The position numbers and the translations under genes are program-made. Positions 1 through 64,000 of a stretch of 64,000 nucleotides of DNA are shown in pieces (position 1 is the stretch's first letter; each line of letters opens with the position of its first letter). The DNA comes from Bacteroidales bacterium (lineage in GTDB: Bacteria > Bacteroidota > Bacteroidia > Bacteroidales > VadinHA17). Below the pieces are notes generated by a model that did not search any database, was not told the DNA's origin, and was given only the letters and a program-made list of their open reading frames with translations. The stretch is from NCBI GenBank assembly GCA_025454795.1, contig JALONT010000009.1:8827-72826 (forward strand), in the 5' to 3' direction.

Positions 1-537
1 TACATATAAATATTCCACTGAGAATTCCCTGGTGATCAGAATTTCATTAGGTAATGCCATATCTGTTTTTGGAGCAGCTTTGTATTCATGCATGAAAGCA
101 AAATCGGCTGTAACTCCATTCCATTTTGCTGACGCAACAAATGAACGATCCTTAACACCTATCACACTCCAGAATACTTCAGGAAGATCTTTCCCATTGT
201 GCCAGATGATCCCTGAATAGGTATTCATTCCTCCTTTGAGATCAGGGTGGCTATCGTTTGCAAGACGATATTTTACCTTGTTATCTGAGGTATTAATAAA
301 GATTATGCTATATCTCTCCATTACAGCCAGCCATTTACCGTCTGGCGACAGAGTAGCATCGAGGGCATGGTTTTCCAGTGATTTTTCACCGAAAAATATC
401 TGTAAACCTGCCGGTTGTATTAGTCTGTTATATGGTAACTGAACCTGGCGGGAATTCGCAAGTGGCTGACCCTTTAATAACTGAGTCTGGGTAATTACGA
501 TTGTAAATAAGATTAAAGAAATAAGTAAATGTTTCAT
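1..537 (-). CDS. Secreted protein of uncertain family, N-terminal 179 codons (3' end lies beyond the left window edge)
   Basis: Hand translation of the minus strand from ATG at 537..535 gives MKHLLISLILFTIVITQTQLLKGQPLANSRQVQLPYNRL..., a signal-peptide-like N-terminus. The frame stays open to position 1, so the ORF is missing from the ORF track. Plus-strand ORFs 32..220 and 236..442 are antisense to it. Confidence 0.6.
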   Translation of the reverse strand, partial: MKHLLISLILFTIVITQTQLLKGQPLANSRQVQLPYNRLIQPAGLQIFFGEKSLENHALDATLSPDGKWLAVMERYSIIFINTSDNKVKYRLANDSHPDLKGGMNTYSGIIWHNGKDLPEVFWSVIGVKDRSFVASAKWNGVTADFAFMHEYKAAPKTDMALPNEILITREFSVEYLYV

Positions 538-609
538 CTTATAATATTTAAGAGTTATTATAACTATTATAAAATTAGAAGAGAGTTTATTTCACCAAGA
601 TGACAAGAT

Positions 610-641
610 AAAAAAAGAGACTGAATTTTTAAACAGTCTCT
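610..641 (-). terminator. Rho-independent terminator candidate downstream of the DUF3127-like gene
   Basis: 8-bp stem AGAGACTG (616..623) / CAGTCTCT (634..641) with a 10-nt loop. On the minus strand the stem is followed by a T-run (A-run 610..616 on plus). Confidence 0.5.
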
Positions 642-652
642 TTCATTTCTTT

Positions 653-1033
653 TCAGAACGGAAGATCGCTCATTTCGTCATTTTCAGGCGGAATATCCTC
701 TAGCGCCGGATGAGACTCAGAACTCTGTTCTCTCCCCTGTGCTGATGCTTTCTCTATCTTCCAGGCATCAAGATTTGTGAAGTAATTGATCTTGCCATCG
801 CGCTCCCATTTATTCCCTTTCAGGTTGAACCATATCCTTACATCTTCATTAAGATAAGATTCATTTATAAGATCGCATTTATCCTGAATAAGCTGAAACT
901 TTATATAGTCAATAAAGACAGCAGCTCCTCCGGATTCTTTTTTCTCAATTACGAATTCACGTTTTTTGAATTTATCACTTACCTGGTTTACAGGAGAAAT
1001 CTCAATAATCTTTCCGGTGATTTCGAATGCCAT
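653..1033 (-). CDS. DUF3127-like small protein with an acidic SSB-type C-terminal tip
   Basis: 126 aa. The N-terminal ~95 aa (MAFEITGKIIEISPVNQVSDKFKKREFVIE...) match my recollection of Bacteroidota DUF3127. The C-terminus ...PPENDEMSDLPF resembles the D-D-D-(I/L)-P-F tip of bacterial SSB. Confidence 0.7.
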   Translation of the reverse strand: MAFEITGKIIEISPVNQVSDKFKKREFVIEKKESGGAAVFIDYIKFQLIQDKCDLINESYLNEDVRIWFNLKGNKWERDGKINYFTNLDAWKIEKASAQGREQSSESHPALEDIPPENDEMSDLPF

Positions 1034-1039
1034 TTCTTA

Positions 1040-1498
1040 TTATTCTTCGTTAATGATAATTTTTTCAATTTTATCACCCTGCCGGACCTGATCGATCACT
1101 TCAGTTCCTTCGAACACTTTCCCAAAGCAGGTATGTTGCCTGTCAAGATGTTTTGTATTGGTTCTGCTATTGCAGATAAAAAACTGTGATCCTCCTGTAT
1201 CTTTTCCGGCATGGGCCATAGATAACACACCCTTATCGTGATACTGGTTCTCACCATCGAGTTCGCATTTGATCTTATATCCGGGGCCGCCTGTTCCTAC
1301 TCTGGGATCTCCTGGATCTTTAGAAAACGGGCAGCCTCCCTGTATTACAAAATTGGGAATTACACGGTGAAAAACGAGACCGTCATAAAAACCCTTTTTT
1401 GCAAGAGTTATAAAGTTCTCTACAGTGCCAGGTGCATCTTCTTCAAAGAAGTTGACCTTCATTGTACCCCTTGCAGTATGGATCTCTGCAGTTCTCAT
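1040..1498 (-). CDS. Cyclophilin-type peptidyl-prolyl cis-trans isomerase
   Basis: 152 aa with cyclophilin signatures FHRVIPNFVIQGG, LSMAHAG and GSQFFI. Confidence 0.9.
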   Translation of the reverse strand: MRTAEIHTARGTMKVNFFEEDAPGTVENFITLAKKGFYDGLVFHRVIPNFVIQGGCPFSKDPGDPRVGTGGPGYKIKCELDGENQYHDKGVLSMAHAGKDTGGSQFFICNSRTNTKHLDRQHTCFGKVFEGTEVIDQVRQGDKIEKIIINEE

Positions 1499-2211
1499 TA
1501 TTTGACAATTTCAATAAGCTCAACTTCGAAAACAAGCGAGGAAAATGGTTTGATTATTTCGCCGGCACCGTTTGCTCCGTATGCAATATTTTCAGGAAGA
1601 ACAATTTTGAATTTAGAACCGACAGGCATAAGCTGCAATGCTTCTGTCCAGCCAGGGATAACGCCAGAAACCGGAAATTCAGCGGGTGCATTTCTTTTAT
1701 AAGATGAATCAAATTCGGTACCATCAATCAGAGTCCCTACATAATGTACTTTTACAGTACTTTCTGCAGTAGGCATTGGGCCTGTTCCCATTTTTATGAC
1801 TTCGTACTGCAAGCCACTGGGGGTGACAATGACTCCTGATTTTTCTTTATTCTTAGCCAGAAATTCCTCATTCTGAGAAATATAATCATTGTATAATACT
1901 TTGTTAGCTTCTGCCTGTTTTGCAGCCATATCCTGTTCACGCTTGTTTATATATACCATTATATAACTTCTTGCTATATCATCAGTCATTCCTGCCTTGC
2001 TGTTTTTTCCGTCAACCATTGCCTTTGCGAACATAACAGGTTCAAGAAAAAGACTGTCGGCGGTGAGAGCATTGTAATAAACTGTACCAAAAGCATATGA
2101 GAGTGAATCTGCCTGATTCTTCATTTTTGCATTTTGAATTGCATTTTTTCCGCATGAGCTGAGTATCACTGTGATCGCGATAGCCAAAACAACTAATCCT
2201 TTGATTTTCAT
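1498..2211 (-). CDS. FKBP-type peptidyl-prolyl isomerase, lipoprotein (Mip/FklB-like)
   Basis: Lipoprotein signal ...VILSSCGK. C-terminal FKBP domain [15 protein letters not shown]...[19 protein letters not shown]. Its end shares 1 nt with the cyclophilin gene start. Confidence 0.85.
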
Positions 2212-2286
2212 ATTAAATATATTTTAAATTTGATTTCCGCAAAGATAACATTTTGGGTAATTGAAAAAAGGCTTTAAATTATTTTT

Positions 2287-2943
2287 TCATATTTTAATTG
2301 CACGGATCATCTGTCTCTTCCCGGGAGGCCCCGGAAGAAGGGTTACATTAAAACCAATTGATCTCAGGTTTCTTCTTACTTCACCTTTGGCTGAATATGT
2401 TACAAAAATGCCATTTGTCCTGGTGATCCCGGAGATCCTTTCAAATATCTCTCTTTTCCACATTTCAGGTTGCTTGTCAGGACCAAAGGCGTCAAAATAA
2501 ATAAGGTCATATGTGCCTGTAAGCGTATCCGTTATCAGATCCCCTTTAATCTTTCTAAGGTTGAAGTTTCTGCATATTCTATGCATCGGACCCCATTCTG
2601 TTGAATGAATAAGCCGGAATATATTTTTCCCTTCCTTCCCGGCAAAGAAATGATGGTTAAGTGATTCGATAATGTATTTCTCAAGAGGATATTTCTCAAT
2701 TGAAGTATACAATACCTCTTTTGTACCATTCATGGCATTAATTGCTGTCAGAAGAGCGTTAAGTCCTGTTCCGAATCCCACTTCAAAAATAAATAATGGA
2801 TCAGCTTTGCAGATATCAAAACCATTCCTGATAAAAATAAACTCTGATTCCCTGACAGCACCATTGATTGAATGGTAGTGTTCATCAAGTTCCGGAACGT
2901 AGAGGGTATGCGAGCCGTCAAAAGTTGTAACTAATTGATGCAA
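2287..2943 (-). CDS. Stand-alone MnmC-type SAM methyltransferase domain protein (tRNA mnm5s2U family, DUF752-like)
   Basis: Motifs DGSHTLYVPELDEHYHSINGAVRESEFIFI, EVGFGTGLN and YFDAFGPDKQPEMW. The ORF-track start at 3060 reads through the octamer array, so I place the start at the in-frame TTG at 2943. The start position is uncertain. Confidence 0.6.
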   Translation of the reverse strand: MHQLVTTFDGSHTLYVPELDEHYHSINGAVRESEFIFIRNGFDICKADPLFIFEVGFGTGLNALLTAINAMNGTKEVLYTSIEKYPLEKYIIESLNHHFFAGKEGKNIFRLIHSTEWGPMHRICRNFNLRKIKGDLITDTLTGTYDLIYFDAFGPDKQPEMWKREIFERISGITRTNGIFVTYSAKGEVRRNLRSIGFNVTLLPGPPGKRQMIRAIKI

Positions 2944-2966
2944 AGTTAACTTGTTTGAGTTTTTTT

Positions 2967-3002
2967 GTCGTCGCACCGTCGCACCGTCGCACCGTCGCAC
3001 CG
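2967..3002. repeat. Tandem octamer array (TCGCACCG x4, preceded by a partial unit)
   Basis: Read directly: gtcg tcgcaccg tcgcaccg tcgcaccg tcgcaccg. It fills the spacer up to the stop codon of the PP2C gene (3003). Confidence 0.9.
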
Positions 3003-5555
3003 TTATACCCTTATACCTATAACCATCACATCGTCCACCTGCTCGCGGTCTCCCTTCCATTTCTCAAATGTGTTATCCAGAATCTCTTTCTGAAGCTCCA
3101 TTGGTTTAGCATGATTCCTGAGAAGAAGTTCCTGGAACGGCTTGTACATGTATTTCTTCCCCTTAGGACCTCCAAACTGATCAGCGAATCCGTCAGAGAA
3201 GATATAGAGGTAATCCCCTTTTTTAATCTCAATATTCTGGTTAGTAAAGGGAGAGAATGAAGTAAAATGAATACCTATCGGCATCCTGTCAGCCTGGTAT
3301 TTGATCAAATTACCGTCCCTGATGATGTAGAGAGGATTATTTGCGCCGGCATAATCAAGCTTCCCTGTTCTGAGGTCGAGAATTATCAAAGAGATGTCCA
3401 TCCCGTCGCGTGCCTCACCTGTAGTCCCTTTCTGTTTCAGTGTATTTATTATTTCGTCTCTCAGAAAATTGAGGATTGTTGCCGCATCAGCTATCTCCCT
3501 TGTATTTATTATCTCATCAAGGAAAGCATGTCCGAGCATGCTCATAAATGCTCCCGGAACACCATGCCCTGTGCAATCACCTGCGGCAACGATAATCTTA
3601 TTATTTCTTCTTACACCCCAGTAGAAGTCTCCACTTACAATATCTTTGGGCCTGTATAGAATGAAGTTCTCCAGTCCCCATTCAGTAAGGAATCCGACTG
3701 GAGGAAGGACAGCGGTTTGTATCCTGCTGGCATACTGGATACTGTCAGTTATGGACTGGTTCTTCTGTTCAATAATATCTTTCTGTTTAAGGACTTCAGC
3801 ATTTGTAACTTCAAGGTCGGCATTAATTTTTTCAATATGCTTCTTGCTTTCAGCCAGCTTCAGATTTTTTTTCCTTGTTGAGATAAGACCTGAAAGGATC
3901 ATTATTGCAACAATTACCATCAGAACAACAAGTCCAACAGCCATTTTCCGGATCTGTTTCTCCTTCTCAGCTTTCAGGATCTGCTGTTTTTTCTCTGTTT
4001 CGAGGAGTTTATTTGCATTCTGAAGAGCTTTTTCCTGCTCTGTTTTCAGATCAAGTTCAAGTTTCTGCCTCTGTCTTTCCTGTTCAAGAGATTTTACTTT
4101 CTGTTCGCTCTCCCTTGCAAAGTATTTTTCCTGTTCAAGTGCGAGTGATTGTGCAAGCCTGTCTTTTTCTGACCTTTCCAGGGCTCTTTCCTTTATAACA
4201 AGTTTAAGCTCGTTTTCCCTTCGTGATGATTCCGCTTTGAGGGTTTTCAATTCCAGTCCCTGAATCTCCTCAGTTGCAAGCTCACTTCTCAATCTCTGCT
4301 CAAGTGATTCAAATTCAGCTACTTTTTCGGTAGAAGCATTTTCAGCAAGGCGGTTTTCATAGTTCAGTGAATCGCGAAGGCTAAGATGTTTTTCATAATA
4401 CTCAAGTGCTTTAATGAAGTCATTACCGTTTTCGAGGACATTTGAGTAATCTTTATAACATAGCTGAAGCACTTCGAAATTTCCTGAAGCTTTTGCCGAT
4501 TCGATGCAGTTCAGGCAGTACATTTCGGCATGATAATTATCTCCCTTCCTGAAATATATCATTGCAAGGATTCGTTCAATACGGGCTACCTCATCAGTTC
4601 TGCCAGATTCCCTGGCATGATCCAGAGCCTCCTCAAACGATCTCATCATCTCCTGCTGGTTCCCCAGATTCTGATAACAGATCGCAATATTTGCCCAGGC
4701 ATCGGTAAGAAATGAATCATCTTTACCGCCTGCTTCAGAAGATTCCACCGCTTTTTTAAAATCAGCCAGCGCTGCATTCAGATCATTCCTGCGAAACATG
4801 AGCAAACCTGTCTGGTTATATGTTGCAGCTATGTTTTTATAATCTCTTTTGCCGGAATAAAATATGAGTGCTTTATTAAATTTATCGTATGCCTGATCGA
4901 ACAATGCTTGCCTTGTAAACAGTTTGCCTGATTGGTTTGTGCACCTGATCATGCCAGTTGTATCTCCGTTCTTTTCAAAATACCATCCTGCTACATTGTA
5001 CCATTTGGTTGCAAGGGAATCAACCGGGATATAGTAATATGACCTTCCCGCCATCTCTGCAGCAGATGCCAGTAATCCGGGATTTTGATTGTTGTAAAGA
5101 AGGAACTCCTGCTCGGAATATTGAGCAGATTTTTTATAGACTCCAGCTTCAAAATATTTATTTGAAATACTATGCAGGATTTTCGCTTCATTTTCCTTGT
5201 CACCGAGTTTGGTGTAGACCGAAGCAGCCCTAAGATAATTGCGCAATGTCTCTTCCCAGTCGGAACGGCTGTCATTGAGAGAGGCGAGAAGTTCATATCC
5301 TGAAGCTTCAATTTCCAAAAAACTGCCTGCTGAAGCTGATTCCACAGTTCTTATTATATAAGCAATGGAGCTGTCTGGCTGATCATTAATCAAAAATTTC
5401 TGAGCTGTTATTAACAGCTCAACTGTATATAATGAATCGGCTGTCCTTTTTCGTAACAATTCAGTTCTGACCGAAAGAGTATCCTGTCCAATAGTGATAT
5501 AAATCAACGATGAAAAGACCAGCAATAATATTATGACTGAAGTCTTTCTTTTCAT
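3003..5555 (-). CDS. Membrane-anchored TPR / coiled-coil sensor with C-terminal PP2C (SpoIIE-type) serine phosphatase domain
   Basis: 850 aa. It has an N-terminal signal/anchor, a long TPR-like region, a Glu/Lys-rich coiled coil, a TM helix (MAVGLVVLMVIVAIMILSGLIS), then a PP2C/SpoIIE domain (SGDFYW, AAGDCTGHGVPGAFMSM, DGMD, FSDGFADQ). Confidence 0.8.
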   Translation of the reverse strand: MKRKTSVIILLLVFSSLIYITIGQDTLSVRTELLRKRTADSLYTVELLITAQKFLINDQPDSSIAYIIRTVESASAGSFLEIEASGYELLASLNDSRSDWEETLRNYLRAASVYTKLGDKENEAKILHSISNKYFEAGVYKKSAQYSEQEFLLYNNQNPGLLASAAEMAGRSYYYIPVDSLATKWYNVAGWYFEKNGDTTGMIRCTNQSGKLFTRQALFDQAYDKFNKALIFYSGKRDYKNIAATYNQTGLLMFRRNDLNAALADFKKAVESSEAGGKDDSFLTDAWANIAICYQNLGNQQEMMRSFEEALDHARESGRTDEVARIERILAMIYFRKGDNYHAEMYCLNCIESAKASGNFEVLQLCYKDYSNVLENGNDFIKALEYYEKHLSLRDSLNYENRLAENASTEKVAEFESLEQRLRSELATEEIQGLELKTLKAESSRRENELKLVIKERALERSEKDRLAQSLALEQEKYFARESEQKVKSLEQERQRQKLELDLKTEQEKALQNANKLLETEKKQQILKAEKEKQIRKMAVGLVVLMVIVAIMILSGLISTRKKNLKLAESKKHIEKINADLEVTNAEVLKQKDIIEQKNQSITDSIQYASRIQTAVLPPVGFLTEWGLENFILYRPKDIVSGDFYWGVRRNNKIIVAAGDCTGHGVPGAFMSMLGHAFLDEIINTREIADAATILNFLRDEIINTLKQKGTTGEARDGMDISLIILDLRTGKLDYAGANNPLYIIRDGNLIKYQADRMPIGIHFTSFSPFTNQNIEIKKGDYLYIFSDGFADQFGGPKGKKYMYKPFQELLLRNHAKPMELQKEILDNTFEKWKGDREQVDDVMVIGIRV

Positions 5556-7936
5556 CAGTTGAGAGTATAAGTCAGACCGAAACTGATGCTGCGTCCTGTC
5601 TGAGGATTATAGGGGAGGGGCGTCTTCATCCCGGAAAAGACAGGACCACCATATCTTTCATCAAAGATGTTGTTGACTTTTATAAAGCTGTTCAGATTTG
5701 GACCGATCTTATAATTAGCGACAACATCCATGCTGTAAAATCCATCAAAATCTTTAAGAATATCCTCATAGATGCTCTTGAATGGAATGATAACCCTTAA
5801 CCAGCTTGATTCCCAGATGCTTGTAACCTGAATGTAAAGGTTTTTAGCCGGTTCCATTGAGATTTTCATCTGTCCATAATGGTTGGGTATGAGCGTAAAA
5901 TTGCTTATATAATTTAAATAATCCCCGGCTAACTGTAAAATCTCGGGGAACTTCTGGCTTGACTTGGCGAATGTAAGGCTCAGTTCCCAGTTCATATGTA
6001 TCGACTTAATTATGTCATTGACCCTGAAAGTCCCCTGGAGACCGTAAAGCCTTGAAACCGACTCATAACTATTTGCTCTCATCAGCACTGTAGCTGTATC
6101 TGGTTCAATGATCGCAAGAGGAAGATTAAGGGCGGACGCACGCACATTAAGATCAACAATCAGGTCTTTGATCTCATTATAGTAAACTGAAACATTAAGG
6201 TTAAGTCCTTTACGATACTTTTTAACAATCCCCAGTTCTACAGACCTGTATTGTTCAGGATCAAGATCAGGATTCGGATATGAAATGTAAATAAGGCTGT
6301 CGTGACCCAATCCTGCTTTATAGGCGAGTGACTGGTATGCAAGAGATGATGGAGGGGCTTTGTAGGCAAATCCAACAGAACCTCTGAAACTGGTTCTGGG
6401 ATTCACTATGTAAAGTCCTGCAAGTCTTGGACTTATGCTTATTCCATATTTGGAATTATCATCTACTCTTATTCCGCCCATAAACCTGAACGACTTTATT
6501 GAATAGTAGGTCTGGGAGAAGATGGAAAAATTATGATAAACCAGAGGATTGATTCCAAAATTATTAGTCAGAGAATCAAGCAGGTCTACTTTGCTGCTGA
6601 AGAAACTGTATTCACGTGTATCAAAAGGCGCATCCAGGAAATTTGTCTGAGGAAGGTTGCCCGAATACTGGTAAGTGATGCCTGACATGATCTCCAGATT
6701 CTTCCCGGGCATTACAGTAAAGAGTTGCTCCAGAAGAATGTCACGACCAGCTGCATACCTGTAAACCTTATCGGTATAATCAATAAAAGTAACTCCTTCG
6801 CTGGAATTGTTATCCATCCTGTATGTGAGATTTGAAAAGTTTGTGGTTGTTGTGAATTTTGGACTCCACTCATGATTATAACTCATGGTTGTTGAACGGA
6901 TATTCTCCCCCCAGAAATTCTGGGGATTATTGTATTTATAAAAATAAGGTGACTGGCTTAGCGAACTTTGTGTTCTTCTGTACATATTATTGAATGACAT
7001 TGAAATACCTCTGTATTTCAGCTGGAATCCCAGATTATTGCTTGCGGCTGGCAGATCATTTATTGCAGGTATTGTTAAAGAGCCTTCGTAATTATAAGGA
7101 TAATTTTCCTTTATAAAGTCTGCCGGATCAATGGATGCTGAACATAAAATACTTTCCGTAATTTTTGCCGGTTCGTATTCTGTGCCACCGATTTTAAATG
7201 TTTTCCCTTTATTCTGATAATATTGTAAAGGATTATAGATATCGTCATAGCCCTTTTTAATATTAAGATCGCTAACCTCGCTCTGTCCTCCGTAAAAGCT
7301 GTATTGAAGTATGTTCTTGTTTTTTCCTGTTTTTCCTCCTACCATAAAATTACCCATGCGGTGGTCCAGTTGACCAAGGCTGATATCACCCATAACGAAA
7401 GTTCCTTTATCAGCCTCCCTGGTAATAATATTAATTACCCCGGAGACAGCATCAGCTCCATATACTGCAGCTGCAGGTCCGTAAATTACTTCAATTCGTT
7501 CTGCCTGACGTACAGGAAGCTGTGCAGAGACAGGCATTCCGGTTACAACACTCGGCTTTATCGGGAGACCATTTATCAGTATCATTGTATAAAGGTTGCC
7601 GACAAGACCCCTGAGTTCAAAACTCTCACCCAGTTCTCCTGAGCCGGGTTGTGAGACTCTTACCCCGGGAAGACTTTTTATGATATCGATCAGTGAATTA
7701 TAGTGATTACGGATGATCTCCTCTCTTGTCACTACATATATAGTTATCGGTAACTCACCGATCCTCTTTGAGCTTCGGCTTGCAGAGATTACATTCATCT
7801 CAGCAGTGTCTGTACTGAAAGCCAGATCAGCGGCATCAAGTTTATCAATTTTTCTTTGTCCGGGATCTGCCAGTTGCGCGGAGAGATCAGAGAATAAATA
7901 AAACAGAAAGACCAGTATTGAAATTCTTGCTTTCAT
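5555..7936 (-). CDS. TonB-dependent outer-membrane receptor
   Basis: 793 aa with a signal peptide. Plug-domain motifs are present (ITIYVVTREEI, PGVRV, IEVIYGPAAAVYGADAVSGVINIIT). It has a long beta-barrel ending in ...SFGLTYTLN. Its stop overlaps the PP2C gene start by 1 nt (TGATG). Confidence 0.85.
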   Translation of the reverse strand: MKARISILVFLFYLFSDLSAQLADPGQRKIDKLDAADLAFSTDTAEMNVISASRSSKRIGELPITIYVVTREEIIRNHYNSLIDIIKSLPGVRVSQPGSGELGESFELRGLVGNLYTMILINGLPIKPSVVTGMPVSAQLPVRQAERIEVIYGPAAAVYGADAVSGVINIITREADKGTFVMGDISLGQLDHRMGNFMVGGKTGKNKNILQYSFYGGQSEVSDLNIKKGYDDIYNPLQYYQNKGKTFKIGGTEYEPAKITESILCSASIDPADFIKENYPYNYEGSLTIPAINDLPAASNNLGFQLKYRGISMSFNNMYRRTQSSLSQSPYFYKYNNPQNFWGENIRSTTMSYNHEWSPKFTTTTNFSNLTYRMDNNSSEGVTFIDYTDKVYRYAAGRDILLEQLFTVMPGKNLEIMSGITYQYSGNLPQTNFLDAPFDTREYSFFSSKVDLLDSLTNNFGINPLVYHNFSIFSQTYYSIKSFRFMGGIRVDDNSKYGISISPRLAGLYIVNPRTSFRGSVGFAYKAPPSSLAYQSLAYKAGLGHDSLIYISYPNPDLDPEQYRSVELGIVKKYRKGLNLNVSVYYNEIKDLIVDLNVRASALNLPLAIIEPDTATVLMRANSYESVSRLYGLQGTFRVNDIIKSIHMNWELSLTFAKSSQKFPEILQLAGDYLNYISNFTLIPNHYGQMKISMEPAKNLYIQVTSIWESSWLRVIIPFKSIYEDILKDFDGFYSMDVVANYKIGPNLNSFIKVNNIFDERYGGPVFSGMKTPLPYNPQTGRSISFGLTYTLN

Positions 7937-8164
7937 TCTGAAAATATCAGGAATAAAATTATTAAAATTATTTCAACTCAGGTACCATTTTGAGTTTATT
8001 AGATAACCCGGGAGTCTGATAAAAGTTATTTTCAGCATCACTTCTGTTTTTTTTTAAAGGAAATTTAATCCGGATTCTCTTATCTTCTTTGTTTATGTAT
8101 TATTTTTATTACCACATTTTCTGTTGATAACCCGAAATATTAAAAAGTAAAATAAATCTAATCG

Positions 8165-9100
8165 ATGAAAACGAAACAATCGAGAAGGGACTTCCTGAGA
8201 GTTACCACTGCCGGTGCTCTTGGTGCAATTGTTATTTCACAATACGAATGCAGGAATTCCGGTAAACCTGCTTCGAAAATCACTGATCCCAAATCCTTTG
8301 GAATAGGGCTTCAGCTTTATACAATCCGCGATGCAATGACAACAGATGTCGCGGGATCATTGAAAAAGGTTTCTGATACAGGTTACAAATACCTTGAGCT
8401 GGCAGGTTATGACGAAGGCAAGTTTTACGGTTATGAGCCTGCCGAATTCAAAAAGATGGCAGATGATCTTGGGATGGAGATTCTAAGCAGTCATACACAG
8501 GTCGAAGGTGCAGGAGTTACTCTTGACAATGCCAGGAAGATGGCAGAAGATCATGCAAAACTTGGTGTGAAATATTGTCTGCAACCATGGATAGTGGAAG
8601 AGATGCGAACGTCAATCTCAAGCTATCAGAAAATGGCTGAAAACTGGAACCAGATAGGTACGGTAATGAAAGAATCCGGAATACAGTTCGGATATCATAA
8701 CCATAATTTTGAATTCGATACTGTTGAAGGCAAAGTGCCATATTTTGATGTAATGCTTGCTGAACTGGATAAGGATCTCGTTACCATGGAGCTTGATATA
8801 TTCTGGACTACAAAAGCGGGACAGGATCCTGTTGAGATCATAAAGAAATATCCGGGAAGATTCCAGCTGTTTCATATGAAGGATATGTTCACCAATGAGG
8901 CCCCATTCTTCACCACAGCAGGTGTCAGAGATTTTGCACCTGTCGGTGCCGGAGTTATTGATTTTAAAAGAATTCTGGCTGTTAAGGATATAGCAGGAAT
9001 GAAATATATGGTTGTTGAACAGGATCAGAGCAGGGAGGGAACACCATTTGTTGATATTCAGACCAGCCTTATCAATCTGACTACCAAAATACTGGTATAA
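8165..9100 (+). CDS. Tat-exported sugar phosphate isomerase/epimerase (xylose isomerase-like TIM barrel)
   Basis: Twin-arginine signal SRRDFLRVTTAGALGA. The body resembles the AP endonuclease 2 / xylose isomerase-like TIM barrel family (YLELAGY, FGYHNHNFEF, FHMKD). Confidence 0.75.
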   Translation: MKTKQSRRDFLRVTTAGALGAIVISQYECRNSGKPASKITDPKSFGIGLQLYTIRDAMTTDVAGSLKKVSDTGYKYLELAGYDEGKFYGYEPAEFKKMADDLGMEILSSHTQVEGAGVTLDNARKMAEDHAKLGVKYCLQPWIVEEMRTSISSYQKMAENWNQIGTVMKESGIQFGYHNHNFEFDTVEGKVPYFDVMLAELDKDLVTMELDIFWTTKAGQDPVEIIKKYPGRFQLFHMKDMFTNEAPFFTTAGVRDFAPVGAGVIDFKRILAVKDIAGMKYMVVEQDQSREGTPFVDIQTSLINLTTKILV

Positions 9101-9106
9101 TGAATT

Positions 9107-9150
9107 GGCGTCAGGCGTCAGCGTCAGGCGTCAGGCGTCTGGCGTCTGGC
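9107..9150. repeat. Tandem heptamer array (GGCGTCA/GGCGTCT, about 6 units)
   Basis: Read directly. It is followed at 9166..9196 by a 7-periodic GCCC-rich partner (gcccttc gcccgtc gcccata gcc). It lies between convergent genes. Confidence 0.9.
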
Positions 9151-9200
9151 AGACAACTATCAGTTGCCCTTCGCCCGTCGCCCATAGCCGCTCGCCTTCA

Positions 9201-9800
9201 TTACCAGTCCGAATCATACCACGACCTTACATCAGTCGCGAGCATACCTGCCATCTCAGCGGCTTTCAGTCCCTGGTCTCCGTCTTCAAATACTTCAATA
9301 GAAGCAGGTTCGACATTCATCAGTTCAGCACATTTAAGGAATGTTTCGGGGTGAGGCTTGAAGTTGTCAACATCATTTGCCGTGACAATAATGTCGAAGT
9401 ATTCACTGAGACTTGTTACTTCAAGAGTACGGATCACAGCTTCCCTGTGTCCTCCCGTACCAACTGACATCGGAAGTATTCCAAAGTACTTTTTCGCAAT
9501 ATCTGCTACAGGTTTTATAATTTTTACTTTTGGTTGTATAATATAAAACTGCCGTAGTTTCTCCTCAACAATCTGGTCTATCGTAACAGTGCCCTCAAGG
9601 CCGCATTTTTTAATGATTTCCGATGCAATGATCCATCCGGGGCTACCGGTATGTTGCCGGAGGAAAGAAGGATCGATATCGGCTCCGTACTTATTGCATG
9701 CTTTCCTCCAGCCGTCAAAATGATAGGGCATGGTATCGGCAAGTGTCCCGTCGAGATCGAAGATAAGTCCTTTGACTCCGGGTTTGATATCGTGTTTCAT
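9201..9800 (-). CDS. HAD-IA hydrolase (beta-phosphoglucomutase family)
   Basis: HAD motif I, LIFDLDGTLADT, plus the distal motifs FEDGDQGLKAA. Confidence 0.8.
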   Translation of the reverse strand: MKHDIKPGVKGLIFDLDGTLADTMPYHFDGWRKACNKYGADIDPSFLRQHTGSPGWIIASEIIKKCGLEGTVTIDQIVEEKLRQFYIIQPKVKIIKPVADIAKKYFGILPMSVGTGGHREAVIRTLEVTSLSEYFDIIVTANDVDNFKPHPETFLKCAELMNVEPASIEVFEDGDQGLKAAEMAGMLATDVRSWYDSDW

Positions 9801-9827
9801 TCTAATTCAATTCGGTTGCAAATATAT

Positions 9828-9855
9828 AAAAAAAAGACCCCAGTGAAGCGGGGTC
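9828..9855 (-). terminator. Rho-independent terminator of tkt
   Basis: On the minus strand GACCCC-gcttcact-GGGGTC is followed by T8 (A-run 9828..9835 on plus), 19 nt downstream of the tkt stop. Confidence 0.55.
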
Positions 9856-9873
9856 AAAGAATGATCACAATGT

Positions 9874-11916
9874 TTACTTTTTGTAAAGAATCAGGTAATC
9901 CTTTACCTGACGGCAAACATTCTCAGCAGTAAAACCGAATTTTTCATCAAGTACTTTATATGGTGCGGAATACCCAAAGGTATTGACTCCCCAAACCCTG
10001 CCTTTCGGACCGACAAATCCATGCAATGTCACAGCTAATCCTGCTGTCAGACCAAATACCGGTATATTATCAGGAATAATTGATTTACGGTAAAATTCAT
10101 GTTCACCCCTGAATATTCCTTCCGATGGAGCAGAAACTATTCTTACTTTCATATTATCTTTTCTAAGCAGAACAGCTCCTTCGATAAGAGTAGCAACTTC
10201 AGAACCGCTTGCAACCAGAATAATATCGGGTTTTTCGGGACAATCCTGTACGATATAAGCACCATGTTTCGATTTAAGAGCATCGGAAAACCTGTCATTA
10301 TTATCGGATGGAAGATCTTTTATATTTTGTCTGGAAAGTATAAGAGCAGTAGGTGTTTTCCTGTTCTCAAGAGCCATTTTCCAGGCAACTGTTGTTTCTG
10401 CACCATCGGCAGGACGAATGACAAGGATGCTGTTTTGCCCATGGTGGTTCTTTACGTGTTCCATAAGCCTTATCTGGGCTTCCTGTTCCACAGGTTGATG
10501 AGTAGGGCCATCTTCTCCTACCCTGAAAGCGTCATGTGTCCAGATATAAATTACCGGCAATCCCATCAGGCAGGCAAGACGAACAGCCGGCTTCATATAA
10601 TCGGAGAAAACGAAGAATGTACCACATGCAGGAATTACCCCTCCGTGAAGTGCCATCCCATTCATAACTGCAGCCATCGTCAGTTCCGAAACTCCAGCCT
10701 GAAGAAAAGCTCCTGAAAAATCATCTTTTTTAAATGCCTTTGTGTTTTTCAGAAAACCGTCTGTTTTATCAGAATTTGAGAGGTCGGCTGATGCAACTAC
10801 CATGTTCTCAACTTTTTTGGCAAGTATACCAAGAACAGCAGCCGATGCTGCTCTTGTAGCTGAACCCTCTTTCTGCTGTATCGCTTTGAAATCAATATCA
10901 GGAACATCGCCGGAAAGGAAAAGGTGCAGTTTTTTATCGAGTTCACCATTATCTGCTGCCCATTTGGTTTTTTTAATTTTCCACTCAGCAGCCTGTCTTA
11001 TTTTTGAATCGAGAACTTTTTGATAGTGCTCTTTCACTTCATCAAAAATTCTGAAAGGATCAGAAATATCACCTCCAAGGTTAATCAGTGACTTTTCAAA
11101 TGATCCTCCGGCTTCGCTTACCGGCATTCCATGAGTTGATGTTTTTCTTTCAAAACTCTTGCCGTCATTATCAAGCAGCCCTTTGCCCATAATTGTTTTT
11201 CCTATAATCAATACAGGCTTATCCTCTGATTTTACAGCAGTTGACAGTGCATTTCTGATCTGGTCGTGATCATTGCCATCGATGGTGATGACATCCCATC
11301 CCCATGAACGGTACTTCATTTCCGTGTCTTCACAGGTTACGGCATTTGTTTCAGTAGAGAGCTGGATATCATTTGAATCATAGAACATTACAAGGTTACT
11401 GAGCCCGAGATACCCGGCAAGCCTGCCTGCTCCCTGGGATATCTCTTCCTGTACACCACCGTCAGATATGAACGTGTATATTTTATGTGAAAACAATTCA
11501 CCAAATCTTGCCACCAGAAATCGTTCGGCAATTGCTGCGCCAACTGCTATTGTATGACCCTGCCCAAGAGGACCTGAAGTGTTCTCGATACCCCGCGATA
11601 CATCTAGTTCAGGATGGCCCGGTGTCGGACTTCCCCACTGACGGAACTGCTTCAGTTCATCAACTTTGAAATGCCCGGTCAGAGTCAGGATAGAATAAAG
11701 CATTGGTGACATATGGCCCGGATCAAGAAAGAACCTGTCGCGGTTGATCCATTTCGGATCCGACGGATCAAAATTCAGAAATTCTGAAAAGAGAATATGG
11801 ATAAAATCAGCTCCACCCATTGCTCCTCCGGGATGTCCTGATTTTGATTTCTCGACCATCGACATTGCCAGGATGCGGATATTGTCGGCAGCAAGTTTGT
11901 TTACATCAACACTCAT
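9874..11916 (-). CDS. tkt: Transketolase
   Basis: Motifs SGHPGGAMGGADF, GPLGQGH and the pyrimidine-binding and C-terminal domains. I place the start at the internal ATG at 11916 (MSVDVNKLAADNIR...), because the 43-codon upstream extension in the ORF track runs into a repeat region. Confidence 0.9.
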   Translation of the reverse strand: MSVDVNKLAADNIRILAMSMVEKSKSGHPGGAMGGADFIHILFSEFLNFDPSDPKWINRDRFFLDPGHMSPMLYSILTLTGHFKVDELKQFRQWGSPTPGHPELDVSRGIENTSGPLGQGHTIAVGAAIAERFLVARFGELFSHKIYTFISDGGVQEEISQGAGRLAGYLGLSNLVMFYDSNDIQLSTETNAVTCEDTEMKYRSWGWDVITIDGNDHDQIRNALSTAVKSEDKPVLIIGKTIMGKGLLDNDGKSFERKTSTHGMPVSEAGGSFEKSLINLGGDISDPFRIFDEVKEHYQKVLDSKIRQAAEWKIKKTKWAADNGELDKKLHLFLSGDVPDIDFKAIQQKEGSATRAASAAVLGILAKKVENMVVASADLSNSDKTDGFLKNTKAFKKDDFSGAFLQAGVSELTMAAVMNGMALHGGVIPACGTFFVFSDYMKPAVRLACLMGLPVIYIWTHDAFRVGEDGPTHQPVEQEAQIRLMEHVKNHHGQNSILVIRPADGAETTVAWKMALENRKTPTALILSRQNIKDLPSDNNDRFSDALKSKHGAYIVQDCPEKPDIILVASGSEVATLIEGAVLLRKDNMKVRIVSAPSEGIFRGEHEFYRKSIIPDNIPVFGLTAGLAVTLHGFVGPKGRVWGVNTFGYSAPYKVLDEKFGFTAENVCRQVKDYLILYKK

Positions 11917-12025
11917 TGGAAATATTTTACCTTGTTTAACTTTTAAGGAAACAAAAATAGAATTATTTACTGATAGAAAAAAATTAACCGCAGAGGTCGC
12001 ATAGTACCCATAGAAATCGCGATTA

Positions 12026-12098
12026 CGCAAAGATCGCAAAGACATGAATTATAAATTTTCAACTTTGCGTACTTTGCGCCTTCTTAGCATGCTTTGCG
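12026..12098. repeat. Inverted word cluster: CGCAAAG x2 facing CTTTGCG x3
   Basis: CGCAAAG at 12026 and 12035; CTTTGCG at 12063, 12072 and 12092. It can fold as a ~16-bp interrupted hairpin directly downstream of the last gene of the hydrogenase operon, so it may act as its terminator. Confidence 0.8.
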
Positions 12099-12144
12099 GT
12101 TAAATTGACTTCTTTTATAGTCCTTAATGCAACGCAGAAATGCA

Positions 12145-12561
12145 TTATAGATATTTCCTGTCCTCCTCCGGGACTTCGAAATACTTATCGTATATCTTGA
12201 CATCGGGGCCTGTCTTTCCCTCTACCTTATCACCCCTGATCTTATAGGTGCATTTCTCTCCGGCAATACCTGAAAAATAAATATTAAACTCTTTCTTGTC
12301 ATCATCAACCATTATGATCCTTACAAGGTGTTTATACTTTGCACTGTTTAACTGTGAGTGACAGATAGGACAGGTATAAGTATACTCTTCCCCTTCTTCG
12401 ATCCTGAATGAAGGATGCGTGGTGGTCACGTAATTGCCAATCTCGGGATTCAGGAAAATCAATCCTCTTTCGGAACCGTTTACTTTTGAAGCAGCAAGGA
12501 CAATAGAGGTTTTTACGTTAAGAAGTCCCCTGCAAACTTTACATAAATATTCAGTAGCCAT
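12145..12561 (-). CDS. Zinc-ribbon-like protein of unknown function, last gene of the hydrogenase operon
   Basis: 138 aa with two CxxC knuckles (CKVC at residues 7-10, CPIC at 74-77). Its start overlaps the stop of the maturation protease gene by 11 nt. I recognise no family. Confidence 0.6.
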   Translation of the reverse strand: MATEYLCKVCRGLLNVKTSIVLAASKVNGSERGLIFLNPEIGNYVTTTHPSFRIEEGEEYTYTCPICHSQLNSAKYKHLVRIIMVDDDKKEFNIYFSGIAGEKCTYKIRGDKVEGKTGPDVKIYDKYFEVPEEDRKYL

Positions 12562-13018
12562 GATGTACCTCCTGTTTATTTATTTGTTTAATAATATGTT
12601 CAGCAACATTCTTTACAAGATACGAAATATTTTCACCAAAGTCAATTTTTTCTGGCTGGATTCCCATTATAAAAACGGGCATATCGAAAAACTCAGATAA
12701 ACGTCTGACGGAAATATTGTGGGTATTGAATGTCAGATCCTCTATCTCGCAAATATCCAATAATTTAAATGTACCCGGGGGCGAATTCATTTCAAGACAA
12801 TCAATGAGAATAAGTAAATCGGGATTCAGGCAGTTTATTTTTCCTATATAGTTTTCAATACTGGTTTCTGCATTAAGAGCTGATATGTTTCCTCTGGTTA
12901 TTATTCTACTGCTTATATAAACACCAACACCATCATCCATTTTAAGGAGATTGCCTATTCCGACAAAAAGTATTTTTTCCCCTTTTCGTTCAAGCAGTCT
13001 ATGCAGGTCATCAAACAC
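12551..13018 (-). CDS. hycI: [NiFe] hydrogenase maturation endopeptidase (HycI-type)
   Basis: 155 aa. GIGNLLKMDDGVG motif plus the downstream Asp (LILIDC) and His (NTHNIS) positions typical of HycI/HybD proteases. Confidence 0.85.
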   Translation of the reverse strand: MFDDLHRLLERKGEKILFVGIGNLLKMDDGVGVYISSRIITRGNISALNAETSIENYIGKINCLNPDLLILIDCLEMNSPPGTFKLLDICEIEDLTFNTHNISVRRLSEFFDMPVFIMGIQPEKIDFGENISYLVKNVAEHIIKQINKQEVHHGY

Positions 13019-13631
13019 CTTTGTATAAGTATTTTACAAGAATCATTCTCAGGCAATTAGGACAAATGATATTGAACATATCCTTTCTTTTCAGATGGTC
13101 CTTTATTTCTACACCGATATCCTGCCCGTCTGCCAGCTTAAGTTTCTGGTTAAGTATGTTGAGATTCAGAATTGAAGAAAATGCTTTTGTACCAAGCTTC
13201 CTGTGCATGTAATGCAAATGCTCTTTTGTAGTAATCACTGCACCACAACTTTCACAAATCAGCAGCTCTTTTTCCTGATATTCAATACTTTTTGACTTAT
13301 CAAATACTGCCAGGTCGTATATCTTATCTGATAGTTTTACTCCCTTCCTGGTAATACAATGTTCCTGACACTGACCACAGAAGATACATTTCCCGTAATC
13401 TCTTTTAATTATCCTGATACCTTTTTCTTTGTCATCTGTAAAAGTTATTGCCTGGGGAGGACAAACATTTGCACATGTCTCGCATCCCACACAGTTCTCG
13501 TTATCAACGACAGGTTTGCCTCTGAAATTTTCAAAGGGGATGTGAGGCTCCTGTGGAAATTTTGATGTATAGGCCGGTGTAACCAGCGAAATAATTGCCT
13601 CTCTTAATTCACGTATCTTTGGATACTTCAT
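13011..13631 (-). CDS. 2x[4Fe-4S] ferredoxin-like subunit (NuoI/MbhN/HycF-like) with a Cys-containing C-terminal extension
   Basis: Cluster motifs CVGCETCANVCP and CIFCGQCQEHC. An extra ~80 aa carries CESCG...CPNC. Confidence 0.8.
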   Translation of the reverse strand: MKYPKIRELREAIISLVTPAYTSKFPQEPHIPFENFRGKPVVDNENCVGCETCANVCPPQAITFTDDKEKGIRIIKRDYGKCIFCGQCQEHCITRKGVKLSDKIYDLAVFDKSKSIEYQEKELLICESCGAVITTKEHLHYMHRKLGTKAFSSILNLNILNQKLKLADGQDIGVEIKDHLKRKDMFNIICPNCLRMILVKYLYKGV

Positions 13632-13945
13632 TTCACAGAATCTTTATAATCGTCCTTTACGGTTCTTTTGTCAAGTTTTGCACCGAAGTGATATGCACCG
13701 TGAATGAGTGCATGAGCTGCTACGGTTGAACTGAAAAAGATTATCGGTATGGCAAGCAGCGATTTAAAAAACGCATCACCTATTCCAAAATGAAAAGCAG
13801 CTCCAAGCAATATGCTGCAACACCCCAGTGTTACACATTTTGTAGCTGACTGGAGCCTGTTATAAACATCAGGGAGACGGATCAGTCCTATACATCCGAA
13901 AATGTTGAATAAGACACCTATACATATTAATATAACAGCTATCAT
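13628..13945 (-). CDS. mrpG: Mrp antiporter subunit G-like (MbhC-like)
   Basis: 105 aa, 3 TM helices, GLIRLPDVYNRLQSATKCVTLG motif. Confidence 0.8.
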   Translation of the reverse strand: MIAVILICIGVLFNIFGCIGLIRLPDVYNRLQSATKCVTLGCCSILLGAAFHFGIGDAFFKSLLAIPIIFFSSTVAAHALIHGAYHFGAKLDKRTVKDDYKDSVK

Positions 13946-13946
13946 A

Positions 13947-14213
13947 TTACTCGTTTAGTTTTTTGCCAGTGAGGTATTTTGCCAATGTAAGTGTTCCAAT
14001 AAAACTCAGAATGATCCAGGCGATGCCGATATCAAGAATAAAAGATCTTTCTGTCAGGATGGCTATTATAGCACATATACCCACGACAAGAATACCAAAG
14101 ATATCAATACCGACCATCCGGTCAGGGATAGTGGGGCCGCGAATGATCCTGTACAAACAGACACCGCTCAACCCTATCTGAATGTAAAGCAATATGTTGA
14201 GTAATTCAGTCAT
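13947..14213 (-). CDS. mrpF: Mrp antiporter subunit F-like (MbhB-like)
   Basis: 88 aa, RIIRGPTIPDRMVGIDI motif. Confidence 0.8.
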   Translation of the reverse strand: MTELLNILLYIQIGLSGVCLYRIIRGPTIPDRMVGIDIFGILVVGICAIIAILTERSFILDIGIAWIILSFIGTLTLAKYLTGKKLNE

Positions 14214-14698
14214 TCGATTATATTTTTAATGTACTTTTCAAATTTCCCGGTAATCATTCTTGTATATACATCAGGATTATCTGATCTTACATAAATCCAG
14301 TGCACAAAGAGATTATCGCCGATTATATCCACTGTGATGGTACCCGGAGTCATCGTTATTGAATTTGCAAGAAGAGTCCTCGCCAGTTCTGAATTAAGCG
14401 TTGTTTTTACTTTTACTATTCCCGGTTTAATCGGCATTGCAGGATGAAGCACCCTGTAGGCAACATCAAAGTTTGCCTTTATGCATTCCCATATAAAAAC
14501 GACGAGGTACACCAGTAACCAGAAATAGCGCTGTGGTTGTAAAAGTTTATAAACATTCGTTATAAAAAATCTTCCAAAGAACAAAGCACAGATTCCTGAA
14601 GCAACAGTCCCTACAATAATATTGGGAAGAGTCAGCTTAAATGTCAGAAGAAGCCAGAATACCAGTGATAATATAAACAGTGTAATATATTTCATCAT
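14210..14698 (-). CDS. mrpE: Mrp antiporter subunit E-like (MbhA-like)
   Basis: ANSITMTPGTITVD motif. The likely start is the internal MMKYITLF rather than the ORF-track start at 14728. Confidence 0.75.
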   Translation of the reverse strand: MMKYITLFILSLVFWLLLTFKLTLPNIIVGTVASGICALFFGRFFITNVYKLLQPQRYFWLLVYLVVFIWECIKANFDVAYRVLHPAMPIKPGIVKVKTTLNSELARTLLANSITMTPGTITVDIIGDNLFVHWIYVRSDNPDVYTRMITGKFEKYIKNIIE

Positions 14699-14790
14699 AA
14701 AACAATTTATTCTAAAGGTATGATGCAACCTCCATGTGGTTGATTACTATTTTATTATGTTTTAATATGTAAATACATGGAGGTTTCATC

Positions 14791-16326
14791 CTATTGTCCG
14801 ATTATTGTTGATGAGTATTTTAACGGGTCAGTAAGAATATTTATAGCCGGAGTCAGTATTGTTTCCCTGATTTCCGGTATAATCAGCAGGCTGAGCATCA
14901 GACATATAATACTCAGAATGACCATGCTGAAAACCATCGGGAATGGAACTTCTTTTATCTTATCCCTTTTAATATCTGATTTATTATAGAATGCATACCG
15001 CTGGAATTTAAGGAATGAAGCAAGGGTAATTATGCTGACAATTACTGCAAGAACTGCCAGCAGATAAAACCTTGCCATTACAGCAGCAATTATGATGACC
15101 AGTTTACTGAAAAATCCGTTAAATGGAGGTATACCTGATATAGACATTGATGCAACAAATGAAGTGGCTGATGTAGCAGGCATATCTTTGGCCAATCCGC
15201 CCATCTCCTTAAGATCACGGGTGCCAATAGTATATTCTATTGCTCCGGCATTCAGAAACAGTAATCCCTTAAAAGCAGCATGGTTAATTAGATGGAAAAT
15301 TCCCCCGGTAATTGCAAGAGCCGCAACTTCAGGTTTGATGCCCCTGGAGACAAGTATCATTCCAATACCTACAGAAAGAACTACATACCCCATCTGGCTT
15401 ATACTGTGATATGCAAGAAGCCTTTTAATATCCCATTGACCAATAGCCAGGAAGACACCTATAACCATCGATAATGTTCCGAGTGTAGTTATCAGGATTG
15501 ACATGCTTTCACTAATAATGAACATATTAAAGAACAGCCTGATAATTACATATATACCGACAGCTTTTATCAGCACCCCCGAAAGCATTGCTGAAATAGG
15601 GGAGGGTGCTGATGAATGCGCATCAGGCAGCCATGCATGGAAAGGAATTATGGCTGCCTTAAGTCCAAAGCCGCTTAAAATAACTATCTGGACAAAAAGA
15701 TAATATGTTTTGTCATAGCCATTGCTGAAAGCTGTTTTAATGTCGGCAATATTCAGTGTTTTGGCTTTCCAGTAAATTAATCCGATCCCAATCAGGATTA
15801 AAAACGATGCAAGAGCTCCCAAAACCTGGTATTTGAATGAAGCTTCCAGTTCATTCTTCTCAACTCCAAAAGCTACAAGAGCATAAGATGATATGACAGA
15901 TATTTCGAGGAAAACGAAGATATTGAAAAGGTCACCGCTGATTACCACACCATTCATTCCGGCAATCATCAGGCAGAATAGAGCGTAGAAATAGTTTTCG
16001 GCAGTATATCTTTTTATGTAAGATATTGAATAGAAGGCAGATAAGAATCCGATAAGATTTATTATACAGACGATAATTGCAGTGAATCCATCCATAACCA
16101 TATAAATGCCGATCGGAACTTTGTTTACCGGCTCCCATCCGCCTACTTTATAAACATAAATGTTTTCCCCGGTTGTGAAAAGGAAATAGAAGCTGATACA
16201 AGCAAGGAACAGAAGTATAAGGGATGTGAAGTACTTGTTAAAATCACTGACGAACCTCCCGATGATCATTATCAGAAAAGCCCCGGCCAGCGGTGTTATA
16301 ACAAAAAATGGTAACAATGGATTCAT
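14791..16326 (-). CDS. mrpD: Antiporter-like subunit, MrpD/NuoM-N family (second proton/sodium-translocating subunit)
   Basis: 511 aa and polytopic. Motifs FHAWLPDAHSSAP, AYHSISQMGY, HLINHAAFKGLLFL. Confidence 0.85.
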   Translation of the reverse strand: MNPLLPFFVITPLAGAFLIMIIGRFVSDFNKYFTSLILLFLACISFYFLFTTGENIYVYKVGGWEPVNKVPIGIYMVMDGFTAIIVCIINLIGFLSAFYSISYIKRYTAENYFYALFCLMIAGMNGVVISGDLFNIFVFLEISVISSYALVAFGVEKNELEASFKYQVLGALASFLILIGIGLIYWKAKTLNIADIKTAFSNGYDKTYYLFVQIVILSGFGLKAAIIPFHAWLPDAHSSAPSPISAMLSGVLIKAVGIYVIIRLFFNMFIISESMSILITTLGTLSMVIGVFLAIGQWDIKRLLAYHSISQMGYVVLSVGIGMILVSRGIKPEVAALAITGGIFHLINHAAFKGLLFLNAGAIEYTIGTRDLKEMGGLAKDMPATSATSFVASMSISGIPPFNGFFSKLVIIIAAVMARFYLLAVLAVIVSIITLASFLKFQRYAFYNKSDIKRDKIKEVPFPMVFSMVILSIICLMLSLLIIPEIRETILTPAINILTDPLKYSSTIIGQ

Positions 16327-16329
16327 CTG

Positions 16330-16668
16330 CTATCCTCTTAAGTTTTTAATCTCTCTGATATCGAAAGTTCCGTATTTCCTGTATAGTCTGATAATTATTG
16401 TCATCAGCATAGCAGTTGTTGCCAGCCCGATAACAATAGCTGTCAGCACCATAGCCTGGGGCAAAGGATCTACATATGTTTTTACCGGATCAGCCGGATC
16501 AACTATTGGTGCAACTCCTCCGTCTACATATCCAATTAGCGCGAAAAGCAGAAAGATGCTGATTTCCATTATGGAAAGTGAAACGGCTATTTTAACAAGG
16601 TTCCTTCTTGTAATTACTCCATACAATCCCACGAGAAATAATATGAAACACATTATGTATGCTATCAT
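16330..16668 (-). CDS. mrpC: Mrp antiporter subunit C-like (NuoK/MbhG-like)
   Basis: 112 aa, 3 TM helices, NuoK-like pattern. It overlaps the upstream gene by 4 nt. Confidence 0.8.
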   Translation of the reverse strand: MIAYIMCFILFLVGLYGVITRRNLVKIAVSLSIMEISIFLLFALIGYVDGGVAPIVDPADPVKTYVDPLPQAMVLTAIVIGLATTAMLMTIIIRLYRKYGTFDIREIKNLRG

Positions 16669-17102
16669 TGCGGCGACTCCTCCTTAAAAATTATGAGTGA
16701 AAGAAATATTATAAAAATTGATGCAGCGACTTCAGTACCGACAAAAATATTATAGAGTGGTAAAACGCCGGCACTGATGAGTTGCCCGACAACACCTTTG
16801 GGAAGGAAATTACTAAAAAAGATATGGATCCCGAACAAAAAACCTGCAGTGGCAATCATAATTACCATGAGGATAGAAATGCTTTCAACTATTGTTGTCC
16901 CTGCTTCTTCCTTTACAAGTTTCAGAAAATCGCCGCCATAAGCGAGGGTAACCAGGATAAGCGATCCAGCGATAATGACTCCTCCTGCGAAGCCTCCTCC
17001 GGGAGTAAGATGGCCATGTACTATGATATAAATTCCGTACATGAAAATCATCCCCGCAATAAGCTGAGTTGTCTTTTTCACTATTAACGTCATCCCTTTC
17101 AT
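16665..17102 (-). CDS. mrpB: Mrp antiporter subunit B-like (MbhF-like)
   Basis: 145 aa, HGHLTPGGGFAGG motif. Confidence 0.8.
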   Translation of the reverse strand: MKGMTLIVKKTTQLIAGMIFMYGIYIIVHGHLTPGGGFAGGVIIAGSLILVTLAYGGDFLKLVKEEAGTTIVESISILMVIMIATAGFLFGIHIFFSNFLPKGVVGQLISAGVLPLYNIFVGTEVAASIFIIFLSLIIFKEESPQ

Positions 17103-17110
17103 TTTTCTTT

Positions 17111-17180
17111 TGTCTTTGGTCTTTGGTCTTTGGTCTTTGGTCTTTGGTCTTTGGTCTTTGGTCTTTGGTCTTTGGTCTTT
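17111..17180. repeat. Tandem heptamer array inside the hydrogenase operon (GGTCTTT x10 on plus = AAAGACC x10 on the coding strand)
   Basis: Read directly: tgtcttt followed by 9 perfect ggtcttt units. It occupies almost the whole 78-nt spacer between the stop at 17181 and the next start at 17102. Confidence 0.95.
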
Positions 17181-17708
17181 CTATTTCTTCCCTTTCAATC
17201 TTAAAATAGTCAGCACACCCAGCACTGCGGTAACCAGCACAACTGCTTCTCCCATAGTATCATATCCCCTGAAATCAAAAACAACACCGGTGACAAGATT
17301 CGCACTTCCTGTTTTATATGCAGCACCTTCAATATATGGTCCTGCCATTCTTAAAGTACTTTTCCCGAGAACATCAAGCTGTTGGATCGATGCAATAAAG
17401 AACCAGAGGAAAATAAATATCAAAATAATTCCGGTTGCGGCAGAGACATATCCCATTGTGTCAGGTTTTGAGTATTTCTCCTCCCTGGAACTGTCAAGGA
17501 CCACGGCGACCATTATTATCAGGGTAATTGTATCCACAACTATCTGGACAATAGCAAGATCAGGTGCTTTAAGCAACAGGAAGCATATTACGAGGCTGTA
17601 TCCCACAATGCCACAGGCGATTACTGAAGAGAGCAGATCTTTTGCATGAATTGCATACAAAGCTCCTAAAATCATTAATCCTGTTATTACAGATATTGCC
17701 AGTTCCAT
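17181..17708 (-). CDS. MrpA C-terminal-like membrane subunit (DUF4040 / MbhD+MbhE-like)
   Basis: 175 aa. Contains [22 protein letters not shown], the MbhE/MnhB-N type motif. Confidence 0.75.
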
Positions 17709-17722
17709 TTAGCTTATATTAA

Positions 17723-19582
17723 TTATATCATAATGAGGAGCATAATAACAAGTCCTGCAAAAACCCAGATTACATAACCGGATAAAACACCGGAATGAGC
17801 TTCACTCAGCTGGTGGCTGAACCATAAAACAAACTGTTTTGACAAATCATAAATGTCAAAATACTTTTCTTCAGCTTTCCTGTATATCCAGGCGAAAAAT
17901 CTGAATTCTCCAATTGTTTTATAGAATTCCGGCGTTGAATAACCGGTCTGTTCCTGAATTTTTTCTCCTCCTATGAAGCTGTCTTCAGTCCGGAATTTTT
18001 TCAGGCTTACTGCCAGGTATAGAATTATTCCGAGGATAATTGAGACTAAAACAAGGAATGAAACAAATGAAGAATTCCAGAAACCCGGAAACTCAAATGT
18101 ACCTGAAACGGGCATCAGAAGCTTTGGAACTACCAGGTTTGTGGCAAAAACTCCAAAGAAGATGCAGAATATTGCAAGTACAACCAATGGTACCCACATC
18201 AATACCGGAACTTCCCTGACTTTTTCAAACTCTGGCCTGCTACGGCTAAGAAAAATACCTCCTATCAGCTTAATGAAGCTTGCAAGAGTAAGAGCTGAAC
18301 CCAGTACGGCCAGTCCCAGCCATAATATCCATAACTTACTAGCTATACCCGGTCCGGTTCCAAAATCAATGATCCCCTGGTAGATCATCCATTTCGATGC
18401 GAATCCATTGAACGGAGGTATGCCTGAAATCGACATTGCAAAAATGAGTGTGACAAAGAATGTTACGGGCATTGCTTTTGAAAGACCTCCCAGATCATCT
18501 ATTTTTTCTTTTCCTGTCCTATACTCAACACATCCTGCAGAAAGAAAAAGCCCGCTCTTATACAAGGCGTTATTCACCATATGAAAAAGTCCGGCTGCAA
18601 CACCTATCATCGAGCCCAGTCCAAAGCCGAGGATCATGTAACCTACCTGTGAAACCGCATGGAATCCAAGCAAACGCTTATAGTTATGCTGAACGAGTGC
18701 CATCATAACAGCCGTAATTATGGAAATTGCTCCAATCGTTAAAAGCAGAACTCTCAGCCAGTCATTCAATATGAACATCCCTGTAGTTATCCTTGCAAGG
18801 AAATATATTCCCAGTAGCTTGTCTAACGAAGCAGGAAGATATGCTGATGAAGAAGCAGGAGCACATTTTGCATAATCGGGTACCCATGTGTGCAACGGGA
18901 AGGCTCCGGCTTTGGTGAAGCTTCCTGTAAGCATTGCCAGAAATGCAACAACTGTAATAATATTTGTCGTTGGCACCGATACTTCTGACATGCTCAGCGA
19001 ACCGGTGATCTTCCAGATAACAGCAATACCAAGGATCATAATGCTATCAGATGCCCCAATCAATATTAATGTCTTCTTGGCGGTTGCCGAGCTCTCCTCA
19101 TCGTGCCCTTTTATCAGTTTAAATAATGTCAAACCGAGCACTCCCCAGAAAAAAAGAAACAAAAGAAGGTTATCAGACAGTACAGCACCATACGCACAAC
19201 CAAGGGTGATTAGAAAATATGGATAATAATTTTTAACTCTTCCTTCTTTTATATATACAAGTGAGTATATGTTTATCAGAACAGCGAAAACGCTTACCAA
19301 TACAATTATGAGCCTGCTCAGACTGTCAAGATTGAATGATATATGTTTTACAAAGTCAGGAGAAATATTAAGACCATAGAGATCAAGACCTGATTTACTG
19401 GAAATTTCATCCAGCCGGAATATCTGATCACCGAAAGTGTAAAGTGAAGCAGACAGAAATCCTGCATTGATGATTATCAGCAATGCGATAATTCCTTTTA
19501 CCGTCCTGAATTTATCGGGTATCAGGAGAAGCAGCAGGCCGACAACGACCGGAATTGTTATTAAGCTGAAAATCTCATCCAT
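17723..19582 (-). CDS. Antiporter-like subunit, NuoL/MrpA N-terminal family (MbhH-like)
   Basis: 619 aa and polytopic. Motifs LHTWVPDYAKCAPASSSAYL, GFHAVSQVGYM, HMVNNALYKSGLFL. Confidence 0.85.
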   Translation of the reverse strand: MDEIFSLITIPVVVGLLLLLIPDKFRTVKGIIALLIIINAGFLSASLYTFGDQIFRLDEISSKSGLDLYGLNISPDFVKHISFNLDSLSRLIIVLVSVFAVLINIYSLVYIKEGRVKNYYPYFLITLGCAYGAVLSDNLLLFLFFWGVLGLTLFKLIKGHDEESSATAKKTLILIGASDSIMILGIAVIWKITGSLSMSEVSVPTTNIITVVAFLAMLTGSFTKAGAFPLHTWVPDYAKCAPASSSAYLPASLDKLLGIYFLARITTGMFILNDWLRVLLLTIGAISIITAVMMALVQHNYKRLLGFHAVSQVGYMILGFGLGSMIGVAAGLFHMVNNALYKSGLFLSAGCVEYRTGKEKIDDLGGLSKAMPVTFFVTLIFAMSISGIPPFNGFASKWMIYQGIIDFGTGPGIASKLWILWLGLAVLGSALTLASFIKLIGGIFLSRSRPEFEKVREVPVLMWVPLVVLAIFCIFFGVFATNLVVPKLLMPVSGTFEFPGFWNSSFVSFLVLVSIILGIILYLAVSLKKFRTEDSFIGGEKIQEQTGYSTPEFYKTIGEFRFFAWIYRKAEEKYFDIYDLSKQFVLWFSHQLSEAHSGVLSGYVIWVFAGLVIMLLIMI

Positions 19583-19591
19583 ATCTTATCT

Positions 19592-20785
19592 TTATACAGA
19601 GTCCTTAATTTCATAAGTCTTTTTTACTGATAAATTAATCAGTTCTTCAGCGTTCATTATTCTATTGCCGGAATTAATGTCATACGCAACAGCCATCCTC
19701 TCTGTGCAGCAGTAGCACGGATCGACAGCAGCCAGTGAAATTGTTGCATCAGCGATAGTCTGGCCGATGCATGATTTTTTGAATGTAGCTATATTAACAT
19801 AGCTTGGCGCCCTTATTTTATGTCTGACAGGTGAGTTTGAACCATCTGACATTACAAAATGAAATACTTCTCCACGGGGAGCTTCTGCGCGCCCATTCCC
19901 GATTCCTTCGGGTATCTCTTTGACTTTAACAGTTATGTCCCCTTCTTTTTCCTTTTTCAAACCATCAAGACACTGTTCAATTATTGAAATGGATTCATAC
20001 ATTTCAAGCAACCTGACTTCTGCTTTGGCAAAAACATCACCTGCCTGGGCTGTAATTACTTTCCAGTTGACAAGAGGGTATGCAGCGTAGGGATCATCTT
20101 TGCGTACATCGATCGCCAGTCCTGATGCCCTGGCAGTTGGCCCGACAGCTCCGTAATCTATGACATCCTGCAGTGTAAGGATACCTACCCCTTTTGTCCT
20201 TGCATGAATTACCGGGTCATCCATTACAGCACCTGTAAGAAGATCAGCTTTTTTTCTGAAATCGCTCAGGGTTCCAAGGATGACAGGTATTTTATTATTC
20301 TCAATATCCCTACGCACACCCCCAACTTTAAACATGGCATAGCTGTTCCTGTTGCCTGTGATCATCTCGAAGAGGTCAAGGATAGGTTCCCTGTATTTCC
20401 ATGCCCACATAAAAACAGTATTATAACCAAGAAAATGACCGGCCAGACCAACCCAGAGAAGATGACTGTGAATACGTTCCAACTCTCCGATGATTGATCT
20501 AATATATTTTGCCCTGTTGGTAATTTCAATCTCAGCAATTTCTTCTACTGCATTTGCAAATGCAAAAGGATGTGAAGTTGAGCAGATACCGCAAATCCTT
20601 TCAACAAGGAAGAAGACCTGGTCATATGTTTTTGATTCGCTGAGCTTCTCTATACCCCTGTGATTATAACCTGTTTCCCATTTAATATCCTTCACAATCT
20701 CACCATCGCAGTAGAGTTTAAATAATTCCGGCTCTTCCTGGAGGGGATGATAAGGACCAATCGGTATAAGTGTCTTCCTGCTCAT
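19592..20785 (-). CDS. Group-4 [NiFe] hydrogenase large (catalytic) subunit (MbhL/HycE/EchE-like)
   Basis: 397 aa. Both Ni-Fe ligand pairs are present: RICGICSTSH near the N-terminus and DPCYCCTER near the C-terminus. The latter is followed by a 38-aa extension (MAVAYD...) of the kind removed by HycI-type proteases. Confidence 0.9.
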   Translation of the reverse strand: MSRKTLIPIGPYHPLQEEPELFKLYCDGEIVKDIKWETGYNHRGIEKLSESKTYDQVFFLVERICGICSTSHPFAFANAVEEIAEIEITNRAKYIRSIIGELERIHSHLLWVGLAGHFLGYNTVFMWAWKYREPILDLFEMITGNRNSYAMFKVGGVRRDIENNKIPVILGTLSDFRKKADLLTGAVMDDPVIHARTKGVGILTLQDVIDYGAVGPTARASGLAIDVRKDDPYAAYPLVNWKVITAQAGDVFAKAEVRLLEMYESISIIEQCLDGLKKEKEGDITVKVKEIPEGIGNGRAEAPRGEVFHFVMSDGSNSPVRHKIRAPSYVNIATFKKSCIGQTIADATISLAAVDPCYCCTERMAVAYDINSGNRIMNAEELINLSVKKTYEIKDSV

Positions 20786-20793
20786 TCTTAAGC

Positions 20794-21231
20794 TTATTTA
20801 AAATCTTTTCTGTAAGGATAAACACCCTCTGCCCAGTTGCCTTCAGAAATCAGTTTTTCCTGATTGGGATGATTTAAAAAATTTATTCCGAAAAGCTCAT
20901 GCATCTCCCTCTCTATCCAGTTTGAGGCATTGAACATGTTGGAAAGAGATTCGATCTCAGGATTATCCTTATCCAGAATCAAATGAATATTAAGGATCAA
21001 CCCGGATTCATCTTTACTGAAATGATAATGAATCTCAAATCCTCGTTTTGTATGTACCGCTGAAGCAATTATAAACCTGAAACCGGCTCTCTTATAGAGA
21101 TATTCTGAAACCTTCAATATAGACTCAGGTTTGATAGTGATTATAACCCGCTTCTCATTCCTGATCGATTCCCCAAGAATGTCACTCTTGAAATTTGACC
21201 TGAAATCTTCTATAATTGTTTTTGTATCCAT
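20794..21231 (-). CDS. NuoC/MbhK-like hydrogenase subunit
   Basis: 145 aa, WIEREMHELFGINFLNHP motif of the 30-kDa subunit family. Confidence 0.85.
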   Translation of the reverse strand: MDTKTIIEDFRSNFKSDILGESIRNEKRVIITIKPESILKVSEYLYKRAGFRFIIASAVHTKRGFEIHYHFSKDESGLILNIHLILDKDNPEIESLSNMFNASNWIEREMHELFGINFLNHPNQEKLISEGNWAEGVYPYRKDFK

Positions 21232-21243
21232 CTATCAGTTTTC

Positions 21244-21299
21244 AACTCTAAACTCTAAACTATCTTCAACCCACCTCTACGCCACTGCGCCACTGCGCC
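21244..21299. repeat. Two mini-arrays inside the hydrogenase operon (AACTCTA x2.7; CGCCACTG x2.5)
   Basis: Read directly. They fill the 70-nt spacer between the small-subunit stop (21302) and the NuoC-like start (21231). Confidence 0.85.
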
Positions 21300-21301
21300 T
21301 C

Positions 21302-21715
21302 TTATATAGTTCCAACCAGCTTCACGATCCCTGCAATTATGGCTTCCGGTTTCGGCGGGCACCCTGGAATATAGGCATTAACAGGGATTATTTTATCAAC
21401 TGGTCCTGCAAAAGTGTTTCCTTCAGCGAATATCCCGCCTGTACATCCGCAGGCTCCGATTGCTACCACAAGCAATGGCTTGGGTGCCTGATTATAGAGT
21501 TCGATCAATCTATCCTTATCTCTCCTGTTTATCGATCCGTTAACCAGAAGTACATCAGCATGCCTGATACTACCTACCAGAAGAATGCCAAAGCGCTCAA
21601 GATCATGTCTTGGTGTAAGACAATCAAGTATTTCTATATCACAATTATTGCAGGAGGCCCCCCCGAAGTGAAAGACCCAAAGTGACTTCTTGAAGCAATA
21701 ATTTTTAAATCCCAC
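21302..21715 (-). CDS. Group-4 [NiFe] hydrogenase small subunit (NuoB/MbhJ-like)
   Basis: [4Fe-4S] ligand pattern GGASCNNCDIE ... AIGACGCTGG ... PGCPP. The ORF-track ATG at 21781 would overlap the upstream gene by 55 nt. A GTG at 21715, 12 nt after the upstream stop, fits better, but the start is uncertain. Confidence 0.8.
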   Translation of the reverse strand: MGFKNYCFKKSLWVFHFGGASCNNCDIEILDCLTPRHDLERFGILLVGSIRHADVLLVNGSINRRDKDRLIELYNQAPKPLLVVAIGACGCTGGIFAEGNTFAGPVDKIIPVNAYIPGCPPKPEAIIAGIVKLVGTI

Positions 21716-21726
21716 GACTCTAATAT

Positions 21727-22659
21727 TTAGTAACCAAATGAAATCAGTACCAGGGCAATAACAGCCAGCAGGTTCATCCATAAGAAAAAGAAACTGACAG
21801 CCTGCTTTATCTTTACCCTTGGATTGGTGTTCCTTATCAAAGTTAATACAAGCACTACCGCAAGCACCTTCAATACTGCCCAGAGAATATGAATGCCATC
21901 AAGTCTGAAACCATTCATCAGCAGTGCAATAAGAAATGCCGGAAGGATGAATAACATAATGTACTTTGTAAGCTTTATCATTGCATATGCAGCTCCGGAG
22001 TATTCAATAAAAATACCTTCGGTTATTTCTGCTTCAGCCTCGGGCATATCGAAAGGGACAAGTGCCAGTTTAGCCTGAATGCAGAATATACCTACAATGA
22101 ATAAAATAACCCCTGAGATGCTTCCTATGAAAGGGGCACCTGCCTGTTGAGCCTGAATTATTGAGTACAGATCAATTTTTTGTTCGGTTTTCATAATAAT
22201 CCCTGCAATCACCAGCAGGAATGTCAGTTCATAGCTCATAATCAGCTTCATTTCTCTTGAGCTGCCTACAGCAGCAAGAGGATTTCCGGAAGCAAGAGCG
22301 CCGATAATATATGAAAAAGAGGGGATTGTAAGCAGGTAGAATATAACAAGAAGATCTCCTCTGAATCCGCTTGTGATATTTAATAAGGGAAGGAGAATAA
22401 ATACACCTGCCATAGTGGCTCCGAAAACAGCAAAAACAGGTGCAAGAAGGAATATCAAAGGTGAACCGTGCTTTGGCAGGATTGTCTCCTTGACCAGCAA
22501 CAATTTGAAGAAATCGTAAAATGGCTGCAACAGGGGAGGCCCCTGGCGAAACTGGACCCTGGCACTGATTTTCCTGTCGAACCAAGATAGAAATGCTCCT
22601 GTTACTGCAGTGAAGAGCAATCCGGGGAAGACAAGAAAATAAAACAGGTTAACTGCCAT
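21727..22659 (-). CDS. NuoH/MbhM/HycD-like membrane subunit
   Basis: 310 aa and polytopic, RKISARVQFRQGPP motif. Confidence 0.85.
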   Translation of the reverse strand: MAVNLFYFLVFPGLLFTAVTGAFLSWFDRKISARVQFRQGPPLLQPFYDFFKLLLVKETILPKHGSPLIFLLAPVFAVFGATMAGVFILLPLLNITSGFRGDLLVIFYLLTIPSFSYIIGALASGNPLAAVGSSREMKLIMSYELTFLLVIAGIIMKTEQKIDLYSIIQAQQAGAPFIGSISGVILFIVGIFCIQAKLALVPFDMPEAEAEITEGIFIEYSGAAYAMIKLTKYIMLFILPAFLIALLMNGFRLDGIHILWAVLKVLAVVLVLTLIRNTNPRVKIKQAVSFFFLWMNLLAVIALVLISFGY

Positions 22660-22670
22660 CTTTTTGTTAT

Positions 22671-23168
22671 TTATTTGGTTTCAGTAATATACAAATACTC
22701 TTTTACAAGTACTTTTTCATTTAGACTGTAAATATGTTTTTCGGGAGATTCATTCTCATCGGTCAGAGTCACAGTTCCTTCAGGGCAGGCATCGATGAAT
22801 TTCTTTACATCCTTTTCATCTTTCAGGTCACAGAAAAGATCTCTGTTCCTGTGGTGTCTGAAGAAATCTGTCATCATGGTTCCAAATGGGCAAATCGTAA
22901 CACACGATTTGCATGATACACAAAGATTGGTATGCCGTGTTATCAATCCGGCTTCATCCTTTTCAAGAGCATCAGCCGGACAAACGCTGATGCAGGGTGC
23001 ATCTTCGCATTTTCTGCAGGTGTAACTGAAGATTGCAAGCTCACGGATGCTCTTAAGCCCGTTTTTATTGGCTGACGGATAGAAATAGCCATCCGGTAAT
23101 GCAAATGCAGGATTGTCAACTAGTGCAGCCCGGATTTTAATCATATCTATCAGAATCTTTTGCTCCAT
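22671..23168 (-). CDS. HycB/CooF-like multi-[4Fe-4S] electron-transfer protein
   Basis: 165 aa with CRKCEDAPCISVCP and CVSCKSCVTICP, plus additional Cys (C...ACPEG). Confidence 0.75.
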   Translation of the reverse strand: MEQKILIDMIKIRAALVDNPAFALPDGYFYPSANKNGLKSIRELAIFSYTCRKCEDAPCISVCPADALEKDEAGLITRHTNLCVSCKSCVTICPFGTMMTDFFRHHRNRDLFCDLKDEKDVKKFIDACPEGTVTLTDENESPEKHIYSLNEKVLVKEYLYITETK

Positions 23169-23213
23169 TACTATATTATTATGCTGTATTTCAACCAGTG
23201 CATTACATTCATT

Positions 23214-23669
23214 TTAAATTGTCAGCTGGTTCATAAGCTGGAACCTTGTATCACTAAGCCTGTGCGAGATAGTCTGAGCAATTTTTGCCATTGTTTTAAA
23301 TCCGAACTTGCAGTTTTTTTCCAACTCAAGATTGAGTTGTTTTGCATCAATAGCCAGTACTTTTGTAGGACATGTTGCCATTACCCATGCTGTTGAGATA
23401 TGTGGTTTGAAGACTGCAGACCACGAAAAGAGCTGACCCTCCTCCAATGTACCGAGGTGGATTCTCTTTTCACTTGCCAGGCTTATTCCTAAGGATAAGC
23501 ATCCTTCAAATAATACAAAAACATCGGAAAGTTCATCATACTGTTCAAACAGCATTTCTTTTACTTTGAACTCCTTTATTGAACTGATACGGATAAATAT
23601 ATTCAATTCTTCGTCATCATAATTGTCAAAAAACCTGATTTTTTTTAACTCGCTAATTGTCACTTTCAT
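23214..23669 (-). CDS. Stand-alone cyclic-nucleotide-binding-like (CAP effector) domain protein, no DNA-binding domain
   Basis: 151 aa. The beta-roll pattern is typical of cNMP-binding domains (FFDNYDDEEL...FEQYDELSDVFVLFEG...GTLEEGQLFSWSAV...ATCPTKVLAIDAKQL). The protein ends after the C-helix and has no HTH. Confidence 0.65.
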   Translation of the reverse strand: MKVTISELKKIRFFDNYDDEELNIFIRISSIKEFKVKEMLFEQYDELSDVFVLFEGCLSLGISLASEKRIHLGTLEEGQLFSWSAVFKPHISTAWVMATCPTKVLAIDAKQLNLELEKNCKFGFKTMAKIAQTISHRLSDTRFQLMNQLTI

Positions 23670-23720
23670 GATCTTTATTATTAAGTAAAAAAATGAAATA
23701 ATTTTCTGATTTCTTGTTCA

Positions 23721-24578
23721 TTATTTCCATATTTCAGGATTATGTTTTATTTCATCATATGTAAACACAGGTCCATCTTTGCAGACAAAAAACTCACCCA
23801 TCATGCAATGACCGCATTTACCTAAACCGCACGACATGTTTTTTTCCATCGACAGGTATATCTGGTTATCCTGATACCCCAGCTCAAGAAGTCTGATAGT
23901 ACCGAACTTCATCATTATCGGCGGCCCGCAAACTATTGCAACAGAATTATTTATATTGATATCGATTTTATTCAGCAATATAGTTACAACTCCAACTGAA
24001 CCTTTCCAACCTTCATCTGCCCTGTCTACTGTCCGGTAAGCCTCAAATTTTTCAATGCTGTTTAATCTGTCAAACAAAGGTTTGTAGATGCAATCTACAG
24101 GTGTTTTGGATCCGTAGCAAAGGGTAACCTTCCTCAGTTTGTCCTTTATACCCTCAAGGGCATATAACAACGACCTGATAGGCGCAAGCCCGCAACCACC
24201 GCCAAGAATCAGAACTTCTTTATCATAAAATGTCTCAACAGGGTAACCTCTGCCGTATGGTCCTCTTATCCCCATGCAAACTCCGGGTTTCAGCGAATGC
24301 ATATATTCAGTTACATAACCTGTTTTCATGACAGTCACTTCAAGCTTTTCTGTAATAAAAGGGGAAGAAGACGGAGTAAAAGGAGCCTCACCGATACCAT
24401 CGACTGATAATTCAATAAACTGACCGGTTTTGAATGCGAACCTCTCTTCAGGTACCAGGACAAATGTCTTTATCAGAGGTGATTCTTCAATGACGTTTGT
24501 CAGCTTTGCTTTAAGAGGCCTATATATATTCATGTTATCCGGCATACTGTTACTTTGCAAGTTCCATGAAAATTTCAT
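23721..24578 (-). CDS. FAD/NAD(P)H-binding [2Fe-2S] oxidoreductase subunit (HydG / AsrB / PyrK-like)
   Basis: 285 aa. FNR-like fold motifs GQFIELSV, IRGPYG and LILGGGCGLAPI. C-terminal CGLGKCGHCMMGEFFVCKDGPVF [2Fe-2S] motif. Confidence 0.8.
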   Translation of the reverse strand: MKFSWNLQSNSMPDNMNIYRPLKAKLTNVIEESPLIKTFVLVPEERFAFKTGQFIELSVDGIGEAPFTPSSSPFITEKLEVTVMKTGYVTEYMHSLKPGVCMGIRGPYGRGYPVETFYDKEVLILGGGCGLAPIRSLLYALEGIKDKLRKVTLCYGSKTPVDCIYKPLFDRLNSIEKFEAYRTVDRADEGWKGSVGVVTILLNKIDININNSVAIVCGPPIMMKFGTIRLLELGYQDNQIYLSMEKNMSCGLGKCGHCMMGEFFVCKDGPVFTYDEIKHNPEIWK

Positions 24579-25542
24579 TCTTATTGATCTTACCTATGCA
24601 TCCTTCAATACATCTGCCGCACCCGGTACAGGCAAGTGATCTGAATTTCTCAGGCTTCCAGACATATTTGCACATATACCTGTTTCTGAAGCGATTGTGA
24701 AGTTCGTATAAGGCATCCTCGCCCCCGGCAACCCTTTCAAATCCGGGATACTGGCAGGTATCCATCTGTTTTACCTTTTCAAATCCGGGTTTGTCGATGA
24801 GAAGAAAACATGTGCATGTCGGACAGGCTGTTGTACATGCACCGCAGGACACACAATGGACAGAATACTTTTCCCAGATATCCACTCTCGCTTTTGTAAC
24901 AAGTTTACCGGTGGTTTCATAATCCGGTAAACCCTTATTGGCAGCTGACAGTAATGACTCAGTGACGTTATGTTCTTTATCAATTGCTGAAATTATTTCT
25001 TTATTATCAACCGGACTGGCTGAAGGGATATTGTTTATGAATTCTTTTCCCTTACCGGAAATAATCCTGAAAATCATATTTCCGTCAAGATTCATGACTG
25101 CGAGGTCGGCATTTATAGTTGAATAGGGCTTTATATTATAAGTCATGCAATGGCAATGCTCCTGAATGCCAAAACAATCGGCTGATATCAGAAGTGTGTT
25201 CTCTCGGCGTTCCCTGTAATGGATATCCGGGAACACATCATCGAGGTAGATTTCATCCAGCAGGGATAACCCTTCAATATCGCAATTTGGTGTTCCAATA
25301 ATAATTCTTGGCTTTTCAGCACTCCTTTCGGACGTAACATTCTCCTTAATGGGAAGAAAAAAACTTTTAAGTGAAGTGGCAGGCTTGGGTTTGTTGTAGG
25401 AAATTGAAGGTATATCAACAGGTTCGATCAATTCATAATCCTGTCCAAATTCATTAATAACACTTGCGAAAATGGTATGGGACGATAACAGACTCTCTAA
25501 AACCTTGTCCCACTCTTCTTTTTTTATGCTCTTATATTGCAT
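24550..25542 (-). CDS. Iron-sulfur subunit (HydB / AsrA-like), first gene of the hydrogenase operon
   Basis: 330 aa with CVSCGACTTACPTCTCF and CTGCGRCIEGC motifs, characteristic of sulfhydrogenase beta / AsrA proteins. It overlaps the next gene by 29 nt. Confidence 0.75.
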   Translation of the reverse strand: MQYKSIKKEEWDKVLESLLSSHTIFASVINEFGQDYELIEPVDIPSISYNKPKPATSLKSFFLPIKENVTSERSAEKPRIIIGTPNCDIEGLSLLDEIYLDDVFPDIHYRERRENTLLISADCFGIQEHCHCMTYNIKPYSTINADLAVMNLDGNMIFRIISGKGKEFINNIPSASPVDNKEIISAIDKEHNVTESLLSAANKGLPDYETTGKLVTKARVDIWEKYSVHCVSCGACTTACPTCTCFLLIDKPGFEKVKQMDTCQYPGFERVAGGEDALYELHNRFRNRYMCKYVWKPEKFRSLACTGCGRCIEGCIGKINKNEIFMELAK

Positions 25543-25544
25543 TT

Positions 25545-25562
25545 ATGTGAGAAGATTCACAT
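25545..25562. promoter_or_regulatory. Candidate Rex operator immediately upstream of the hydrogenase operon
   Basis: ATGTGAGAAGATTCACAT matches 11 of 14 specified positions of the TTGTGAA-N4-TTCACAA Rex consensus, with perfect TGTGA/TCACA cores. It lies 3 nt upstream of the ATG at 25542. Confidence 0.55.
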
Positions 25563-25725
25563 ATAAAATTAAAATCTGAAAGCATAAATGACAATAAAAA
25601 AAGTTATTTTTTAAATGCTTAAAACAATTATCTTTGTAATATGCAATAAATCAGATAAATAGATAATTATTTTTATTTAAAGAATATTTTTTAACTTGCA
25701 TTCTGATAATTTATAATATGAATTG

Positions 25726-25743
25726 TTGTGAAACAAATCACAA
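25726..25743. promoter_or_regulatory. Candidate Rex operator overlapping the rex start codon
   Basis: TTGTGAAACAAATCACAA matches 13 of 14 specified positions of TTGTGAA-N4-TTCACAA. The GTG start of rex (25728) lies inside it. Confidence 0.6.
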
Positions 25744-26411
25744 AATACGTAATCAAAAACAGCCTGAAAAGGATTTTTCTTTACAGGGCATGCCTTGTAA
25801 GACTGAAGCTAATGGGGGTTGAAAAGGTCTTTTCTTATACTCTTGCAAACGAGACAGGTGTGACCTCCGAGCAGGTCAGGAAAGATTTCTCGGAGTTCAG
25901 TATTAAAGGGAACAAGCGCGGAGGATATGAAATAAATGATCTCCTGGGAAAAATGGAAGATATCTTTCATCGTAATAAAGATCATAATATTGTGCTGATC
26001 GGAATGGGAAACATGGGTCTTGCATTATCGAAATACAGCAAATTTGTCCAGAGGAATATGAATATTGTCGCTACCTTCGATATCGATCCTTTCAAACAGA
26101 AGGAGAGATCAGGTATTCCTGTGTACTCGATGAGCCGCCTGAAGGAAATAATTGAAAGATTCAAAGTAAAGGTTGCAATACTTGCCGTGCCTGAAATATC
26201 TGCTCAGGAGGTTGCTGATGAGCTTATGCGACATGGTATTAAGGGAATTGTGAATTTTGCTCCTGTGTTGCTTAAAGTCCCCCCGGATGTCGTCATAAAT
26301 AATGTGAATCTTTGCGATGAACTGGAAAGTGTTATCTATTATGTTCACAAACAACTGAAAATCGATGGATTTAAAAATCTTGAGCTATTATACAGGGATA
26401 TGAAATATTAA
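25728..26411 (+). CDS. rex: Redox-sensing transcriptional repressor Rex
   Basis: 227 aa. Winged-helix N-terminus (RIFLYRACLVRL...SEQVRKDFSEF) and a Rossmann domain (IVLIGMGNMGLAL). Confidence 0.85.
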   Translation: MKQITKYVIKNSLKRIFLYRACLVRLKLMGVEKVFSYTLANETGVTSEQVRKDFSEFSIKGNKRGGYEINDLLGKMEDIFHRNKDHNIVLIGMGNMGLALSKYSKFVQRNMNIVATFDIDPFKQKERSGIPVYSMSRLKEIIERFKVKVAILAVPEISAQEVADELMRHGIKGIVNFAPVLLKVPPDVVINNVNLCDELESVIYYVHKQLKIDGFKNLELLYRDMKY

Positions 26412-26431
26412 TCAAAGGGCTGGTTCAGGGT

Positions 26432-28642
26432 GTGGGATTCCGTCCATTTATCTGCAGACTTGCTTCTCAACATGGTTTGCTGGGAGAAGTTGATAACAGA
26501 ACCGACGGTGTGTATGTAATTGTCCAGGGCGACATTAAATCAGTTGACCGGTTCAGCAATGATATCCTTCAGTTTGCACCACCAGCATCACACATTAAAT
26601 CAATTGAGATAAATACAACACAATTCACGGGATTTGATTGTTTCAGAATAGCGGAAAGTAAAGCCGTTGATAATCAGATTACTGAAATAAGCCCGGATAT
26701 TGCAGTCTGTAAAGATTGTCTCAGCGACATGGAAAATGATCCTCAAAGAATTAATTATCCGTTCACTAACTGCACTAACTGCGGACCCAGGTTTTCCATA
26801 ATTAATGGTTTACCCTACGACAGACCTAACACTACCATGAAAAGCTTCAGGATGTGTGAAAGATGCAGCTCAGAGTACAATAATATTCTTGATCGCCGCT
26901 TTCATGCCCAACCTGTTGCCTGCAATTCATGCGGACCAGTTTATAGATATAAATACTCAGCAAAGAGTCTCATCAATTTGAAAGAGATCCTTGCAGAGGT
27001 CTCTTTGCAGATCATGTCAGGAAAAACAGTTGCTGTCAAGGGAATCGGAGGATATTTCCTGATGTGTGATGCACTGAATAATGATGCTGTAAAAGAACTG
27101 CGGAAAAGAAAACACCGTGATGCAAAACCCTTTGCCGTGATGTTCAGGAATATTTCTGCCGTGAAGAAATTCTGTTTTCTTAATAAAGAAGAGGAAGAAG
27201 AAATAACCTCATGGAGGAGGCCGATACTTGTACTCGGCCAGAAAGAAATTTTATCTCCGGATGTCAGCAATGGTTTAAATACAACAGGTGCAATGCTTCC
27301 ATATATGCCATTTCATTACCTGCTGTTCAGAAGCATAAAAACGCCGGCTGTTGTACTTACCAGCGGAAATATTTCTGATGATCCCATCATAATTGATGAT
27401 CACCTGGCTGAAAAAGAACTATTTAAGATAACTGGTTCACTACTAAGCTATAACAGGCAGATTGAAAACAGGACTGACGATTCCGTGATCAGGATCATAG
27501 ATCACAAGCCATCAGTTATCCGCCGGTCAAGAGGTTATGTTCCCCGTCCTGTTGATCTTAAATCTGATGTTGAAGGGATTCTGGCTCTGGGTGCAGAGCA
27601 GAAAAACAATTTTTGCATTGGTAAAGGAAACCAGGCTGTACTGAGTCAGTATATCGGGGACCTGAAAAATGCTGCGACCTTCGATTTCTTCAGTGAGACA
27701 ATTGAAAAATTCTCAAAGCTGTTCAGATTCAAACCTGCTTTCATTGCATGCGATCTTCATCCGGATTACAGGTCGACGCACTATGCTGAAGTTATTGGGG
27801 GAAACTTAAATATCCCCCTGATCAGAGTACAGCATCACCACGCCCATATTGCCTCCTGCCTGGCAGAATATGGACTCGATCGGGAGGTAATTGGTGTAAG
27901 TCTCGACGGAACCGGATTTGGATCTGACGGAAATATCTGGGGGGGTGAATTTTTAATTGCCGGTCAGGAAGGATTTAAGCGGTATTCCCATTTTGACTAT
28001 GTCCCGCTGCCCGGCGGAGATAAAGCAATAACAAGGCCCTGGAAAATGGCATTTTCATATCTTTATAAGTACTTTGGTGATAGCTTTGATTTCCGTTCTG
28101 TTCCATCATTCAGATCAATAGATGACCGGGAACTGATATTAGTTAAAGAGATGATTGAAAAAAAGATAAACTCTCCGCTTACTTCAGGTGCAGGTCGCCT
28201 TTTTGATGCAGTTTCATCAATCCTTGGTCTGTGTGCTTTCGAAACATTTGATTCAGAAGCACCTATGCGTCTTGAATCAGCGGTTGATTTTAAAACGAAA
28301 GAATTTTATACGTTCAGTGCCACGGAGAATCTGAATTTTTCAGAAACATTTAAGGGTATTCTTGGAGATTTAAAGAATAAGAGTGTTTCTTATATATCAA
28401 CAAAATTTCATAATACAGTAGCGCAGGCAATTCTTGAAATATCGGAACAGATAAGGGAAGAAACGAAGCTTGATAATGTTGTACTTTCAGGAGGTGTTTT
28501 CCAGAATAAATATCTTCTTGAAAAATCGATGGAGCTCCTGTCGGGCAACAGGTTCAAAGTTTATACAAATCACCTTGTCCCAGCCAATGATGGGGGCATA
28601 TCACTGGGACAGCTTTTAATCGCATCAAAAATCCGGGGATAA
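26432..28642 (+). CDS. hypF: [NiFe] hydrogenase maturation carbamoyltransferase HypF
   Basis: Contains an acylphosphatase-like N-terminus, two zinc-finger CxxC pairs (CKDC...CTNCGPR; CERC...CNSCGP), and YrdC-like and Kae1-like domains. The 5' end is uncertain: homology continues upstream to about 26387, where there is no canonical start (see findings). Confidence 0.9.
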   Translation: MGFRPFICRLASQHGLLGEVDNRTDGVYVIVQGDIKSVDRFSNDILQFAPPASHIKSIEINTTQFTGFDCFRIAESKAVDNQITEISPDIAVCKDCLSDMENDPQRINYPFTNCTNCGPRFSIINGLPYDRPNTTMKSFRMCERCSSEYNNILDRRFHAQPVACNSCGPVYRYKYSAKSLINLKEILAEVSLQIMSGKTVAVKGIGGYFLMCDALNNDAVKELRKRKHRDAKPFAVMFRNISAVKKFCFLNKEEEEEITSWRRPILVLGQKEILSPDVSNGLNTTGAMLPYMPFHYLLFRSIKTPAVVLTSGNISDDPIIIDDHLAEKELFKITGSLLSYNRQIENRTDDSVIRIIDHKPSVIRRSRGYVPRPVDLKSDVEGILALGAEQKNNFCIGKGNQAVLSQYIGDLKNAATFDFFSETIEKFSKLFRFKPAFIACDLHPDYRSTHYAEVIGGNLNIPLIRVQHHHAHIASCLAEYGLDREVIGVSLDGTGFGSDGNIWGGEFLIAGQEGFKRYSHFDYVPLPGGDKAITRPWKMAFSYLYKYFGDSFDFRSVPSFRSIDDRELILVKEMIEKKINSPLTSGAGRLFDAVSSILGLCAFETFDSEAPMRLESAVDFKTKEFYTFSATENLNFSETFKGILGDLKNKSVSYISTKFHNTVAQAILEISEQIREETKLDNVVLSGGVFQNKYLLEKSMELLSGNRFKVYTNHLVPANDGGISLGQLLIASKIRG

Positions 28643-28869
28643 TGTGTCTGAGTATACCAGCAGTGATTGTGTCAGTAAATGGCAACATGGCAGAAGTTTC
28701 TGCCGGGGGAACAATTTTTAAAGCAGGTCTCCATATGATAGAAAATGCAAAAGCAGGAGACTATATTCTTCTTCATGCAGGATTTGCTATCCAGAAGATC
28801 AGCGAGGAAGAAGCAGAGGAGACCCTTAAGCTACTTAAAGAAATGAAGGATTCACTGAATAGCAGATAA
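28642..28869 (+). CDS. hypC: Hydrogenase assembly chaperone HypC
   Basis: 75 aa beginning MCLSIPA, the conserved N-terminal Cys2 motif. Confidence 0.9.
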   Translation: MCLSIPAVIVSVNGNMAEVSAGGTIFKAGLHMIENAKAGDYILLHAGFAIQKISEEEAEETLKLLKEMKDSLNSR

Positions 28870-28872
28870 TCC

Positions 28873-29958
28873 ATGAAATTCATCGATGAATACAGGGATA
28901 AAGAATTGATTATGAAGCTGGCTGGTCAGATTGAAAAGGCAGCCGGGCATGAATACACGTTTATGGAAGTCTGCGGTGGTCACACCAGTGCTATCCATCG
29001 GTTTGGAATTCCTTCCCTGCTTCCCAAAAAAATAAAGCTGATCTCCGGGCCGGGATGCCCGGTTTGCGTCACAGGAAAGGATTTCATTGATAAATTAATC
29101 GCCTGCGCAGGGATGGATAATGTTGTTATTGCCACATTCGGAGATCTTATCAGAGTGCCCGGATCCTCATCGACCCTCGAAAGAGAGAGAGCCAAAGGAG
29201 CAGATATCAGAATCGTGATTTCCTGCCTGGAGGCTCTTGAAACAGCCAGGATGAATCCGGAAAAGAAAATCATTTTCCCGGGAATAGGCTTTGAAACAAC
29301 GGCTCCCGGAACTGCAGTCACAATTAAACAGTGTGAAAAGGATAAAACAGATAACTTCCGGGTCTTGAGTGCTCATAAGGTAATGCCTCCGGCAATGGAA
29401 GCTATTATAAAGGAAGGTGTTGATATTGACGGTTTTATCTGTCCGGGTCATGTGGCTGCAATTACCGGTTCTTCAGTGTTCAACTTTATTCCCGGGAAAT
29501 ATAAACTTGGTTGCGTCATTACCGGTTTTGAGCCGGTCGATATTCTTCATGCTGTTTTGATGCTGGTAAATCAGAAAAACCTTGATATGCCAAAAGTTGA
29601 AATTCAGTACAACAGGGCAGTGACTGAGAATGGAAATGAAATAGCGATCAGATATTTGTCAGAAGTATTTGAGCCATGTAACGCTTATTGGCGAGGACTT
29701 GGGGTTATACCGGGAAGCGGACTTAAACTGCGAAAGGAATATGAGAGATTTGATGCTGAGAAAATCTATTCTCCTGAGATTAAACCTCCTGAAGATGACG
29801 GATTATGTATTTGCGGAGAAATCCTGAGAGGGAAAAAAGTTCCCGGGGATTGTCCTCTTTTTGCCAGGTTGTGTACTCCGGATAATCCTGTCGGTGCCTG
29901 TATGGTATCAAATGAAGGAGCTTGTAATACATGGTTTAAATACAGAAAAGATGAATGA
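28873..29958 (+). CDS. hypD: Hydrogenase maturation protein HypD
   Basis: 361 aa. Motifs EVCGGHT, GPGCPVCV, GFETTAP and PGHV. Confidence 0.9.
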   Translation: MKFIDEYRDKELIMKLAGQIEKAAGHEYTFMEVCGGHTSAIHRFGIPSLLPKKIKLISGPGCPVCVTGKDFIDKLIACAGMDNVVIATFGDLIRVPGSSSTLERERAKGADIRIVISCLEALETARMNPEKKIIFPGIGFETTAPGTAVTIKQCEKDKTDNFRVLSAHKVMPPAMEAIIKEGVDIDGFICPGHVAAITGSSVFNFIPGKYKLGCVITGFEPVDILHAVLMLVNQKNLDMPKVEIQYNRAVTENGNEIAIRYLSEVFEPCNAYWRGLGVIPGSGLKLRKEYERFDAEKIYSPEIKPPEDDGLCICGEILRGKKVPGDCPLFARLCTPDNPVGACMVSNEGACNTWFKYRKDE

Positions 29959-30958
29959 TTTTGTCACCCTGAACCATGGAAGCGGAGGAAAGCAATCACA
30001 GGATCTTATAAAGAATGTGTTTGTAAAGAGATTTGGTATTATCGAGCCTCTTACAGATTCTGCTTTAGTTTGGGATTCAGGAAAGTATCTTGCATTTACA
30101 ACTGATGCTTATGTTGTGGATCCCCTTTACTTCCCCGGAGGCAATATTGGTAAACTTGCAGTATGCGGAACAGTAAACGACCTGGCAGTATCAGGAGCAA
30201 TTCCGATGTATCTGACAGCTTCATTTATAATTGAAGAGGGATTGCCAATGAAGGATCTTATTCAGATCACAGAATCGATGGCTGATGAAGCTTTAAATGC
30301 GAAGGTGAAAATTGTTACCGGCGACACAAAAGTAGTTGAAAGAGGAAAGTGCGACAAGCTTTTTATTACAACATCCGGAACGGGGTTCATGAACACGGGT
30401 CTGGAGCATATAAGTACAGGTGAACGCATAATAAAGGGTGATAAGCTTATCATAAACGGGCCACTCGGGAACCATGCAATTGCTGTTCTGGGAGCCCGGA
30501 ATAGACTGAGCTTCAGCACTCCTGTTGTTTCAGATTGCGCATCCCTTAATCATATAATTAAGAAAGTACTGGATCGCACTGAGGAAGTTCATTTTATGCG
30601 TGACCTTACGAGGGGTGGTCTTGCATCTGTTCTGAATGAACTTGCTTCAATGATTAAGCCGGGCATTACTGTTGATGAAGCTTCAATCCCTGTTGATGAT
30701 CCTGTAAAAGGTTTATGCGAAATGCTGGGTTTTGATCCTTTGTATCTTGCTAATGAAGGGAAATTCCTGATAGTAGTCGGAAAAGGGGAAGAGGACAAGG
30801 TACTGGAGATTCTGAGATCAGATCCTCTCGGAGAAAAATCGGAAATAATCGGAGATATTGTACAGGGGAAAAATAACAGAGTGATATTAAACACTATTGC
30901 CGGAGGGAGACGGATTCTTGATAATCTTTCAGGTATTCAGCTTCCCAGGATTTGTTAA
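29951..30958 (+). CDS. hypE: Hydrogenase maturation protein HypE
   Basis: AIR-synthase-like fold with the C-terminal ...LPRIC motif. I place the start at ATG 29951 (MNDFVTLNHGSGG), giving the usual ATGAATGA-type 8-nt overlap with hypD. The ORF-track start at 29861 is an extension. Confidence 0.9.
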   Translation: MNDFVTLNHGSGGKQSQDLIKNVFVKRFGIIEPLTDSALVWDSGKYLAFTTDAYVVDPLYFPGGNIGKLAVCGTVNDLAVSGAIPMYLTASFIIEEGLPMKDLIQITESMADEALNAKVKIVTGDTKVVERGKCDKLFITTSGTGFMNTGLEHISTGERIIKGDKLIINGPLGNHAIAVLGARNRLSFSTPVVSDCASLNHIIKKVLDRTEEVHFMRDLTRGGLASVLNELASMIKPGITVDEASIPVDDPVKGLCEMLGFDPLYLANEGKFLIVVGKGEEDKVLEILRSDPLGEKSEIIGDIVQGKNNRVILNTIAGGRRILDNLSGIQLPRIC

Positions 30959-30968
30959 CAGGTTTATT

Positions 30969-31310
30969 ATGCATGAGATAAGGATTGCGGAAGATCTTTC
31001 AGCTATTGTGCTTCAGGCAGCCCGGAAAGAGAATCTGATCAGGGTGACAAAAGTAAATATCAGTTTCGGACAACTGGTTCAGATAGTGCCGGATATCTTT
31101 GAATTTGCTTTCAGAGAAATAGTAAGGGATACAATTGCCTGTAAAGCCGTAGTCGTTATTGAGATCGTACCCGTGAAAATGGAATGCAATAGCTGTGGAA
31201 GCGATTTCAATCTAACTGAAAACTATTTTGCATGTAACGTCTGCGGATCGACAGATCTCAATATCATTCATGGAAAAGAATTGTTTATTAAAAGTATAGA
31301 AGGAGAGTAG
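30969..31310 (+). CDS. hypA: Hydrogenase nickel incorporation protein HypA
   Basis: 113 aa from the internal ATG, starting MHEIRIAE (MHE Ni-binding N-terminus). Zinc site CNSCG...CNVCG. Confidence 0.9.
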   Translation: MHEIRIAEDLSAIVLQAARKENLIRVTKVNISFGQLVQIVPDIFEFAFREIVRDTIACKAVVVIEIVPVKMECNSCGSDFNLTENYFACNVCGSTDLNIIHGKELFIKSIEGE

Positions 31311-31312
31311 AT

Positions 31313-31972
31313 ATGGAAATCAAAATCATGAAGAATATCCTGGACAGGAACCAGAATAAGGCAAACGAAGTAAGGACTCTGCTTGCTTCAAAAAAAGTAT
31401 TGATGGTGAACATAATAAGTTCACCCGGCGCCGGGAAAACTACATTGCTTGAACAGACACTCGGAGAAATAGGACAGAAGTTCAGGGCAGGGGTAATTGA
31501 GGGCGATATTACCACTGACAGGGATGCGCAGCGTCTGAAAAAATATAATATTCCGATTGTTGTAATTAATACAGAAGGAGGGTGCCATCTCGATTCGCAC
31601 AGTATCTCCAAAGTCCTGGATTCATTTAACCTTGATGATCTTGATGTCTTGTTTGTCGAAAATGTAGGTAACCTGATCTGCCCTTCACAGTTTGATCTTG
31701 GTGAGACTTTTAAGCTGGCAGTTGTCAGCACGACAGAAGGTGACGATAAACCAGGGAAATATCCTATGCTTTTCAGGGAAGCGAAAGCAGTTATTCTTAA
31801 TAAGATTGATCTGATTCCGTATACAAATTTTAGTTACGATAATTTTAAAACGGATCTGAGGAAGATAAATGCGCAGATACCTCTTTTCGAAATATCGTGT
31901 ACAAGGGGAGATGGTATGGAGGGGTGGTATGAGTGGATAAGCGGACAGATAAAAACCTTCAAGCTTCAATAA
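31313..31972 (+). CDS. hypB: Hydrogenase nickel incorporation GTPase HypB
   Basis: 219 aa. P-loop SSPGAGKTT, CH motif (EGGCHLD) and ENVGNLICP. Confidence 0.9.
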   Translation: MEIKIMKNILDRNQNKANEVRTLLASKKVLMVNIISSPGAGKTTLLEQTLGEIGQKFRAGVIEGDITTDRDAQRLKKYNIPIVVINTEGGCHLDSHSISKVLDSFNLDDLDVLFVENVGNLICPSQFDLGETFKLAVVSTTEGDDKPGKYPMLFREAKAVILNKIDLIPYTNFSYDNFKTDLRKINAQIPLFEISCTRGDGMEGWYEWISGQIKTFKLQ

Positions 31973-31977
31973 GCCTG

Positions 31978-32268
31978 TCAGAATCTGAATCCTAATTTTA
32001 CCTCAAGCCTGTTATAAGCATTTATATATTTGATATCATCATCATTATAATCCCTCTGTTCATAACTGGTTGATGCAAACCTGTATGCAAAGCTAAGGTA
32101 AGGCTCAACATCTTCCTTCGACCAGGATATCCCCGTTCCGAAAGTACCCGAAAATCCTCCTTTATAGTTTTTCTCCTGATATTGATAATTATCATAAGTG
32201 CTGCTATTCTCATCACCAAGGAAAAGGAGTCCGCCTCCTCTTGCAAAAAGGAAAGGAGATGTTCTTTC
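31978..32268 (-). pseudogene. 5'-truncated remnant of an outer-membrane beta-barrel protein gene (C-terminal ~96 codons)
   Basis: Hand translation gives ...FARGGGLLFLGDENSSTYDNYQYQEKNYKGGFSGTFGTGISWSKEDVEPYLSFAYRFASTSYEQRDYNDDDIKYINAYNRLEVKLGFRF*. It has alternating beta-strand character and a terminal Phe. The frame has no start codon and is closed by a stop at 32269. Confidence 0.5.
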
Positions 32269-32311
32269 CTACACAGTTCCGCCTGTTGATAACGAATTTC
32301 CTACTGCATGA

Positions 32312-32554
32312 ATTGATCAGGAGAAAGGAGTTGTAGTTGACGGATCAGCCGGACTAAAGATCTATAATGCTTCCGATCCGACAAAAATTACAGATCACCT
32401 TATATCCTCATACCCGGCTATCAATGCTTATGATGTAATTCCAATCGGGAATGTCCTGGTCATGACAGGGGATGATGGATTATACCAGTATGATTATTCC
32501 AACATTCAAAATATTTCCCTTCTAAGCTCAATACTGGTAGTTGAGGAGGGCTAG
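32312..32554 (+). pseudogene. 5'-truncated, frameshifted remnant of an LVIVD/beta-propeller-type lipoprotein gene (C-terminal ~80 codons)
   Basis: Hand translation gives IDQEKGVVVDGSAGLKIYNASDPTKITDHLISSYPAINAYDVIPIGNVLVMTGDDGLYQYDYSNIQNISLLSSILVVEEG*. The frame is opened by a TGA at 32309, and the upstream sequence continues in another frame (...YTVPPVDNEFPTA*). Confidence 0.45.
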
Positions 32555-32662
32555 TTACTCGTTGCTGGGTACTGGGTGCTGGGTTGTCAATGATAAAACG
32601 AGCAACGAGCAACGAGCAACGAGCAACGAGCAACGAGCAACGAGCAACGAGCAACAAGTAAC
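32555..32662. repeat. Composite heptamer element: TGGGTRC x3, spacer, AACGAGC x8 (+1 degenerate), flanked by inverted GTTACTCGTTGC / GCAACAAGTAAC
   Basis: Read directly. The perfect AACGAGC units run 32597..32652. Confidence 0.95.
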
Positions 32663-32728
32663 CATTAACTAGTTTATTTTCATTCTAAATTATCAACAAT
32701 GACATTTGTAAGTTTTTTTTACAAAGTA

Positions 32729-32746
32729 TTGTTATTATTTTCACAG
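32729..32746. promoter_or_regulatory. Weak candidate Rex half-site/operator upstream of the [FeFe] hydrogenase operon
   Basis: TTGTTATTATTTTCACAG has a near-perfect right half (TTCACA) and a degenerate left half. It lies 63 nt upstream of the first gene. Confidence 0.3.
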
Positions 32747-32808
32747 CGTTTTTTTAGAAGCTATTAATTGTATAAAAAATAATTTAATTACCTAAAAATC
32801 AGATAGTA

Positions 32809-33276
32809 ATGTACAACGTAGGAAATCTTGTTAAGGAATTATCCGAAAAGCATGGTCGTGAAAGAGAGAGCCTTATGCCTATACTCCAGGGTATTGTTGA
32901 AAAGCATAATTATCTTACAGATGAGGCCATGGTTGAAGTAGCCAGAGAACTTGACATCTCTGCTGCAGAAGTTTATGGAACTGCCTCATTTTATACCTTT
33001 CTGGATACAGATGTAAGAGGCAAGTATATAATAAGAATCTGCAAGACAATTACATGCTCCATGAAAGGGAAGGGTGAAATAATTCAAACTCTTGAAGACA
33101 TGCTTAAGATAAAGGTTGGTGAGACAACATCAGACAGGCAATTCAGTCTCATTGAAACAAACTGTATAGGCTGGTGTCATAAAGCTCCTGCAATACTTAT
33201 AAATGAAATACCATATACTGAGCTTACACCTGAAAAGACAGTGGAGATAATTAAAGGTTACATGCAAAAAAGATAA
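32809..33276 (+). CDS. hydC: [FeFe] hydrogenase subunit HydC (NuoE-like thioredoxin-fold [2Fe-2S] protein)
   Basis: 155 aa, Cys pattern CKTITC...CIGWC of the 24-kDa subunit family. Confidence 0.85.
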   Translation: MYNVGNLVKELSEKHGRERESLMPILQGIVEKHNYLTDEAMVEVARELDISAAEVYGTASFYTFLDTDVRGKYIIRICKTITCSMKGKGEIIQTLEDMLKIKVGETTSDRQFSLIETNCIGWCHKAPAILINEIPYTELTPEKTVEIIKGYMQKR

Positions 33277-33289
33277 TACCCTGAACGAA

Positions 33290-34450
33290 ATGGAAAAGAA
33301 AGGACTTACAAAAGTAGATCTCATATTCGAGACAATAGATCCAAAAGAGGTTCTGATCAAAGCTTTCAAAATGAGCAGCGGAGACATCATTAAAGAGATG
33401 CTTGATTCAGGACTTAAAGGCAGGGGGGGTGCCGGATTCCCGACAGGGTTAAAATGGAAATATGCCGCAGCTGAAAAAGAACCGGAGAAATATATTGTAT
33501 GTAACGCTGATGAAGGAGAACCCGGAACTTTTAAAGACCGGGAGATTCTTGACAGGGTAGCTTACAAGGTTTATGGCGGAATGGCTATTGCCGGTAAAGC
33601 TATAAGCGCAAAGCACGGAATTGTCTATTTGCGTGGTGAATACAGGTTTCTTCTGCCCCAGTTAATGAAAGAACTTGAAAAATTCCACAAGATGATAGGT
33701 GAGATAGGGTATGATTTTAAAATCAACTACTGTCTGGGAAGCGGAGCCTATATTTGCGGTGAGGAGAGTGCACTTTTTGAATCTGTCGAGGGTAGCCGCG
33801 GAGAACCGCGTAACAAACCACCATACCCGACAACCTCAGGTGTGTTCGGAAAACCCACATCGATAAATAACGTGGAGACCCTTGTTACAACAATGATGAT
33901 AATAAAGCATGGTGCTGCTAAATTCTATGAGCTGGGAACAAAAGATTCACGTGGCTCGAAGGTTTTCTCAGTATCAGGAGATACTCCAACACCGGGAATT
34001 TTTGAACTTGAGCTGGGAATGTCTGTACAGGAATTTGTAACCGAATTCGGAGATGGTGATACTAAAGCTGTCCAGGTTGGTGGTGCTTCAGGATTCTGTG
34101 TGCCAAGAAAAAAATTCCAGAATACCATCATTGGTTTTGAAGGCGTCCCGACGGGAGGATCAATGAAGCTTTTCAACAGTTCAAGATCGATGTATAATGT
34201 CCTGCACAATTATCTAGATTTCTTTGCCGAGGAGTCATGCGGACAATGTACACCATGCAGGGTTGGCTGCCAGCAGCTTCTCAAAGGTGTCGAAAAAGTC
34301 AAAAAAGGTGAAGTTAAGTCAACATATCTGAATGAGCTGATAAAACTTGCCGATACAATGAAAATAGCTTCCAAGTGCGGACTGGGACAATCAGTAGGCA
34401 ACGCCTTCAGAACTATTGTTGAGAACTTCAGGGAAGAGATCATTTACTAA
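33290..34450 (+). CDS. hydB: [FeFe] hydrogenase subunit HydB (NuoF-like FMN/NADH-binding subunit, short form)
   Basis: 386 aa. Motifs GRGGAGFPTGLKW, CNADEGEPGTFKDR and the N3 cluster motif ESCGQCTPCR...C. The protein ends right after this motif, with no C-terminal ferredoxin domains. Confidence 0.85.
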   Translation: MEKKGLTKVDLIFETIDPKEVLIKAFKMSSGDIIKEMLDSGLKGRGGAGFPTGLKWKYAAAEKEPEKYIVCNADEGEPGTFKDREILDRVAYKVYGGMAIAGKAISAKHGIVYLRGEYRFLLPQLMKELEKFHKMIGEIGYDFKINYCLGSGAYICGEESALFESVEGSRGEPRNKPPYPTTSGVFGKPTSINNVETLVTTMMIIKHGAAKFYELGTKDSRGSKVFSVSGDTPTPGIFELELGMSVQEFVTEFGDGDTKAVQVGGASGFCVPRKKFQNTIIGFEGVPTGGSMKLFNSSRSMYNVLHNYLDFFAEESCGQCTPCRVGCQQLLKGVEKVKKGEVKSTYLNELIKLADTMKIASKCGLGQSVGNAFRTIVENFREEIIY

Positions 34451-34471
34451 CTTTAAAAATATACAGGAATA

Positions 34472-36253
34472 ATGATAAATCTGAATATTAATAACCAGAG
34501 AATTTCGGTACAACCGGGAACGACAGTTCTTGATGCGGCTAAAAAACTAAAAATCAATATCCCGACTCTGTGCAACCACCCCGATCTTTGTGTTGCTGGT
34601 AACTGCAGAGTATGCGTTGTTGAACAGACCGGAGCAAAAACGCTTATTGCAGCATGCTCAATGCCTGTTTCAGAAGGTATGGATATCCATACTAATACTT
34701 TAAAAGTGAGGAATGCCCGGAAGCATATCGTTGAGCTTCTGCTTTCAGAACACAGGTCCGATTGTACGAAATGCTATAAAAACCAGAAGTGTGAGCTTCA
34801 GGCACTGGCTAATGAGTTTGCCTTTGGGGATACTATCTTCCTTGATCTTGTTGAAGACCATCATTATTCAATCGACAGATCCTCCCCGTCATTCATTAAA
34901 GACGACAGCAAATGTATCCATTGCCAGCGTTGTGTGCGTACATGCACTCAATTGCAGTATATTTCAGCCATTGCAGTCGCAAATAAAGGTGCCCATCAAA
35001 AGATATCTTCATTTCACGACAGACCTATGAGCCATGTTGTATGCACAAACTGCGGTCAGTGTGTCAACCGTTGTCCGACGGGAGCCCTTGTCGAAAAAAC
35101 ATATATTGACCAGGTATGGGATGCTATTTATGATCCTGCAAAACATGTTGTTGTTCAGACAGCTCCTGCTGTAAGGGTTGCCCTGGGAGAAGACCTTGGC
35201 TATGATCCGGGCGAAAGAGTTACAGGAAAATTGGTAACGGCTCTTCGTCAGCTTGGATTTGATTCAATTCTCGACACCGATTTCGCTGCAGACCTTACAA
35301 TTATGGAAGAGGGAACAGAGCTGCTTACAAGGCTTAAGAAAGTACTGGTTGATGGTGATAAAACAACTTCGATCCCGATGTTCACCTCCTGCTCACCAGG
35401 ATGGGTCAAATTTATTGAACACAAATATCCGGAGTTTCTTCCGAACCTTTCGACCTGCAAATCACCGCAACAGATGTTTGGAGCTCTAGCCAAAACATAT
35501 TTTGCGCAGAAAATGAAACTGGATCCGTCAAAGATTGTATCAGTTTCCATAATGCCCTGTATAGCAAAGAAATATGAAGCAGACAGGCCGGAAATGAGAT
35601 CAAGCGGATTCAAGGATATTGACTATGTTCTGACAACACGCGAACTTGCCGTTATGATAAAGCAGGCAGGACTCGACTTCAGGAATCTTGAACCATCAAA
35701 TTATGATTCAGTTATGGGAGATTCAACCGGTGCCGGAGTTATCTTTGGAGCCACAGGTGGAGTTATGGAGGCAGCACTCAGAACGGCTTATGAGATTGTC
35801 ACAGGTAGAGAAGTTCCATTCAAGAACCTGAATATCACTCCTGTGAGAGGGATGGAAGGAGTCAAGGAGGCAACTGTGAAGATTGAAGGTTGCACTGCAG
35901 ACTGGAAGTTTCTGGAAGGCGCAGAGCTTAAAGTTGCTATCGCACATGGGCTTGTGAATGCAAATAAGATCATGAAGCTGGTACGGCAGGGAAAATCACC
36001 ATATCACTTTGTCGAGATCATGGCTTGTCCGGGAGGGTGTATAGGTGGCGGAGGCCAGCCAATACCTACAAGTATGGAGATAAGGAAGAACCGTATGAAA
36101 GCGATTTACTCTGAGGATGAACATATGGTACTCCGCAAGTCCCATGAGAATCCTGATGTAATAGCTATCTACAAAGATTTCCTTGGTAAGCCCAACAGTC
36201 ATGTTTCCCATGAACTGTTGCATACCCATTACACTGAACGGGATAACTACTAG
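34472..36253 (+). CDS. hydA: [FeFe] hydrogenase catalytic subunit HydA (M3-type domain architecture)
   Basis: 593 aa. It has an N-terminal [2Fe-2S] domain, a His-ligated cluster (EHRSDCTKC), and two ferredoxin motifs (CIHCQRCVRTC, CTNCGQCVNRCP). H-cluster motifs are MPCIAKKYE and EIMACPGGCIGGGGQP. The first H-cluster motif reads TSCSPGW. Confidence 0.9.
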   Translation: MINLNINNQRISVQPGTTVLDAAKKLKINIPTLCNHPDLCVAGNCRVCVVEQTGAKTLIAACSMPVSEGMDIHTNTLKVRNARKHIVELLLSEHRSDCTKCYKNQKCELQALANEFAFGDTIFLDLVEDHHYSIDRSSPSFIKDDSKCIHCQRCVRTCTQLQYISAIAVANKGAHQKISSFHDRPMSHVVCTNCGQCVNRCPTGALVEKTYIDQVWDAIYDPAKHVVVQTAPAVRVALGEDLGYDPGERVTGKLVTALRQLGFDSILDTDFAADLTIMEEGTELLTRLKKVLVDGDKTTSIPMFTSCSPGWVKFIEHKYPEFLPNLSTCKSPQQMFGALAKTYFAQKMKLDPSKIVSVSIMPCIAKKYEADRPEMRSSGFKDIDYVLTTRELAVMIKQAGLDFRNLEPSNYDSVMGDSTGAGVIFGATGGVMEAALRTAYEIVTGREVPFKNLNITPVRGMEGVKEATVKIEGCTADWKFLEGAELKVAIAHGLVNANKIMKLVRQGKSPYHFVEIMACPGGCIGGGGQPIPTSMEIRKNRMKAIYSEDEHMVLRKSHENPDVIAIYKDFLGKPNSHVSHELLHTHYTERDNY

Positions 36254-36261
36254 AATAAAAA

Positions 36262-36300
36262 AGCCGCCCTTCGACTACGCTCAGGGCGGCTTTTCTATTT
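36262..36300 (+). terminator. Rho-independent terminator of the hydCBA operon
   Basis: 9-bp GC-rich stem AGCCGCCCT (36262..36270) / AGGGCGGCT (36283..36291) followed by TTTTCTATTTT. Confidence 0.75.
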
Positions 36301-36357
36301 TCTTTCTTATGTCTTTTGGTTATAAGACCTTGTTCATTTACCTCTTTGAACCACTGA

Positions 36358-36450
36358 GCCTTTGCGCCGTTGTTCCGTTGTGCCTTTTTGCCTTTGCGCC
36401 GCAAAGACTCTTCATAGCGTTTTGCCGTTATGCCTTTGTGCCTCTGTACC
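36358..36450. repeat. Cluster of GCCTTTGCGCC / CGCAAAG words
   Basis: GCCTTTGCGCC occurs at 36358 and 36390, and the palindrome CTTTGCG-C-CGCAAAG at 36392..36406. GCCTTTG variants follow and run into the 3' end of the flavoprotein gene. Confidence 0.7.
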
Positions 36451-37020
36451 GCTAAGCCTCTTCATCACCCACGCCATATTCTCCCCCAGAGTTTGCATAG
36501 TTTTCATACCTTCATCATCCTTAAGTACATCGCCCTTCTCCCTGCCGATCCCGATATTCCAGTAAGATGATCCGGGAATGATCATTTCATTTATCAGAAA
36601 GAAGTGGTTTATACTGTCAAATGCATGCATGGCTCCTGCACGCCTGACAGATATTACTGCAGCTCCCGGTTTACGCTTCAGAGGATTCCCGGCACCCCGG
36701 AGAGCGTAACCGGCAACATCGATCAGGGCTTTTGCTTCGGTCGATAGATCTGAAAAATAGGTTGGCGATCCTATAATAATTGCATCAGCTTTAAGCATCT
36801 TGCTGATACACTTATTAATGACTTCATTTTTCTGGTGACATTTACCGTCTTTTGCTTTCCGGCACTTCAGGCAGGCAATACAACCATTTACTTTTTTGCC
36901 TCCCAGCTGGAAAAACTCTGTCTTTATTCCGCTCTCTTCCAGAGATTTAAAGACTTCTTTTATAAGAAGTTCGGTGTTGCCTCCCTTCCTGGGACTGCAG
37001 TTTATTCCAAGTACTTTCAT
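36412..37020 (-). CDS. Flavodoxin-fold NADPH-dependent FMN reductase / iron-sulfur flavoprotein-like protein
   Basis: MKVLGINCSPRKGGNTELL N-terminus and a compact Cys cluster CIACLKC...C. The 3' end overlaps the repeat region, so the exact stop is less certain. Confidence 0.75.
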   Translation of the reverse strand: MKVLGINCSPRKGGNTELLIKEVFKSLEESGIKTEFFQLGGKKVNGCIACLKCRKAKDGKCHQKNEVINKCISKMLKADAIIIGSPTYFSDLSTEAKALIDVAGYALRGAGNPLKRKPGAAVISVRRAGAMHAFDSINHFFLINEMIIPGSSYWNIGIGREKGDVLKDDEGMKTMQTLGENMAWVMKRLSGTEAQRHNGKTL

Positions 37021-37061
37021 TATCTGTATTTTTGCGAATATAGATAATAAACCATTGTAAT

Positions 37062-37069
37062 TAACTTTG
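37062..37069 (+). promoter_or_regulatory. Candidate Bacteroidota -7 promoter box (TAACTTTG) for dinB
   Basis: Matches TAnnTTTG, 35 nt upstream of the dinB start. Confidence 0.3.
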
Positions 37070-37103
37070 CCCTGTTAACTTTAAGTACTTTGGGCACTAA
37101 GTT

Positions 37104-38171
37104 TTGAGAAAAATAATCCATATCGATATGGACGCCTTCTTTGCCTCAGTCGAACAACTCGATAATCCTGAGCTTAGAGGAAAACCGGTAGCTGTTGGCG
37201 GGAGCGGGGAGAGGCACGTTGTTGCTGCTGCAAGCTATGAAGCAAGGAAATTCGGAGTAAGGTCTGCAATGCCATCAGTTACAGCCAGAAAGCTGTGCCC
37301 GGAGCTGATATTTGTCAAACACCGGTTTGAAAGATATATTGAGATATCAGATCAGGTACTTGAGATATTCAGGGAGTATACTGATTTAGTTGAACCTCTT
37401 TCTATTGATGAGGCATTTCTTGATGTTACTACCGATAAGCCAGGGATAAGATCTGCAACAATTATTGCTGAGAAAATAAAGAAGGAGATAAAGAACAGGA
37501 CCGGACTCACAGCATCAGCAGGCATCTCTGTAAATAAATTTCTGGCTAAAATTGCATCCGACATTAAAAAGCCTGATGGACTGTTCGTTATACTTCCTGA
37601 GGATGCTGAGAAATTCATCGAAGACCTGCCTGTTGAGAAATTTTATGGAATTGGCAAGGTGACTGCCGAAAAGATGCATAAGCTGGGGATACATAAAGGA
37701 TACGATCTGAAAGGATGGGATTTACCTTCCCTGATGAGGAATTTCGGTAAAGCCGGAAAATTTTATTTCGACATTGTAAGGGGAATTGATGACCGTCCTG
37801 TTGAGACAGAATCAGAACGAAAGTCTGTCGGTACCGAACTGACGTATGAAAAAGACCTTACAACACGATTTGAGATCATAGCTGAGCTTTATAAAGTGGA
37901 AAAGGAACTGATGGAGAGGCTCAGCCATGCTGAAACAACCGGCAGGACAATTACTGTAAAAATTAAATTTTCGGACTTCAGACAGATTACACGGAGCAAG
38001 ACATTACAGAATTATATCCGTGATTTTGAGACACTTCATAAGGAAGTTTCCGAAATCAGGAAATTAATGAAACTGGAAGGAACAAAAATCAGACTTTTGG
38101 GAGTAACTATTTCAAACCTTGAATCTGATGATGATGACGACAGGCAACTTCAATTATTCGGAGAGTCATAA
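37104..38171 (+). CDS. dinB: DNA polymerase IV (Y-family)
   Basis: IIHIDMDAFFASVEQ, SIDEAFLDVT and the little-finger region. It uses a TTG start. Confidence 0.9.
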   Translation: MRKIIHIDMDAFFASVEQLDNPELRGKPVAVGGSGERHVVAAASYEARKFGVRSAMPSVTARKLCPELIFVKHRFERYIEISDQVLEIFREYTDLVEPLSIDEAFLDVTTDKPGIRSATIIAEKIKKEIKNRTGLTASAGISVNKFLAKIASDIKKPDGLFVILPEDAEKFIEDLPVEKFYGIGKVTAEKMHKLGIHKGYDLKGWDLPSLMRNFGKAGKFYFDIVRGIDDRPVETESERKSVGTELTYEKDLTTRFEIIAELYKVEKELMERLSHAETTGRTITVKIKFSDFRQITRSKTLQNYIRDFETLHKEVSEIRKLMKLEGTKIRLLGVTISNLESDDDDDRQLQLFGES

Positions 38172-38218
38172 AGTTACTATAACTAACATGTTTAACCACG
38201 GAGCTGTAAACTGTGAAA

Positions 38219-38302
38219 CATGATATTCAGTGGAACCACTGTTTAACTCCGTGTGACCCCCATGATATTCAGTGGAACCACTGTTTAACTCCGTGTGACC
38301 CC
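38219..38302. repeat. Perfect 42-bp tandem duplication
   Basis: CATGATATTCAGTGGAACCACTGTTTAACTCCGTGTGACCCC occurs twice back to back (38219..38260, 38261..38302). It is flanked by inverted AACCACGG (38194..38201) / CCGTGGTT (38301..38308). Confidence 0.95.
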
Positions 38303-38378
38303 GTGGTTTAAAATTATCTTAAATAAAAAAAAGCAAAAGACCAAGCCTTTTGCTTTTGAACAGGCCTGAAGATAATGA

Positions 38379-38624
38379 TCAGTCTTCGATCATATTCTGA
38401 GCCAAGTCAAGAATGGTTGTGTCATCAAATGTCACAATGCCGCCTCCTGGCCCCTGTTCAAAATGAATACCAACGCATTGTCCCTTGTCAAAGTTTCTCC
38501 CTCCGAAGTAGTTTCTTACTGTCTCTTCATTCAGATCGAGCTTGTCAGCGATCTTTCTCATACTACCGGAGGGCAACTGATCTTTTATCTTCCGGAGCTC
38601 ATTAAAAGTGATTGTTTTTGCCAT
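38379..38624 (-). CDS. Small HTH-type DNA-binding protein
   Basis: 81 aa. Putative HTH SMRKIADKLDLNEETVRNYF. I recall this as a conserved small Bacteroidota protein, but its function is unknown. Confidence 0.55.
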   Translation of the reverse strand: MAKTITFNELRKIKDQLPSGSMRKIADKLDLNEETVRNYFGGRNFDKGQCVGIHFEQGPGGGIVTFDDTTILDLAQNMIED

Positions 38625-38771
38625 GATTTATCTCCTTTTATGGTTAATATTTATTATCCACATCAAATTCAAAGATAATCATTAATATCAAATTTTAAAA
38701 ATGGTCATTTGACTCTTTTTACCAGGCTCCCTAACGCCTCCCACCGGAACGGGTCAAGGTATGAAGGGGGG

Positions 38772-39533
38772 TTACAATCTGCTCAGGAGTTCCAGGAACA
38801 ACTTAATAGCCTTACGTTTATCGTCATTAAGATCAAAACTCATGTTATGTGTAAGATAAATTCTGAGGTCTTCACCTCTTATTACACCACTTTTACCGTA
38901 TTTTTCAATTACAGCAGGGATATTTTCCAACCCGGTTCTTAAAGCGTCATTGAACTCACTGAGGAATTTCTCTTCAAGCACTATGTTTGATGTCCAGCAT
39001 GCAAATGCAAAAGGGAGTCCTGTAAATTTGTACCATTCTTCAGCCAGATCGATCCGGAATTTAAACCTGTTTTCATACTCAAAACACTGATCACCAATTA
39101 ATACGGCAGCTTCATATTCAGGCAAATTTATGAAATCGAAATTCTCTGAAGTACGGTTCCAAAAGAACTCTTTTTTCCATGAGTTTTTTGCCAGAATTCT
39201 CGCAAGGCTGACAGATGATCTTGATCTGTAATCGAGATTTATGGTCCTGATTTCTTCAAAAGGGTAATTGCTTAAAAGCATAACCGTTCTGACTTTGCCG
39301 TAAGCCCCCAGACAATAATCAGTTATTATATGATACTCTTTCATCATTGGAAGCGCTGCAACCGGTATAAGACCGATATCAACCCTGCCACTGATTAGTT
39401 TTGCTGCACAATCTGCCGGATGATCGGTAGAGAGCTCAACCTTTTTATCAAACCCGGTTTCAGACAACCCGTACATAAATGGATATGTATTGGCATATTT
39501 TACTGCTGAAACCCTTATTTTTCCTGGGTGCAT
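38772..39533 (-). CDS. mqnA: Chorismate dehydratase MqnA (futalosine pathway of menaquinone synthesis)
   Basis: 253 aa. N-terminus IRVSAVKYANTYPFMYGL and a periplasmic-binding-protein-like fold typical of MqnA/MqnD. MqnA is favoured over MqnD by the N-terminal pattern. Confidence 0.65.
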   Translation of the reverse strand: MHPGKIRVSAVKYANTYPFMYGLSETGFDKKVELSTDHPADCAAKLISGRVDIGLIPVAALPMMKEYHIITDYCLGAYGKVRTVMLLSNYPFEEIRTINLDYRSRSSVSLARILAKNSWKKEFFWNRTSENFDFINLPEYEAAVLIGDQCFEYENRFKFRIDLAEEWYKFTGLPFAFACWTSNIVLEEKFLSEFNDALRTGLENIPAVIEKYGKSGVIRGEDLRIYLTHNMSFDLNDDKRKAIKLFLELLSRL

Positions 39534-39597
39534 AAAAGATTTATCTCAGATATTAGTTAAAGGGTAAAATTCAGTTTTTTTACATCTTCTAAAATAC

Positions 39598-39605
39598 TAC
39601 TTTTG
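39598..39605 (+). promoter_or_regulatory. Candidate Bacteroidota -7 promoter box (TACTTTTG) for purB
   Basis: Matches TAnnTTTG, 43 nt upstream of the purB ATG. Confidence 0.35.
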
Positions 39606-39647
39606 TATATACCGTTATATACAACTGGAAACTCAAAAAAAATAAAA

Positions 39648-40991
39648 ATGGAAATAAATTCTCTAACTGCCATTTCTCCGCTTGACGGAAGGTACAGACA
39701 GAAGGTGAATGAACTGGATCTCTATTTTTCGGAGTTTGCGCTTATCAGGTACCGTCTGATAGTGGAAATAGAATATTTTATTGCTCTGTGCGATATTCCG
39801 CTTCCTCAGTTAAGTGATTTTAAGAAAGATAATTACAAGGAACTTCGTTCAATCTACGAAGACTTTGAAATACCGGATGCTGAGAAGATCAAGGAAAGAG
39901 AGAAGATCACCAACCACGATGTGAAGGCAATTGAATATTTCCTCAAGGAAAGGTTTTTTCATTCAGGCTGGGGTAAATGGAGCGAGTTTATTCATTTTGG
40001 CCTTACTTCCCAGGATATAAATAATACGGCTATTCCTTTATCGATGAAGGATGCCCTCATCAATGTATATTTCCCGTTGCTTTTTGAACTCAGGGAAGTC
40101 CTGGCAACCTTCGCCGATGAGTGGAAGGAGATCCCGATGCTTGCCAGGACCCATGGACAGCCTGCCTCTCCAACAAGGCTTGGAAAGGAAATGGCTGTTT
40201 TCATAGCCCGCATTGATGAACAATCCAAATACTTCGGACAGATTCCTTATTCAGCAAAATTCGGAGGTGCTAACGGAAACATGAATGCTCACAAAGCTGC
40301 ATATCCTGAAATCGATTGGATTTCATTCGCAAATAATTTTGTCAACGAAGATCTCGGATTACAGCGATCACAGCCCACAACTCAGATAGAGCATTATGAC
40401 AACCTTGCTGCATTATTTGATAATATGCGCAGGATCAATGTCATACTGATCGACCTTGCAAGAGATATCTGGACATATATATCAATGGATTATTTCAGGC
40501 AGAAGATCAAAAAAGGAGAGATTGGTTCTTCTGCAATGCCTCACAAAGTAAATCCAATAGATTTTGAGAACGGAGAAGGTAACCTGGGATTTGCAAACGC
40601 AATTTTCGGACACCTTTCGGAGAAGCTGCCTGTATCGAGACTTCAGCGGGACCTTACCGATTCAACTGTCCTTAGAAATATTGGTGTTCCGATAGGACAT
40701 TCAGTACTTGCCTTTAATTCAATACTCAAAGGTCTTAATAAGCTGATAGTCAATACTGAGAAAATAAAAAGCGACCTGGATTCCAACTGGGCGGTTGTTG
40801 CGGAGGCTTTACAGACAATCCTTAGAAGAGAAGGCTATACCAATCCTTATGAAGCTCTTCTCGATCTGACACGGACCAATCAAAAGATAACAAAAGATTC
40901 AATCCTTGGCTTTATAGAAACCCTTGATATAAGCGAAGCAGTGAAAGCCGAATTAAAAGCTGTCACTCCATTTAACTATACGGGCTTCTAA
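39648..40991 (+). CDS. purB: Adenylosuccinate lyase
   Basis: LTAISPLDGRY N-terminus, the fumarate-lyase signature GSSAMPHKVNP, and HFGLTSQDINNTA. I place the start at the internal ATG 39648. Confidence 0.9.
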   Translation: MEINSLTAISPLDGRYRQKVNELDLYFSEFALIRYRLIVEIEYFIALCDIPLPQLSDFKKDNYKELRSIYEDFEIPDAEKIKEREKITNHDVKAIEYFLKERFFHSGWGKWSEFIHFGLTSQDINNTAIPLSMKDALINVYFPLLFELREVLATFADEWKEIPMLARTHGQPASPTRLGKEMAVFIARIDEQSKYFGQIPYSAKFGGANGNMNAHKAAYPEIDWISFANNFVNEDLGLQRSQPTTQIEHYDNLAALFDNMRRINVILIDLARDIWTYISMDYFRQKIKKGEIGSSAMPHKVNPIDFENGEGNLGFANAIFGHLSEKLPVSRLQRDLTDSTVLRNIGVPIGHSVLAFNSILKGLNKLIVNTEKIKSDLDSNWAVVAEALQTILRREGYTNPYEALLDLTRTNQKITKDSILGFIETLDISEAVKAELKAVTPFNYTGF

Positions 40992-41004
40992 TATTACAAT
41001 TTTC

Positions 41005-42828
41005 ATGATGGACAAGATCAGGCTGCTGCTCAAATATATTCTGCCTTACAAATGGTCAGCAATAAAAAATATCTTCTATAATATACTGAGCGCTCTTTTT
41101 GCTCTTTTTTCATATACACTTGTCATACCTTTCCTTAATATCCTGTTTAACAGAGTTGCGATTGCAGTTTCACCTGGTGAATTCAGATTCACAATGGATT
41201 ATTTTAATGAGTTTGCCAGGTATTATTTATCTCTTTTTATTGATAAGAACGGTCCCGAAGGTGCACTTCTTCTGGTGAGCCTTGTATTTATTGTTGCCAG
41301 CATACTAAAAAACCTCTTCATTTTTCTTGCAAATAACAGTATGGCCTATATCAGAGCATCAACCGTTCGTGACCTGAGAAAAAAAATGTTTTTTAAGGTG
41401 CTCAGACTTCCCCTTTCATTCTTCACTGATGCAAGAAAAGGAGATCTGATGACAAGGATATCAAATGATGTTCAGGAGATAGAAATATCCGTAATGTCGT
41501 CATTGACAATGCTTTTCAGGGATCCGATTTATATAATGATATTTGTTGTATACCTGTTCATAACAAGTTACCAGCTTACATTGTTTGCCCTTATTCTATT
41601 ACCAATAAGCGGATGGCTCATTGGCCGAGCCAGCAAGACCCTTCGCTCATCTTCTCTCCTTGGACAACAAAACCTGGGAAGACTTCTTTCAATAGTGGAG
41701 GAAACACTGTCAGGGCTAAGGATCATTAAAGGCTTTAATGCTGAGAAAAAGATGAAGGCGCAATTTGGTACCTCTAATGATATGTATTCCAAAATTTTTA
41801 AAAGAGTAATCCGTAAATCATATCTTGCATCTCCGCTCAGCGAAGTTCTTGCCTCTATTGTTGTTATTGTTCTGATGTATATCGGAGGATTACTGGCACT
41901 GCAAGGTGATGGCCATATGACTTCTGATAAACTTATAGCCTTCGTTCTTGTTTTTTCCCAGATAATTCAACCTGCAAAAAACATAACAACTTCCTGGTTC
42001 AGCATTCAGAAAGGTATGGCATCAATTGACAGGATCGATCAGATACTGGAAGCTGAGGAAAAAATCACTGAGAAGGAAAACGCACTGCCGGTTAAAGAGT
42101 TTTCTGATTCAATAGAATTTAAAGGCGTCTGGTATGCATACAACAGTGAACCTGTCCTGAAAGATATAAACCTTAAAATTAAAAAGGGACAGACGGTAGC
42201 CATTGTAGGCAAATCAGGTGCAGGCAAGTCAACCCTTGCCGACCTTCTTCCCAGGTTCATTGATCCCGACAAAGGGAGTATCCTCATAGATGGAACTGAT
42301 GTGCGGGACCTGAAATTATCTGACCTCAGGTATCTGATGGGAATCGTAAGTCAGCATCCCATTCTTTTCAATACGACCTTCACTGAAAATATCGCATTTG
42401 GTGTTGATGTGCCTGAAGCTAAATATGTTGAAAATGCAGCCAGGATTGCAAATGCTCACGAATTTATAATGGAAACCGAGCAAGGATATGAAAATAGTGT
42501 CGGGGAATCAGGAAATAAACTCAGCGGCGGTCAGCGGCAACGGATAAGCATCGCCAGGGCGATAATGGCAAATCCTCCTATCCTGATCCTCGACGAGGCA
42601 ACATCTGCCCTGGATACCGAGTCGGAGCGGCTTGTTCAGGATGCAATAGTGAAGCTTATGCAGAACAGAACATCAATTGTCATTGCTCACCGACTTTCCA
42701 CAATACAGAACGCGGATATAATAGTGGTACTTGACGAAGGCATGATTGTTGAGACTGGAACACATACTGAACTGATGAATAAAAAAGACGGATTCTATGC
42801 AAAGCTCCATAGCTTCCAGGCGATTTGA
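41005..42828 (+). CDS. ABC transporter, fused permease/ATPase (MsbA-like lipid exporter family)
   Basis: 607 aa. Six-TM exporter domain, then Walker A GKSGAGKST, signature LSGGQRQR and Walker B ILILDEATS. Confidence 0.85.
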   Translation: MMDKIRLLLKYILPYKWSAIKNIFYNILSALFALFSYTLVIPFLNILFNRVAIAVSPGEFRFTMDYFNEFARYYLSLFIDKNGPEGALLLVSLVFIVASILKNLFIFLANNSMAYIRASTVRDLRKKMFFKVLRLPLSFFTDARKGDLMTRISNDVQEIEISVMSSLTMLFRDPIYIMIFVVYLFITSYQLTLFALILLPISGWLIGRASKTLRSSSLLGQQNLGRLLSIVEETLSGLRIIKGFNAEKKMKAQFGTSNDMYSKIFKRVIRKSYLASPLSEVLASIVVIVLMYIGGLLALQGDGHMTSDKLIAFVLVFSQIIQPAKNITTSWFSIQKGMASIDRIDQILEAEEKITEKENALPVKEFSDSIEFKGVWYAYNSEPVLKDINLKIKKGQTVAIVGKSGAGKSTLADLLPRFIDPDKGSILIDGTDVRDLKLSDLRYLMGIVSQHPILFNTTFTENIAFGVDVPEAKYVENAARIANAHEFIMETEQGYENSVGESGNKLSGGQRQRISIARAIMANPPILILDEATSALDTESERLVQDAIVKLMQNRTSIVIAHRLSTIQNADIIVVLDEGMIVETGTHTELMNKKDGFYAKLHSFQAI

Positions 42829-42830
42829 AA

Positions 42831-42926
42831 AGGTTGAAGAAGTTGAAGAGAGTTGAAGGGAGTTGAAGAAGAATAGAACTTGAGAGTGGGAGAATGGGAG
42901 AGCGGGAGAGCGGGAGAGCGGGAGAA
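42831..42926. repeat. Two adjacent arrays: 10-bp GTTGAAGRRR x4 and 8-bp GAGAGCGG-type x5.5
   Basis: Read directly (42831..42870 and 42881..42926). An ACTCCGTG/CGTGT word cluster follows at 42955..42985. Confidence 0.9.
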
Positions 42927-43009
42927 CTTAATATGAAATATGAACTACTCCGTGAAACTTCGTGTAACCCCGTGTTTATATTTTTAAATAAATATCAAAT
43001 AATTTACAG

Positions 43010-44839
43010 ATGATAAAGCGAAGTTTATTGATTTTTATGGTGATGGGATTCTTCATGGCATCGTCTTCCATAAATGCTCAGAAAGCCAAACATACATTTA
43101 AATTCAGCGCAACAGAATTTCTTCTTGATGATGAACCCTTTCAGATAATAAGCGGGGAGATGCATCCGGCAAGGATTGAAAAGGATTGCTGGAGGCAAAG
43201 GATTCAAATGGCGAAAGCAATGGGCTGCAATACGATATCAGCCTCTGTTTTCTGGAATTATCATGAATCAGAAGAGGGTCTTTTTGATTTTTCAACTGAG
43301 AACCGAAATATAGATGAATTCATTAAAACTGTTCAGGACGAAGATATGTGGCTTATCTTAAGGCCCGGTCCTTATGTTTGTGCAGAATGGGAACTGGGCG
43401 GAATTCCTCCCTATCTTCTAAGGATTCCTGATATTAAGCTCAGGTGTATGGATCCGCGATATATGGCTGCTGCTGAGCGATATATTGTAAGGCTTGCGGA
43501 AGAGATCAGACCCTGGCTGGTTACAAAAGGCGGACCAATTCTCATGATCCAGATCGAAAATGAATACGGAAGTTTTGGAAATGACCGTAATTACATGATA
43601 AACCTTAAGGAAGTCTGGGCTGCAAATGGTATTGATGTACCAACCTTTACCGGAGATGGTACTACAACTTCCATGCTTGAAGCTGGCACACTTCCGGGCA
43701 GCGCAGTAGGACTAGATTCCGGAGGTTCACCTGACGATTTTGAACTCGCTGCAAAGATAAACCCCGGAGTACCCATATTCAGCAGCGAGACTTACCCCGG
43801 ATGGCTTACTCACTGGGGAGAAAAGTGGGCACGTCCGGATACCGCAGAGCTACTGAAAGAGGTTAAGTTCCTCATGGACAATAAGAAGTCATTCAATCTG
43901 TATGTGATTCATGGCGGTACAAATTTCGGTTTTACTGCAGGGGCCAACTCCGGCAGCAAAGAGTATGAGCCGGATGTGACAAGCTACGACTATGATGCCC
44001 CGATAAATGAGCAAGGCTGGGTAACACCCAAATACCTGGCTTTGAGAAATCTGATCGGTTCATACCTCCCAAAAGGTGTCAGAAAATTGCCCAAAATTCC
44101 GGATCCTGTCCCGGCGATCGAAATACCGTTATTTTTCCCTGAAAGGTTTACATCAATCTGGGATAATCTGCCCCTGCCCGTTGAATCTGAAACAACAAAG
44201 ACATTTGAAGATTTAGGTCAGGATTATGGATTAATGCTGTACAAAACTGAACTTACCGGACATAAAGCCGGGAAACTCATTGTCAGCGATATACATGATT
44301 ATGCAACAATTTTTCTGAATGGTGAATATACCGGATTTCTGGACAGGAGAGAGGGTATAAATACTTTAGAGCTTCCCGACAGCAATATCCCGAATCCCGT
44401 TCTTGAGATCCTTGTGGAAGGCATGGGACGCATAAATTTTGGCCGGAATCTTATCGACAGAAAAGGTATTACTGGCAGTGTTACAATCAATGGCACGACC
44501 ATTATGAACTGGAAATTATATAAGCTCCCGATGGATAAGAAATTCATTTATAACCTGCGTTCTTCGGGAAGGGTAGTCAATAAGCAGGGTGTTTTCTTCA
44601 GAGGACTCTTTTCCCTCGCATATACAGGTGATACATATTTTGACCTCTCAAATTATACGAAGGGTATTGTTTGGGTTAATGGACATAATCTTGGACGTTA
44701 CTGGGAAATAGGTCCACAGAAGCGTCTATTCTGCCCTTCATCCTTTATCAAACCGGGATTGAATGAGATTCTGATTCTTGATCTCCGCGTTACAGATGCC
44801 AGACCCGTAAGGGGTATGACATCAATGGAAGGGAACTGA
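43010..44839 (+). CDS. Beta-galactosidase, glycoside hydrolase family 35
   Basis: Signal peptide. Motifs FQIISGEMHPARI, GPYVCAEWELGGIP and QIENEYGSF (catalytic acid/base region). Confidence 0.85.
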   Translation: MIKRSLLIFMVMGFFMASSSINAQKAKHTFKFSATEFLLDDEPFQIISGEMHPARIEKDCWRQRIQMAKAMGCNTISASVFWNYHESEEGLFDFSTENRNIDEFIKTVQDEDMWLILRPGPYVCAEWELGGIPPYLLRIPDIKLRCMDPRYMAAAERYIVRLAEEIRPWLVTKGGPILMIQIENEYGSFGNDRNYMINLKEVWAANGIDVPTFTGDGTTTSMLEAGTLPGSAVGLDSGGSPDDFELAAKINPGVPIFSSETYPGWLTHWGEKWARPDTAELLKEVKFLMDNKKSFNLYVIHGGTNFGFTAGANSGSKEYEPDVTSYDYDAPINEQGWVTPKYLALRNLIGSYLPKGVRKLPKIPDPVPAIEIPLFFPERFTSIWDNLPLPVESETTKTFEDLGQDYGLMLYKTELTGHKAGKLIVSDIHDYATIFLNGEYTGFLDRREGINTLELPDSNIPNPVLEILVEGMGRINFGRNLIDRKGITGSVTINGTTIMNWKLYKLPMDKKFIYNLRSSGRVVNKQGVFFRGLFSLAYTGDTYFDLSNYTKGIVWVNGHNLGRYWEIGPQKRLFCPSSFIKPGLNEILILDLRVTDARPVRGMTSMEGN

Positions 44840-44875
44840 AAGTAAAGAGACTGAAAGACATTTTATCAAGAAATC

Positions 44876-46180
44876 ATGAGTGAAGCAGAAAATAAAATCG
44901 GCCATTATCGCTACAGGATTCTGGCATTAGTGTTCATGGCAACAACAATCAACTATTTTGACCGAAGTATTGTCGGGGTAATGGCCCCGACATTACAGAA
45001 ACTTTTCGACTGGTCAAATAAGGATTATGCAAACATAATGATCTCCTTCAAAATTGCTTATGGAATAGGATTACTGTTCGTGGGTGGCATAATTGACAGG
45101 CTTGGGACTAAATTAGGATATACTATTTCAATTGCAGTGTGGAGTTTCTTTGGAATGCTGCATGCTGCAATAAGACCGGCCTTTAGCTTAATCGGGTTTA
45201 TTGTAGCCCGTTTCGGATTAGGAATTGGTGAATCGGGAAATTTTCCTGCTGCAATTAAAACAGTTGCTGAGTGGTTTCCAAAAAAGGACAGGGCTTTTGC
45301 TACAGGTATCTTTGACGCATCCACCAGCGTCGGGGCAATTTTAGCCCCGTTCGTTGTCGGTGCTATTGTTTCCGTCGAAGGAGCTAACTGGCAGATACCT
45401 TTCCTTATTACCGGTGTGTTAAGTTCTCTATGGGTGGTATTATGGTGGAAAACCTATAGAAAACCTGAGTTTCATCCAAAATTGTCAAAAGAGGAGTTAG
45501 TTTATATCAACAGCGATTCTGAAAAAGAGACTGAAGAAAAAATTCCCTGGCTTAAACTTTTCCCTAAAAGAGAAACCTGGGCTTTTGCTTTAACTACTGT
45601 AACTGATGGCGTATGGTGGTTCTATCTTTTCTGGGGTGCAAAATTCCTTTTCGAACAGTTCGGTGTGGACATTAATAATATAGGTCTTCCTTTTCTGGTT
45701 ATTTTTATTATGGCAGACGCCGGAAGCCTCCTTGGGGGACTTGCTTCAGGTGCATTAATAAAAAAAGGATGGTCAATAAACAGAGCCAGAAAAACCACTT
45801 TGCTTATTAATGCTATTATTATTCTGCCAGTAGCCCTGGTCCCTGTAATGACAATTAAATGGATTGCAGTATTTTTGATTGGGCTGGGCGCTATGGGACA
45901 TCAGTCATGGTCGATTAACAGCTATACTCTGGTCCCCGATGTTTTCCCCAAAAAAGCGACTGCTTCAGTCATAGGAATCGGGAAAATGGTCGGTGTAGCA
46001 GTTGCAATTATGGCTGATATAGCTCTTGGCGCAGTTTTGGACACAGCAAATAATTCAGGGTATTTCTGGGCATTTATAATAGCCGGTTTCTCTTATATCC
46101 TTATTTTGGGTTTTGTACACCTGCTTATGCCAAAAATGACTCCTCTGGATGATAATTTGAATTATGTTAATCCAAAATAG
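44876..46180 (+). CDS. MFS transporter, hexuronate/sugar-acid (ExuT-like) family
   Basis: 434 aa, 12 TM helices. DRS...G motif and FGLGIGESGNFPAAIKTVAEWFPKKDRA. It is a paralogue of the transporter at 50725..52023. Confidence 0.8.
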   Translation: MSEAENKIGHYRYRILALVFMATTINYFDRSIVGVMAPTLQKLFDWSNKDYANIMISFKIAYGIGLLFVGGIIDRLGTKLGYTISIAVWSFFGMLHAAIRPAFSLIGFIVARFGLGIGESGNFPAAIKTVAEWFPKKDRAFATGIFDASTSVGAILAPFVVGAIVSVEGANWQIPFLITGVLSSLWVVLWWKTYRKPEFHPKLSKEELVYINSDSEKETEEKIPWLKLFPKRETWAFALTTVTDGVWWFYLFWGAKFLFEQFGVDINNIGLPFLVIFIMADAGSLLGGLASGALIKKGWSINRARKTTLLINAIIILPVALVPVMTIKWIAVFLIGLGAMGHQSWSINSYTLVPDVFPKKATASVIGIGKMVGVAVAIMADIALGAVLDTANNSGYFWAFIIAGFSYILILGFVHLLMPKMTPLDDNLNYVNPK

Positions 46181-46274
46181 TTTATTAATCTGCTGTTTAA
46201 TTCTCAACCTGGAGCAATTAGTTTGTTTACCGGTAATGCTTTAAAGTAAGAAAGGATATTTTAAAAAATATAAT

Positions 46275-47003
46275 ATGATGGAAATAATAATCTCAGAAAC
46301 CAAGCAGGATCTTGGTAAGAAGGCTTCCAAAAAGGGTGCCGGGCTAATTCGTAAAGCTATACTTGAGAGGGGAGAGGCAAATATCATTGTTGCTACCGGG
46401 GCATCACAGTTCGAAATGTTAAAAGAGCTTGTAAAGGAGGACATTAACTGGTCCCTGGTAACAGGCTTTCATCTGGATGAATATATAGGAATATCAGAAA
46501 TGCACCCGGCTTCATTTCGTAAATACCTTAAAGAACGATTTGCGGATATGGTACCGTTAAAGGAGTTTAATTATGTTAATGGCAGCACTGATCCTGATGC
46601 AGAATGTATCCGTTTAGGGAAGTTAATAAGTAAACATCCGGTAGATGTCGCTTTTGTTGGTATTGGGGAAAACAGCCATCTGGCTTTTAACGATCCCCCG
46701 GCAGATTTTGAAACAGAAGCATCTTATCTTGTTGTAACACTGGATGCAGAGTGCCGTCGTCAGCAGCTTGGTGAAGGCTGGTTTCCTACGATAAAAGATG
46801 TTCCGGAGAAGGCAATCAGTATGTCGATAAAACAAATCATGAAATCGAAAGCCATTATTTGCAGCGTTCCTGATTTACGGAAAGCTGAAGCTGTTAAAAA
46901 GACGGTCAAAGGTTCAATAACACCGGCAATTCCTGCATCAGTTATGCGGCGGCATGAAGCTGCATGGCTTTATCTTGATAAAGATTCAGCCTCATTGTTA
47001 TAA
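46275..47003 (+). CDS. Glucosamine-6-phosphate deaminase / 6-phosphogluconolactonase family protein (NagB-like)
   Basis: 242 aa. Motifs ATGASQ, FHLDEY and [13 protein letters not shown]. Confidence 0.75.
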
Positions 47004-47064
47004 TAATACTTGACCTGTAATTATCGAAATTCAGTCTTCTTTAATTATTAACAGATATATAATT

Positions 47065-48243
47065 ATGTACAGAAGAATCTTAGTTCTTTTATTGCTGGGA
47101 ACAGCAGCCTTCAGCTTTCACCCGCAGTTAAACTCAAAAAGGCAACAGGAAGCAAAGTGGTCAGTAAAAATAGCAAATACGGTTCTGTCCTCATCAGACA
47201 GCCTGATACATTATGTGTCAGGAGATCCAAAATGGGCTTATGATGTCGCTTTCCTTGGGATGGCAATAGACAGGCTCGGAGATATTGACCCTAAGTATTC
47301 AAAGTACATGGAAAACTGGGTGAATTATTTTGTTCATCCTGATGGTTCAATTACCGATTACAGGCTCAGTGAATATAACCTTGACAGAATTTTTCCCGGC
47401 AGAAACTTAATCACTGTCTATAAAAGGTACCCTGATAAAAAATATAAAATTGCTCTGGATAATTTTATTGAACAATTAAAAACACATCCCAAAACAAACT
47501 CGGGAGGTTATTGGCACAAGAAAATCTACCCCTGGCAAATGTGGCTTGACGGTATATTCATGGCATCAACCTATATGGCTCAGTATGCCAAAGAATTTAA
47601 TGCACCTGAATGGTTTGATGTTTCGACTGCCCAGACAAAAATGATCTATGAAAGGACTCTTGATCCGGCATCAGGATTACTTATGCATGCATGGAACGAG
47701 AGCCATCAGCAGAAATGGTGCGATCCGGCAACAGGTCAGTCTCACTATCCATGGAGTCGCGCAATGGGATGGTATACAATGGCAATACTGGATATCCTGG
47801 ACTACCTGCCAGCTGATCATCCCGACAGAGATGATCTGATAACTATTCTTCAGAAGACCTGCGATGCGCTTGTAAAAGTACGAGATCCAAAATCCGGAAT
47901 ATGGTACCAGGTTCTGAATTATGGCGGAAAAGAAGGCAATTACCTTGAAGGATCAGGATCTGCTATGTATATTTATGTTTTTGCGAAGGGAGCACGTCTG
48001 GGATTCCTTGATAAAAAGTACCGTGATATTTCAAACAGTGCTTTCGATGGCTTTATAAAAGAACTTGTAACTGTTGATGAGAAGGGAATGGTTACAATAC
48101 ACGACATATGCGGAGGATGCGGTCTTGGAGGTAATCCGTACCGTGATGGCAGTTATGAGTATTACATTAATGAAAAACGGTTTGATAACGACACCAAGGG
48201 TGTTGCACCGTTTATACTTGCGGCAATAGAACTAGACAGGTAA
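47065..48243 (+). CDS. Unsaturated rhamnogalacturonyl/glucuronyl hydrolase (GH105/GH88 family)
   Basis: Signal peptide. Motifs YWHKKIYPWQMWLDGIFMA and WSRAMGWY, typical of the YteR/GH105 (alpha/alpha)6 barrel. Confidence 0.8.
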   Translation: MYRRILVLLLLGTAAFSFHPQLNSKRQQEAKWSVKIANTVLSSSDSLIHYVSGDPKWAYDVAFLGMAIDRLGDIDPKYSKYMENWVNYFVHPDGSITDYRLSEYNLDRIFPGRNLITVYKRYPDKKYKIALDNFIEQLKTHPKTNSGGYWHKKIYPWQMWLDGIFMASTYMAQYAKEFNAPEWFDVSTAQTKMIYERTLDPASGLLMHAWNESHQQKWCDPATGQSHYPWSRAMGWYTMAILDILDYLPADHPDRDDLITILQKTCDALVKVRDPKSGIWYQVLNYGGKEGNYLEGSGSAMYIYVFAKGARLGFLDKKYRDISNSAFDGFIKELVTVDEKGMVTIHDICGGCGLGGNPYRDGSYEYYINEKRFDNDTKGVAPFILAAIELDR

Positions 48244-48290
48244 CCGCTGGCGAAGATAAATCCGCGCCAGCGTATAGGACATAAACCTGA

Positions 48291-49544
48291 CTATTTAATA
48301 TTAAATAATCTGCAAATGTGTCTGTCATACATATTTTCGTAAACACACTCAGCCACAATATTTTCATTAGCTTCCAGCAGTTTGAAATATTCGTCCATTT
48401 GAAGGGCGGCCAACTTATAAGCCACATGTACCAATTGCCTCATATTGGGATTATAATCTGGATTACCAGGCACATTTCTGAGGGCACCGGCAAATTTTTT
48501 ACTGTTCCAGCCTGATATAACTTCTTTTGAAGGAAGCTTTGAAATGTTAATATCAATAACGTCAGCATATGGAGCACATAGTTCTTCAGTTTTTTCAAGC
48601 GACTTAATATAAATATCCTTTACAAATCTGAGCGCGTCACCACCCGATTCAGCCAGCCCAATAACCTCCTCGAGCCATGTTGTGCCTGCGGTTTTAAGAT
48701 GGATACCTTTATTGTGTTTCTTTACAATTGATCCGATATGTGGATAAATGGCAAATTTATCTGAACCGGAATGGATGCTCATTTTAAGGTTTTCCGGCAG
48801 TCCGAACTCCTTAACAGCAAAGTCTATAACCATAAGGTCCGATTCAAATTCTATAGCAAACTTCTCAGGATCGCCTACATAATCAACTCCCTTGTTAAAC
48901 CTTCCTGAGAATTTTGGAGCTATAGTCTGAACAGGTATATTTTCTTCACCAAGCATTTTAAGAATGAAAAAGAGCTCCACAGGAGTTTGGGGATGAGGAA
49001 CTTCATCCATAGAAACTTCGGTGATAAAATTTCCACTGCCCTTGATTTTTTCAATTTTTCTGTAAATCTCCCAGGCTTTGATTGCAGCAAACAGATACTT
49101 ATCAGCTGTATCTTTTATCTGGTGTTGTGTGACTGTAAAAGGTTTTTTTATACCCGGGATATGTAATTCACCGGTATATTTTTCGGCAACTGCAGTAAAT
49201 GCTTTAATCTCATCATCATCAGCTTTCTTGCCAATATATGATGCAACATCAATTGTAAAGAAATCAGAACTTTCAATGAACCTGTCTACCGTATCGAGAT
49301 TAATATGATCAGCATCAACGAAATATGGCATTTTAAACCCTGCCTTCTTAGTAGCTGAATCTGCCTCTTTTCTGACATCCTGTGGTTGTGTACCGATAGT
49401 ATTATGTTCCCTGTTAGATTTGTTCCAGACGGGGGTTATTTCGATGCCCTTCTTACCGGCTTCGATAATTGCTTTAAGCTGGGCTATGCCCTGATGGCCG
49501 AATCTGTCACCCATCCCAAATGAATATTTTCCTAGTTTTTTCAT
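48291..49544 (-). CDS. uxaE: Tagaturonate/fructuronate epimerase (UxaE-like)
   Basis: 417 aa. The N-terminal SFGMGDRFGHQG pattern and overall size match my recollection of the Thermotoga UxaE family. The hexuronate context supports the call. Confidence 0.6.
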   Translation of the reverse strand: MKKLGKYSFGMGDRFGHQGIAQLKAIIEAGKKGIEITPVWNKSNREHNTIGTQPQDVRKEADSATKKAGFKMPYFVDADHINLDTVDRFIESSDFFTIDVASYIGKKADDDEIKAFTAVAEKYTGELHIPGIKKPFTVTQHQIKDTADKYLFAAIKAWEIYRKIEKIKGSGNFITEVSMDEVPHPQTPVELFFILKMLGEENIPVQTIAPKFSGRFNKGVDYVGDPEKFAIEFESDLMVIDFAVKEFGLPENLKMSIHSGSDKFAIYPHIGSIVKKHNKGIHLKTAGTTWLEEVIGLAESGGDALRFVKDIYIKSLEKTEELCAPYADVIDINISKLPSKEVISGWNSKKFAGALRNVPGNPDYNPNMRQLVHVAYKLAALQMDEYFKLLEANENIVAECVYENMYDRHICRLFNIK

Positions 49545-49574
49545 ATTTGTAATTTCATAATTGTCAGTTTAATA

Positions 49575-50630
49575 CTATAGAAAAAAATTAACGTTTTCCG
49601 AAGTTACAACATCTACAGGCAGATATTCTATCTTTTCAGGAACCTTATTTAACGAAAGATAATCAAAAAGTTTTTTTACCCCCTTATATGTCTGCTCTTC
49701 AGGTCTTTGACCTATAAGAAACTTAATAATACCTGATTTCAGATAACCTACATTCTGTTCATGAATGTCGTATCCGACAATATTTATCGACCTGATCCCC
49801 TCAGTAGCTATAAAATCGGCTATTTTATAAGATTTTGAACCTGAGATGAAAATAGTTGCTATGTCAGGATTCTTATTAAGCACTTTATAAATTGCTTTTC
49901 TGATCTTTTCGCGTACAGGATCAGAAATACTCAGATTTATTTTTTTCCTGCAGGTTCTACCTGATTCGGGAAAAAAGCTAAGAAATCCCTCAATTCTTTT
50001 GTTAAGGTGATGAACATTCTGAAGATTCCTGGCTATATTAATTATAAGTATATCTTTTTTTTCAGGTGTGACCATATCGGTCAGCTGTCCTGCAACCCTT
50101 CCGCTCTGGAAAATGTCCTCTCCGGTATAAGAAAGGAACTGAGTCTCTCTTAAATAACCATCGACAAATACGAATGGTATATTTTTTTTTGTCAGGCTGT
50201 TGCAGAAAGTAATAGATTCTGAAGTAAATATAGGTGCAAGGAGGACTCCGTCCGGATGTACGGACAATACCTTAGATGTCTTATTCTGGAAATCAATCTC
50301 ATCTGTCAGGTCGAAGGTGATCTGGTTTAGCATGACGGGAAATGGATCAAGTTCATTCATCGCCTTTTGTATTCCCTGGGGATGTTTTTTCCAGAAGGCA
50401 CTCTCATCAGTTGGTTCAGGAAGAAGAGAAACAAGGTTTATCTTCTTTCTTGTTTTTAGAGCCTGAGCAATAAAATTGGGTGAATAGTCGAGGTCCCTGG
50501 CTATCTTTGTTACCTTTTCCCTCGTCTTTTTCGCCACTTCCCCCCGTTTATGCAATACCCTGTCGACTGTACCGATGGAGACACCAGCAAGTAATGCGAT
50601 ATCTTTTATTCTTGCTTTCTTTGGAGTCAT
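49575..50630 (-). CDS. LacI-family transcriptional regulator
   Basis: N-terminal HTH IKDIALLAGVSIGTVDRVLH plus a periplasmic-binding-protein-like sugar-binding domain. Confidence 0.85.
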   Translation of the reverse strand: MTPKKARIKDIALLAGVSIGTVDRVLHKRGEVAKKTREKVTKIARDLDYSPNFIAQALKTRKKINLVSLLPEPTDESAFWKKHPQGIQKAMNELDPFPVMLNQITFDLTDEIDFQNKTSKVLSVHPDGVLLAPIFTSESITFCNSLTKKNIPFVFVDGYLRETQFLSYTGEDIFQSGRVAGQLTDMVTPEKKDILIINIARNLQNVHHLNKRIEGFLSFFPESGRTCRKKINLSISDPVREKIRKAIYKVLNKNPDIATIFISGSKSYKIADFIATEGIRSINIVGYDIHEQNVGYLKSGIIKFLIGQRPEEQTYKGVKKLFDYLSLNKVPEKIEYLPVDVVTSENVNFFL

Positions 50631-50724
50631 ATGAAAAAAATTGATTGCAAATATCCGCCATCTCCTTAATTGCAGGAGATAGCGGACATATGCATATCAT
50701 TTGGTTTTGTTTGCACAAAACGGA

Positions 50725-52023
50725 TTATTCAAGGATTACTTTTTTATTCTTTGGTGCAAAAACTGTCATTATGGTCCAGGCAAGTAGATAAGCACTTCCT
50801 GCGATAGCAAACATCACCACATAACCGGTTTCAATACGTCCCAGATCTTTAAAATGCTGGATTATACCGCCTGCTATATAAGAAATAAAGGCACCACCTA
50901 AAGCACCCGCCATCCCACCAATTCCGGTAACTGAGCTGACAGCTTTCTTAGGAAAGGCATCAGAAACAGTTGTAAAAATGTTGGCAGACCAGGCCTGGTG
51001 CGATGATGCTGCAAGAGCAATCAGGCAGACTGCACCCCATGTGCTCACTGATGGTGATTGGGCAAAAATTATTGGAACGACAAGCAGTGCAAAGATCAGC
51101 ATTGTTATTTTTCTGGCCTTGAAAGGCGACATACCCTTCCTGATCATATATCCAGAAACCCATCCTCCTCCAATGCTCCCGACAGTTGTCATAGTATATA
51201 TAAAGGCAAGTGGTAATCCGAATGATTTGACATCAAGACCTGTTCCTCTGACAGTTGAGAGCCATCCGGGGATCCAGAAAAGGTAAAACCACCATATCGG
51301 ATCAGTAAGACCTTTACCGATAAAGAAAAGCCATGTCTGACGATAACTGAGAAGCTTCAGCCATGGAACTTTTTCTTTAGTTTCCGCCTGTTCATCAGCA
51401 TCGCTATGTATATAAGCAAGTTCACCCGCCGAAATCTTTTTGTGCTTCTCAGGTATTTCATAAAAGATAAACCAGAGGATTACCCAGATAAATCCTATCG
51501 CTCCTGTAATTATAAATGCAGCCTGCCAGCCCCATGCAACGACCATAGCAGGAATAGCCAGTGGTGCAACAATGGCACCAACATTTGTCCCGGAGTTGAA
51601 TATACCGGTGGCCAAAGCTCTTTCTTTCTTTGGAAACCATTCTGCTATTGATTTAATTGCAGCAGGAAAGTTACCGGCTTCACTTATACCAAGAAATCCT
51701 CTCCAGAAACCGAAACCCAATACTCCTTTTGCAAGAGCATGACCCATGGCAGCAATGCTCCATAATATAACGGAAAGCCCATACCCTAATTTTGTTCCGA
51801 ATTTATCGATCAGCTTTCCGGCAATGACCATTCCGATCCCATATAAGAGCTGGAAAGCCATAATAATGTGCGAGTACTGTTTCTCACCGATGCCTAGATC
51901 AGATTCCAGAAGGGGTTTGAGGATCCCTATTACCTGCCTGTCGAGGTAGTTCACTGTCGTTGCAAAGAAAATCAGAGCGCAGACAGTCCATCTGTAGTTG
52001 CTGAATTTTTGTGTTTCTGACAT
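50725..52023 (-). CDS. exuT: MFS hexuronate transporter (ExuT-like)
   Basis: 432 aa, 12 TM helices, FLGISEAGNFPAAIKSIAEWFPKKERA. Confidence 0.75.
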   Translation of the reverse strand: MSETQKFSNYRWTVCALIFFATTVNYLDRQVIGILKPLLESDLGIGEKQYSHIIMAFQLLYGIGMVIAGKLIDKFGTKLGYGLSVILWSIAAMGHALAKGVLGFGFWRGFLGISEAGNFPAAIKSIAEWFPKKERALATGIFNSGTNVGAIVAPLAIPAMVVAWGWQAAFIITGAIGFIWVILWFIFYEIPEKHKKISAGELAYIHSDADEQAETKEKVPWLKLLSYRQTWLFFIGKGLTDPIWWFYLFWIPGWLSTVRGTGLDVKSFGLPLAFIYTMTTVGSIGGGWVSGYMIRKGMSPFKARKITMLIFALLVVPIIFAQSPSVSTWGAVCLIALAASSHQAWSANIFTTVSDAFPKKAVSSVTGIGGMAGALGGAFISYIAGGIIQHFKDLGRIETGYVVMFAIAGSAYLLAWTIMTVFAPKNKKVILE

Positions 52024-52044
52024 AATTTATTGTTTGGTTAGTAA

Positions 52045-53499
52045 TTATATATTGTATGTTGACGAAGATGTTGTTCCTCCTCTTCCGGTCCAGTTGGTAT
52101 GAAAGAATTCACCCCTTGGTTTGTCAAGCCTTTCATAAGTATGTGCACCAAAGTAATCTCTCTGAGCCTGAAGCAGGTTTGCAGGCAGTTTCTCGCAACG
52201 GTAACCGTCATAATACCCGAGTGCTGCAGAAATTGCCGGTACAGGAATCCCATTTAGAACAGCAGCCGACACAACATTCCTCCATCCTCTCTGTGCTTCC
52301 TCGACCTTGCCTTTAAAGAATGGATCCAGCAGAAGATTGGTAAGTGAAGGATTGCTGTCATAAGCCTCTTTTATCTTTCCAAGGAAAGCAGACCTGATTA
52401 TACAGCCGCCTCTCCACAAAAGTGCAATACCTCCATAGTTGAGATCCCATTTATACTCAAGGGCGGCAGCTTTCATAAGCGCATAACCCTGAGCGTATGA
52501 TACAATCTTTGAAGCATATAGTGCATCCTTCAGATCGGTTATGAAATTGACCTTATCGCTTCTCAGACTGGGAACAGGTCCTTGCAATATTTTTGAAGCT
52601 TGCACTCTCTCTTCCTTTACGGCTGAAATGCATCTGGAAAATACTGCTTCCCCTATAAGAGTCAGCGGAATACCCAGGTCAAGAGCTGATACAGCTGTCC
52701 ACTTGCCTGTTCCTTTTTGTCCTGCAGTATCCAGTATCTTGTCAACCATTGGCTTTCCATCAGTATCTTTAAAGGCAAGAATATCCCTTGTTATTTCGAT
52801 AAGATAACTGTCAAGGTCTCCTTTGTTCCAGTTCTCAAATACAAGGTGCATTTCACCGGCACTCATGTGTAAAAGATCTCTCATTAACTGGTAGACTTCA
52901 CTGATGAGCTGCATATCGCCATATTCGATACCATTGTGAATCATCTTTACAAAATGACCTGCACCATTCTCACCAACCCAGTCACAGCATGGTGTGCCAT
53001 CTTCAACCTTTGCAGCTATTGCCTGGAATATTGGCTTAAAAGAAGGCCATGCAGCTTTTGATCCCCCGGGCATAATCGAAGGACCAAGCAATGCACCCTC
53101 TTCTCCACCCGATACTCCTGTACCGATATAAAGAAGACCCTTGCTCTCTACAAATGCGGTCCTCCTGTTTGTGTCAGGAAAATGAGTATTCCCGCCGTCG
53201 ATTATTATATCCCCTTTTTCAAGATGGGGGACAAGCGTGTTAATCATGTCGTCAACAGCGTTACCGGCTTTTACCATAATCATAATCTTCCTGGGAGTCG
53301 CAAGGGACTTCACCAGTTCTTCAATTGAATAAGTCCCTTTTATGTTTTTACCTTTTGCCCTTCCGGCAAGAAAATCATCCACCTTCACGGTGGTTCTGTT
53401 AAAAACGGATACCTGGAAACCTTTGCTCTCCATATTCAGAACAAGATTCTCTCCCATAACCGCCAACCCGATTAATCCAATATCTGATAATTTGTTCAT
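52045..53499 (-). CDS. gnd: 6-phosphogluconate dehydrogenase (decarboxylating)
   Basis: 484 aa. Motifs GLIGLAVMGENL, GGNTHF, HFVKMIHNGIEYGDMQLI and QAQRDYFGAHTYER. Confidence 0.9.
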   Translation of the reverse strand: MNKLSDIGLIGLAVMGENLVLNMESKGFQVSVFNRTTVKVDDFLAGRAKGKNIKGTYSIEELVKSLATPRKIMIMVKAGNAVDDMINTLVPHLEKGDIIIDGGNTHFPDTNRRTAFVESKGLLYIGTGVSGGEEGALLGPSIMPGGSKAAWPSFKPIFQAIAAKVEDGTPCCDWVGENGAGHFVKMIHNGIEYGDMQLISEVYQLMRDLLHMSAGEMHLVFENWNKGDLDSYLIEITRDILAFKDTDGKPMVDKILDTAGQKGTGKWTAVSALDLGIPLTLIGEAVFSRCISAVKEERVQASKILQGPVPSLRSDKVNFITDLKDALYASKIVSYAQGYALMKAAALEYKWDLNYGGIALLWRGGCIIRSAFLGKIKEAYDSNPSLTNLLLDPFFKGKVEEAQRGWRNVVSAAVLNGIPVPAISAALGYYDGYRCEKLPANLLQAQRDYFGAHTYERLDKPRGEFFHTNWTGRGGTTSSSTYNI

Positions 53500-53520
53500 A
53501 ATTAAGTAGTTATATTAATT

Positions 53521-53643
53521 GTTGCTTGTTACTTGTTACTTGTTACTTGTTACTTGTTGCTAGGTGCTAGGTGCTAGTTCCATGTTGCTTGGTACCAGGT
53601 GCTATTACTGAATTTTAATACCAGTACCCAGTACCCAGCACCC
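53521..53643. repeat. Composite heptamer element: 12 consecutive GKTRCTW heptads (GTTACTT x4, GGTGCTA x3 ...), spacer, CCAGTAC/CCAGCAC x3
   Basis: Read directly. Heptads run 53521..53604 and 53621..53643. The element ends at the stop codon of the upstream gene. Confidence 0.95.
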
Positions 53644-54650
53644 TATTTCTTATAATACTCCCTCACTACCTCATCCATTACCCGGCTGGTTCTTGCACCT
53701 GAAATTCCTGTGCTTGCAGCTTCTCCCTTACCCGAAAGTGCTTTCACAATCTGTTCAATCAGATTGTATTGTACATGCTCAGGTCTTTCATTGATATATT
53801 CTGATCTGCCCAGGTCATTTTCAAGCATAATAGGTTCAAAGGTAAAAGTAGAGAACCTAATCATACCTTTATCTCCAAAGATCTCAATTGAATCTCTTGT
53901 ACAAACGTCAGAGATACCGAAACTCCAGGATCCGACACATGCAATATTATTTCCAAATGTAAACTCAGCGGATATAAAATCTTCTGCTTTATATAAACCT
54001 GCCTGGTTAAGAACCTGTGATTTTATGCTTAAGACAGGACCAAATACGTAATCCAGATAGTCAAGCTGATGAGAGGCAAGATCAAAGAAATGTCCTCCTC
54101 CTGATATTTCTGGATTTACTCTCCATGACAACTGCCCTGATTTCTCTTCTTTATCTGGAGGTTTAAAGAGTTGTAATTGTACAAGTCTTACTTTTCCTAC
54201 AGCACCATTTTCGATTAGCTTTTTCACTTTCAGGAATCCCGGGAGAGCTCTTCGGTAGTAGGCAACAAATACAGGCACACCATATTTTTCCGAAACTCTG
54301 TTAATTTCTTCACATTCCGCAAAATTGACAGCCATTGGCTTTTCAATGTATACCGGTTTCCCTGCTTTTATTGATCTGATGGCATATTCTGCATGGCTCC
54401 CGGGAGGCGTTGCAACATATACTGCATTTATTTCCGGGTCATTGATCAGTTTAGAAGCATCACTATAATATTTTGGAACATTATGTCTCCGGGCATAATC
54501 CTCCGCCAGTGCAGCGTCCCTTCTCATAACTGCGACCAGGTTTGAATCGGGTACCTTGCTAAAAGCAGGTCCGCTCTTAGCCTCGGTGACATTTCCGCAG
54601 CCAATTATACCCCATTTTATCATTTTCCCAGTCGTTCTTTGGAGCTCCAT
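53643..54650 (-). CDS. Gfo/Idh/MocA-family NAD(P)-dependent oxidoreductase
   Basis: N-terminal Rossmann motif WGIIGCGNV and EKPMA motif. Confidence 0.8.
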   Translation of the reverse strand: MELQRTTGKMIKWGIIGCGNVTEAKSGPAFSKVPDSNLVAVMRRDAALAEDYARRHNVPKYYSDASKLINDPEINAVYVATPPGSHAEYAIRSIKAGKPVYIEKPMAVNFAECEEINRVSEKYGVPVFVAYYRRALPGFLKVKKLIENGAVGKVRLVQLQLFKPPDKEEKSGQLSWRVNPEISGGGHFFDLASHQLDYLDYVFGPVLSIKSQVLNQAGLYKAEDFISAEFTFGNNIACVGSWSFGISDVCTRDSIEIFGDKGMIRFSTFTFEPIMLENDLGRSEYINERPEHVQYNLIEQIVKALSGKGEAASTGISGARTSRVMDEVVREYYKK

Positions 54651-55894
54651 AATCCAACAGCAGGATTGGAGATGAAAAATATTTCTTCACCATCCTGCAG
54701 CTTATTATAACCATCCTTCAGCTTTGAGGGATCATATCTTTTAAGAGTTTTTTTAAGGTCGGCATATTTAAAGTTGACCGATTCAATCTCTTCACGAGTG
54801 AGATGTCCCGGGCAGTAAGTAATGGAAAATCTGCCTTCGGAGCTTCCATGAATTAAATGTGCTGCAGCACTCAGATTCTGCTGCAGCTCTTCACTTTCCT
54901 TTAGTGAGGCAAGGGTTGAAGGCGTTCCTCGGTAACCATATTTCCTTATCAGCCTGTCAATCTCCTTATCTTCACCGAACTCTTTCAATCCGGGAGCAAG
55001 AACAATGAGTTCGCCATTATCTGCCATAGCCATACGTGTCCTGTAAATACTTTTATTACCCAGCCATGTGCTCCTGAATTCCGAAGGATCAAGATACACA
55101 ACAACCTTTTTCAGAGGTTTATCGACAACAATAAAGTTAACTTTCAAAGATAGTTCAGCAGCCAGTTGGAATACTTTTTCATCATCACCGATAAAGAGGC
55201 CGCGGATTACCAGTTTCCCCGATTCATCCCGTCCTATCACTGTTTGAACATATACCACAGGTAGATGCGAAATGAAATGTTCTGAGGCATAATTGAGAAG
55301 ACTTCTTACCGGGGAATCGGTTTTTCCCATTATTCTTTCCATACCGAAAGTAGCTCCGACAAAATGGCTTTTATTTATTCCTTCCGGACCTCCTGTTCCG
55401 ATAAAAAGATTTTTGTTGTAATTGGCCATCCCTATTACTTCATGCGGAACAACCTGACCAACTGAGAGAATAAGATCATGCCCACCGTTGAAAACCAGCT
55501 TGTTCAATTGTGCCGGCCATGAATAATTAATTGCCCCGTTGGTGATTTTTGAAACAAACTCACCCGGGATAGTACCAACGGTAACGACATCTTTTCTCCA
55601 GTCATGAACACGGAATAGTTCTTTTGGCACACCTTTGTACATCTCATCAATCTCATTATATGTCATCGGTGCGTGTGTCCCCAGTGCAGGAAGGATATCT
55701 TTTAGATTTTCCTTATAATATTTGTATATAAGAGTTGTAATATCACCTGATCTTGAGTGGAAACGGGTGCAATCAGGTGGCACAACCAGAACCTTTCTCC
55801 TTGGTCCAAGTTTCGCAAGGGCAGAGTAGAGTCCAAATTCCAGGTCAGTGGAATTAATAACTGTGTTTTCGGAACCGGATTGATAATAAATCAT
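54620..55894 (-). CDS. LarA-like (DUF2088 / lactate racemase N-terminal domain family) protein
   Basis: 424 aa. By-eye alignment to Lactobacillus LarA: VLVVPPDCTRFHS vs IVIISSDHTRPVP, and LILSVGQVVPHEVIGMANYNK vs LLISEGFIESHFFAGFSGGRK. Its 3' end overlaps the oxidoreductase gene by 31 nt. Confidence 0.55.
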   Translation of the reverse strand: MIYYQSGSENTVINSTDLEFGLYSALAKLGPRRKVLVVPPDCTRFHSRSGDITTLIYKYYKENLKDILPALGTHAPMTYNEIDEMYKGVPKELFRVHDWRKDVVTVGTIPGEFVSKITNGAINYSWPAQLNKLVFNGGHDLILSVGQVVPHEVIGMANYNKNLFIGTGGPEGINKSHFVGATFGMERIMGKTDSPVRSLLNYASEHFISHLPVVYVQTVIGRDESGKLVIRGLFIGDDEKVFQLAAELSLKVNFIVVDKPLKKVVVYLDPSEFRSTWLGNKSIYRTRMAMADNGELIVLAPGLKEFGEDKEIDRLIRKYGYRGTPSTLASLKESEELQQNLSAAAHLIHGSSEGRFSITYCPGHLTREEIESVNFKYADLKKTLKRYDPSKLKDGYNKLQDGEEIFFISNPAVGLWSSKERLGK

Positions 55895-55928
55895 AACTTA
55901 AAATTATATTTGTTCCTGATCAAAAATT

Positions 55929-56009
55929 TCAGGGCTCAGGCATCGGGCTTAGGGTTTCAGGATTAAAAGTTTGATAGTTGTCTGACACCTGACGCCGGTC
56001 GCCTGACAC
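55929..56009. repeat. Inverted heptamer arrays: TCAGGNN-type x5 (55929..55963) facing CTGACRC-type x4 (55982..56009)
   Basis: Read directly. TCAGG and CCTGA cores are complementary. The element ends at the stop codon of the HAD gene. Confidence 0.85.
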
Positions 56010-56894
56010 CTAAGACTTCCATTCCGGATGTTCAGGAAGGTAAGTTTTAAACTCTTTCACAAGTGCCTCCTCATAAGCACCCTTAAAAGTACTGCTATAG
56101 AACCTGTCGAGTCCCTCATTAAAAAGTCTTTCCCATGAATCTTCCTCCTTACCCGGGTTTACGGGGAAGAAGAGAAATCCGTTTGATTTGGCAGCTTTCA
56201 GGTCTCCGTTAGCATCTCCTATCATAAGTACTTTATCATCAGGATATTTACCTTTGGCACCATATTTAAGATGCTCGCTTTTTGTACCAAGCTCCTGACC
56301 TGCAATCATCCTCACATAATGATCTATTTTATTCTCTTCCCATTCGCGTTTCAGTGCTTCCATGGGAGTCTGGGATACGACCATTATATCAGTCATAGTT
56401 ATCATTTTATCAAGACACTCCTTCACAAATGGAAAAGGAGTGATACCGAACACCATTTTTTCAATGTCTTCATTAACCTTCAGAGACCACTCAAGTGTTT
56501 GCGCAATAAAAGGATCATTGACTTCAGCTGCGTATTTCTTCAGTGTTGGATTGCCCAGTTTTGTCTCCTTTTTTGTCCATTCAATCAGAGAGGCTGGCGA
56601 TGGGACGGTAAAGTTCCTTGCCTTCATCTCGGGACGCATTGAGAGAAGTCTCAGTGTCTCAATTACTGCCAGGAACCGGTTACTTCCCCTGGTCATGGAA
56701 TATAGATTAACAAACTCCCAGGTTTCCCGTGCGTATTTTGAAACAGGCTGCATCTTATAGTACTTAATGAAGTTTGGGCAGAAGCACTCCTTCTGCTTGA
56801 TCTCCATTGTGTCGAACGCACATCCGTCAGAATCGATCCCTATGAAAAATTCTTTCGCAGGTTTGATGCTTAACAATAGTTCCTGAGGATTCAT
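56010..56894 (-). CDS. HAD-superfamily hydrolase (phosphatase-like)
   Basis: 294 aa. Motif I IGIDSDGCAFDT and motif IV MIGDANGDLKAA. Confidence 0.7.
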   Translation of the reverse strand: MNPQELLLSIKPAKEFFIGIDSDGCAFDTMEIKQKECFCPNFIKYYKMQPVSKYARETWEFVNLYSMTRGSNRFLAVIETLRLLSMRPEMKARNFTVPSPASLIEWTKKETKLGNPTLKKYAAEVNDPFIAQTLEWSLKVNEDIEKMVFGITPFPFVKECLDKMITMTDIMVVSQTPMEALKREWEENKIDHYVRMIAGQELGTKSEHLKYGAKGKYPDDKVLMIGDANGDLKAAKSNGFLFFPVNPGKEEDSWERLFNEGLDRFYSSTFKGAYEEALVKEFKTYLPEHPEWKS

Positions 56895-56960
56895 GAATAC
56901 GATAAGTAATTAAAATTGTAAGTGTTGCTGGTTACCGGTTACTTTTCCTTATTCTGAGCT

Positions 56961-57065
56961 CTGCCCTGTGCCCTGCACCCTGTGCCCTGCGCCCTGTGCC
57001 CTGTGCCCTGTGCCCTGTGCCCTGCGCCCTGCGCCCTGCGCCCTGCGCCCTGCGCCCTGCGCCTT
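56961..57065. repeat. Tandem heptamer array, 15 units of GYGCCCT (= AGGGCRC on the coding strand)
   Basis: Read directly. It lies between the SDR stop (57068) and the HAD start (56894). Confidence 0.95.
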
Positions 57066-57067
57066 TC

Positions 57068-57904
57068 TTATACCCCGCTATATGCACTGAATCCACCATC
57101 AACCGGAATTACAATTCCTGTAACTGCTTTCGAAAGATCAGAAATCAGGTATAATACTGTACCGGTGAGATCTTCAGGAACACAGTATCTTTCCATTGGG
57201 GTTCCGTTTATTATCTTCTTCCCGCGGGCTGTAGGCTCACCGGTTTTTTCATCAGTAAGAAGGAATCTGTTCTGATTTGTAATCAGAAATCCGGGTGCTA
57301 TCGCATTAACTCTTACCCCCACTTTGGCGAAATGAACAGCAAGCCATTGTGTAAAATTATTAACTGCTGCTTTTGCAGCGGAATAGGCAACGACCTTTGT
57401 AAGCGGCCTGAATGAATTCATTGAGGAAACATTTAAAACTACCCCTGATTTCTTCTTAACCATGTCAGCACCAAACACCATTGTTGGAAGCAGTGTGCCT
57501 TTGAAATTAAGGTCGAATACCTTATCGAAGGCGTCGGCCTGAAGGCCAAAGAATGAATCTTCAGGTTTCTCAGTACCATCCATTTTCTCAACTTTTGTTG
57601 TTGCAGCAGGTGAATTCCCGCCAGCCCCATTAATCAGGATATCTATATCTCCAAACTTGTTATTTATCTCGTTCTTTGCTTTCTCAAGAGAAGATTTATC
57701 CAGTACACTTGCAGATACACCAATTGAGGGAGTTTTAAACTCCTTTTCAATTGCACCGGCTACAGCAGTAGCGGCATCTTTGTTGAGATCGAGAATAACT
57801 GTTTTGACACCTTGTGCTGCTAGGGATTTTGCCATTTCAGAGCAGATTACACCAGCCCCGCCGGTAATCACAGCAACCTTGTTTTTTAAATTTAATTCGT
57901 TCAT
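57068..57904 (-). CDS. Short-chain dehydrogenase/reductase, probable fructuronate/mannonate oxidoreductase
   Basis: TGGAGVICSEMA cofactor motif and the YSAAK catalytic motif. The substrate is inferred only from the adjacency to uxaC. Confidence 0.6.
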   Translation of the reverse strand: MNELNLKNKVAVITGGAGVICSEMAKSLAAQGVKTVILDLNKDAATAVAGAIEKEFKTPSIGVSASVLDKSSLEKAKNEINNKFGDIDILINGAGGNSPAATTKVEKMDGTEKPEDSFFGLQADAFDKVFDLNFKGTLLPTMVFGADMVKKKSGVVLNVSSMNSFRPLTKVVAYSAAKAAVNNFTQWLAVHFAKVGVRVNAIAPGFLITNQNRFLLTDEKTGEPTARGKKIINGTPMERYCVPEDLTGTVLYLISDLSKAVTGIVIPVDGGFSAYSGV

Positions 57905-57928
57905 TATACAGTAATTAATATGTAAGTT

Positions 57929-59332
57929 CTATTTGTTGAAACCAAAGTATTCTTTAGCGTTTTTGTAGGATACTCCTTCGATCAAAGGCTTAAGGAGTTC
58001 ATCTTCATCCGGGATCAGTCCGTTCTCGACTTCTTCACCGACATAATTGCAGACAAGACGCCTGAAATATTCGTGACGCGGGTAGGAGAGGAAGCTTCTT
58101 GAATCAGTGACCATTCCCACGAACCTTCTTAAAAGGCCAAGAGCAGCAAGATCTTTAAGGTGTTTCTCCATTCCGTTCTTCTGATCGAGAAACCACCATG
58201 CCGGACCATATTGAACTTTTACTGCCCTGGAGCCATCATTAAAATTCCCGGTCATAGTTATCATCATCTCATTATCCGATGGATTCAAATTATAGAGAAT
58301 AGTTTTTGAAAGCTGATTTGTATCGTCAAGGCTGTCTAAGAACCTTGACATTTTATAAGAATCCTGAGGTACTCCAATTGAATCCCAGCCGGTATCAGGC
58401 CCCAGCTGCCGGAACATGCGGGCATTATTATTTCTCAATGCTCCAACATGAAACTGCTGTGTCCATCCTCTTTTATGATTCATGCGGCATAATTCAGTCA
58501 TGACTGCAGCTTTATATTTTTCTGACTCCTCATCAGAAACAGTTTCTCCGCTTAAAAGCTTCCGGAATATCTTATCAACTTCAGCAGCAGTAAATTGTGC
58601 AAAGTAAAAACGATCGAGACCGTGATCGGAAAGCCTTCCTCCCGTTTCATGAAAGAATTTATGTCTGCTGTCAAGAGCTTCAATAAGGTTGCTGAAGTTC
58701 TTTATTTCAGTAATACATGTCTTACCTAGTTTTTCTATGTAAGCTTTGAATCTGGTTTGATCTTCAATCTTTACAACATTATCGGGACGGAATGTGGGTA
58801 AGACTGTAATTTCAAAAGCCCCTTTAAGTTTCAGGTGATATTCCAGATTATCTGCAGGATCATCGGTAGTACAGACAACTTCTACCTTCATCTTTTTCAT
58901 CATTGATCTTATACTGAACTCTTTAGACTGCAGAAGATCTGTTGCTTTATTGTAGATATCAGTAGCTTTTGAGGGTGAAAGAAGATCAGTTATTTTGAAA
59001 TATCTTGCAAGCTCAAGGTGTGTCCAGTGATATAGGGGATTCCCGACCGTTGCAGGTACAGTTTCTGCCCATTTTGCAAATTTCTCAGTATCAGAGGCAT
59101 TTCCTGTGCAGAATTTCTCATCAATACCATTGGTTCTCATTGCACGCCATTTATAATGATCACCTTCAAGCCATGCCTGTGTCAGGTTCCTGAACTGAAT
59201 ATCTTCAGCTATATATGATGGGGATAAATGACAATGGAAATCAATGATAGGTTGATTTTCAGAGTATTGATGATAGAGTCTCTGCGCTGTTTTATTTGTG
59301 AGGAGGAAATCCTCATGGATGAATGGTTTCAT
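57929..59332 (-). CDS. uxaC: Glucuronate isomerase
   Basis: 467 aa. FIHEDFLL...IIDFHCHLSP N-terminus and DSRSFLSY, typical UxaC. Confidence 0.9.
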   Translation of the reverse strand: MKPFIHEDFLLTNKTAQRLYHQYSENQPIIDFHCHLSPSYIAEDIQFRNLTQAWLEGDHYKWRAMRTNGIDEKFCTGNASDTEKFAKWAETVPATVGNPLYHWTHLELARYFKITDLLSPSKATDIYNKATDLLQSKEFSIRSMMKKMKVEVVCTTDDPADNLEYHLKLKGAFEITVLPTFRPDNVVKIEDQTRFKAYIEKLGKTCITEIKNFSNLIEALDSRHKFFHETGGRLSDHGLDRFYFAQFTAAEVDKIFRKLLSGETVSDEESEKYKAAVMTELCRMNHKRGWTQQFHVGALRNNNARMFRQLGPDTGWDSIGVPQDSYKMSRFLDSLDDTNQLSKTILYNLNPSDNEMMITMTGNFNDGSRAVKVQYGPAWWFLDQKNGMEKHLKDLAALGLLRRFVGMVTDSRSFLSYPRHEYFRRLVCNYVGEEVENGLIPDEDELLKPLIEGVSYKNAKEYFGFNK

Positions 59333-59562
59333 AATAATACTGTATAAAAGTTAATGATAGCTCTTTGATTTTCTTTGTTGGAAGACAGATCTTCGTTAAC
59401 GATCACGAAAGTATGAATTACAATCCATTCTTTCAAGAAAAGTTGATAAATTATTGAAATTATATGTTGAAAAAGTAAAGTTCCGATTTATTGCGTTTAC
59501 AGTCAAAGATTGTACTTTTGTCTGAGAGGAAACAGATTCTTAATTTAATCAAATCAACAGAT

Positions 59563-60399
59563 ATGAAAACTGAACTCAGGTATGCAGGGCATCCGGATGA
59601 TGTAAAAGGATATGATACCGGAAAAATAAGAAAGGAATTTCTTATTGAAAAGGTATTTGAACCTGATGAGATTATCCTGGTTTATTCAATGTATGACAGG
59701 ATAATGGCAGGAGGTGCAATGCCGGTAAAGAAAGCTTTGAAGCTTGAATCTGTTGATATGGTCAAAGCATCATTTTTTCTGGAAAGGAGAGAGATGGGCA
59801 TGATAAACGTCGGAGGTGATGCGCTTGTTGAGGCTGATAATATTGTCTATAATATAGGTCATAAGGAATCACTCTATCTTGGAAAAGGAACTAAGGAAGT
59901 AGTATTCAAGTCGGTTAATCCGGCTAATCCGGCAAAGCTTTACATTAACACTGCACCGGCTCATCATGAATATCCATCGAAAAAGATTACCCTCGGGGAT
60001 GCATCGGTAGTTGTTATGGGAACTCCTGAAGAATCCAATCACAGGACAATAAACAAGCTAATCCATACAAGTGTATTGCCAACATGCCAGTTGCAGATGG
60101 GAATAACTGAACTGAAGCCGGGAAGTGTATGGAACACAATGCCGGTTCATACTCATATCAGAAGAATGGAAGTATATTTCTATTTTGAAGTTCCGGAGAA
60201 GCAGGCTGTTTGTCACTTTATGGGCGATCCTGATGAAACACGTCATGTATGGATGAAGAACGAACAGGCGGTTATTTCACCTTCCTGGAGCATCCACAGT
60301 GCCGCCGGCACGTCGAATTATACTTTTATCTGGGGTATGTGTGGTGAGAACATGGATTATGGCGATGTCGAATCACGTAACCCGGATACCTTGAAATAA
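59563..60399 (+). CDS. kduI: 5-dehydro-4-deoxy-D-glucuronate isomerase
   Basis: 278 aa from the internal ATG (MKTELRYAGHP...). Cupin motifs HTHIRRMEVYFYF and SIHSAAGTSNYTFIWGM. Confidence 0.9.
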   Translation: MKTELRYAGHPDDVKGYDTGKIRKEFLIEKVFEPDEIILVYSMYDRIMAGGAMPVKKALKLESVDMVKASFFLERREMGMINVGGDALVEADNIVYNIGHKESLYLGKGTKEVVFKSVNPANPAKLYINTAPAHHEYPSKKITLGDASVVVMGTPEESNHRTINKLIHTSVLPTCQLQMGITELKPGSVWNTMPVHTHIRRMEVYFYFEVPEKQAVCHFMGDPDETRHVWMKNEQAVISPSWSIHSAAGTSNYTFIWGMCGENMDYGDVESRNPDTLK

Positions 60400-60405
60400 A
60401 AGAAC

Positions 60406-60504
60406 CTCTGTGGTTCTCTGTGGCCCTCAGTGACACTCCGTGTAAGTTCTTAAATTATTTAATTTCACAGGGTTACACGGAGAAGACACAGAGAAGACAC
60501 AGAG
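60406..60504. repeat. Nested inverted repeats / intercistronic hairpin between kduI and kduD
   Basis: There is a perfect 10-bp stem CTCCGTGTAA (60436..60445) / TTACACGGAG (60473..60482). It is flanked by CTCTGTG x2 (60406, 60416) facing CACAGAG x2 (60487, 60498). Confidence 0.85.
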
Positions 60505-60541
60505 TTTAACAGAGTCAAAATATATTAAACCAATAGAAATT

Positions 60542-61336
60542 ATGAAAGATCTATTTGATCTTACGGGGAAAGTTGCTCTCGTTACCGGCGGAACCCATGG
60601 GATAGGGCTTGCAATTGGATTGATCCTTGGAAAAGCAGGAGCGAAGATTTGTGTGAATGATATCCGGGATGATAAGCTTAATATTTGTAAAGAGTCATTC
60701 AAAAAAGAGGGACTTGATGTTTATACCTTGAGATTCAATGTTACTGATGAAAAAGATGTTGATATAGGTATTTCCCGGATCGAAAAAAATATTGGCCCGG
60801 TAGATATCCTGGTTAATAATGCAGGGATCATCAAGCGTATTTCAATTCTTGACATGGCAATTGCTGATTACAAGCAGGTTATTGATGTTGACCTTGTAGC
60901 ACCTCTGATTGTTTCAAAAAGAGTAGTGCCGAAAATGATACAGAAGAGAAGCGGTAAGATAATAAACATGTGTTCAATGATGAGTGTCTATGGCCGGAAC
61001 ACTGTATCTGCTTATGCATCAGCCAAGGGTGGACTTAAATTGCTGACACAGAACATGACATGTGAATGGGCAAAATATAATATTCAGATCAACGGAATTG
61101 GACCGGGCTATATTATTACCTCTCAGACGGCAGCGTTACGTGAAGACGGCCATCCGTTCAACGACCTTGTTATGACACGCACGCCGGCAGGCAGATGGGG
61201 TGAACCGAATGATGTCGCTTATGCAGCATTGTTCCTTGCTTCAAAAGCCAGCGGTTTTGTTAACGGTCATATTCTTTATGTCGATGGCGGAATCCTCGCC
61301 AACTTCGGATATGTTAAAGGAGAGAACGATCTGTAA
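60542..61336 (+). CDS. kduD: 2-dehydro-3-deoxy-D-gluconate 5-dehydrogenase (gluconate 5-dehydrogenase family SDR)
   Basis: 264 aa. Motifs TGGTHGIG, NNAG and YASAKGG. It lies immediately after kduI. Confidence 0.8.
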   Translation: MKDLFDLTGKVALVTGGTHGIGLAIGLILGKAGAKICVNDIRDDKLNICKESFKKEGLDVYTLRFNVTDEKDVDIGISRIEKNIGPVDILVNNAGIIKRISILDMAIADYKQVIDVDLVAPLIVSKRVVPKMIQKRSGKIINMCSMMSVYGRNTVSAYASAKGGLKLLTQNMTCEWAKYNIQINGIGPGYIITSQTAALREDGHPFNDLVMTRTPAGRWGEPNDVAYAALFLASKASGFVNGHILYVDGGILANFGYVKGENDL

Positions 61337-61348
61337 AAGTTTAAGATT

Positions 61349-62257
61349 TTAATTCTCCGGTTGATTATCCTCCCCTGGTTTTGAATACAGATCCTCAACC
61401 CTGACTTTCTGATCTTCCTTTCCGGAAGGAGCAACAGAATTATATTCTTCTCCTGCCTTGCCATTAAAATACAATATTGACGCAAATATGGGCATGAGAG
61501 GAAAAGTCAGGGCTTTAACAATCGAAAGAAGGGTGAGATAAACTGGATTTGACATAAAATCTAATGCATTTACAGTCTCCCCGGGATTTGTGAGAATTTT
61601 AAGAAACTTGCCGGTAAATGGCAGCATTACAAACGATGATAATATCACTGATATGATGAGTACTAATAGAATAAATACTGCCACCCATCCCAGGTTTGAC
61701 CAGAAGTTTCTGTGGGTAAGAGTGAAGGAACGGCTAATGGCATTCCCGATAATGGGACCTTCAACCATAAGTACTGGCAATAAGAACAATCCAAGAGTAA
61801 AAACATACAGCATTGTGAAAAAGACGCCGATAATCAATGCCAGCAGTCCAAGTACCATCGCTGCTGAAGCAAGGAAAATAAATAGTACAATTAATATAAT
61901 ATATGGGATGACATATTTCAGCGATCTATAAAATGAATTAAAGATTGTGGTACTGCTGTCCACCGGATTGTAAATAACATAGTAATGCAGGACAGTAGTG
62001 AAGAATAGATTTATCATCAAAATTCCTATCATAGGCCACATAAGACCTTTAAATTTTTCTATCATTTCCTGAGGATCAGTAATTGTCTGAAGCTCATTAA
62101 AATTAAAGGTCAGCGATAAATACTGCATCAGAAGAGAAACCAGAAATGAGATTATGAATAGTACAATGAACTTCTTCTTGTAGAACTGCCATAATGAGCT
62201 CATTACACTTTCGATGTTGTGTCTGCCGTATAAAGGATGGTTGCTGAACTGGTCCAT
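61349..62257 (-). CDS. Polytopic membrane protein of unknown function
   Basis: 302 aa with about 6 TM helices and a charged C-terminal tail. I recognise no family. Confidence 0.55.
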   Translation of the reverse strand: MDQFSNHPLYGRHNIESVMSSLWQFYKKKFIVLFIISFLVSLLMQYLSLTFNFNELQTITDPQEMIEKFKGLMWPMIGILMINLFFTTVLHYYVIYNPVDSSTTIFNSFYRSLKYVIPYIILIVLFIFLASAAMVLGLLALIIGVFFTMLYVFTLGLFLLPVLMVEGPIIGNAISRSFTLTHRNFWSNLGWVAVFILLVLIISVILSSFVMLPFTGKFLKILTNPGETVNALDFMSNPVYLTLLSIVKALTFPLMPIFASILYFNGKAGEEYNSVAPSGKEDQKVRVEDLYSKPGEDNQPEN

Positions 62258-62364
62258 TTTAACAAGCTATTATTAGTGAATATATAAATTTTTCTTCTTT
62301 TGTAAACCTTGCTCTTCTAAAATAATTCTCTTTTAATTTCAATTTTTTTTATGTCTTTCGTCTT

Positions 62365-62964
62365 TCACTTCCCCTTCCTCCACTGTCTCAATACATTGAT
62401 GAAAGGAAATCCCGGATTAGACCTTTTAAGAGGGAATATACCTTCATTTACAGACTTTACATCCTCAATAGTATAGAATGCCTTTGGATTGAAGTTGTCA
62501 ATAATTCCAAGTACTTTATTAAGTTCATTTCTTTGAACAATAGTATATATGAGATGGACTTTTTCCTTGGCACCGTGTGCCTCAACGCTTGTTGCTCCAA
62601 AACCGCTGCTGTTAAGACTTTGAACCAGATCCGGTCCGTTCTGATGAGCAAATACCCTTATCATCTGTATACCCATTGCAAGCTTTTCTTCAATGATCAT
62701 TCCAACGTAATTACCTGTGGCAAATCCGGCAGCATAAGCTATGTAATTAACATAATTATCAAGGTTTTGCATAATCTTGCTGATAGCTGTGATCCAGATC
62801 AGAACTTCAAAAAATCCAAGTATGGGAGCAATATACTTTTTGCCTTTTGAAACAAAAATTATGCGCATAGTACCTATAGATACATCACAGATTCGTGCCA
62901 GAAAGATCAGGAGAGGCATTAAACCATAACTGAAAATGTTTGAATCAAAGAAGGAAGTTTCCAT
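62365..62964 (-). CDS. UPF0316 / DUF2179-family membrane protein
   Basis: 199 aa. The N-terminal TM region contains SIGTMRIIFVSKG. The C-terminal DUF2179-like domain contains IYTIVQRNEL...FYTIEDV. Confidence 0.7.
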   Translation of the reverse strand: METSFFDSNIFSYGLMPLLIFLARICDVSIGTMRIIFVSKGKKYIAPILGFFEVLIWITAISKIMQNLDNYVNYIAYAAGFATGNYVGMIIEEKLAMGIQMIRVFAHQNGPDLVQSLNSSGFGATSVEAHGAKEKVHLIYTIVQRNELNKVLGIIDNFNPKAFYTIEDVKSVNEGIFPLKRSNPGFPFINVLRQWRKGK

Positions 62965-62984
62965 AATGGATAAGTTTTAACGGA

Positions 62985-63110
62985 AACAAATATAGTAATA
63001 ATGGCACAATCCACCTTCGCTAAAGCTGCGGTGGACGAAGGGCGCAACGGGGCAGGAGAAAAGCGGCGCAATGGAGCAACGGTGCAATGGCAAAGTGGCA
63101 CTATGTTCCA
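62985..63110. repeat. GC-rich 8-periodic word cluster (GCAACGG/GCAATGG/GCAAAGTGG) with local hairpins
   Basis: Read directly: ...ggcgcaacgg ggcaggag...gcggcgcaatgg agcaacgg tgcaatgg caaagtgg cac. Its reverse complement contains TTGCGCC-type words shared with the arrays at 12.07, 21.29 and 36.4 kb. Confidence 0.7.
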
Positions 63111-63168
63111 GGGACAAAATTGTTAATCTGGTATAATTATTAGAATCTTCTGTAAACATTTACCGGAT

Positions 63169-64000
63169 CTAAATGTCAATTACAAGATCCTTTGTTTTAA
63201 TTTTTGCGGGTGTAAATATACCAATCACACCTTTCAGCCCGACACTCATTACAATATTATAGAAGAATGCTATGAATCCTGTTAAAATTAATGTCCCGGA
63301 TAATGCTGCAAGGATCATATAAATATTGAACTCTCCATTTATATATAAGGATCTCCTGAGCATACCGTTCAACCCGGCCATCCCCATAAAGGCACCCATG
63401 CCGATTCCACCAATAAGATGACACCAGAAATGTATGTTCACCAGTTTCTGACTATACATCTTTGCATTATTGGTCAGTACAGGGAAGAGGATGTAAATAG
63501 CTGAATAAAGGGTCATTGTAAGTCCGACAAGAATAGCAACATGCACATGGGGTCCAACAACCCACTGAGTATTGTGAAGTATCCTGTTCAGACCTACGTC
63601 AGCCTGCATAATACCGGCTGGTACTGCAAGGGCAAATCCGAGTAATCCGCCGAGCAGGAATTTAAGCGGATTTGTCATTTTCAGGGGACGGGCACTCCAT
63701 AATGTTGCAAGAGCAATAAAGAATGCAAGTCCTTGTGTGATCAGCTCAAAAGCTGTTACCATTTCTCCGGAGAGTACTTTCAGCATATTTGGTTGTGCCT
63801 GGTCTGATAGCAGATGATGTGACCAGACTGTCCATGAAACGATAAGTTCGACAAGTAGTGCAGCCCTTGCAATGTTCTGCATAAAAAGAGGTTTGCCGCT
63901 TATCATGGTTGCAAGCAGATACCAGGTACCTGCGACAAAAATCAATACGAGTCCATCTGCAATAAGGTCAAGACCCCACCAGAACCAGTTTTTATAAAGG
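63169..64000 (-). CDS. Heme-copper oxidase superfamily subunit I, C-terminal part (5' end beyond the right window edge)
   Basis: The WSHHLL (CuB His pair) and LHNTQWVVGPHVHV (heme ligand His-x-His) motifs sit in a polytopic protein. The frame stays open upstream of the ORF-track TTG to position 64000 (...LYKNWFWWGLDLIADGLVL). Confidence 0.65.
   Translation of the reverse strand, partial: LYKNWFWWGLDLIADGLVLIFVAGTWYLLATMISGKPLFMQNIARAALLVELIVSWTVWSHHLLSDQAQPNMLKVLSGEMVTAFELITQGLAFFIALATLWSARPLKMTNPLKFLLGGLLGFALAVPAGIMQADVGLNRILHNTQWVVGPHVHVAILVGLTMTLYSAIYILFPVLTNNAKMYSQKLVNIHFWCHLIGGIGMGAFMGMAGLNGMLRRSLYINGEFNIYMILAALSGTLILTGFIAFFYNIVMSVGLKGVIGIFTPAKIKTKDLVIDI

Follow-up and report, generated by a model that had tools for sequence, protein, structure and literature searches.

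The short-unit tandem arrays that occupy many of the gene junctions in a 64-kb stretch of DNA (the window) from an uncultured Bacteroidales lineage are probably long simple sequence repeats (SSRs) of the heptameric kind, made by slippage, whose pattern of position and orientation would be the product of a filter and not of a dedicated function.

Array census and chance level

Arrays were called with TRF, and those of the window that score at least 50 were set against 100 dinucleotide shuffles; the lineage was sampled as the window plus 80 related genome loci (21-kb loci), and searches for particular units covered 1.51 Mb. The relatives are Bacteroidales MAGs, which rejects a cyanobacterial host. 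Genes in the related loci were called with our own simple codon-usage caller, so that start positions and a few spacer types there may be wrong. The window holds 12 arrays of this score, all of them within its roughly 8% of non-coding DNA or at doubtful ORF edges, against a shuffle mean of 0.26 and a maximum of 2, which places their density far beyond chance; across the lineage 183 arrays were found in all. In the related loci the modal period is 7 nt (75 arrays), followed by 8 nt (23), while 44 arrays have periods of 14 or 21 nt and three each fall at 6, 9 and 10 nt. The sequence-only reading that had drawn attention to these arrays overstated the 7-nt period for the window, where it applies to about 7 of the 14 sites listed, even if that period is the clear mode of the lineage. 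TRF rows exist for 11 of those 14 sites (none at 12026, 55929 or 62985), and the description of spacers as “systematically filled” went too far, as about 14 of the 33 spacers of at least 25 nt carry arrays but none of the five divergent ones does.

An origin as an assembly artefact, or by chance from low-complexity sequence, has a practically negligible probability. Short-read contigs do end within long arrays (e.g., at the ends of L083, a Logan contig that breaks within the array at 56963..57063, and of L059), but the shuffle counts and the independent assemblies refute such an origin: the array at 17106 is the same in independent NCBI and JGI assemblies, two of them 100% and 99.95% identical to the window, and relatives' arrays also lie in megabase-scale contigs and one complete chromosome.

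The window sites

Arrays had been noted to abut stop codons at 3003, 17181, 53643, 56010 and 57068 and to generate spurious ORFs, and the sequence bears out both. Directly 3' of the stop (3003-3005) of a SpoIIE/TPR gene, and upstream of a methyltransferase gene (2287-2943), lies (CGGTGCGA)x4.4, given on the sense strand (2969..3003, minus strand; TRF, 8 nt x4.4), an unstructured array (fold z +1.25) across which the ORF extension is non-genic and whose 8-nt unit family is also seen in L069 and L074. Within the mrp/mbh operon, (AAAGACC)x10.7 (17106..17180, minus strand; TRF score 143, 7 nt x10.7; identical in L081 and L082) occupies the entire 78-nt junction of an MbhD/E-like and an MnhB-like gene and cannot fold (MFE 0), and at a NuoB-like/NuoC-like gene junction (Pfam) (GGCGCAGT)x2.5 directly after the stop is followed by (TTTAGAG)x2.6 (21244..21299, minus strand; TRF rows 21244 and 21280; fold z -0.46). 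Roughly ten units of 8 nt (GGCRCAAM, sense strand; 36358..36465, minus strand; a TRF 50-nt x2 row at 36368, and the sequence itself) span the 3' end and the stop of an FMN-reductase gene at 36412-37020 (fold z -1.17). Beginning at the stop of an ABC-transporter gene, (TTGAAGAGAG)x4.7, (GAGAGCGG)x5.5 and (CCGTGNAAC)x2.6 succeed one another (42825..42975, plus strand; TRF rows 42825, 10 nt, and 42882, 8 nt) as purine-rich, unstructured sequence (fold z +1.05). At the stop of a GFO/IDH/MocA gene, (GGGTRCT)x3.3 precedes about 12 heptads (CTAGCAC/CAAGYAA) on the sense strand (53515..53643, minus strand; TRF rows 53515 and 53621, 7 nt; lag-7 identity 0.64), and 24 relatives carry arrays in the orthologous spacer. 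Four nucleotides past the stop of an SDR gene lies (GCAGGGC)x14.4, sense strand (56963..57063, minus strand; TRF score 153, 7 nt x14.4; fold z -3.94), whose G3N4 spacing makes a quadruplex possible.

Other sites pair words with inverted partners. A convergent spacer holds (GGCGTCA)x6.4 and then a (CNTCGCC)x4 partner (9107..9195, plus strand; TRF, 7 nt x6.4), forming an interrupted hairpin with an RNA fold of -42 kcal/mol (z -3.6). Upstream of a transketolase gene, (GGCGCAAAG)x3, a loop and (CTTTGCG)x2 on the sense strand (12026..12100, minus strand; evident from the sequence, with no TRF row) form a hairpin whose words lie 9-10 nt apart (z -2.35); the inverted cluster of words here, (CGCAAAG)x3 ... 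(CTTTGCG)x2, is genuine. A (GKTRCTG)x4 arm and an (AACGAGC)x8.4 arm (32556..32662, plus strand; TRF rows 32556 and 32597, 7 nt x8.4; z -2.7) begin right 3' of the stop of a gene remnant (32552-32554), and this GTTGCTG/AACAAGC family is also found in L017, L059, L011 and L056. Degenerate heptads (GGYGTCA ... TGARRCC; 55929..56009, minus strand; lag-7 identity 0.50, no TRF row) form a weak hairpin (z -1.86) beginning at the stop of a HAD gene (56010-56894). Between kduI and kduD, CTCTGTG(x4)...TAAGTTCTT loop...CACAGAG(x4) (60406..60504, plus strand; TRF row 60475, 11 nt) is an interrupted hairpin with a 10-11-nt period and a fold z of -4.97.

The site downstream of dinB (Pfam; 38190..38302, plus strand; TRF row 38219; fold z -2.19) was rejected as a short-unit array, its repeat being an exact 42-nt x2 duplication with CACGGAG/CTCCGTG words. 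A weak GGCGCAAY-type word cluster (62985..63110, plus strand; lag-8 identity 0.38, no TRF row; fold z -0.11) carries its purine-rich sequence antisense to the genes on both sides, and is thus an exception to the orientation rule described below.

Placement relative to genes and operons

Arrays survive almost only just 3' of stop codons, in co-directional or convergent spacers, intra-operon junctions included. Only about 5 of the 183 lie within genes, while 90% of the DNA is coding, and their density per kb is 1.59 in tandem spacers, 1.03 in convergent ones and 0.30 in divergent ones, a roughly fivefold deficit for the last. In the median an array lies 7 nt past the preceding stop and 70 nt ahead of the following start; 54% of the arrays begin within 10 nt of a stop, only 8% reach to within 10 nt of a start codon, and among short arrays in long spacers 44% begin within the first tenth of the free space. 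A few overlap ORF 3' ends, beginning 15-22 nt before the stop. The neighbours are housekeeping genes (transketolase, 6-phosphogluconate dehydrogenase, mrp/complex-I-like subunits, uronate catabolism).

Arrays sit within the mrp/mbh/complex-I-like operon and the kduI-kduD operon. In some relatives the genes at the mrp junction overlap through ATGA (stop/start), and in others a variety of arrays or REP-like hairpins lies between them; likewise, kduI and kduD are separated by a gap of about 10-15 nt in some relatives and by arrays or hairpins in others. The terminator or attenuator role suggested earlier does not agree with this placement: given the arrays' presence within respiratory-complex operons and their lack of U-tracts, they are probably not transcription terminators, our own scan having found a canonical hairpin plus T-run in 0 of 121 array-bearing tandem spacers, while canonical terminators are seen elsewhere in the window (~36257-36300 and ~38322-38355). 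A CRISPR array consists of 23-50-nt repeats split by unique spacers of similar length, and the contiguous units of 7-11 nt seen here, which have no spacers, are not CRISPR, just as had been maintained.

Strand orientation and unit vocabulary

The mRNA-sense strand of the arrays is strongly biased towards purines and G. Its purine fraction is 0.66 in stop-proximal arrays vs 0.53 in control spacers, it exceeds 0.5 for 33 of the 37 independent groups of upstream genes (which holds for both locus strands), and GGG is found on the sense strand of 24 of 76 stop-proximal units vs CCC in 2 of 76. This bias lends something to the suggestion that the arrays are Rho insulators, i.e., that C-poor, purine-rich or paired untranslated RNA after the stop denies Rho a loading site and lets operons whose intercistronic gaps are long escape polarity: unpaired arrays have a sense-strand composition of A 0.32, G 0.34, T 0.16 and C 0.17, stop-proximal arrays have a G-over-C excess of +0.20, the bias tracks the direction of transcription on both strands, and arrays are found in multi-subunit operons. 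Such a role is nevertheless very unlikely, as it is pure inference where Rho in this lineage is concerned, the family downstream of kduI opens with a pyrimidine-rich arm, and the 17 of 94 arrays that are pyrimidine-rich are not preferentially paired; moreover, as relatives thrive with the ATGA overlap and no spacer at all, a Rho-insulating array would be solving a problem of its own making.

The units are drawn from a limited vocabulary that recurs across loci and genomes: identical unit pairs across non-orthologous spacers number 15, against 2.1 expected. The recurring words of the sequence-only reading hold up in this respect, being concentrated in spacers and shared between loci.

RNA structure and the hairpin family

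Some arrays do form the periodically interrupted hairpins that had been envisaged, but inverted partners are not as common as had been claimed: 6 of the 14 window array spacers fold better than their shuffles, and a clear complementary arm is present in only 14 of 94 lineage arrays. Nor does a general hairpin role fit, array-bearing spacers showing no excess of structure over array-free ones (p 0.65; -0.193 vs -0.189 kcal/mol per nt). Pyrimidine-rich arrays had been predicted to be those preferentially masked by a complementary arm, but they were not (2/17 vs 10/73), a point that counts against the slippage-and-filter explanation.

REP/BIME elements of enterobacteria are imperfect palindromes, dispersed, transcribed as extragenic or intercistronic sequence and located near stop codons. 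The elements that fit this description best are the relatives' CCCCC/GGGGG element and the CTCTGTG...TAAGTTCTT...CACAGAG family, the latter dispersed and palindromic, with stable folds (-22 to -49 kcal/mol) and 17 copies in 1.5 Mb, every one in a spacer. Unlike REP/BIME, the majority of the arrays consist of direct tandem repeats and have neither palindrome nor partner, and the arms of the hairpin families are themselves periodic (7-bp helices with 2-4-nt internal loops between them). Rfam 15 gave no match across the window at gathering thresholds or at E<=1.

Could the arrays then be selected RNA cis-elements of the REP/BIME type, with hairpins or G-quadruplexes within about 15 nt of the stop that either shield the upstream cistron from 3' exonucleases or slow its termination and so set the relative expression of operon genes? 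Liang, Rudd and Deutscher (2015) are said to have reported that in E. coli a REP lying at most 15 nt from a stop lowers upstream translation, and a reading along these lines would suit that effect, as it would the anchoring at stops, the six well-folding window spacers and the stable CTCTGTG family, the sense-strand GGG in one third of the stop-proximal units, and the approximately 30 relatives that keep arrays at the SDR-gene junction of 56963..57063 despite a changing downstream gene. We nonetheless regard it as unlikely: the class as a whole is no more structured than array-free spacers, complementary arms are few, two thirds of the units are without G-runs, and several of the largest arrays are unfoldable (17106, with its MFE of 0, and 42826 and 2944, with positive z). 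Analogous repeats, furthermore, showed no regulatory effect (Rehm 2015, PMC4692102).

A mobile origin is possible, if on the doubtful side: the arrays as a whole, or failing that the hairpin families, would be small REP/MITE-like elements, non-autonomous, that insert next to stops and afterwards expand from within. The conserved loop of the CTCTGTG/CACAGAG family, occurring in both orientations at several non-orthologous sites, points that way, and the same junction may be filled in some relatives and empty in others or host the unrelated CCCCC/GGGGG REP-like element; a precedent within the Bacteroidales is a P. gingivalis MITE described in PMC4596501 as containing an internal minisatellite. 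The simple arrays, however, showed neither target-site duplications nor terminal inverted repeats around them, and a Pfam scan of 30 window proteins, mainly array-flanking, yielded neither a transposase nor a RAYT; arrays of the simple (AAAGACC)n sort look as though a local A-rich leader had seeded them, and arrays at one junction have common flanks and differ only in unit number.

Unit-number variation

Arrays with conserved flanks differ by whole units between related genomes, which backs the slipped-strand length variation proposed earlier. Loci L104 and L107 (99.4% identical) are separated by a 20-nt indel that amounts to precisely two units of 10 nt; between L010 and L023, which are 94% identical, unit counts are 18.6 vs 12.3 and 16.7 vs 10.6, and variant units are scattered through the arrays; L041 and L042 have 4 vs 10 GAATGGGA units; and L138 carries (AAAGACA)x3 at the mrp junction where the window has (AAAGACC)x10. 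Such differences between close relatives indicate that replication slippage is what generates and resizes the arrays.

The same variation might recall phase-variation (contingency) loci, in which a change in unit number switches the expression of a neighbouring gene, and a 7-nt indel in an ORF-overlapping array would alter the C-terminal tail. This is highly improbable, as contingency SSRs lie in the promoters or 5' coding regions of surface or virulence genes; the arrays lie 3' of stops and not in such regions, their neighbours are housekeeping genes, and copy number is the same in near-identical strains; they were accordingly rejected as contingency SSRs.

Comparison with known repeat classes

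The arrays are a known kind of repeat, and what is new here is the lineage and the unit vocabulary. They resemble the STRR sequences of heterocystous cyanobacteria in that tandem heptamers lie between genes and a single genome has several unit families that recur, but they are not STRR: the STRR1-3 units, which are reportedly CCCCAGT, TTGGTCA and CAACAGT, form no tandems in the 1.51 Mb, and the host is not a cyanobacterium. STRR heptanucleotides of Calothrix, Nostoc and Anabaena (Mazel et al. 1990) are mentioned by way of citation in PMC4692102. The earlier suggestion that the arrays were not of a described kind finds no support, as heptameric intergenic SSR arrays have already been published (Mrazek 2007; the Calothrix work; Rehm 2015, PMC4692102; MacGregor 2015, PMC4679880), and those in the window and its relatives share the features of the class: they are tandem, modally of 7 nt, non-coding, stop-proximal with a G-rich sense strand, and variable in unit number.

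The closest likeness is to two kinds of G-rich heptamer repeat, GGGAATC in Xanthomonas and GGGGAYT in Nostoc PCC 7120, which are enriched between aligned ORFs and under-represented between divergent ones, lie within 50 bp of the stop codon or overlap it with the G-rich strand as sense, occasionally form inverted pairs with potential stem-loops, keep the same neighbours but differ in length among related species, and yielded no function (Rehm 2015, PMC4692102). Tandem 7-nt non-coding units, spacer-type preference, stop proximity, sense-strand G-richness, occasional inverted pairs, and a unit number that varies between conserved flanks are all found here as well, albeit in another phylum, with many unit families where there was one there, and with 8-nt and 10-11-nt forms besides. 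The arrays are not those G4-forming repeats specifically, as tandems of either unit are absent from the 1.51 Mb and a G3 run is present in only about one third of the stop-proximal units (24/76).

Long SSRs with units of 5-11 nt, heptanucleotides being the commonest, were surveyed by Mrazek (2007), whose account, as summarised in PMC4679880, gives them a phylogenetically sporadic distribution and proposes polymerase slippage as their origin, with units that are not a multiple of three excluded from coding DNA; in all these respects the present arrays are alike. That summary places no Bacteroidales lineage among the repeat-rich genomes and does not describe stop-codon anchoring or a sense purine bias, both of which are present here. 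TAACTGA and other heptamer direct repeats were reported from Beggiatoaceae, cyanobacteria and five Bacteroidetes (Gramella, Aequorivita, Elizabethkingia, Flexibacter and Paludibacter), where they are intergenic and intermixed with other heptamers (MacGregor 2015, PMC4679880). Relatives differ in 7-nt steps there as here; the BOGUAY repeats of that study, however, lie just upstream of start codons, whereas arrays here mostly begin at a stop. The TAACTGA unit is characteristically placed in forward orientation, mostly a few nucleotides ahead of a start. With no TAACTGA tandems in the 1.51 Mb and only 8% of arrays ending within 10 nt of a start, assignment to that group was rejected.

Discussion

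Unit length is mainly 7 nt and sometimes 8 nt, one hairpin family having 10-11 nt. On the explanation that we favour, slippage followed by a filter, the arrays would be transcribed as 3'-UTR or intercistronic RNA, and the preference for 7 nt may stem from the way replication slips in general, a view also put forward for other phyla. Insertions and expansions would be tolerated where coding sequence, promoters and operon read-through stay undisturbed. The purine-rich orientation might be kept either by virtue of unstructured, C-poor RNA being harmless for operon expression or by G-rich non-template DNA expanding more readily, and the minority of arrays with complementary partners would be long interrupted hairpins that behave like REP elements. 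Two further things count against this explanation: stop anchoring and the 33/37 bias exceed what a purely neutral fill predicts, and slippage alone leaves the vocabulary shared by unrelated spacers unexplained.

As neutral slippage does not fully explain the anchoring, the bias and the recurring vocabulary, one may also think of a selected, orientation-specific, RNA-level spacer system with heptads at stop codons, in a phylum that initiates translation without Shine-Dalgarno pairing. We consider this quite unlikely; its purpose may be to bind a periodic RNA-binding factor, to keep Rho or RNases off untranslated RNA between cistrons, or to tune termination of the upstream cistron. Were such a system real, genes that ancestrally overlapped (ATGA-coupled) could be uncoupled by it.

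Reality of the Arrays and Their Host

Tandem Repeats Finder (TRF) returned array rows at 11 of the 14 window sites at which a sequence-only reading had placed short-unit repeats, among the strongest being 17106-17180 (7 nt x10.7, score 143), 56963-57063 (7 nt x14.4, score 153), 32597-32655 (7 nt x8.4), 9107-9150 (7 nt x6.4), 2969-3003 (8 nt x4.4) and 42825-42925 (10-nt and 8-nt units). No TRF row was obtained at 12026, which is a true inverted word cluster, at 55929, a degenerate heptad run with a lag-7 identity of 0.50, or at 62985, which is weak, and what lies at 38219 is a perfect duplication of 42 nt, not a short-unit array. With 12 window arrays scoring >=50 against 0.26 expected (maximum 2) in 100 dinucleotide-preserving shuffles, and 8 period-7 rows against 1.17, the presence of short-unit arrays in the spacers is confirmed. 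All of those scoring >=50 lie in the ~8% of the window that is non-coding, or at the edge of an ORF artificially extended by the array itself. They are not an assembly artefact, as two independent assemblies from public databases, which match the window at 100% and 99.95% identity, contain the same 17106 array; a short-read unitig stops within the 101-nt 56963 array.

The interpretation offered by the sequence-only reading is partly supported. Arrays directly abutting stop codons (3003, 17181, 53643, 56010 and 57068) and repeat-derived spurious ORFs were both borne out, as was the recurrence of words, which are concentrated in spacers and whose lists agree with the unit families of the lineage. 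Too strong were the statements that spacers are systematically filled, which holds for only about 14 of the 33 spacers of at least 25 nt and for none of the five divergent ones, and that the period is 7 nt “in most”, only about half of the window sites being strictly 7-nt.

The closest relatives of the glucuronate isomerase (UxaC) encoded in the window, at 70-82% amino-acid identity, belong to uncultured Bacteroidales MAGs that come from fens, lake sediments and soils and in some cases carry a Rikenellaceae label. Along with the absence of STRR units (the cyanobacterial tandem heptanucleotide repeats), this rules out the heterocystous cyanobacterial host guessed from the ~40% GC and the heptamers. 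The gene content (a TonB-dependent receptor, the uronate catabolism genes uxaC, kduI and kduD, a GH35 glycosidase, an Fe-hydrogenase and a long Mrp/Mbh/complex-I-like operon) fits a Bacteroidales host. This operon occupies 12145-25542 on the minus strand (MnhB, MbhD/E, Oxidored_q2, NuoB-like, NuoC-like and others), with the 17106 and 21244/21280 arrays between its subunit genes. No tRNA or tmRNA genes were found in the window.

Period, Position and Orientation across the Lineage

In 80 related genome loci (1.45 Mb), of which 16 are array-free, TRF arrays scoring >=50 had periods of 7 nt in 75 cases, 8 nt in 23 and 14 or 21 nt in 44, with just three arrays each at 6, 9 and 10 nt. For position and orientation, the window and the 80 loci were pooled (183 arrays) and genes were called by our own codon-usage caller, the calls in related loci being approximate. 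Only about 5 of the 183 arrays lie within genes, even though 90% of the DNA is coding, and array density per kb is 1.59 in co-directional, 1.03 in convergent and 0.30 in divergent spacers. Within co-directional spacers, the median array starts 7 nt past the upstream stop codon and ends 70 nt before the next start codon; 54% start no more than 10 nt from the stop, some overlapping it. Where short arrays occupy long spacers, 44% of them start within the first tenth of the space open to them and 2% within the last tenth, and stop proximity is therefore not just a filling of free space.

Stop-proximal arrays are also oriented, with a sense-strand purine fraction of 0.66 compared to 0.53 over the initial 50 nt of spacers without arrays and 0.54 for coding DNA. 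As orthologous spacers are phylogenetically non-independent, they were collapsed to 37 upstream-gene groups, each counted once, and the sense-strand purine fraction exceeded 0.5 in 33 of these. The bias is seen on both locus strands (21/22 and 12/15 gene groups), indicating that it tracks transcription and not a fixed DNA strand, and stop-proximal units bearing GGG on the sense strand outnumber those bearing CCC by 24 to 2.

Several window features deserve separate mention. The GGCGCAAY-type word cluster at 62985-63110 has its purine-rich strand antisense to both neighbouring genes, and is an exception to the orientation rule, although it could instead be the mark of an unannotated plus-strand transcript. 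The divergent spacer at 25595-25666 holds an AT-rich 25-nt x2 repeat and an 8-nt x2.4 repeat, which are of another type than the arrays near stop codons and may represent a promoter or operator. At 36412-37020, as well as in related loci L069, L010, L033, L045 and L025, arrays overlap the last 15-22 nt of the preceding ORF, so that the encoded C-terminal tail is repeat-derived and would change with a one-unit indel. Lastly, what looks like a spacer of 836 nt upstream of the hydrogenase genes (31973-32554) is in fact a pair of gene remnants in convergent orientation: a minus-strand frame with an outer-membrane beta-barrel-like C-terminus (...NRLEVKLGFRF*) near 31985, and a plus-strand frame (...GLKIYNASDPTKI...SSILVVEEG*) with its stop at 32552-32554, directly after which the 32556 array starts.

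Turnover at Shared Junctions

About 30 relatives have arrays starting at the stop codon of the same SDR gene (window 57068), even with a different gene downstream, and their units range from ones akin to that of the window (GCAGGGC, GCAGGGT, GGGTGCA) to ones quite unlike it (GAATGGGA, GACAAGA, GGCAGAA and AAGAACAA x20). Especially informative is a second, independent junction, that of two mrp/mbh subunit genes, whose 78-nt spacer is filled by (AAAGACC)x10.7 in the window and which was compared in 79 metagenomic relatives: seven show an ATGA stop/start overlap and several more a spacer of a few bases, one (L138) carries (AAAGACA)x3 between flanks that are those of the window, others hold arrays of GGGTGCA, GAGGTGT, GGGCACA or GAATTAC, and still others GC-rich REP-like hairpins (resembling enterobacterial extragenic palindromes), all of these inserted between the stop and the start. 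Empty and filled states were likewise found at the kduI-kduD junction.

Among close relatives, array flanks are conserved and the differences come in whole units. The L104/L107 pair, at 99.4% identity, is separated by precisely two 10-nt units. L010 has 18.6 and 16.7 units where L023, which is 94% identical to it, has 12.3 and 10.6, with unit variants scattered along the arrays, and 4 units in L041 stand against 10 in L042. Such differences are the hallmark of replication slippage accompanied by concerted evolution. For the strain of the window itself no polymorphism was seen, as an exact-flank pattern scan of metagenome contigs gave no strain-level copy variants of the 17106 array and copy number is unchanged in two near-identical assemblies that an exact protein look-up retrieved.

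A GC-rich REP-like element of ~85 nt (..ACCCCC..CCTTCCCCCAGGGGGGAAGG..TTTCCCCCCTGGGGGAAA..GAAAGGGGGT), absent from the window, sits at these same junctions next to stop codons in many relatives, directly following the MbhD/E stop in L084, L089, L109, L113, L125, L131, L137 and L155, and being also found in L003, L004, L006, L030, L055, L015, L010 and L062. In the window (37104-38302), dinB (Pol IV, impB/mucB/samB family) is followed by the exact 42-nt x2 duplication at 38219-38302, the perfect identity of the copies suggesting a very recent event.

Unit Vocabulary and Hairpins

Units are shared between non-orthologous spacers more often than expected, both as identical pairs (15 vs. 2.1) and as pairs with at most one mismatch (71 vs. 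28). The recurring families are AGGCGTS, GGGTGCW, AAAGAYM and AACRAGC, an 8-nt GGCGCAAN/ACGGTGCG group and a 10-11-nt CTCTGTG/CACAGAG group. The CTCTGTG...TAAGTTCTT...CACAGAG element forms a dispersed palindromic family (17 copies in 1.5 Mb, every one of them in a spacer, spread over several non-orthologous sites and both orientations), predicted to fold into 7-10-bp helices separated by 2-4-nt internal loops (-22 to -49 kcal/mol).

This family matches the periodically interrupted hairpin that had been proposed for many loci, but hairpins are a minority, a clear complementary arm being present for just 14 of 94 arrays, and the claim of many inverted partners was too strong for the window as well, where only 6 of the 14 spacers give better folds than their shuffled counterparts. 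For several of the largest arrays no fold is possible (17106, MFE 0; 2944 and 42826, positive z). As a class, array-bearing spacers are not more structured than array-free ones, which leaves the idea that arrays add RNA structure to spacers unsupported.

Probable Transcription and Possible Mechanism

All statements on RNA made here are inferred from DNA. Our own scan detected canonical terminators in 8 of 534 tandem spacers, none with arrays, a result informative only for the lack of array U-tracts and uninformative as to arrays co-occurring with or replacing terminators. Putative canonical intrinsic terminators (a GC-rich hairpin followed by a T-run) are seen in the window at 36257-36300, after the Fe-hydrogenase gene, and at 38322-38355, in the convergent spacer after dinB, and the lineage thus seems to have ordinary terminators beside its arrays. 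Since the arrays lie within operons for multi-subunit complexes and between kduI and kduD, lack U-tracts, undergo slippage, are confined near stop codons and are purine-biased, with terminators found elsewhere, we infer that they are transcribed and read through, and are not terminators.

The arrays are, in our fairly but not fully confident estimation, mutational products of the known heptameric-SSR kind, whose distribution reflects a filter and whose purine-rich orientation is favoured. They would arise by mutation and be kept wherever coding sequence, promoters and operon expression are unharmed, the favoured orientation possibly owing to unstructured C-poor RNA or to a readier expansion of G-rich non-template DNA. 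The strength with which arrays are anchored at stop codons, biased in orientation and drawn from common units nonetheless leaves room for a real RNA-level role: they might act as a barrier or termination modulator in the manner of REPs, as a G-quadruplex, or as a Rho insulator. The last, under which C-poor purine-rich or base-paired RNA after a stop codon would deny Rho a loading site, predicts that pyrimidine-rich arrays are preferentially paired with a complementary arm, which the counts do not support (2/17 vs. 10/73).

Relation to Known Heptamer Repeats and Significance

Intergenic heptamer repeats have been known for decades, since their first description in cyanobacteria, and in 2015 their function was still called unknown (PMC4692102). 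Mrazek et al. (2007), according to the account in PMC4679880, ranked heptanucleotides first in abundance among the long SSRs of prokaryotes and proposed polymerase slippage. MacGregor (2015) described TAACTGA and other heptamer arrays in five Bacteroidetes, one of them a Bacteroidales species (PMC4679880). Rehm et al. (2015) reported G-rich heptamers in Xanthomonas and Nostoc that lie between aligned ORFs, are under-represented between divergent ones, sit on the sense strand within 50 bp of the stop or overlapping it, occasionally form inverted pairs and vary in length among relatives, no function being found (PMC4692102). This anatomy is the same as that measured for the Bacteroidales arrays, which are thus an element of that kind in a lineage new for it, differing from those repeats in their richer vocabulary, their extra forms of 8 nt and 10-11 nt, and hairpins in which each arm is itself an array. 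As no tandems of TAACTGA, STRR1-3, GGGAATC or GGGGAYT occur in the 1.51 Mb examined and no Rfam family matches the window at gathering thresholds or at E<=1, the arrays do not belong to those sequence-defined families.

Short-read contigs of two relatives end in long arrays, (AACAAGC)x16.6 in L059 (14669-14784) and (GCAGGGC)n in L083 (4009-4042), making arrays a systematic cause of MAG contig breaks in this lineage. Arrays also create spurious ORFs and lengthen real ones at their ends (2287-3060, 17110-17649, 56982-57275 and 36412-37020 in the window), with array-derived shadow ORFs longer than the real genes at three genes, and they should accordingly be masked by any pipeline that annotates these MAGs. 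A lineage with many sequenced relatives, including long contiguous assemblies, in which one and the same junction is empty, holds different arrays or carries REP-like hairpins across about 80 to 160 relatives, is a dense natural experiment. The clear position and orientation rules make evolutionary and reporter tests of neutral slippage vs. RNA-level function practical, and the material for comparison is exceptionally well suited to testing, at last, the function of heptameric repeats.

What the first reader, a model, noticed from the sequence alone, without database searches (positions are those of the whole stretch)
12145..25542. 19-gene operon joining a true group-4 [NiFe] hydrogenase, a complete Mrp antiporter module and a HydB/HydG (AsrA/AsrB)-type NAD(P)H module
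Seen in the sequence: 19 co-directional genes have gaps of at most ~80 nt and many 1-30 nt overlaps. The large subunit keeps both Ni-Fe cysteine pairs (RICGICSTSH, DPCYCCTER) and has a cleavable C-terminal extension. A HycI protease is in the operon and hypFCDEAB lies next door. This is therefore a hydrogenase, not an Mbx/Mbs or complex-I relative. The membrane arm holds two antiporter-like subunits (619 and 511 aa) plus MrpA-C/B/C/E/F/G homologues. The first two genes encode a CxxCGxCxxxCPTCxC iron-sulfur protein and an FNR/PyrK-like flavoprotein with a C-terminal [2Fe-2S] motif. This pair forms the NAD(P)H-oxidising beta/gamma module of soluble group-3b sulfhydrogenases and of AsrAB. A HycB-like polyferredoxin sits between this module and the core. 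Established knowledge: the characterised Mrp-linked group-4 enzymes (Pyrococcus Mbh, Thermococcus formate- or CO-linked complexes) take electrons from ferredoxin, formate or CO, as far as I recall. Inference: this complex would couple NAD(P)H/NAD(P)+ to H2/H+ across an ion-translocating module. It could use ion-motive force to push the endergonic NAD(P)H -> H2 reaction, or conserve energy in the reverse direction. Divergent rex and Rex boxes fit a pyridine-nucleotide link.
Basis: partly seen in the sequence, partly recalled or inferred. Interest (0 to 1): 0.8.

Follow-up and report, generated by a model that had tools for sequence, protein, structure and literature searches.

The report
Bacteroidales copy of the Hun hydrogenase operon
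This is a real and well conserved operon for a membrane-bound nickel-iron hydrogenase joined to an Mrp-type ion-transport module and an NAD(P)H-type flavoprotein module, but the same architecture is already published as the "Hun" complex, so only its untested electron donor remains an open question.

Summary
There are 19 co-directional genes on the minus strand (25542 to 12145), with divergent rex and hypFCDEAB next door.

The novelty claim does not hold. Sixteen of the genes match, gene for gene and Pfam domain for Pfam domain, the published 16-subunit hunA-P operon of Glass et al. (bioRxiv 10.1101/536078). That includes the unusual CGIC/CYCC nickel-iron motif and a Rex-type regulator, hunR. 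That paper already lists Bacteroidetes and Kosmotoga as hosts. Kosmotoga olearia has the same order plus hycI, and its large subunit is 60% identical to the window's.

Relatives of the large subunit occur in at least 558 species-level genomes. The best 80 are all Bacteroidales/Bacteroidota MAGs, and the AsrA/AsrB-like genes are present wherever the contig reaches far enough.

What this analysis adds:
- Two Rex boxes are conserved across 54 intergenic regions.
- The NAD(P)-binding motifs of HunB and 16 cysteines of HunA are conserved across phyla.
- A stand-alone cNMP-binding-fold gene sits between hunB and hunC in 32 of 60 loci.
- A Bacteroidales-specific 138-aa zinc-ribbon gene ends the operon.

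NAD(P)H coupling is plausible, but I found no biochemical test of it. The literature mostly assumes ferredoxin as donor.

Verdict: a new member of a known but biochemically uncharacterised kind.

The parts
25728..26411 (+). rex (equivalent to hunR), the redox-sensing repressor, divergent from the operon. The true start codon is uncertain.
   Evidence: NCBIfam Rex E=2.2e-63. Pfam CoA_binding plus Put_DNA-bind_N, the same two families listed for hunR in Table S5 of 10.1101/536078. Found next to the operon in 55 of 80 loci.
25726..25743 (.). Rex box 1, TTGTGAAACAAATCACAA, at the start of rex
   Evidence: One mismatch to TTGTGAANNNNTTCACAA. Present at the same position in all 53 loci examined. It is a conserved island in the alignment of 54 intergenic regions.
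25545..25562 (.). Rex box 2, ATGTGAGAAGATTCACAT (a TGTGA-N6-TCACA palindrome), ending 2 nt from the hunA start codon
   Evidence: The half-sites are conserved while the spacer varies, in about 40 of 53 loci. It is the second conserved island.
24550..25542 (-). hunA (g01), 330 aa: AsrA/HydB-like iron-sulfur protein
   Evidence: Fer4_22 E=3e-21. ShyB, HydB and AsrA models match over the full length. 9nez_B E=1.6e-32. All 16 cysteines are conserved in at least 98% of 62 orthologues.
23721..24578 (-). hunB (g02), 285 aa: AsrB/HydG/PyrK-like flavoprotein with FAD, NAD(P) and [2Fe-2S] sites
   Evidence: Pfam FAD_binding_6, NAD_binding_1 and DHODB_Fe-S_bind. 9nez_C E=4.4e-48. The GGGxGLAP and CGPP motifs and four C-terminal cysteines are conserved in Bacteroidales, Kosmotoga and L083.
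23214..23669 (-). g03, 151 aa: stand-alone cNMP-binding-fold protein, an accessory insert not among hunA-P
   Evidence: PF00027 E=1.3e-9. 3mdp_A E=2.8e-8. Present in 32 of 60 Bacteroidales loci; in the others hunB and hunC are 3-91 nt apart. Absent in Kosmotoga.
22671..23168 (-). hunC (g04), 165 aa: HycB/HydN/CooF-type ferredoxin connector
   Evidence: Fer4_11 E=7e-9. HydN E=1.1e-13. Same family and position as hunC.
21727..22659 (-). hunD (g05), 310 aa: NuoH/MbhM-like membrane subunit
   Evidence: PF00146 E=1.2e-63.
21302..21715 (-). hunE (g06): NuoB-like small subunit. The likely start is GTG at 21715 (137 aa); the open frame extends to 21781.
   Evidence: PF01058 E=9.7e-31. Start codon reasoning. 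Kosmotoga HunE is also 137 aa.
20794..21231 (-). hunF (g07), 145 aa: NuoC/MbhK-like
   Evidence: PF00329 E=1.9e-24.
19592..20785 (-). hunG (g08), 397 aa: [NiFe] large subunit with RICGICSTSH and DPCYCCTER plus a 34-aa C-terminal extension
   Evidence: 41.6% identical to P. furiosus MbhL and 36.1% to HycE. 60% identical to Kosmotoga HunG. The CYCC motif is specific to this clade.
17723..19582 (-). hunH (g09), 619 aa: antiporter-like subunit (MbhH/NuoL/MrpA-N type)
   Evidence: Proton_antipo_M E=7.4e-55.
17181..17708 (-). hunI (g10), 175 aa: MbhD plus MbhE (MrpA C-terminal part)
   Evidence: PF13244 and PF20501.
16665..17102 (-). hunJ (g11), 145 aa: MnhB/MrpB-like
   Evidence: PF04039 E=1.5e-21.
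16330..16668 (-). hunK (g12), 112 aa: MrpC/NuoK-like
   Evidence: PF00420 E=5.6e-27.
14791..16326 (-). hunL (g13), 511 aa: MrpD-like antiporter subunit
   Evidence: Proton_antipo_M E=5e-67.
14210..14728 (-). hunM (g14): MrpE-like
   Evidence: PF01899 E=1.1e-42.
13947..14213 (-). hunN (g15): MrpF-like
   Evidence: PF04066 E=1.9e-14.
13628..13945 (-). hunO (g16): MrpG-like
   Evidence: PF03334 E=4.1e-21.
13011..13631 (-). hunP (g17), 206 aa: NuoI/HycF/MbhN-like 2x[4Fe-4S] subunit
   Evidence: Fer4_7. Formate hydrogenlyase Fe-S subunit model E=9.4e-32.
12551..13018 (-). hycI (g18), 155 aa: large-subunit C-terminal endopeptidase
   Evidence: TIGR00142 E=5.1e-25. A HycI gene also follows hunP in Kosmotoga.
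12145..12561 (-). g19, 138 aa: conserved protein with two CxxC pairs (C7/C10 and C64/C67), function unknown
   Evidence: No Pfam or NCBIfam family. 561 homologues, all about 137-138 aa; the few that carry an organism name are Bacteroidales. Found in all 58 loci that reach this far. Absent in Kosmotoga.
26432..31972 (+). hypF, hypC, hypD, hypE, hypA, hypB maturation genes
   Evidence: Pfam matches for all six.

Best explanation
The locus is a Bacteroidales copy of the hun operon. Hun is a 16-subunit, Mrp-linked group-4 [NiFe] hydrogenase that published work places in HydDB class 4g. It carries an AsrAB/HydBG-like flavin and iron-sulfur input module.

Shown here:
- The gene order, domain content and CGIC/CYCC active-site motif are those of Hun.
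- The operon is conserved across phyla.
- The operon sits behind conserved Rex operators.

Inferred mechanism: HunB exchanges a hydride with NAD(P)H at its FAD. Electrons then pass through the HunB [2Fe-2S] cluster, the HunA clusters (16 invariant cysteines), the HycB-like HunC, the NuoI-like HunP and the NuoB-like HunE to the Ni-Fe site of HunG. Redox turnover there is coupled through HunD and HunH and the Mrp-like subunits HunI-O to H+/Na+ movement.

NAD(P)H to H2 costs +18 kJ/mol under standard conditions and becomes downhill only below about 70 Pa H2. The complex would therefore run near equilibrium. It would either draw on the ion gradient to vent excess NAD(P)H as H2, or conserve a little energy in the H2-to-NAD(P)+ direction.

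Rex would derepress the operon when NADH/NAD+ is high, which favours a reductant-venting role.

My confidence that this is a Hun operon is about 0.9. My confidence that NAD(P)H is the physiological partner is about 0.5.
For: Identity as Hun:
- The Pfam order of g01, g02 and g04-g17 equals hunA-P in Table S5 of 10.1101/536078.
- The CGIC/CYCC motif matches.
- hunR belongs to the Rex family.
- Kosmotoga olearia CP001634 has the same 16 genes plus hycI, all collinear at 25-60% identity.
- Among 150 representatives of 50%-identity clusters, the only full-length one with CYCC is from Kosmotoga.

One functional unit:
- hunA and hunB are found wherever the contig extends, in 57-60 of 80 loci.
- The hunB-hunC gap is 3-91 nt when g03 is absent.
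- Neighbouring genes overlap by 4 nt in Kosmotoga.
- No terminator-like site lies in the gaps.
- Co-transcription is reported for Atribacteria (PMC6469976).

NAD(P)H link:
- g02 is 9nez_C-like (sulfhydrogenase gamma, E=4.4e-48) and g01 is 9nez_B-like.
- The GGGxGLAP and CGPP motifs are conserved from Bacteroidales to Kosmotoga.
- Two Rex operators are the main conserved islands in 54 intergenic regions.
Against: - I found no biochemical data for any Hun or group-4g enzyme. The literature assumes ferredoxin as donor.
- Every characterised Mrp-linked group-4 enzyme uses a low-potential donor.
- NAD(P)H-driven H2 evolution leaves no energy for ion pumping, so the direction of coupling is speculative.
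- From memory, Rex also controls ferredoxin-dependent hydrogenases in other bacteria, so Rex control does not identify the substrate.
- A distant relative, L084, keeps a HunAB-like pair although its NAD motifs are degenerate.
- NADH versus NADPH preference cannot be read from the sequence.
Confidence: 0.55

Rival explanations
1. Hun is a ferredoxin-dependent, H2-evolving, ion-pumping hydrogenase like Mbh. HunABC would be only an extended iron-sulfur and flavin antenna that takes electrons from reduced ferredoxin, and the NAD(P) site would be vestigial or regulatory.
For: - This is the published reading for Hun and for group 4g.
- The core is closest to ferredoxin-dependent P. furiosus Mbh (41.6% identity).
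- Ferredoxin to H2 is exergonic enough to pump ions (established knowledge).
- L084 keeps the HunAB-like pair with a degenerate NAD site.
Against: - The NAD(P)-binding motifs are under clear conservation across phyla.
- The closest characterised homologues, sulfhydrogenase beta and gamma, are NAD(P)H modules.
- Mbh and Ech accept ferredoxin directly at the NuoI-like subunit without such a module (established knowledge). A conserved FAD/NAD protein would then be unexplained.
Confidence: 0.25
2. Hun is a dual-donor hub. Reduced ferredoxin would enter at HunC or HunP, while HunAB equilibrates the same iron-sulfur chain with NAD(P)(H). The complex would then act as a combined ferredoxin:NAD(P)+ oxidoreductase and hydrogenase, possibly with confurcation-like stoichiometry.
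For: - The chain has several surface-exposed ferredoxin-type subunits (HunC, HunP) as well as a flavoprotein.
- Bird et al. state 'ferredoxin or NADH'.
- The genome also carries a HydABC-type [FeFe] hydrogenase next door, which suggests both carriers need balancing.
Against: - No second flavin or other bifurcation-type site is evident.
- HunB is related to the non-bifurcating small subunit of NfnAB and to PyrK (plus established knowledge).
- There is no experimental support.
Confidence: 0.1
3. The HunAB module reduces a sulfur compound (polysulfide, S0 or sulfite-like) rather than exchanging electrons with pyridine nucleotides. Hun would then be an H2- or ferredoxin-linked sulfur reductase, by analogy with sulfhydrogenase and AsrABC.
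For: - Homology to sulfhydrogenase beta and gamma and to AsrA and AsrB.
- Bird et al. mention reduction of sulfur compounds.
- Some relatives carry a molybdopterin-type protein at the hunB-hunC junction.
Against: - No AsrC/siroheme or molybdopterin subunit is present in this operon, or among the ORFs of at least 110 aa (130 aa beyond 46.2 kb) annotated elsewhere in the window.
- The Ni-Fe site and HycI/Hyp maturation show that H2 chemistry is the catalytic end.
- The NAD motifs are conserved.
Confidence: 0.05
4. hunA and hunB form a separate transcription unit serving another enzyme, and only happen to lie upstream of an Mbh-type operon.
For: Gaps of 45-51 nt flank g03 in this window.
Against: - The adjacency is conserved from Bacteroidales to Thermotogota, with 4-nt overlaps in Kosmotoga.
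- The gap is only 3-91 nt when g03 is absent.
- No terminator-like site lies in the gaps.
- The Rex operator and the conserved promoter region lie only upstream of hunA.
- The pair persists even in a relative that lacks Mrp.
- Co-transcription is reported in Atribacteria.
Confidence: 0.03

Closest known systems
Hun supercomplex (hunR, hunA-P) of Atribacteria JS-1, also reported in Omnitrophica, Elusimicrobia, Bacteroidetes and Kosmotoga (bioRxiv 10.1101/536078)
   Same: The 16 genes are in the same order with the same Pfam families. The HunG motif is CGIC/CYCC and a Rex-type regulator is adjacent. The Kosmotoga olearia locus is collinear, with HunG 60% identical.
   Different: The Bacteroidales version adds a cNMP-binding-fold gene between hunB and hunC in about half of the genomes. 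It also adds a 138-aa zinc-ribbon gene after hycI, and has hypFCDEAB divergent beside rex. I did not see a direct sequence comparison with the Atribacteria proteins. Hun itself is known only from sequence analysis.
Pyrococcus furiosus membrane-bound hydrogenase Mbh (group 4d, PDB 6CFW)
   Same: The hydrogenase core (NuoB/C/D/H/I-like subunits) and a full Mrp-like module are shared. It is the best solved match for the large subunit (E=1.9e-86, 41.6% identity).
   Different: From established knowledge, Mbh has 14 subunits in the order mbhA-N, has no AsrAB-like or HycB-like subunits, and takes electrons directly from ferredoxin. Its L2 motif is CLSC, not CYCC.
Escherichia coli formate hydrogenlyase FHL-1 (group 4a, PDB 7Z0S)
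   Same: The modular logic is the same: a soluble dehydrogenase module is wired through a HycB-type ferredoxin to HycF, HycG and HycE. The C-terminal extension is cleaved by HycI, and the tails align. HunP best matches the FHL Fe-S subunit model.
   Different: There is no formate dehydrogenase; the input module is a flavoprotein/Fe-S pair. FHL-1 lacks the Mrp small subunits. Large-subunit identity is 36.1%.
Pyrococcus furiosus sulfhydrogenase I (group 3b, PDB 9NEZ), beta and gamma subunits
   Same: g01 and g02 align over nearly their full length with the beta and gamma subunits (E=1.6e-32 and 4.4e-48). The FAD, NAD(P) and [2Fe-2S] motifs are shared.
   Different: The catalytic partner here is a membrane-bound group-4 core, not the soluble group-3 alpha and delta pair.
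Anaerobic sulfite reductase AsrABC
   Same: The AsrA and AsrB models match g01 and g02 (E=5.7e-32 and 4.6e-60), although below their curated cut-offs.
   Different: No AsrC or siroheme subunit was found in the operon, or among the ORFs of at least 110 aa (130 aa beyond 46.2 kb) annotated elsewhere in the window.
Respiratory complex I
   Same: The concept is the same: a pyridine-nucleotide-type flavoprotein module, an Fe-S wire, a NuoB/D catalytic pocket and antiporter-like subunits.
   Different: The flavoprotein is FNR/PyrK-type, not NuoEFG. The acceptor is H+ at a Ni-Fe site, not quinone.

Membership tests
Hun (hunA-P, 10.1101/536078) | Sixteen genes in the order Fer4_22; FAD/NAD/2Fe2S; Fer4_11; NADHdh; Oxidored_q6; Complex1_30kDa; large subunit; Proton_antipo_M; MbhD; MnhB; Oxidored_q2; Proton_antipo_M; MNHE; MrpF; MrpG; Fer4_7 | tested here: met
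   Searches compared with Table S5. The order is identical, with one extra gene (g03) inserted between hunB and hunC.
Hun (hunA-P, 10.1101/536078) | HunG metal-binding motifs CGIC (L1) and CYCC (L2) | tested here: met
   RICGICSTSH and DPCYCCTER. CYCC occurs in only one full-length representative out of 150, and that one is from Kosmotoga.
Hun (hunA-P, 10.1101/536078) | Adjacent Rex-type regulator hunR (PF02629 plus PF06971) | tested here: met
Hun (hunA-P, 10.1101/536078) | Sequence orthology to a genome named as a Hun host | tested here: met
   All 16 subunits of the Kosmotoga olearia locus are collinear at 31-60% identity, and hycI follows at 26%.
Hun (hunA-P, 10.1101/536078) | HydDB classification of the large subunit as group 4g | not testable with these tools
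   No HydDB classifier or reference set is available.
Group 4 [NiFe] hydrogenase (as opposed to Mbx/Mbs/Ehr or complex I) | Both cysteine pairs for Ni-Fe in a NuoD-like large subunit, with dedicated maturation (endopeptidase and Hyp proteins) | tested here: met
   The C-terminal tail aligns with that of HycE.
Group 4d Mbh (P. furiosus type) | A 14-gene mbhA-N layout with no extra soluble input module, and direct ferredoxin dependence | tested here: not met
   The layout differs and HunABC is present. Donor dependence cannot be tested here.
Group 4a formate hydrogenlyase | A molybdopterin formate dehydrogenase subunit linked to the HycB-like ferredoxin | tested here: not met
   No molybdopterin protein in the operon. 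A relative, L083, does have one between hunB and hunC.
Group 3b sulfhydrogenase | Group-3 alpha and delta catalytic subunits together with beta and gamma | tested here: not met
   Beta and gamma homologues are present. The large subunit matches NuoD/Mbh-type models and matches ShyA/HydA only weakly (E=1e-9 and 1.8e-5).
Anaerobic sulfite reductase AsrABC | AsrC siroheme catalytic subunit | tested here: not met
   None found among the ORFs scanned against Pfam across the window (at least 110 aa, or 130 aa beyond 46.2 kb). The rest of the genome was not seen.
NAD(P)H-dependent FNR/PyrK-type flavoprotein (HunB) | The GGxGxxP and CGPxxM nucleotide-binding motifs, the FAD-binding segment, and four cysteines for [2Fe-2S] | tested here: met
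   GGGCGLAP, CGPPIMM, GEAPFTPSSS and CGLGKCGHC...C are conserved across 66 sequences. Actual nucleotide binding was not tested.

The most novel reading that the evidence does not exclude
Hun would be the first pyridine-nucleotide-linked, ion-motive-force-coupled group-4 hydrogenase. It would act as a hydrogen-evolving analogue of complex I, letting fermenting Bacteroidales and other anaerobes vent NAD(P)H as H2 by reverse electron flow, or gain energy from H2:NAD(P)+ reduction. In Bacteroidales, Rex would switch it on in response to NADH, and a cNMP-binding-fold accessory protein may modulate it.
Probability: 0.4. Interest if true: 0.75.

Novelty: new member of a known kind. Interest (0 to 1): 0.4.

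Why it matters
The architecture is not new. It is, however, very widespread: relatives of the large subunit occur in at least 558 species-level genomes, and the best matches are dominated by uncultured Bacteroidales. I found no biochemical characterisation of it. Metagenome studies routinely label such enzymes as ferredoxin-dependent Mbh or group 4g.

If the conserved flavoprotein module really couples the enzyme to NAD(P)H, published H2 and redox budgets for these anaerobes would need revising. It would also be a new type of energy coupling between the NAD(P)H pool, H2 and the sodium or proton gradient.

The conserved Rex operators and the cultured host Kosmotoga olearia make the question directly testable.

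Tried and rejected
- **g19 structure.** The AlphaFold2 model of g19 from a 30-sequence alignment had mean pLDDT 54, so I ran no fold search. A sequence search of g19 against the PDB gave only chance-level hits.
- **Promoter scan.** The sigma-70 scan found no more sites than in shuffled sequence and does not model Bacteroidetes promoters.
- **Rex-box count.** Across the whole window the count at up to 3 mismatches is not significant on its own (12 found, 6.4 expected). The case for the two boxes rests on their position and cross-species conservation.
- **Literature on function.** Searches for a biochemical or genetic characterisation of Hun, of group 4g, or of a Kosmotoga membrane hydrogenase found none.
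- **NADH versus NADPH.** The residues after the second beta-strand of the NAD domain (GSKTP here, GARTP in Kosmotoga, TARYG in sulfhydrogenase gamma) do not discriminate reliably.
- **AsrAB serving a sulfite reductase.** Rejected. There is no AsrC in the window, and the synteny with the hydrogenase core spans phyla.
- **Mbx/Mbs or Ehr-type non-hydrogenase.** Rejected, because all four Ni-Fe cysteines, HycI and the Hyp proteins are present.
- **HydDB placement.** Not possible with these tools.

Full report
**Observation**

The minus strand from 25542 to 12145 carries 19 back-to-back ORFs. The largest gap is 78 nt and several neighbours overlap by 4-29 nt. Pfam and NCBIfam give these assignments in transcription order:
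- g01: AsrA/HydB-like iron-sulfur protein (Fer4_22).
- g02: AsrB/HydG/PyrK-like flavoprotein (FAD_binding_6, NAD_binding_1, DHODB_Fe-S_bind).
- g03: a 151-aa protein that is only a cNMP-binding domain.
- g04: HycB/HydN-type ferredoxin (Fer4_11).
- g05-g08: NuoH-, NuoB- and NuoC-like subunits, then a NuoD-like large subunit with RICGICSTSH and DPCYCCTER.
- g09: a 619-aa antiporter-like subunit.
- g10-g16: MbhD+MbhE, MnhB, MrpC/NuoK, a 511-aa MrpD-like subunit, MrpE, MrpF and MrpG.
- g17: a NuoI/HycF-like 2x[4Fe-4S] protein.
- g18: HycI.
- g19: a 138-aa protein with two CxxC pairs and no family match.

Divergent rex and hypFCDEAB are confirmed. The 34-residue tail after DPCYCCTER aligns with the extension of E. 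coli HycE.

Two corrections apply. The apparent 55-nt overlap of g05 and g06 disappears if the small subunit starts at the GTG at 21715. That start gives 137 aa, the same length as in Kosmotoga.

**Is it a real, selected unit?**

The large subunit has thousands of relatives. The best 120 are 86-90% identical, and those with an organism name come from Bacteroidales.

A scan of one genome per species found at least 558 stretches encoding a relative. The best 80 are all Bacteroidales or Bacteroidota MAGs at 84-92% identity. In these loci every gene from g01 to g19 is found wherever the contig reaches far enough. Rex is adjacent in 55 of them.

The window is about 83% identical at the DNA level to one such MAG over 20 kb. 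It therefore comes from an uncultured-type Bacteroidales lineage.

**What it is**

Glass et al. (bioRxiv 10.1101/536078) described a putative 16-subunit respiratory complex, Hun, in Atribacteria. They stated that the operon also occurs in Omnitrophica, Elusimicrobia, Bacteroidetes and Kosmotoga isolates.

Their Table S5 lists hunR (CoA_binding plus Put_DNA-bind_N, that is, Rex-type). It then lists hunA to hunP with exactly the Pfam families found here for g01, g02 and g04-g17, in the same order. They also single out the HunG motif pair CGIC/CYCC, which this large subunit has, and report a HydDB class of 4g.

I checked the link at sequence level:
- Among the 150 best representatives of 50%-identity clusters, the only full-length protein with CGIC/CYCC is from Kosmotoga, at 60% identity to the window protein.
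- The Kosmotoga olearia chromosome carries the same 16 genes, then hycI and hypFCD. Many neighbouring genes overlap by 4 nt.
- All 16 subunits are collinear with the window at 31-60% identity, and hycI follows at 26%.

The same association had been noted elsewhere:
- In Saganbacteria: asrA and asrB, cooF, Mrp and a group-4 hydrogenase (PMC6349859).
- In Elusimicrobia: the 'Mbh-Mrp-oxidoreductase type' (10.1101/765248).

**Boundaries of the family**

- A 60%-identical relative with a fused NuoC-D subunit and a CYSC motif (L083) keeps hunA and hunB. It has a molybdopterin-type protein between hunB and hunC, the variant that Glass et al. and the Saganbacteria paper mention.
- A 46%-identical relative (L084) keeps hunA-, hunB- and hunC-like genes and the NuoH/B/C/D/I core. 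It has no Mrp genes, and its HunB-like protein has degenerate nucleotide-binding motifs.
- Archaeal relatives at 45-48% identity (Methanoregula, Bathyarchaeota) lack hunA and hunB.
- The solved relatives are more distant: P. furiosus MbhL at 41.6% and E. coli HycE at 36.1%.

**Evidence on mechanism**

- g01 and g02 align over nearly their whole length with the beta and gamma subunits of P. furiosus sulfhydrogenase I (9nez; E=1.6e-32 and 4.4e-48).
- Across 66 HunB sequences, including Kosmotoga and L083, several features are conserved: the FAD segment GEAPFTPSSS, the nucleotide-binding motifs GGGxGLAP and CGPP, and the four [2Fe-2S] cysteines.
- All 16 cysteines of HunA are conserved in at least 98% of 62 sequences.
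- HunC is a HycB/HydN-type connector and HunP best matches the formate hydrogenlyase Fe-S subunit.

The layout therefore follows the logic of formate hydrogenlyase, with the formate dehydrogenase replaced by a flavoprotein/Fe-S pair.

The inferred electron path is: NAD(P)H, then FAD and [2Fe-2S] in HunB, then the HunA clusters, HunC, HunP and HunE, and finally the Ni-Fe site in HunG. Turnover there would be coupled through HunD, HunH and the Mrp-like subunits to ion movement.

From standard potentials (-320 mV against -414 mV), NAD(P)H to H2 costs about +18 kJ/mol. It becomes favourable only below roughly 70 Pa H2. An NAD(P)H-linked Hun would therefore work near equilibrium and could use or make an ion gradient depending on the H2 level. 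This is inference, not a result.

**Regulation**

The rex-hunA spacer holds two palindromes:
- TTGTGAAACAAATCACAA at 25726-25743, with one mismatch to the Rex consensus.
- ATGTGAGAAGATTCACAT at 25545-25562, ending 2 nt from the hunA start codon.

The window-wide count of loose matches is not significant by itself. Both boxes, however, occupy the same positions in about 40-53 other Bacteroidales loci, with invariant half-sites and variable spacers. They are also the main conserved islands in an alignment of 54 otherwise poorly conserved spacers.

Rex control fits induction when NADH is in excess. From memory, Rex also controls ferredoxin-linked hydrogenases elsewhere, so this does not identify the donor.

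**Rivals**

- The main rival is the published assumption that Hun and group-4g enzymes are ferredoxin-dependent. It fits the energetics and the Mbh-like core. It leaves the conserved NAD(P) site unexplained.
- A dual-donor hub and a sulfur-reducing role are less likely.
- A separate hunAB transcript is very unlikely, given the cross-phylum adjacency and the 3-91 nt hunB-hunC gaps when g03 is absent. No terminator-like site lies in the gaps either.
- No AsrC or group-3 hydrogenase gene was found among the ORFs of at least 110 aa (130 aa beyond 46.2 kb) scanned against Pfam across the window.

**What is new here relative to the literature**

- The operon is very common in Bacteroidales.
- Two Rex operators are conserved.
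- HunB's nucleotide-binding site and HunA's 16 cysteines are conserved across phyla.
- A clean presence/absence polymorphism exists for a stand-alone cNMP-binding-fold gene at the hunB-hunC junction: 32 of 60 loci have it. Its phosphate-binding cassette lacks the canonical Glu and Arg (sequence reading). Its best solved relative is 3mdp_A.
- A Bacteroidales-specific 138-aa zinc-ribbon gene follows hycI.

**Verdict**

The system is a new member of a known but biochemically uncharacterised kind. The electron donor and the direction of ion coupling remain an open, testable question.

Noticed in passing
window 32809-36253 (+): Directly after hypFCDEAB lie a NuoE-like gene (155 aa), a NuoF-like gene (386 aa) and a 593-aa [FeFe]-hydrogenase gene (Fer2_4, NADH-G_4Fe-4S_3, Fe_hyd_lg_C, Fe_hyd_SSU). 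Together they look like a trimeric HydABC-type (bifurcating-type) hydrogenase. With the hun operon this makes a roughly 24-kb hydrogen-metabolism island.
   Followed up: partly
window 23214-23669 (-): A stand-alone cNMP-binding-fold protein is inserted between hunB and hunC. It is present in 32 of 60 Bacteroidales loci and absent in Kosmotoga. Its phosphate-binding cassette (GQLF...KPHISTA) lacks the canonical Glu and Arg, so its ligand is probably not cAMP or cGMP. In other phyla the same junction holds a molybdopterin protein.
   Followed up: partly
window 12145-12561 (-): The last gene of the operon encodes a 138-aa protein with two invariant CxxC pairs and no known family. It has 561 homologues, all about 137-138 aa, and the few that carry an organism name are Bacteroidales. 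It is always found after hycI. The AlphaFold2 model was too poor to use (pLDDT 54).
   Followed up: partly
L084 5808-12011 (JGI 3300056594 contig, type IX secretion genes nearby): A 46%-identical relative has hunA-, hunB- and hunC-like genes and the NuoH/B/C/D/I hydrogenase core but no Mrp or antiporter genes. Its HunB-like protein has lost the GGxGxxP and CGPP motifs. It looks like a minimal Ech-like cousin of Hun.
   Followed up: partly
window 25632-25639 (+): TATCTTTG fits the Bacteroidetes -7 promoter consensus TAnnTTTG (recalled from memory) and points toward rex. Part of it (CTTTG) forms a small conserved island in the 54-sequence spacer alignment.
   Followed up: no
window 9874-12045 (-), 46275-47003 (+), 52045-53499 (-): Transketolase lies directly downstream of the operon, as it does in 30 of 80 related loci. 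A 6-phosphogluconolactonase-like gene and 6-phosphogluconate dehydrogenase (an NADPH producer) lie further along. A link to an NADPH-coupled hydrogenase is only a thought.
   Followed up: no
window 43010-62257: A uronate and pectin utilisation cluster: GH35, GH88, MFS transporters, a LacI regulator, UxaE, UxaC, KduI and short-chain dehydrogenases.
   Followed up: no
window 63169-63945 (-): An ORF matching the C-terminal half of the heme-copper oxidase subunit I family (COX1, E=3e-36) lies 55 nt from the window end. This is unexpected next to strictly anaerobic hydrogenase genes.
   Followed up: no

Follow-up and report, generated by a model that had tools for sequence, protein, structure and literature searches.

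A natural serine at a [4Fe-4S] ligand position of the H-cluster in a Bacteroidales group A [FeFe]-hydrogenase with probably non-bifurcating partner subunits

The [FeFe]-hydrogenase subunit HydA encoded in the 64-kb window (the whole stretch of Bacteroidales DNA analysed here, 64,000 nucleotides) carries a serine, Ser308, in place of the second cysteine of its first H-cluster motif, L1. This serine is a natural, conserved variant and not a defect, because it is conserved in many relatives and has been published for an active hydrogenase of solved structure; the variant is already documented in A. woodii, and the HydA described here is another member. We consider it likely that HydA is a competent group A enzyme in which Ser308 serves as the natural fourth protein ligand of the [4Fe-4S] subcluster of the H-cluster ([4Fe-4S]H), and that it takes part in non-bifurcating, NADH-driven H2 production.

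The hydA ORF (Table 1) encodes a genuine [FeFe]-hydrogenase of group A, an assignment made because Pfam Fe_hyd_lg_C (PF02906, E=1.5e-98) and Fe_hyd_SSU (PF02256, E=3.9e-26) both match and because the NCBIfam model NF040763 scores above its cutoff (885.6 bits vs. 765; full-length match, residues 2-590). TIGR02512, the H-domain criterion for group A, is likewise exceeded (530 bits; cutoff 405.95), and Fer2_4, NADH-G_4Fe-4S_3, and Fer4 are found as further Pfam domains. NF040763, of which HydA is a member, bears the label "NADH-dependent [FeFe] hydrogenase, group A6", a label that alone cannot tell bifurcating from non-bifurcating enzymes. The initial annotation described motifs L2 and L3 as canonical, and we agree: MPCIAKKYE and EIMACPGGCIGGGGQP fit the patterns MPCxxKxxE and ExMxCxxGCxxG, ligand and bridging cysteines included, and C363, K366, C519, and C523 are invariant in the HydA alignment. 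The proton-transfer pathway is complete (C307, E280, S327, E283, and R287, corresponding to CpI C299, E279, S319, E282, and R286). An AF2 model of HydA built from a diverse alignment, which contains no cofactor, has a pLDDT of 90.6 overall and of about 95 over residues 301-310, and superposes on the structures of CpI, T. kivui HydA1, and A. woodii HydA1 with TM scores of 0.89-0.92.

Table 1. Positions in the window of the hydrogenase genes and of the HydA motifs and residues discussed in the text
Feature	Positions	Strand	Remarks
hydC, NuoE-like thioredoxin-like [2Fe-2S] subunit, 155 aa	32809..33276	+	Pfam 2Fe-2S_thioredx, E=6.1e-45
hydB, short NuoF-like FMN/NADH subunit, 386 aa	33290..34450	+	Pfam: only Complex1_51K and NADH_4Fe-4S
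hydA, M3-type group A [FeFe]-hydrogenase catalytic subunit	34472..36253	+	ORF, 593 aa
Proton-pathway residues E280, E283, R287	35309..35332	+	CpI E279, E282, R286
H-cluster motif L1, variant TSCSPGW (T305..W311)	35384..35404	+	ACC TCC TGC TCA CCA GGA TGG
Cys307 (TGC), proton relay to adt amine	35390..35392	+	CpI C299, CrHydA1 C169; gap-free CpI alignment
Ser308 (TCA), [4Fe-4S]H ligand position	35393..35395	+	CpI C300, CrHydA1 C170, T. kivui C299, A. woodii S301
Ser327, proton pathway	35450..35452	+	CpI S319
H-cluster motif L2, MPCIAKKYE	35552..35578	+	Cys363 = CpI C355; Lys366 = K358
H-cluster motif L3, EIMACPGGCIGGGGQP	36014..36061	+	Cys519 = C499; Cys523 = C503, bridging Cys

The L1 codons at 35384..35404 lie in frame with the 593-aa ORF and confirm the TSCSPGW reading from which this analysis started. 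HydA thus departs from the strict pattern TSCCPxW, which asks for both cysteines, at the second cysteine only. Given that the active A. woodii HydA1 deviates in the identical way, the strict pattern is needless for membership of group A or for activity; HydA follows the A. woodii pattern, with serine at the second L1 cysteine and the other three ligand cysteines kept. That this serine falls at the [4Fe-4S]H ligand position had been argued from simple register, and it holds up: alignments with CpI, T. kivui HydA1, and A. woodii HydA1 contain no gap within or after L1 (the nearest, an insertion of 7 residues, lies about 10 residues before it), and the structural superposition agrees. The roles given in the initial annotation, proton relay for the first cysteine and cluster ligation for the second (C170 in CrHydA1, C300 in CpI), are those reported by Kertess et al. 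2017 (PMC5855289) and Katsyv et al. 2023 (PMC10021017). Cys307, the relay residue, is invariant in both HydA alignments that we built.

A single-base error at this codon had been judged unlikely, and every comparison sustains that judgement. TSCSP[GA]W is present in 120/120 of the nearest database proteins (88-96% identity to HydA) and in 80/80 related species-representative genomes (the best 80 of 299 matching species-level genomes), where the serine is encoded by all four TCN codons (TCA in 36, TCT in 24, TCG in 12, and TCC in 8); the codon pattern itself is one of synonymous drift over a conserved serine. A sequencing or assembly error at 35393..35395 that hides a true TGY codon would have nothing in its favour except the departure from the textbook motif, would need two base changes, and would have to coexist with serine in all of these proteins and genomes; we give it practically no weight, and on this sequence evidence it is refuted in practice. 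The comparisons demonstrate that Ser308 is a true residue of the protein, that it occupies the ligand position and is kept by purifying selection, and that it occurs widely.

The variant extends well beyond close relatives. Group A cluster representatives at E<=1e-30 number roughly 2,000 or more; the 150 nearest clusters at 50% identity include 26 (~17%) with a Cys-Ser L1 and 106 with a Cys-Cys L1. The Cys-Ser clusters are dispersed through the tree, and about 15 Cys/Ser changes (gains or reversions) are needed on a rough NJ tree built from 116 clusters. The survey of TSCSP frequency called for in the initial annotation, run here on the nearest clusters, therefore left the position of the serine standing and removed its implied peculiarity: the motif is common, and the active, solved A. 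woodii HydABC carries it, which in substance answers the proviso that the claim would fall if TSCSP proved common in characterised active hydrogenases. The searchable, open-access literature yielded neither a systematic survey nor biophysical work on the natural serine variant; searches there for TSCSP or a "serine ligand" returned as relevant only Katsyv et al. 2023 and Di Rienzi et al. 2013 (PMC3787301). The exchange at the fourth [4Fe-4S]H ligand might be a recurrent, selected tuning knob, as opposed to neutral drift, that shifts the potential of the cubane and biases the enzyme towards H2 evolution, and so became fixed in whole lineages such as these Bacteroidales with a ferredoxin-independent, NADH-driven enzyme; we regard this as rather unlikely.

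We also considered whether TSCSP is tied to one type of partner subunit, and rejected this, since Cys-Ser HydAs occur in varied contexts: beside the short NuoF described here, beside the bifurcating HydB of A. woodii, beside a 1043-aa NuoF-GltD fusion (loci L082/L083), and beside a formate dehydrogenase (L081). A further Cys-Ser HydA, 1192 aa long, comes from a eukaryotic (MMETSP) transcriptome (P0134); among the other very long clusters (about 1100-1200 aa), most are Cys-Cys.

If Ser308 did not bind iron, the fourth thiolate would have to come from elsewhere: from Cys329 (in "STCKSPQ"), from an extra cysteine next to the residue equivalent to C499, or from Cys307. Such a shifted ligand set, one of the outcomes envisaged at the outset, draws on two observations: the position of CpI A321 is cysteine in both HydA (Cys329) and A. 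woodii HydA1 but alanine in CpI and T. kivui, and three Cys-Ser clusters read "MCC" in L3. Neither carries over to the family. Cysteine at the A321 position is about equally common with either motif (55/106 Cys-Cys vs. 17/26 Cys-Ser clusters), and nine Cys-Ser clusters have alanine, threonine, or valine there, so a swap to Cys329 was rejected; "MCC" is found in just 3/18 Cys-Ser clusters and is absent from HydA, so a compensating L3 cysteine was rejected as well. A column association scan gave weak, phylogeny-confounded enrichments (e.g. glycine after the proline in 15/18 Cys-Ser vs. 35/98 Cys-Cys clusters), and no column other than 308 separates the two groups strongly (best p about 5e-5, uncorrected for phylogeny). 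Recruitment of Cys307 would cost the proton relay, yet the A. woodii enzyme is fully active with Ser301 modelled at the ligand position. Since no other cysteine covaries with the serine to compensate for it, the idea of a shifted ligand set lacks support, and we consider it very unlikely.

Sensory [FeFe]-hydrogenases of groups C and D carry changes in the L1 motif, and a serine in L1 could in principle mark a low-activity or regulatory paralogue, as the initial annotation suggested. With the engineered C170S exchange, CrHydA1 has a lower bulk activity (Kertess et al. 2017, PMC5855289), and in Melainabacteria ACD20 TSCSPGW occurs together with a missing L3 cysteine (Di Rienzi et al. 2013, PMC3787301). 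In HydA, however, both L2 and L3 are intact, as are the E280/E283/R287/S327 path and Cys307 for the relay; Pfam reports neither a PAS nor another signalling domain, so that the features of sensory HydS are lacking; hydA shares an operon with genes for FMN/NADH subunits; the serine is conserved in the best 80 of 299 matching species-level genomes, and HydA is apparently the sole [FeFe] catalytic subunit at the locus. Moreover, the bidirectional A. woodii hydrogenase is active with the identical L1 motif (Katsyv et al. 2023). A sensory or crippled enzyme is thus highly improbable.

The partner subunits distinguish this complex from the group A3 enzyme with HydBC partners that was initially assumed, an assignment that now looks doubtful. 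HydB lacks the N-terminal [2Fe-2S] domain and the C-terminal 2x[4Fe-4S] domains of A. woodii, T. kivui, and T. maritima HydB: its residues 26-383 align to residues 148-523 of the 599-aa A. woodii protein and to residues 170-553 of the 626-aa T. maritima protein. The short form is typical of the neighbourhood, with HydB of about 386 aa in 57/73 related loci in which HydB was found. HydC matches NuoE-family NCBIfam models below their cutoffs.

According to Losey et al. 2020 (PMC7311640), bifurcating enzymes have A/E and M near the NADH site, Phe near the FMN, and GGPSG in the SLBB region, and non-bifurcating enzymes have T/S and K/S/A, Tyr, no GGPSG, and fewer Fe-S domains in the beta subunit. 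HydB reads PGTFKDR (T and K), GSGAYICGEE (Y), and GGASG; it thus has all signatures of the non-bifurcating S. wolfei Hyd1ABC type and neither the extra domains nor the residues of the bifurcating type. In the HydB alignment the bifurcating NfnB (9N5U) reads PGAFMDR, GAFVCGEE, and GGPSG. The best PDB match of HydB, the NAD-reducing HoxF (5XF9), shares the T/K and Y positions and, reading SGPSG, is like HydB without the bifurcating GGPSG.

Because HydB is a short NuoF-like core with all published non-bifurcating signatures, bifurcation of the A3 type is improbable for the HydABC complex, by sequence criteria that come from one paper (Losey et al. 2020). A canonical electron-bifurcating A3 HydABC, which makes H2 from NADH and reduced ferredoxin and has inherited the serine from an A. 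woodii-like ancestor, would fit the three-gene order hydC-hydB-hydA and the finding that, in structure, HydA is most like the bifurcating enzymes of T. kivui and A. woodii. Against it stand the missing Fe-S domains, for which a 386-aa HydB between the end of hydC at 33276 and the start of hydA at 34472 leaves no room, and the residues T/K for A/M, Y for F, and GGASG for GGPSG; we consider it unlikely.

Our preferred reading is therefore a serine-ligated, ferredoxin-independent enzyme. In this enzyme Ser308 would replace cysteine as the fourth protein ligand, presumably through its side-chain oxygen. The remaining ligands (C363, C519, and C523, the bridging one) are intact, as are Cys307 for the proton relay and the Glu/Ser/Arg path; the arrangement as a whole would equal that published for the active A. 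woodii HydABC. Homology suggests that the serine oxygen ligates iron and that the enzyme is active, and the CrHydA1 C170S data indicate that the oxygen ligand may shift it mildly towards H2 evolution. HydA would work with the NuoE-like HydC and the minimal NuoF-like HydB, and given these partners it most likely makes H2 directly at the expense of NADH, with no part for ferredoxin, in the non-bifurcating manner of the S. wolfei Hyd1ABC type.

Within the 64-kb window we found no hydE, hydF, or hydG maturase genes and no RNA families (Rfam). A scan for Rex boxes gave 12 matches in the window (6.4 +/- 2.6 expected); a site upstream of hydC has three mismatches and is weak evidence.

These results bear on how hydrogenases are annotated. 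Strict matching to TSCCPxW would wrongly flag many functional hydrogenases as defective or "sensory": about 17% of the nearest clusters, 120/120 of the nearest proteins, and the best 80 of 299 genomes. The short-NuoF, bifurcating-HydB, NuoF-GltD-fusion, FDH-linked, and eukaryotic-fusion contexts make up a natural panel of putatively Ser-ligated H-clusters, which, set against Cys-ligated sisters, could teach what the fourth ligand does to potential, maturation, and catalytic bias. For this genome, the non-bifurcating look of the HydBC partners is a more consequential point than the serine: it would imply that NADH directly supplies the electrons for H2, a reaction that can proceed only where the partial pressure of H2 is low, as in syntrophic or fermentative niches.

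Among known systems, A. woodii HydA1 (PDB 7Q4V, 7Q4W, and 8A5E; E=3.6e-175, 46% identity in the Foldseek alignment, TM 0.92) shares with HydA the TSCSPGW motif, with its Ser301 at the position of Ser308, and the M3 domain architecture. Katsyv et al. 2023 (PMC10021017) reported that Ser301 replaces a cysteine ligand of [4Fe-4S]H and that the A. woodii HydABC is active with normal H-cluster FTIR bands, the serine being without effect on either; the Ser-O-Fe coordination itself comes from a cryo-EM model whose resolution is moderate. The two systems differ in host (Firmicutes for A. woodii, Bacteroidales here) and in HydB: the A. woodii enzyme bifurcates and has a 599-aa HydB with extra Fe-S domains, whereas HydB here is a 386-aa NuoF core. 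The HydA insertion KVLVDGD (residues 290-296, upstream of L1) is missing from the solved structures.

T. kivui HydA1 (PDB 8A6T) is the best overall match of HydA in sequence and structure (E=4.9e-182, 50% identity by Foldseek, TM 0.91); C. pasteurianum CpI (e.g. 4XDC and 3C8Y) matches with E about 1e-137 and TM 0.89. Both share L2, L3, and the proton pathway with HydA, but have the canonical TSCCP with a cysteine ligand (Cys299 in T. kivui, C300 in CpI). For the partners, the closest precedents are S. wolfei Hyd1ABC and S. aciditrophicus HydAB (Losey et al. 2020, PMC7311640), which likewise combine HydA with NuoF-like and NuoE-like subunits and have the same HydB signatures.

C. reinhardtii HydA1 C170S carries the identical Cys-to-Ser exchange at the identical ligand position, as an artificial mutant of a scaffold that evolved with cysteine, whereas the serine here is native and conserved. 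The mutant has wild-type-like [4Fe-4S] occupancy, accepts [2Fe], shows unchanged FTIR bands, and is the most active ligand variant, with a bias to H2 evolution; it matures slowly and incompletely, to about 10% [2Fe] occupancy, with lower bulk activity (Kertess et al. 2017, PMC5855289), and serine is therefore not neutral in every scaffold. Finally, two Melainabacteria proteins, ACD20_9246_G0007 and G0010, described as trimeric "confurcating" [FeFe]-hydrogenases, have TSCSPGW for TSCCPAW (Di Rienzi et al. 2013, PMC3787301); their motif-3 cysteine is changed to isoleucine and they may be non-catalytic, whereas HydA keeps both L3 cysteines.

The HydA of the window belongs to the M3-type group A [FeFe]-hydrogenases. 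Pfam finds in it an N-terminal 2Fe-2S, a His-ligated 4Fe-4S region, a 2x[4Fe-4S] ferredoxin domain, Fe_hyd_lg_C at E=1.5e-98 and Fe_hyd_SSU, and the NCBIfam model NF040763 ("NADH-dependent [FeFe] hydrogenase, group A6") scores it at 885.6 bits, above the cutoff of 765. The codons ACC TCC TGC TCA CCA GGA TGG, in the frame of the HydA ORF, translate to T305-S306-C307-S308-P309-G310-W311; the initial annotation, which had read the first H-cluster motif (L1) as TSCSPGW with the other two motifs canonical, was right in sequence, frame and translation. The proton-pathway residues E280, E283, R287 and S327 are all present, as are the other ligands, C363, C519 and C523.

Features of the hydrogenase region (window coordinates)
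Feature	Position	Strand	Description
[NiFe]-type genes	17723..25542	-	directly upstream of the [FeFe] operon
[NiFe]-type genes	26432..31972	+	directly upstream of the [FeFe] operon
Putative Rex box TTGTGAAACAAATCACAA	25726..25743		near-consensus, 1 mismatch; overlaps the rex gene start
rex	25728..26411	+	Rex redox-sensing repressor; NF003996, 213.9 bits
Open reading stretch	32340..32555	+	in the hypB-hydC spacer
(AACGAGC) x 8.4	32597..32655		perfect heptanucleotide microsatellite; TRF score 118
Putative Rex box	32729..32746		weak, 3 mismatches; 63 bp upstream of hydC
hydC	32809..33276		NuoE-like
hydB	33290..34450		386 aa; FMN/NADH domain and N3-type 4Fe-4S region only (Pfam)
hydA	34472..36253	+	593 aa
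KVLVDGD insertion	35339..35359		HydA residues 290-296
L1	35384..35404		TSCSPGW
L2 MPCIAKKYE	35552..35578		canonical
H-cluster motif EIMACPGGCIGGGGQP	36014..36061		canonical

The serine had been assigned to the [4Fe-4S] ligand position by simple register, and this assignment holds in both alignment and structure. HMMER alignments of HydA to solved structures have zero gaps within or past L1, the single nearby gap being a 7-residue insertion ~10 residues upstream, and they pair Ser308 with C300 of CpI, C299 of T. kivui and S301 of A. woodii, and Cys307 with the proton-relay residue C299 of CpI. Around L1, the sequences read ...IPMFTSCSPGWVKFIE... for the query, ...FPMFTSCCPSWILAVE... for T. kivui HydA1 (8A6T), ...FPMFTSCCPGWVRQAE... 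for C. pasteurianum CpI and ...LPMITSCSPGWIKFIE... for A. woodii HydA1 (7Q4V/7Q4W/8A5E). An AF2 model from a diverse alignment (mean pLDDT 90.6; ~95 across residues 301-310) gives, on superposition, TM 0.91 and rmsd 2.3 Å to T. kivui HydA1, TM 0.92 and rmsd 2.2 Å to A. woodii HydA1, and TM ~0.89 to CpI. The KVLVDGD insertion just upstream of L1 is missing from these three enzymes, is almost invariant across the Bacteroidales clade, and belongs to the loop that follows the helix bearing the proton-pathway residues.

The 120 database proteins closest to HydA, most of them from Bacteroidales MAGs and 88-96% identical to it, all read TSCSP[GA]W. When one genome per GTDB species was scanned, 299 stretches were found to encode a relative; the best 80 of the 299, which were read, all carry the same motif at 84-93% identity and belong to Bacteroidales or "Rikenellaceae" MAGs recovered from sediments, fens and digesters. 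At the Ser308 position these 80 use TCA (36), TCT (24), TCG (12) and TCC (8). The amino acid has stayed fixed while its synonymous codons turned over, which shows purifying selection; a read error, of which the single-base kind was already thought unlikely in the initial annotation, is excluded. An 88%-identical copy of the Bacteroidales-type hydA in a "Methanosarcinaceae archaeon" MAG (contig L044; JAFGCK010000098.1, 4003 bp) most likely reflects binning contamination, not an archaeal [FeFe]-hydrogenase.

A shifted ligand set, also raised initially, is not supported by the alignments. The candidate thiolate Cys329 (in STCKSPQ), at the position of CpI A321 and common to the query and A. woodii, does not covary with the serine: a cysteine stands there in 55 of 106 Cys-Cys clusters and 17 of 26 Cys-Ser clusters, and in nine Cys-Ser clusters the residue is Ala, Thr or Val. 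Just 3 of 18 Cys-Ser clusters have an extra cysteine adjoining C499 ("MCC"), which the query lacks, and a scan of alignment columns found none besides the Ser308 position that strongly separates Cys-Ser from Cys-Cys.

Nor is TSCSP rare: among the best 150 of >2,000 strong matches (50%-identity cluster representatives), a sample for that reason skewed to the nearest relatives, 26 are Cys-Ser and ~106 Cys-Cys. A rough NJ tree of H-domains disperses the Cys-Ser leaves and implies at least ~15 state changes across its 116 leaves; crude as it is, the tree suggests that Cys and Ser switched repeatedly at the ligand position. The variant is far commoner and more scattered than passing remarks in the literature imply. 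The top-scoring cluster representative, P0121 (4122 aa; seven tandem H-domains, with six of its MPCTVK motifs spaced 444 residues), represents an assembly artefact or else an unusual tandem-repeat hydrogenase polyprotein.

The variant is not restricted to one partner type: a Cys-Ser HydA is accompanied by a short NuoF-like HydB in the window and by a full bifurcating HydB in A. woodii. The TSCSP-type P0123 (53% identical) has a 1043-aa HydB partner (L082 1831..4962; L083 1135..4266) in which a NuoF core is fused to a GltD/pyridine-nucleotide-disulfide-oxidoreductase-like module, with a Rex-like gene ahead of hydC at L082. In Natronincola peptidivorans (L081 2200..9148), the TSCSP-type P0128 directly follows a split molybdopterin formate dehydrogenase (348 + 525 aa) and precedes a 653-aa HydS-like chemoreceptor in which an [FeFe]-hydrogenase H-domain is joined to an MCP signalling domain. 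A further Cys-Ser HydA, P0134, is 1192 aa long and comes from a eukaryotic transcriptome (MMETSP).

The HydB of the window aligns only to residues 148-523 of A. woodii HydB (599 aa) and 170-553 of T. maritima HydB (626 aa), and so has neither their N-terminal [2Fe-2S] domain nor their C-terminal 2x[4Fe-4S] domain; flanking genes leave no space for extra Fe-S domains. Of the 73 related loci in which HydB is identifiable, 57 have one of ~386 aa. The bifurcating pattern of Losey et al. 2020 (PMC7311640) comprises A/E and M, Phe, and GGPSG, and bifurcating NfnB in the same PDB alignments reads PGAFMDR, GAFVCGEE and GGPSG, whereas the window's HydB reads PGTFKDR (T, K), GSGAYICGEE (Tyr) and GGASG; all of these residues favour assigning it to the non-bifurcating class. 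NAD-reducing HoxF (5XF9), its best PDB match, shares the T/K and Tyr and likewise lacks GGPSG (SGPSG in HoxF). From the sequence, we infer that the complex is a ferredoxin-independent NADH:H+ oxidoreductase resembling S. wolfei Hyd1ABC.

The operon closes a gene string that begins with rex and continues hypF-hypD-hypE-hypA-hypB-hydCBA. Two putative Rex boxes are tabulated; overall, 12 matches were observed versus 6.4 +/- 2.6 by chance, not clearly above chance. The [NiFe]-type genes comprise a membrane-bound module, either complex-I-like or a group-4-like [NiFe]-hydrogenase (NuoL/M-like, NuoD-like large subunit, NuoH-like, Fe-S protein), after which come sulfhydrogenase/AsrAB-like beta and gamma subunits and the full [NiFe] maturation set hypF, hypD, hypE, hypA and hypB; no [FeFe] maturase gene (hydE/F/G) was found within the 64-kb window. 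In the 837-bp hypB-hydC spacer, the open reading stretch (end ...GDDGLYQYDYSNIQNISLLSSILVVEEG and stop; start unconvincing) resembles what is left of a repeat protein's C-terminus and is possibly a pseudogene fragment. The microsatellite, ~150 bp ahead of the start codon of hydC, was found in 0 of 80 related loci (six have other 4-copy heptamer repeats elsewhere), and may be either a slipped-strand variable element or simply a strain-specific repeat.

Ser308 stands at the ligand position amid otherwise intact catalytic machinery, and the residue is selected. The sensory or impaired enzyme once envisaged finds no evidence in TSCSPGW; the catalytic residues are intact, and A. woodii HydA1, the query's second-best PDB match, has the identical L1. 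TSCSPGW can hardly be called an anomaly, since it occurs in that characterised, active enzyme, whose authors describe the serine as taking the place of a ligand cysteine and leaving FTIR signature and activity unaffected (Katsyv et al. 2023, PMC10021017). A 2013 paper on Melainabacteria (PMC3787301) had already reported the motif in hydrogenases, and an engineered equivalent exists in CrHydA1 C170S, which retains WT-like [4Fe-4S] occupancy and unchanged FTIR bands, takes up the [2Fe] subsite slowly (~10%), and combines the top activity among ligand variants with a bias to H2 evolution (Kertess et al. 2017, PMC5855289). No systematic study of the variant's functional consequence was found in the searchable literature. 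By homology to A. woodii, the Ser308 oxygen would complete [4Fe-4S]H coordination, the H-cluster would assemble normally and the enzyme would turn over; by analogy with C170S, a modest bias to H2 evolution is possible, and would suit an enzyme driving NADH electrons uphill at low H2 pressure. The Cys-Ser L1 of the window's HydA is real but ordinary, a Bacteroidales addition to an already described natural L1 variant.
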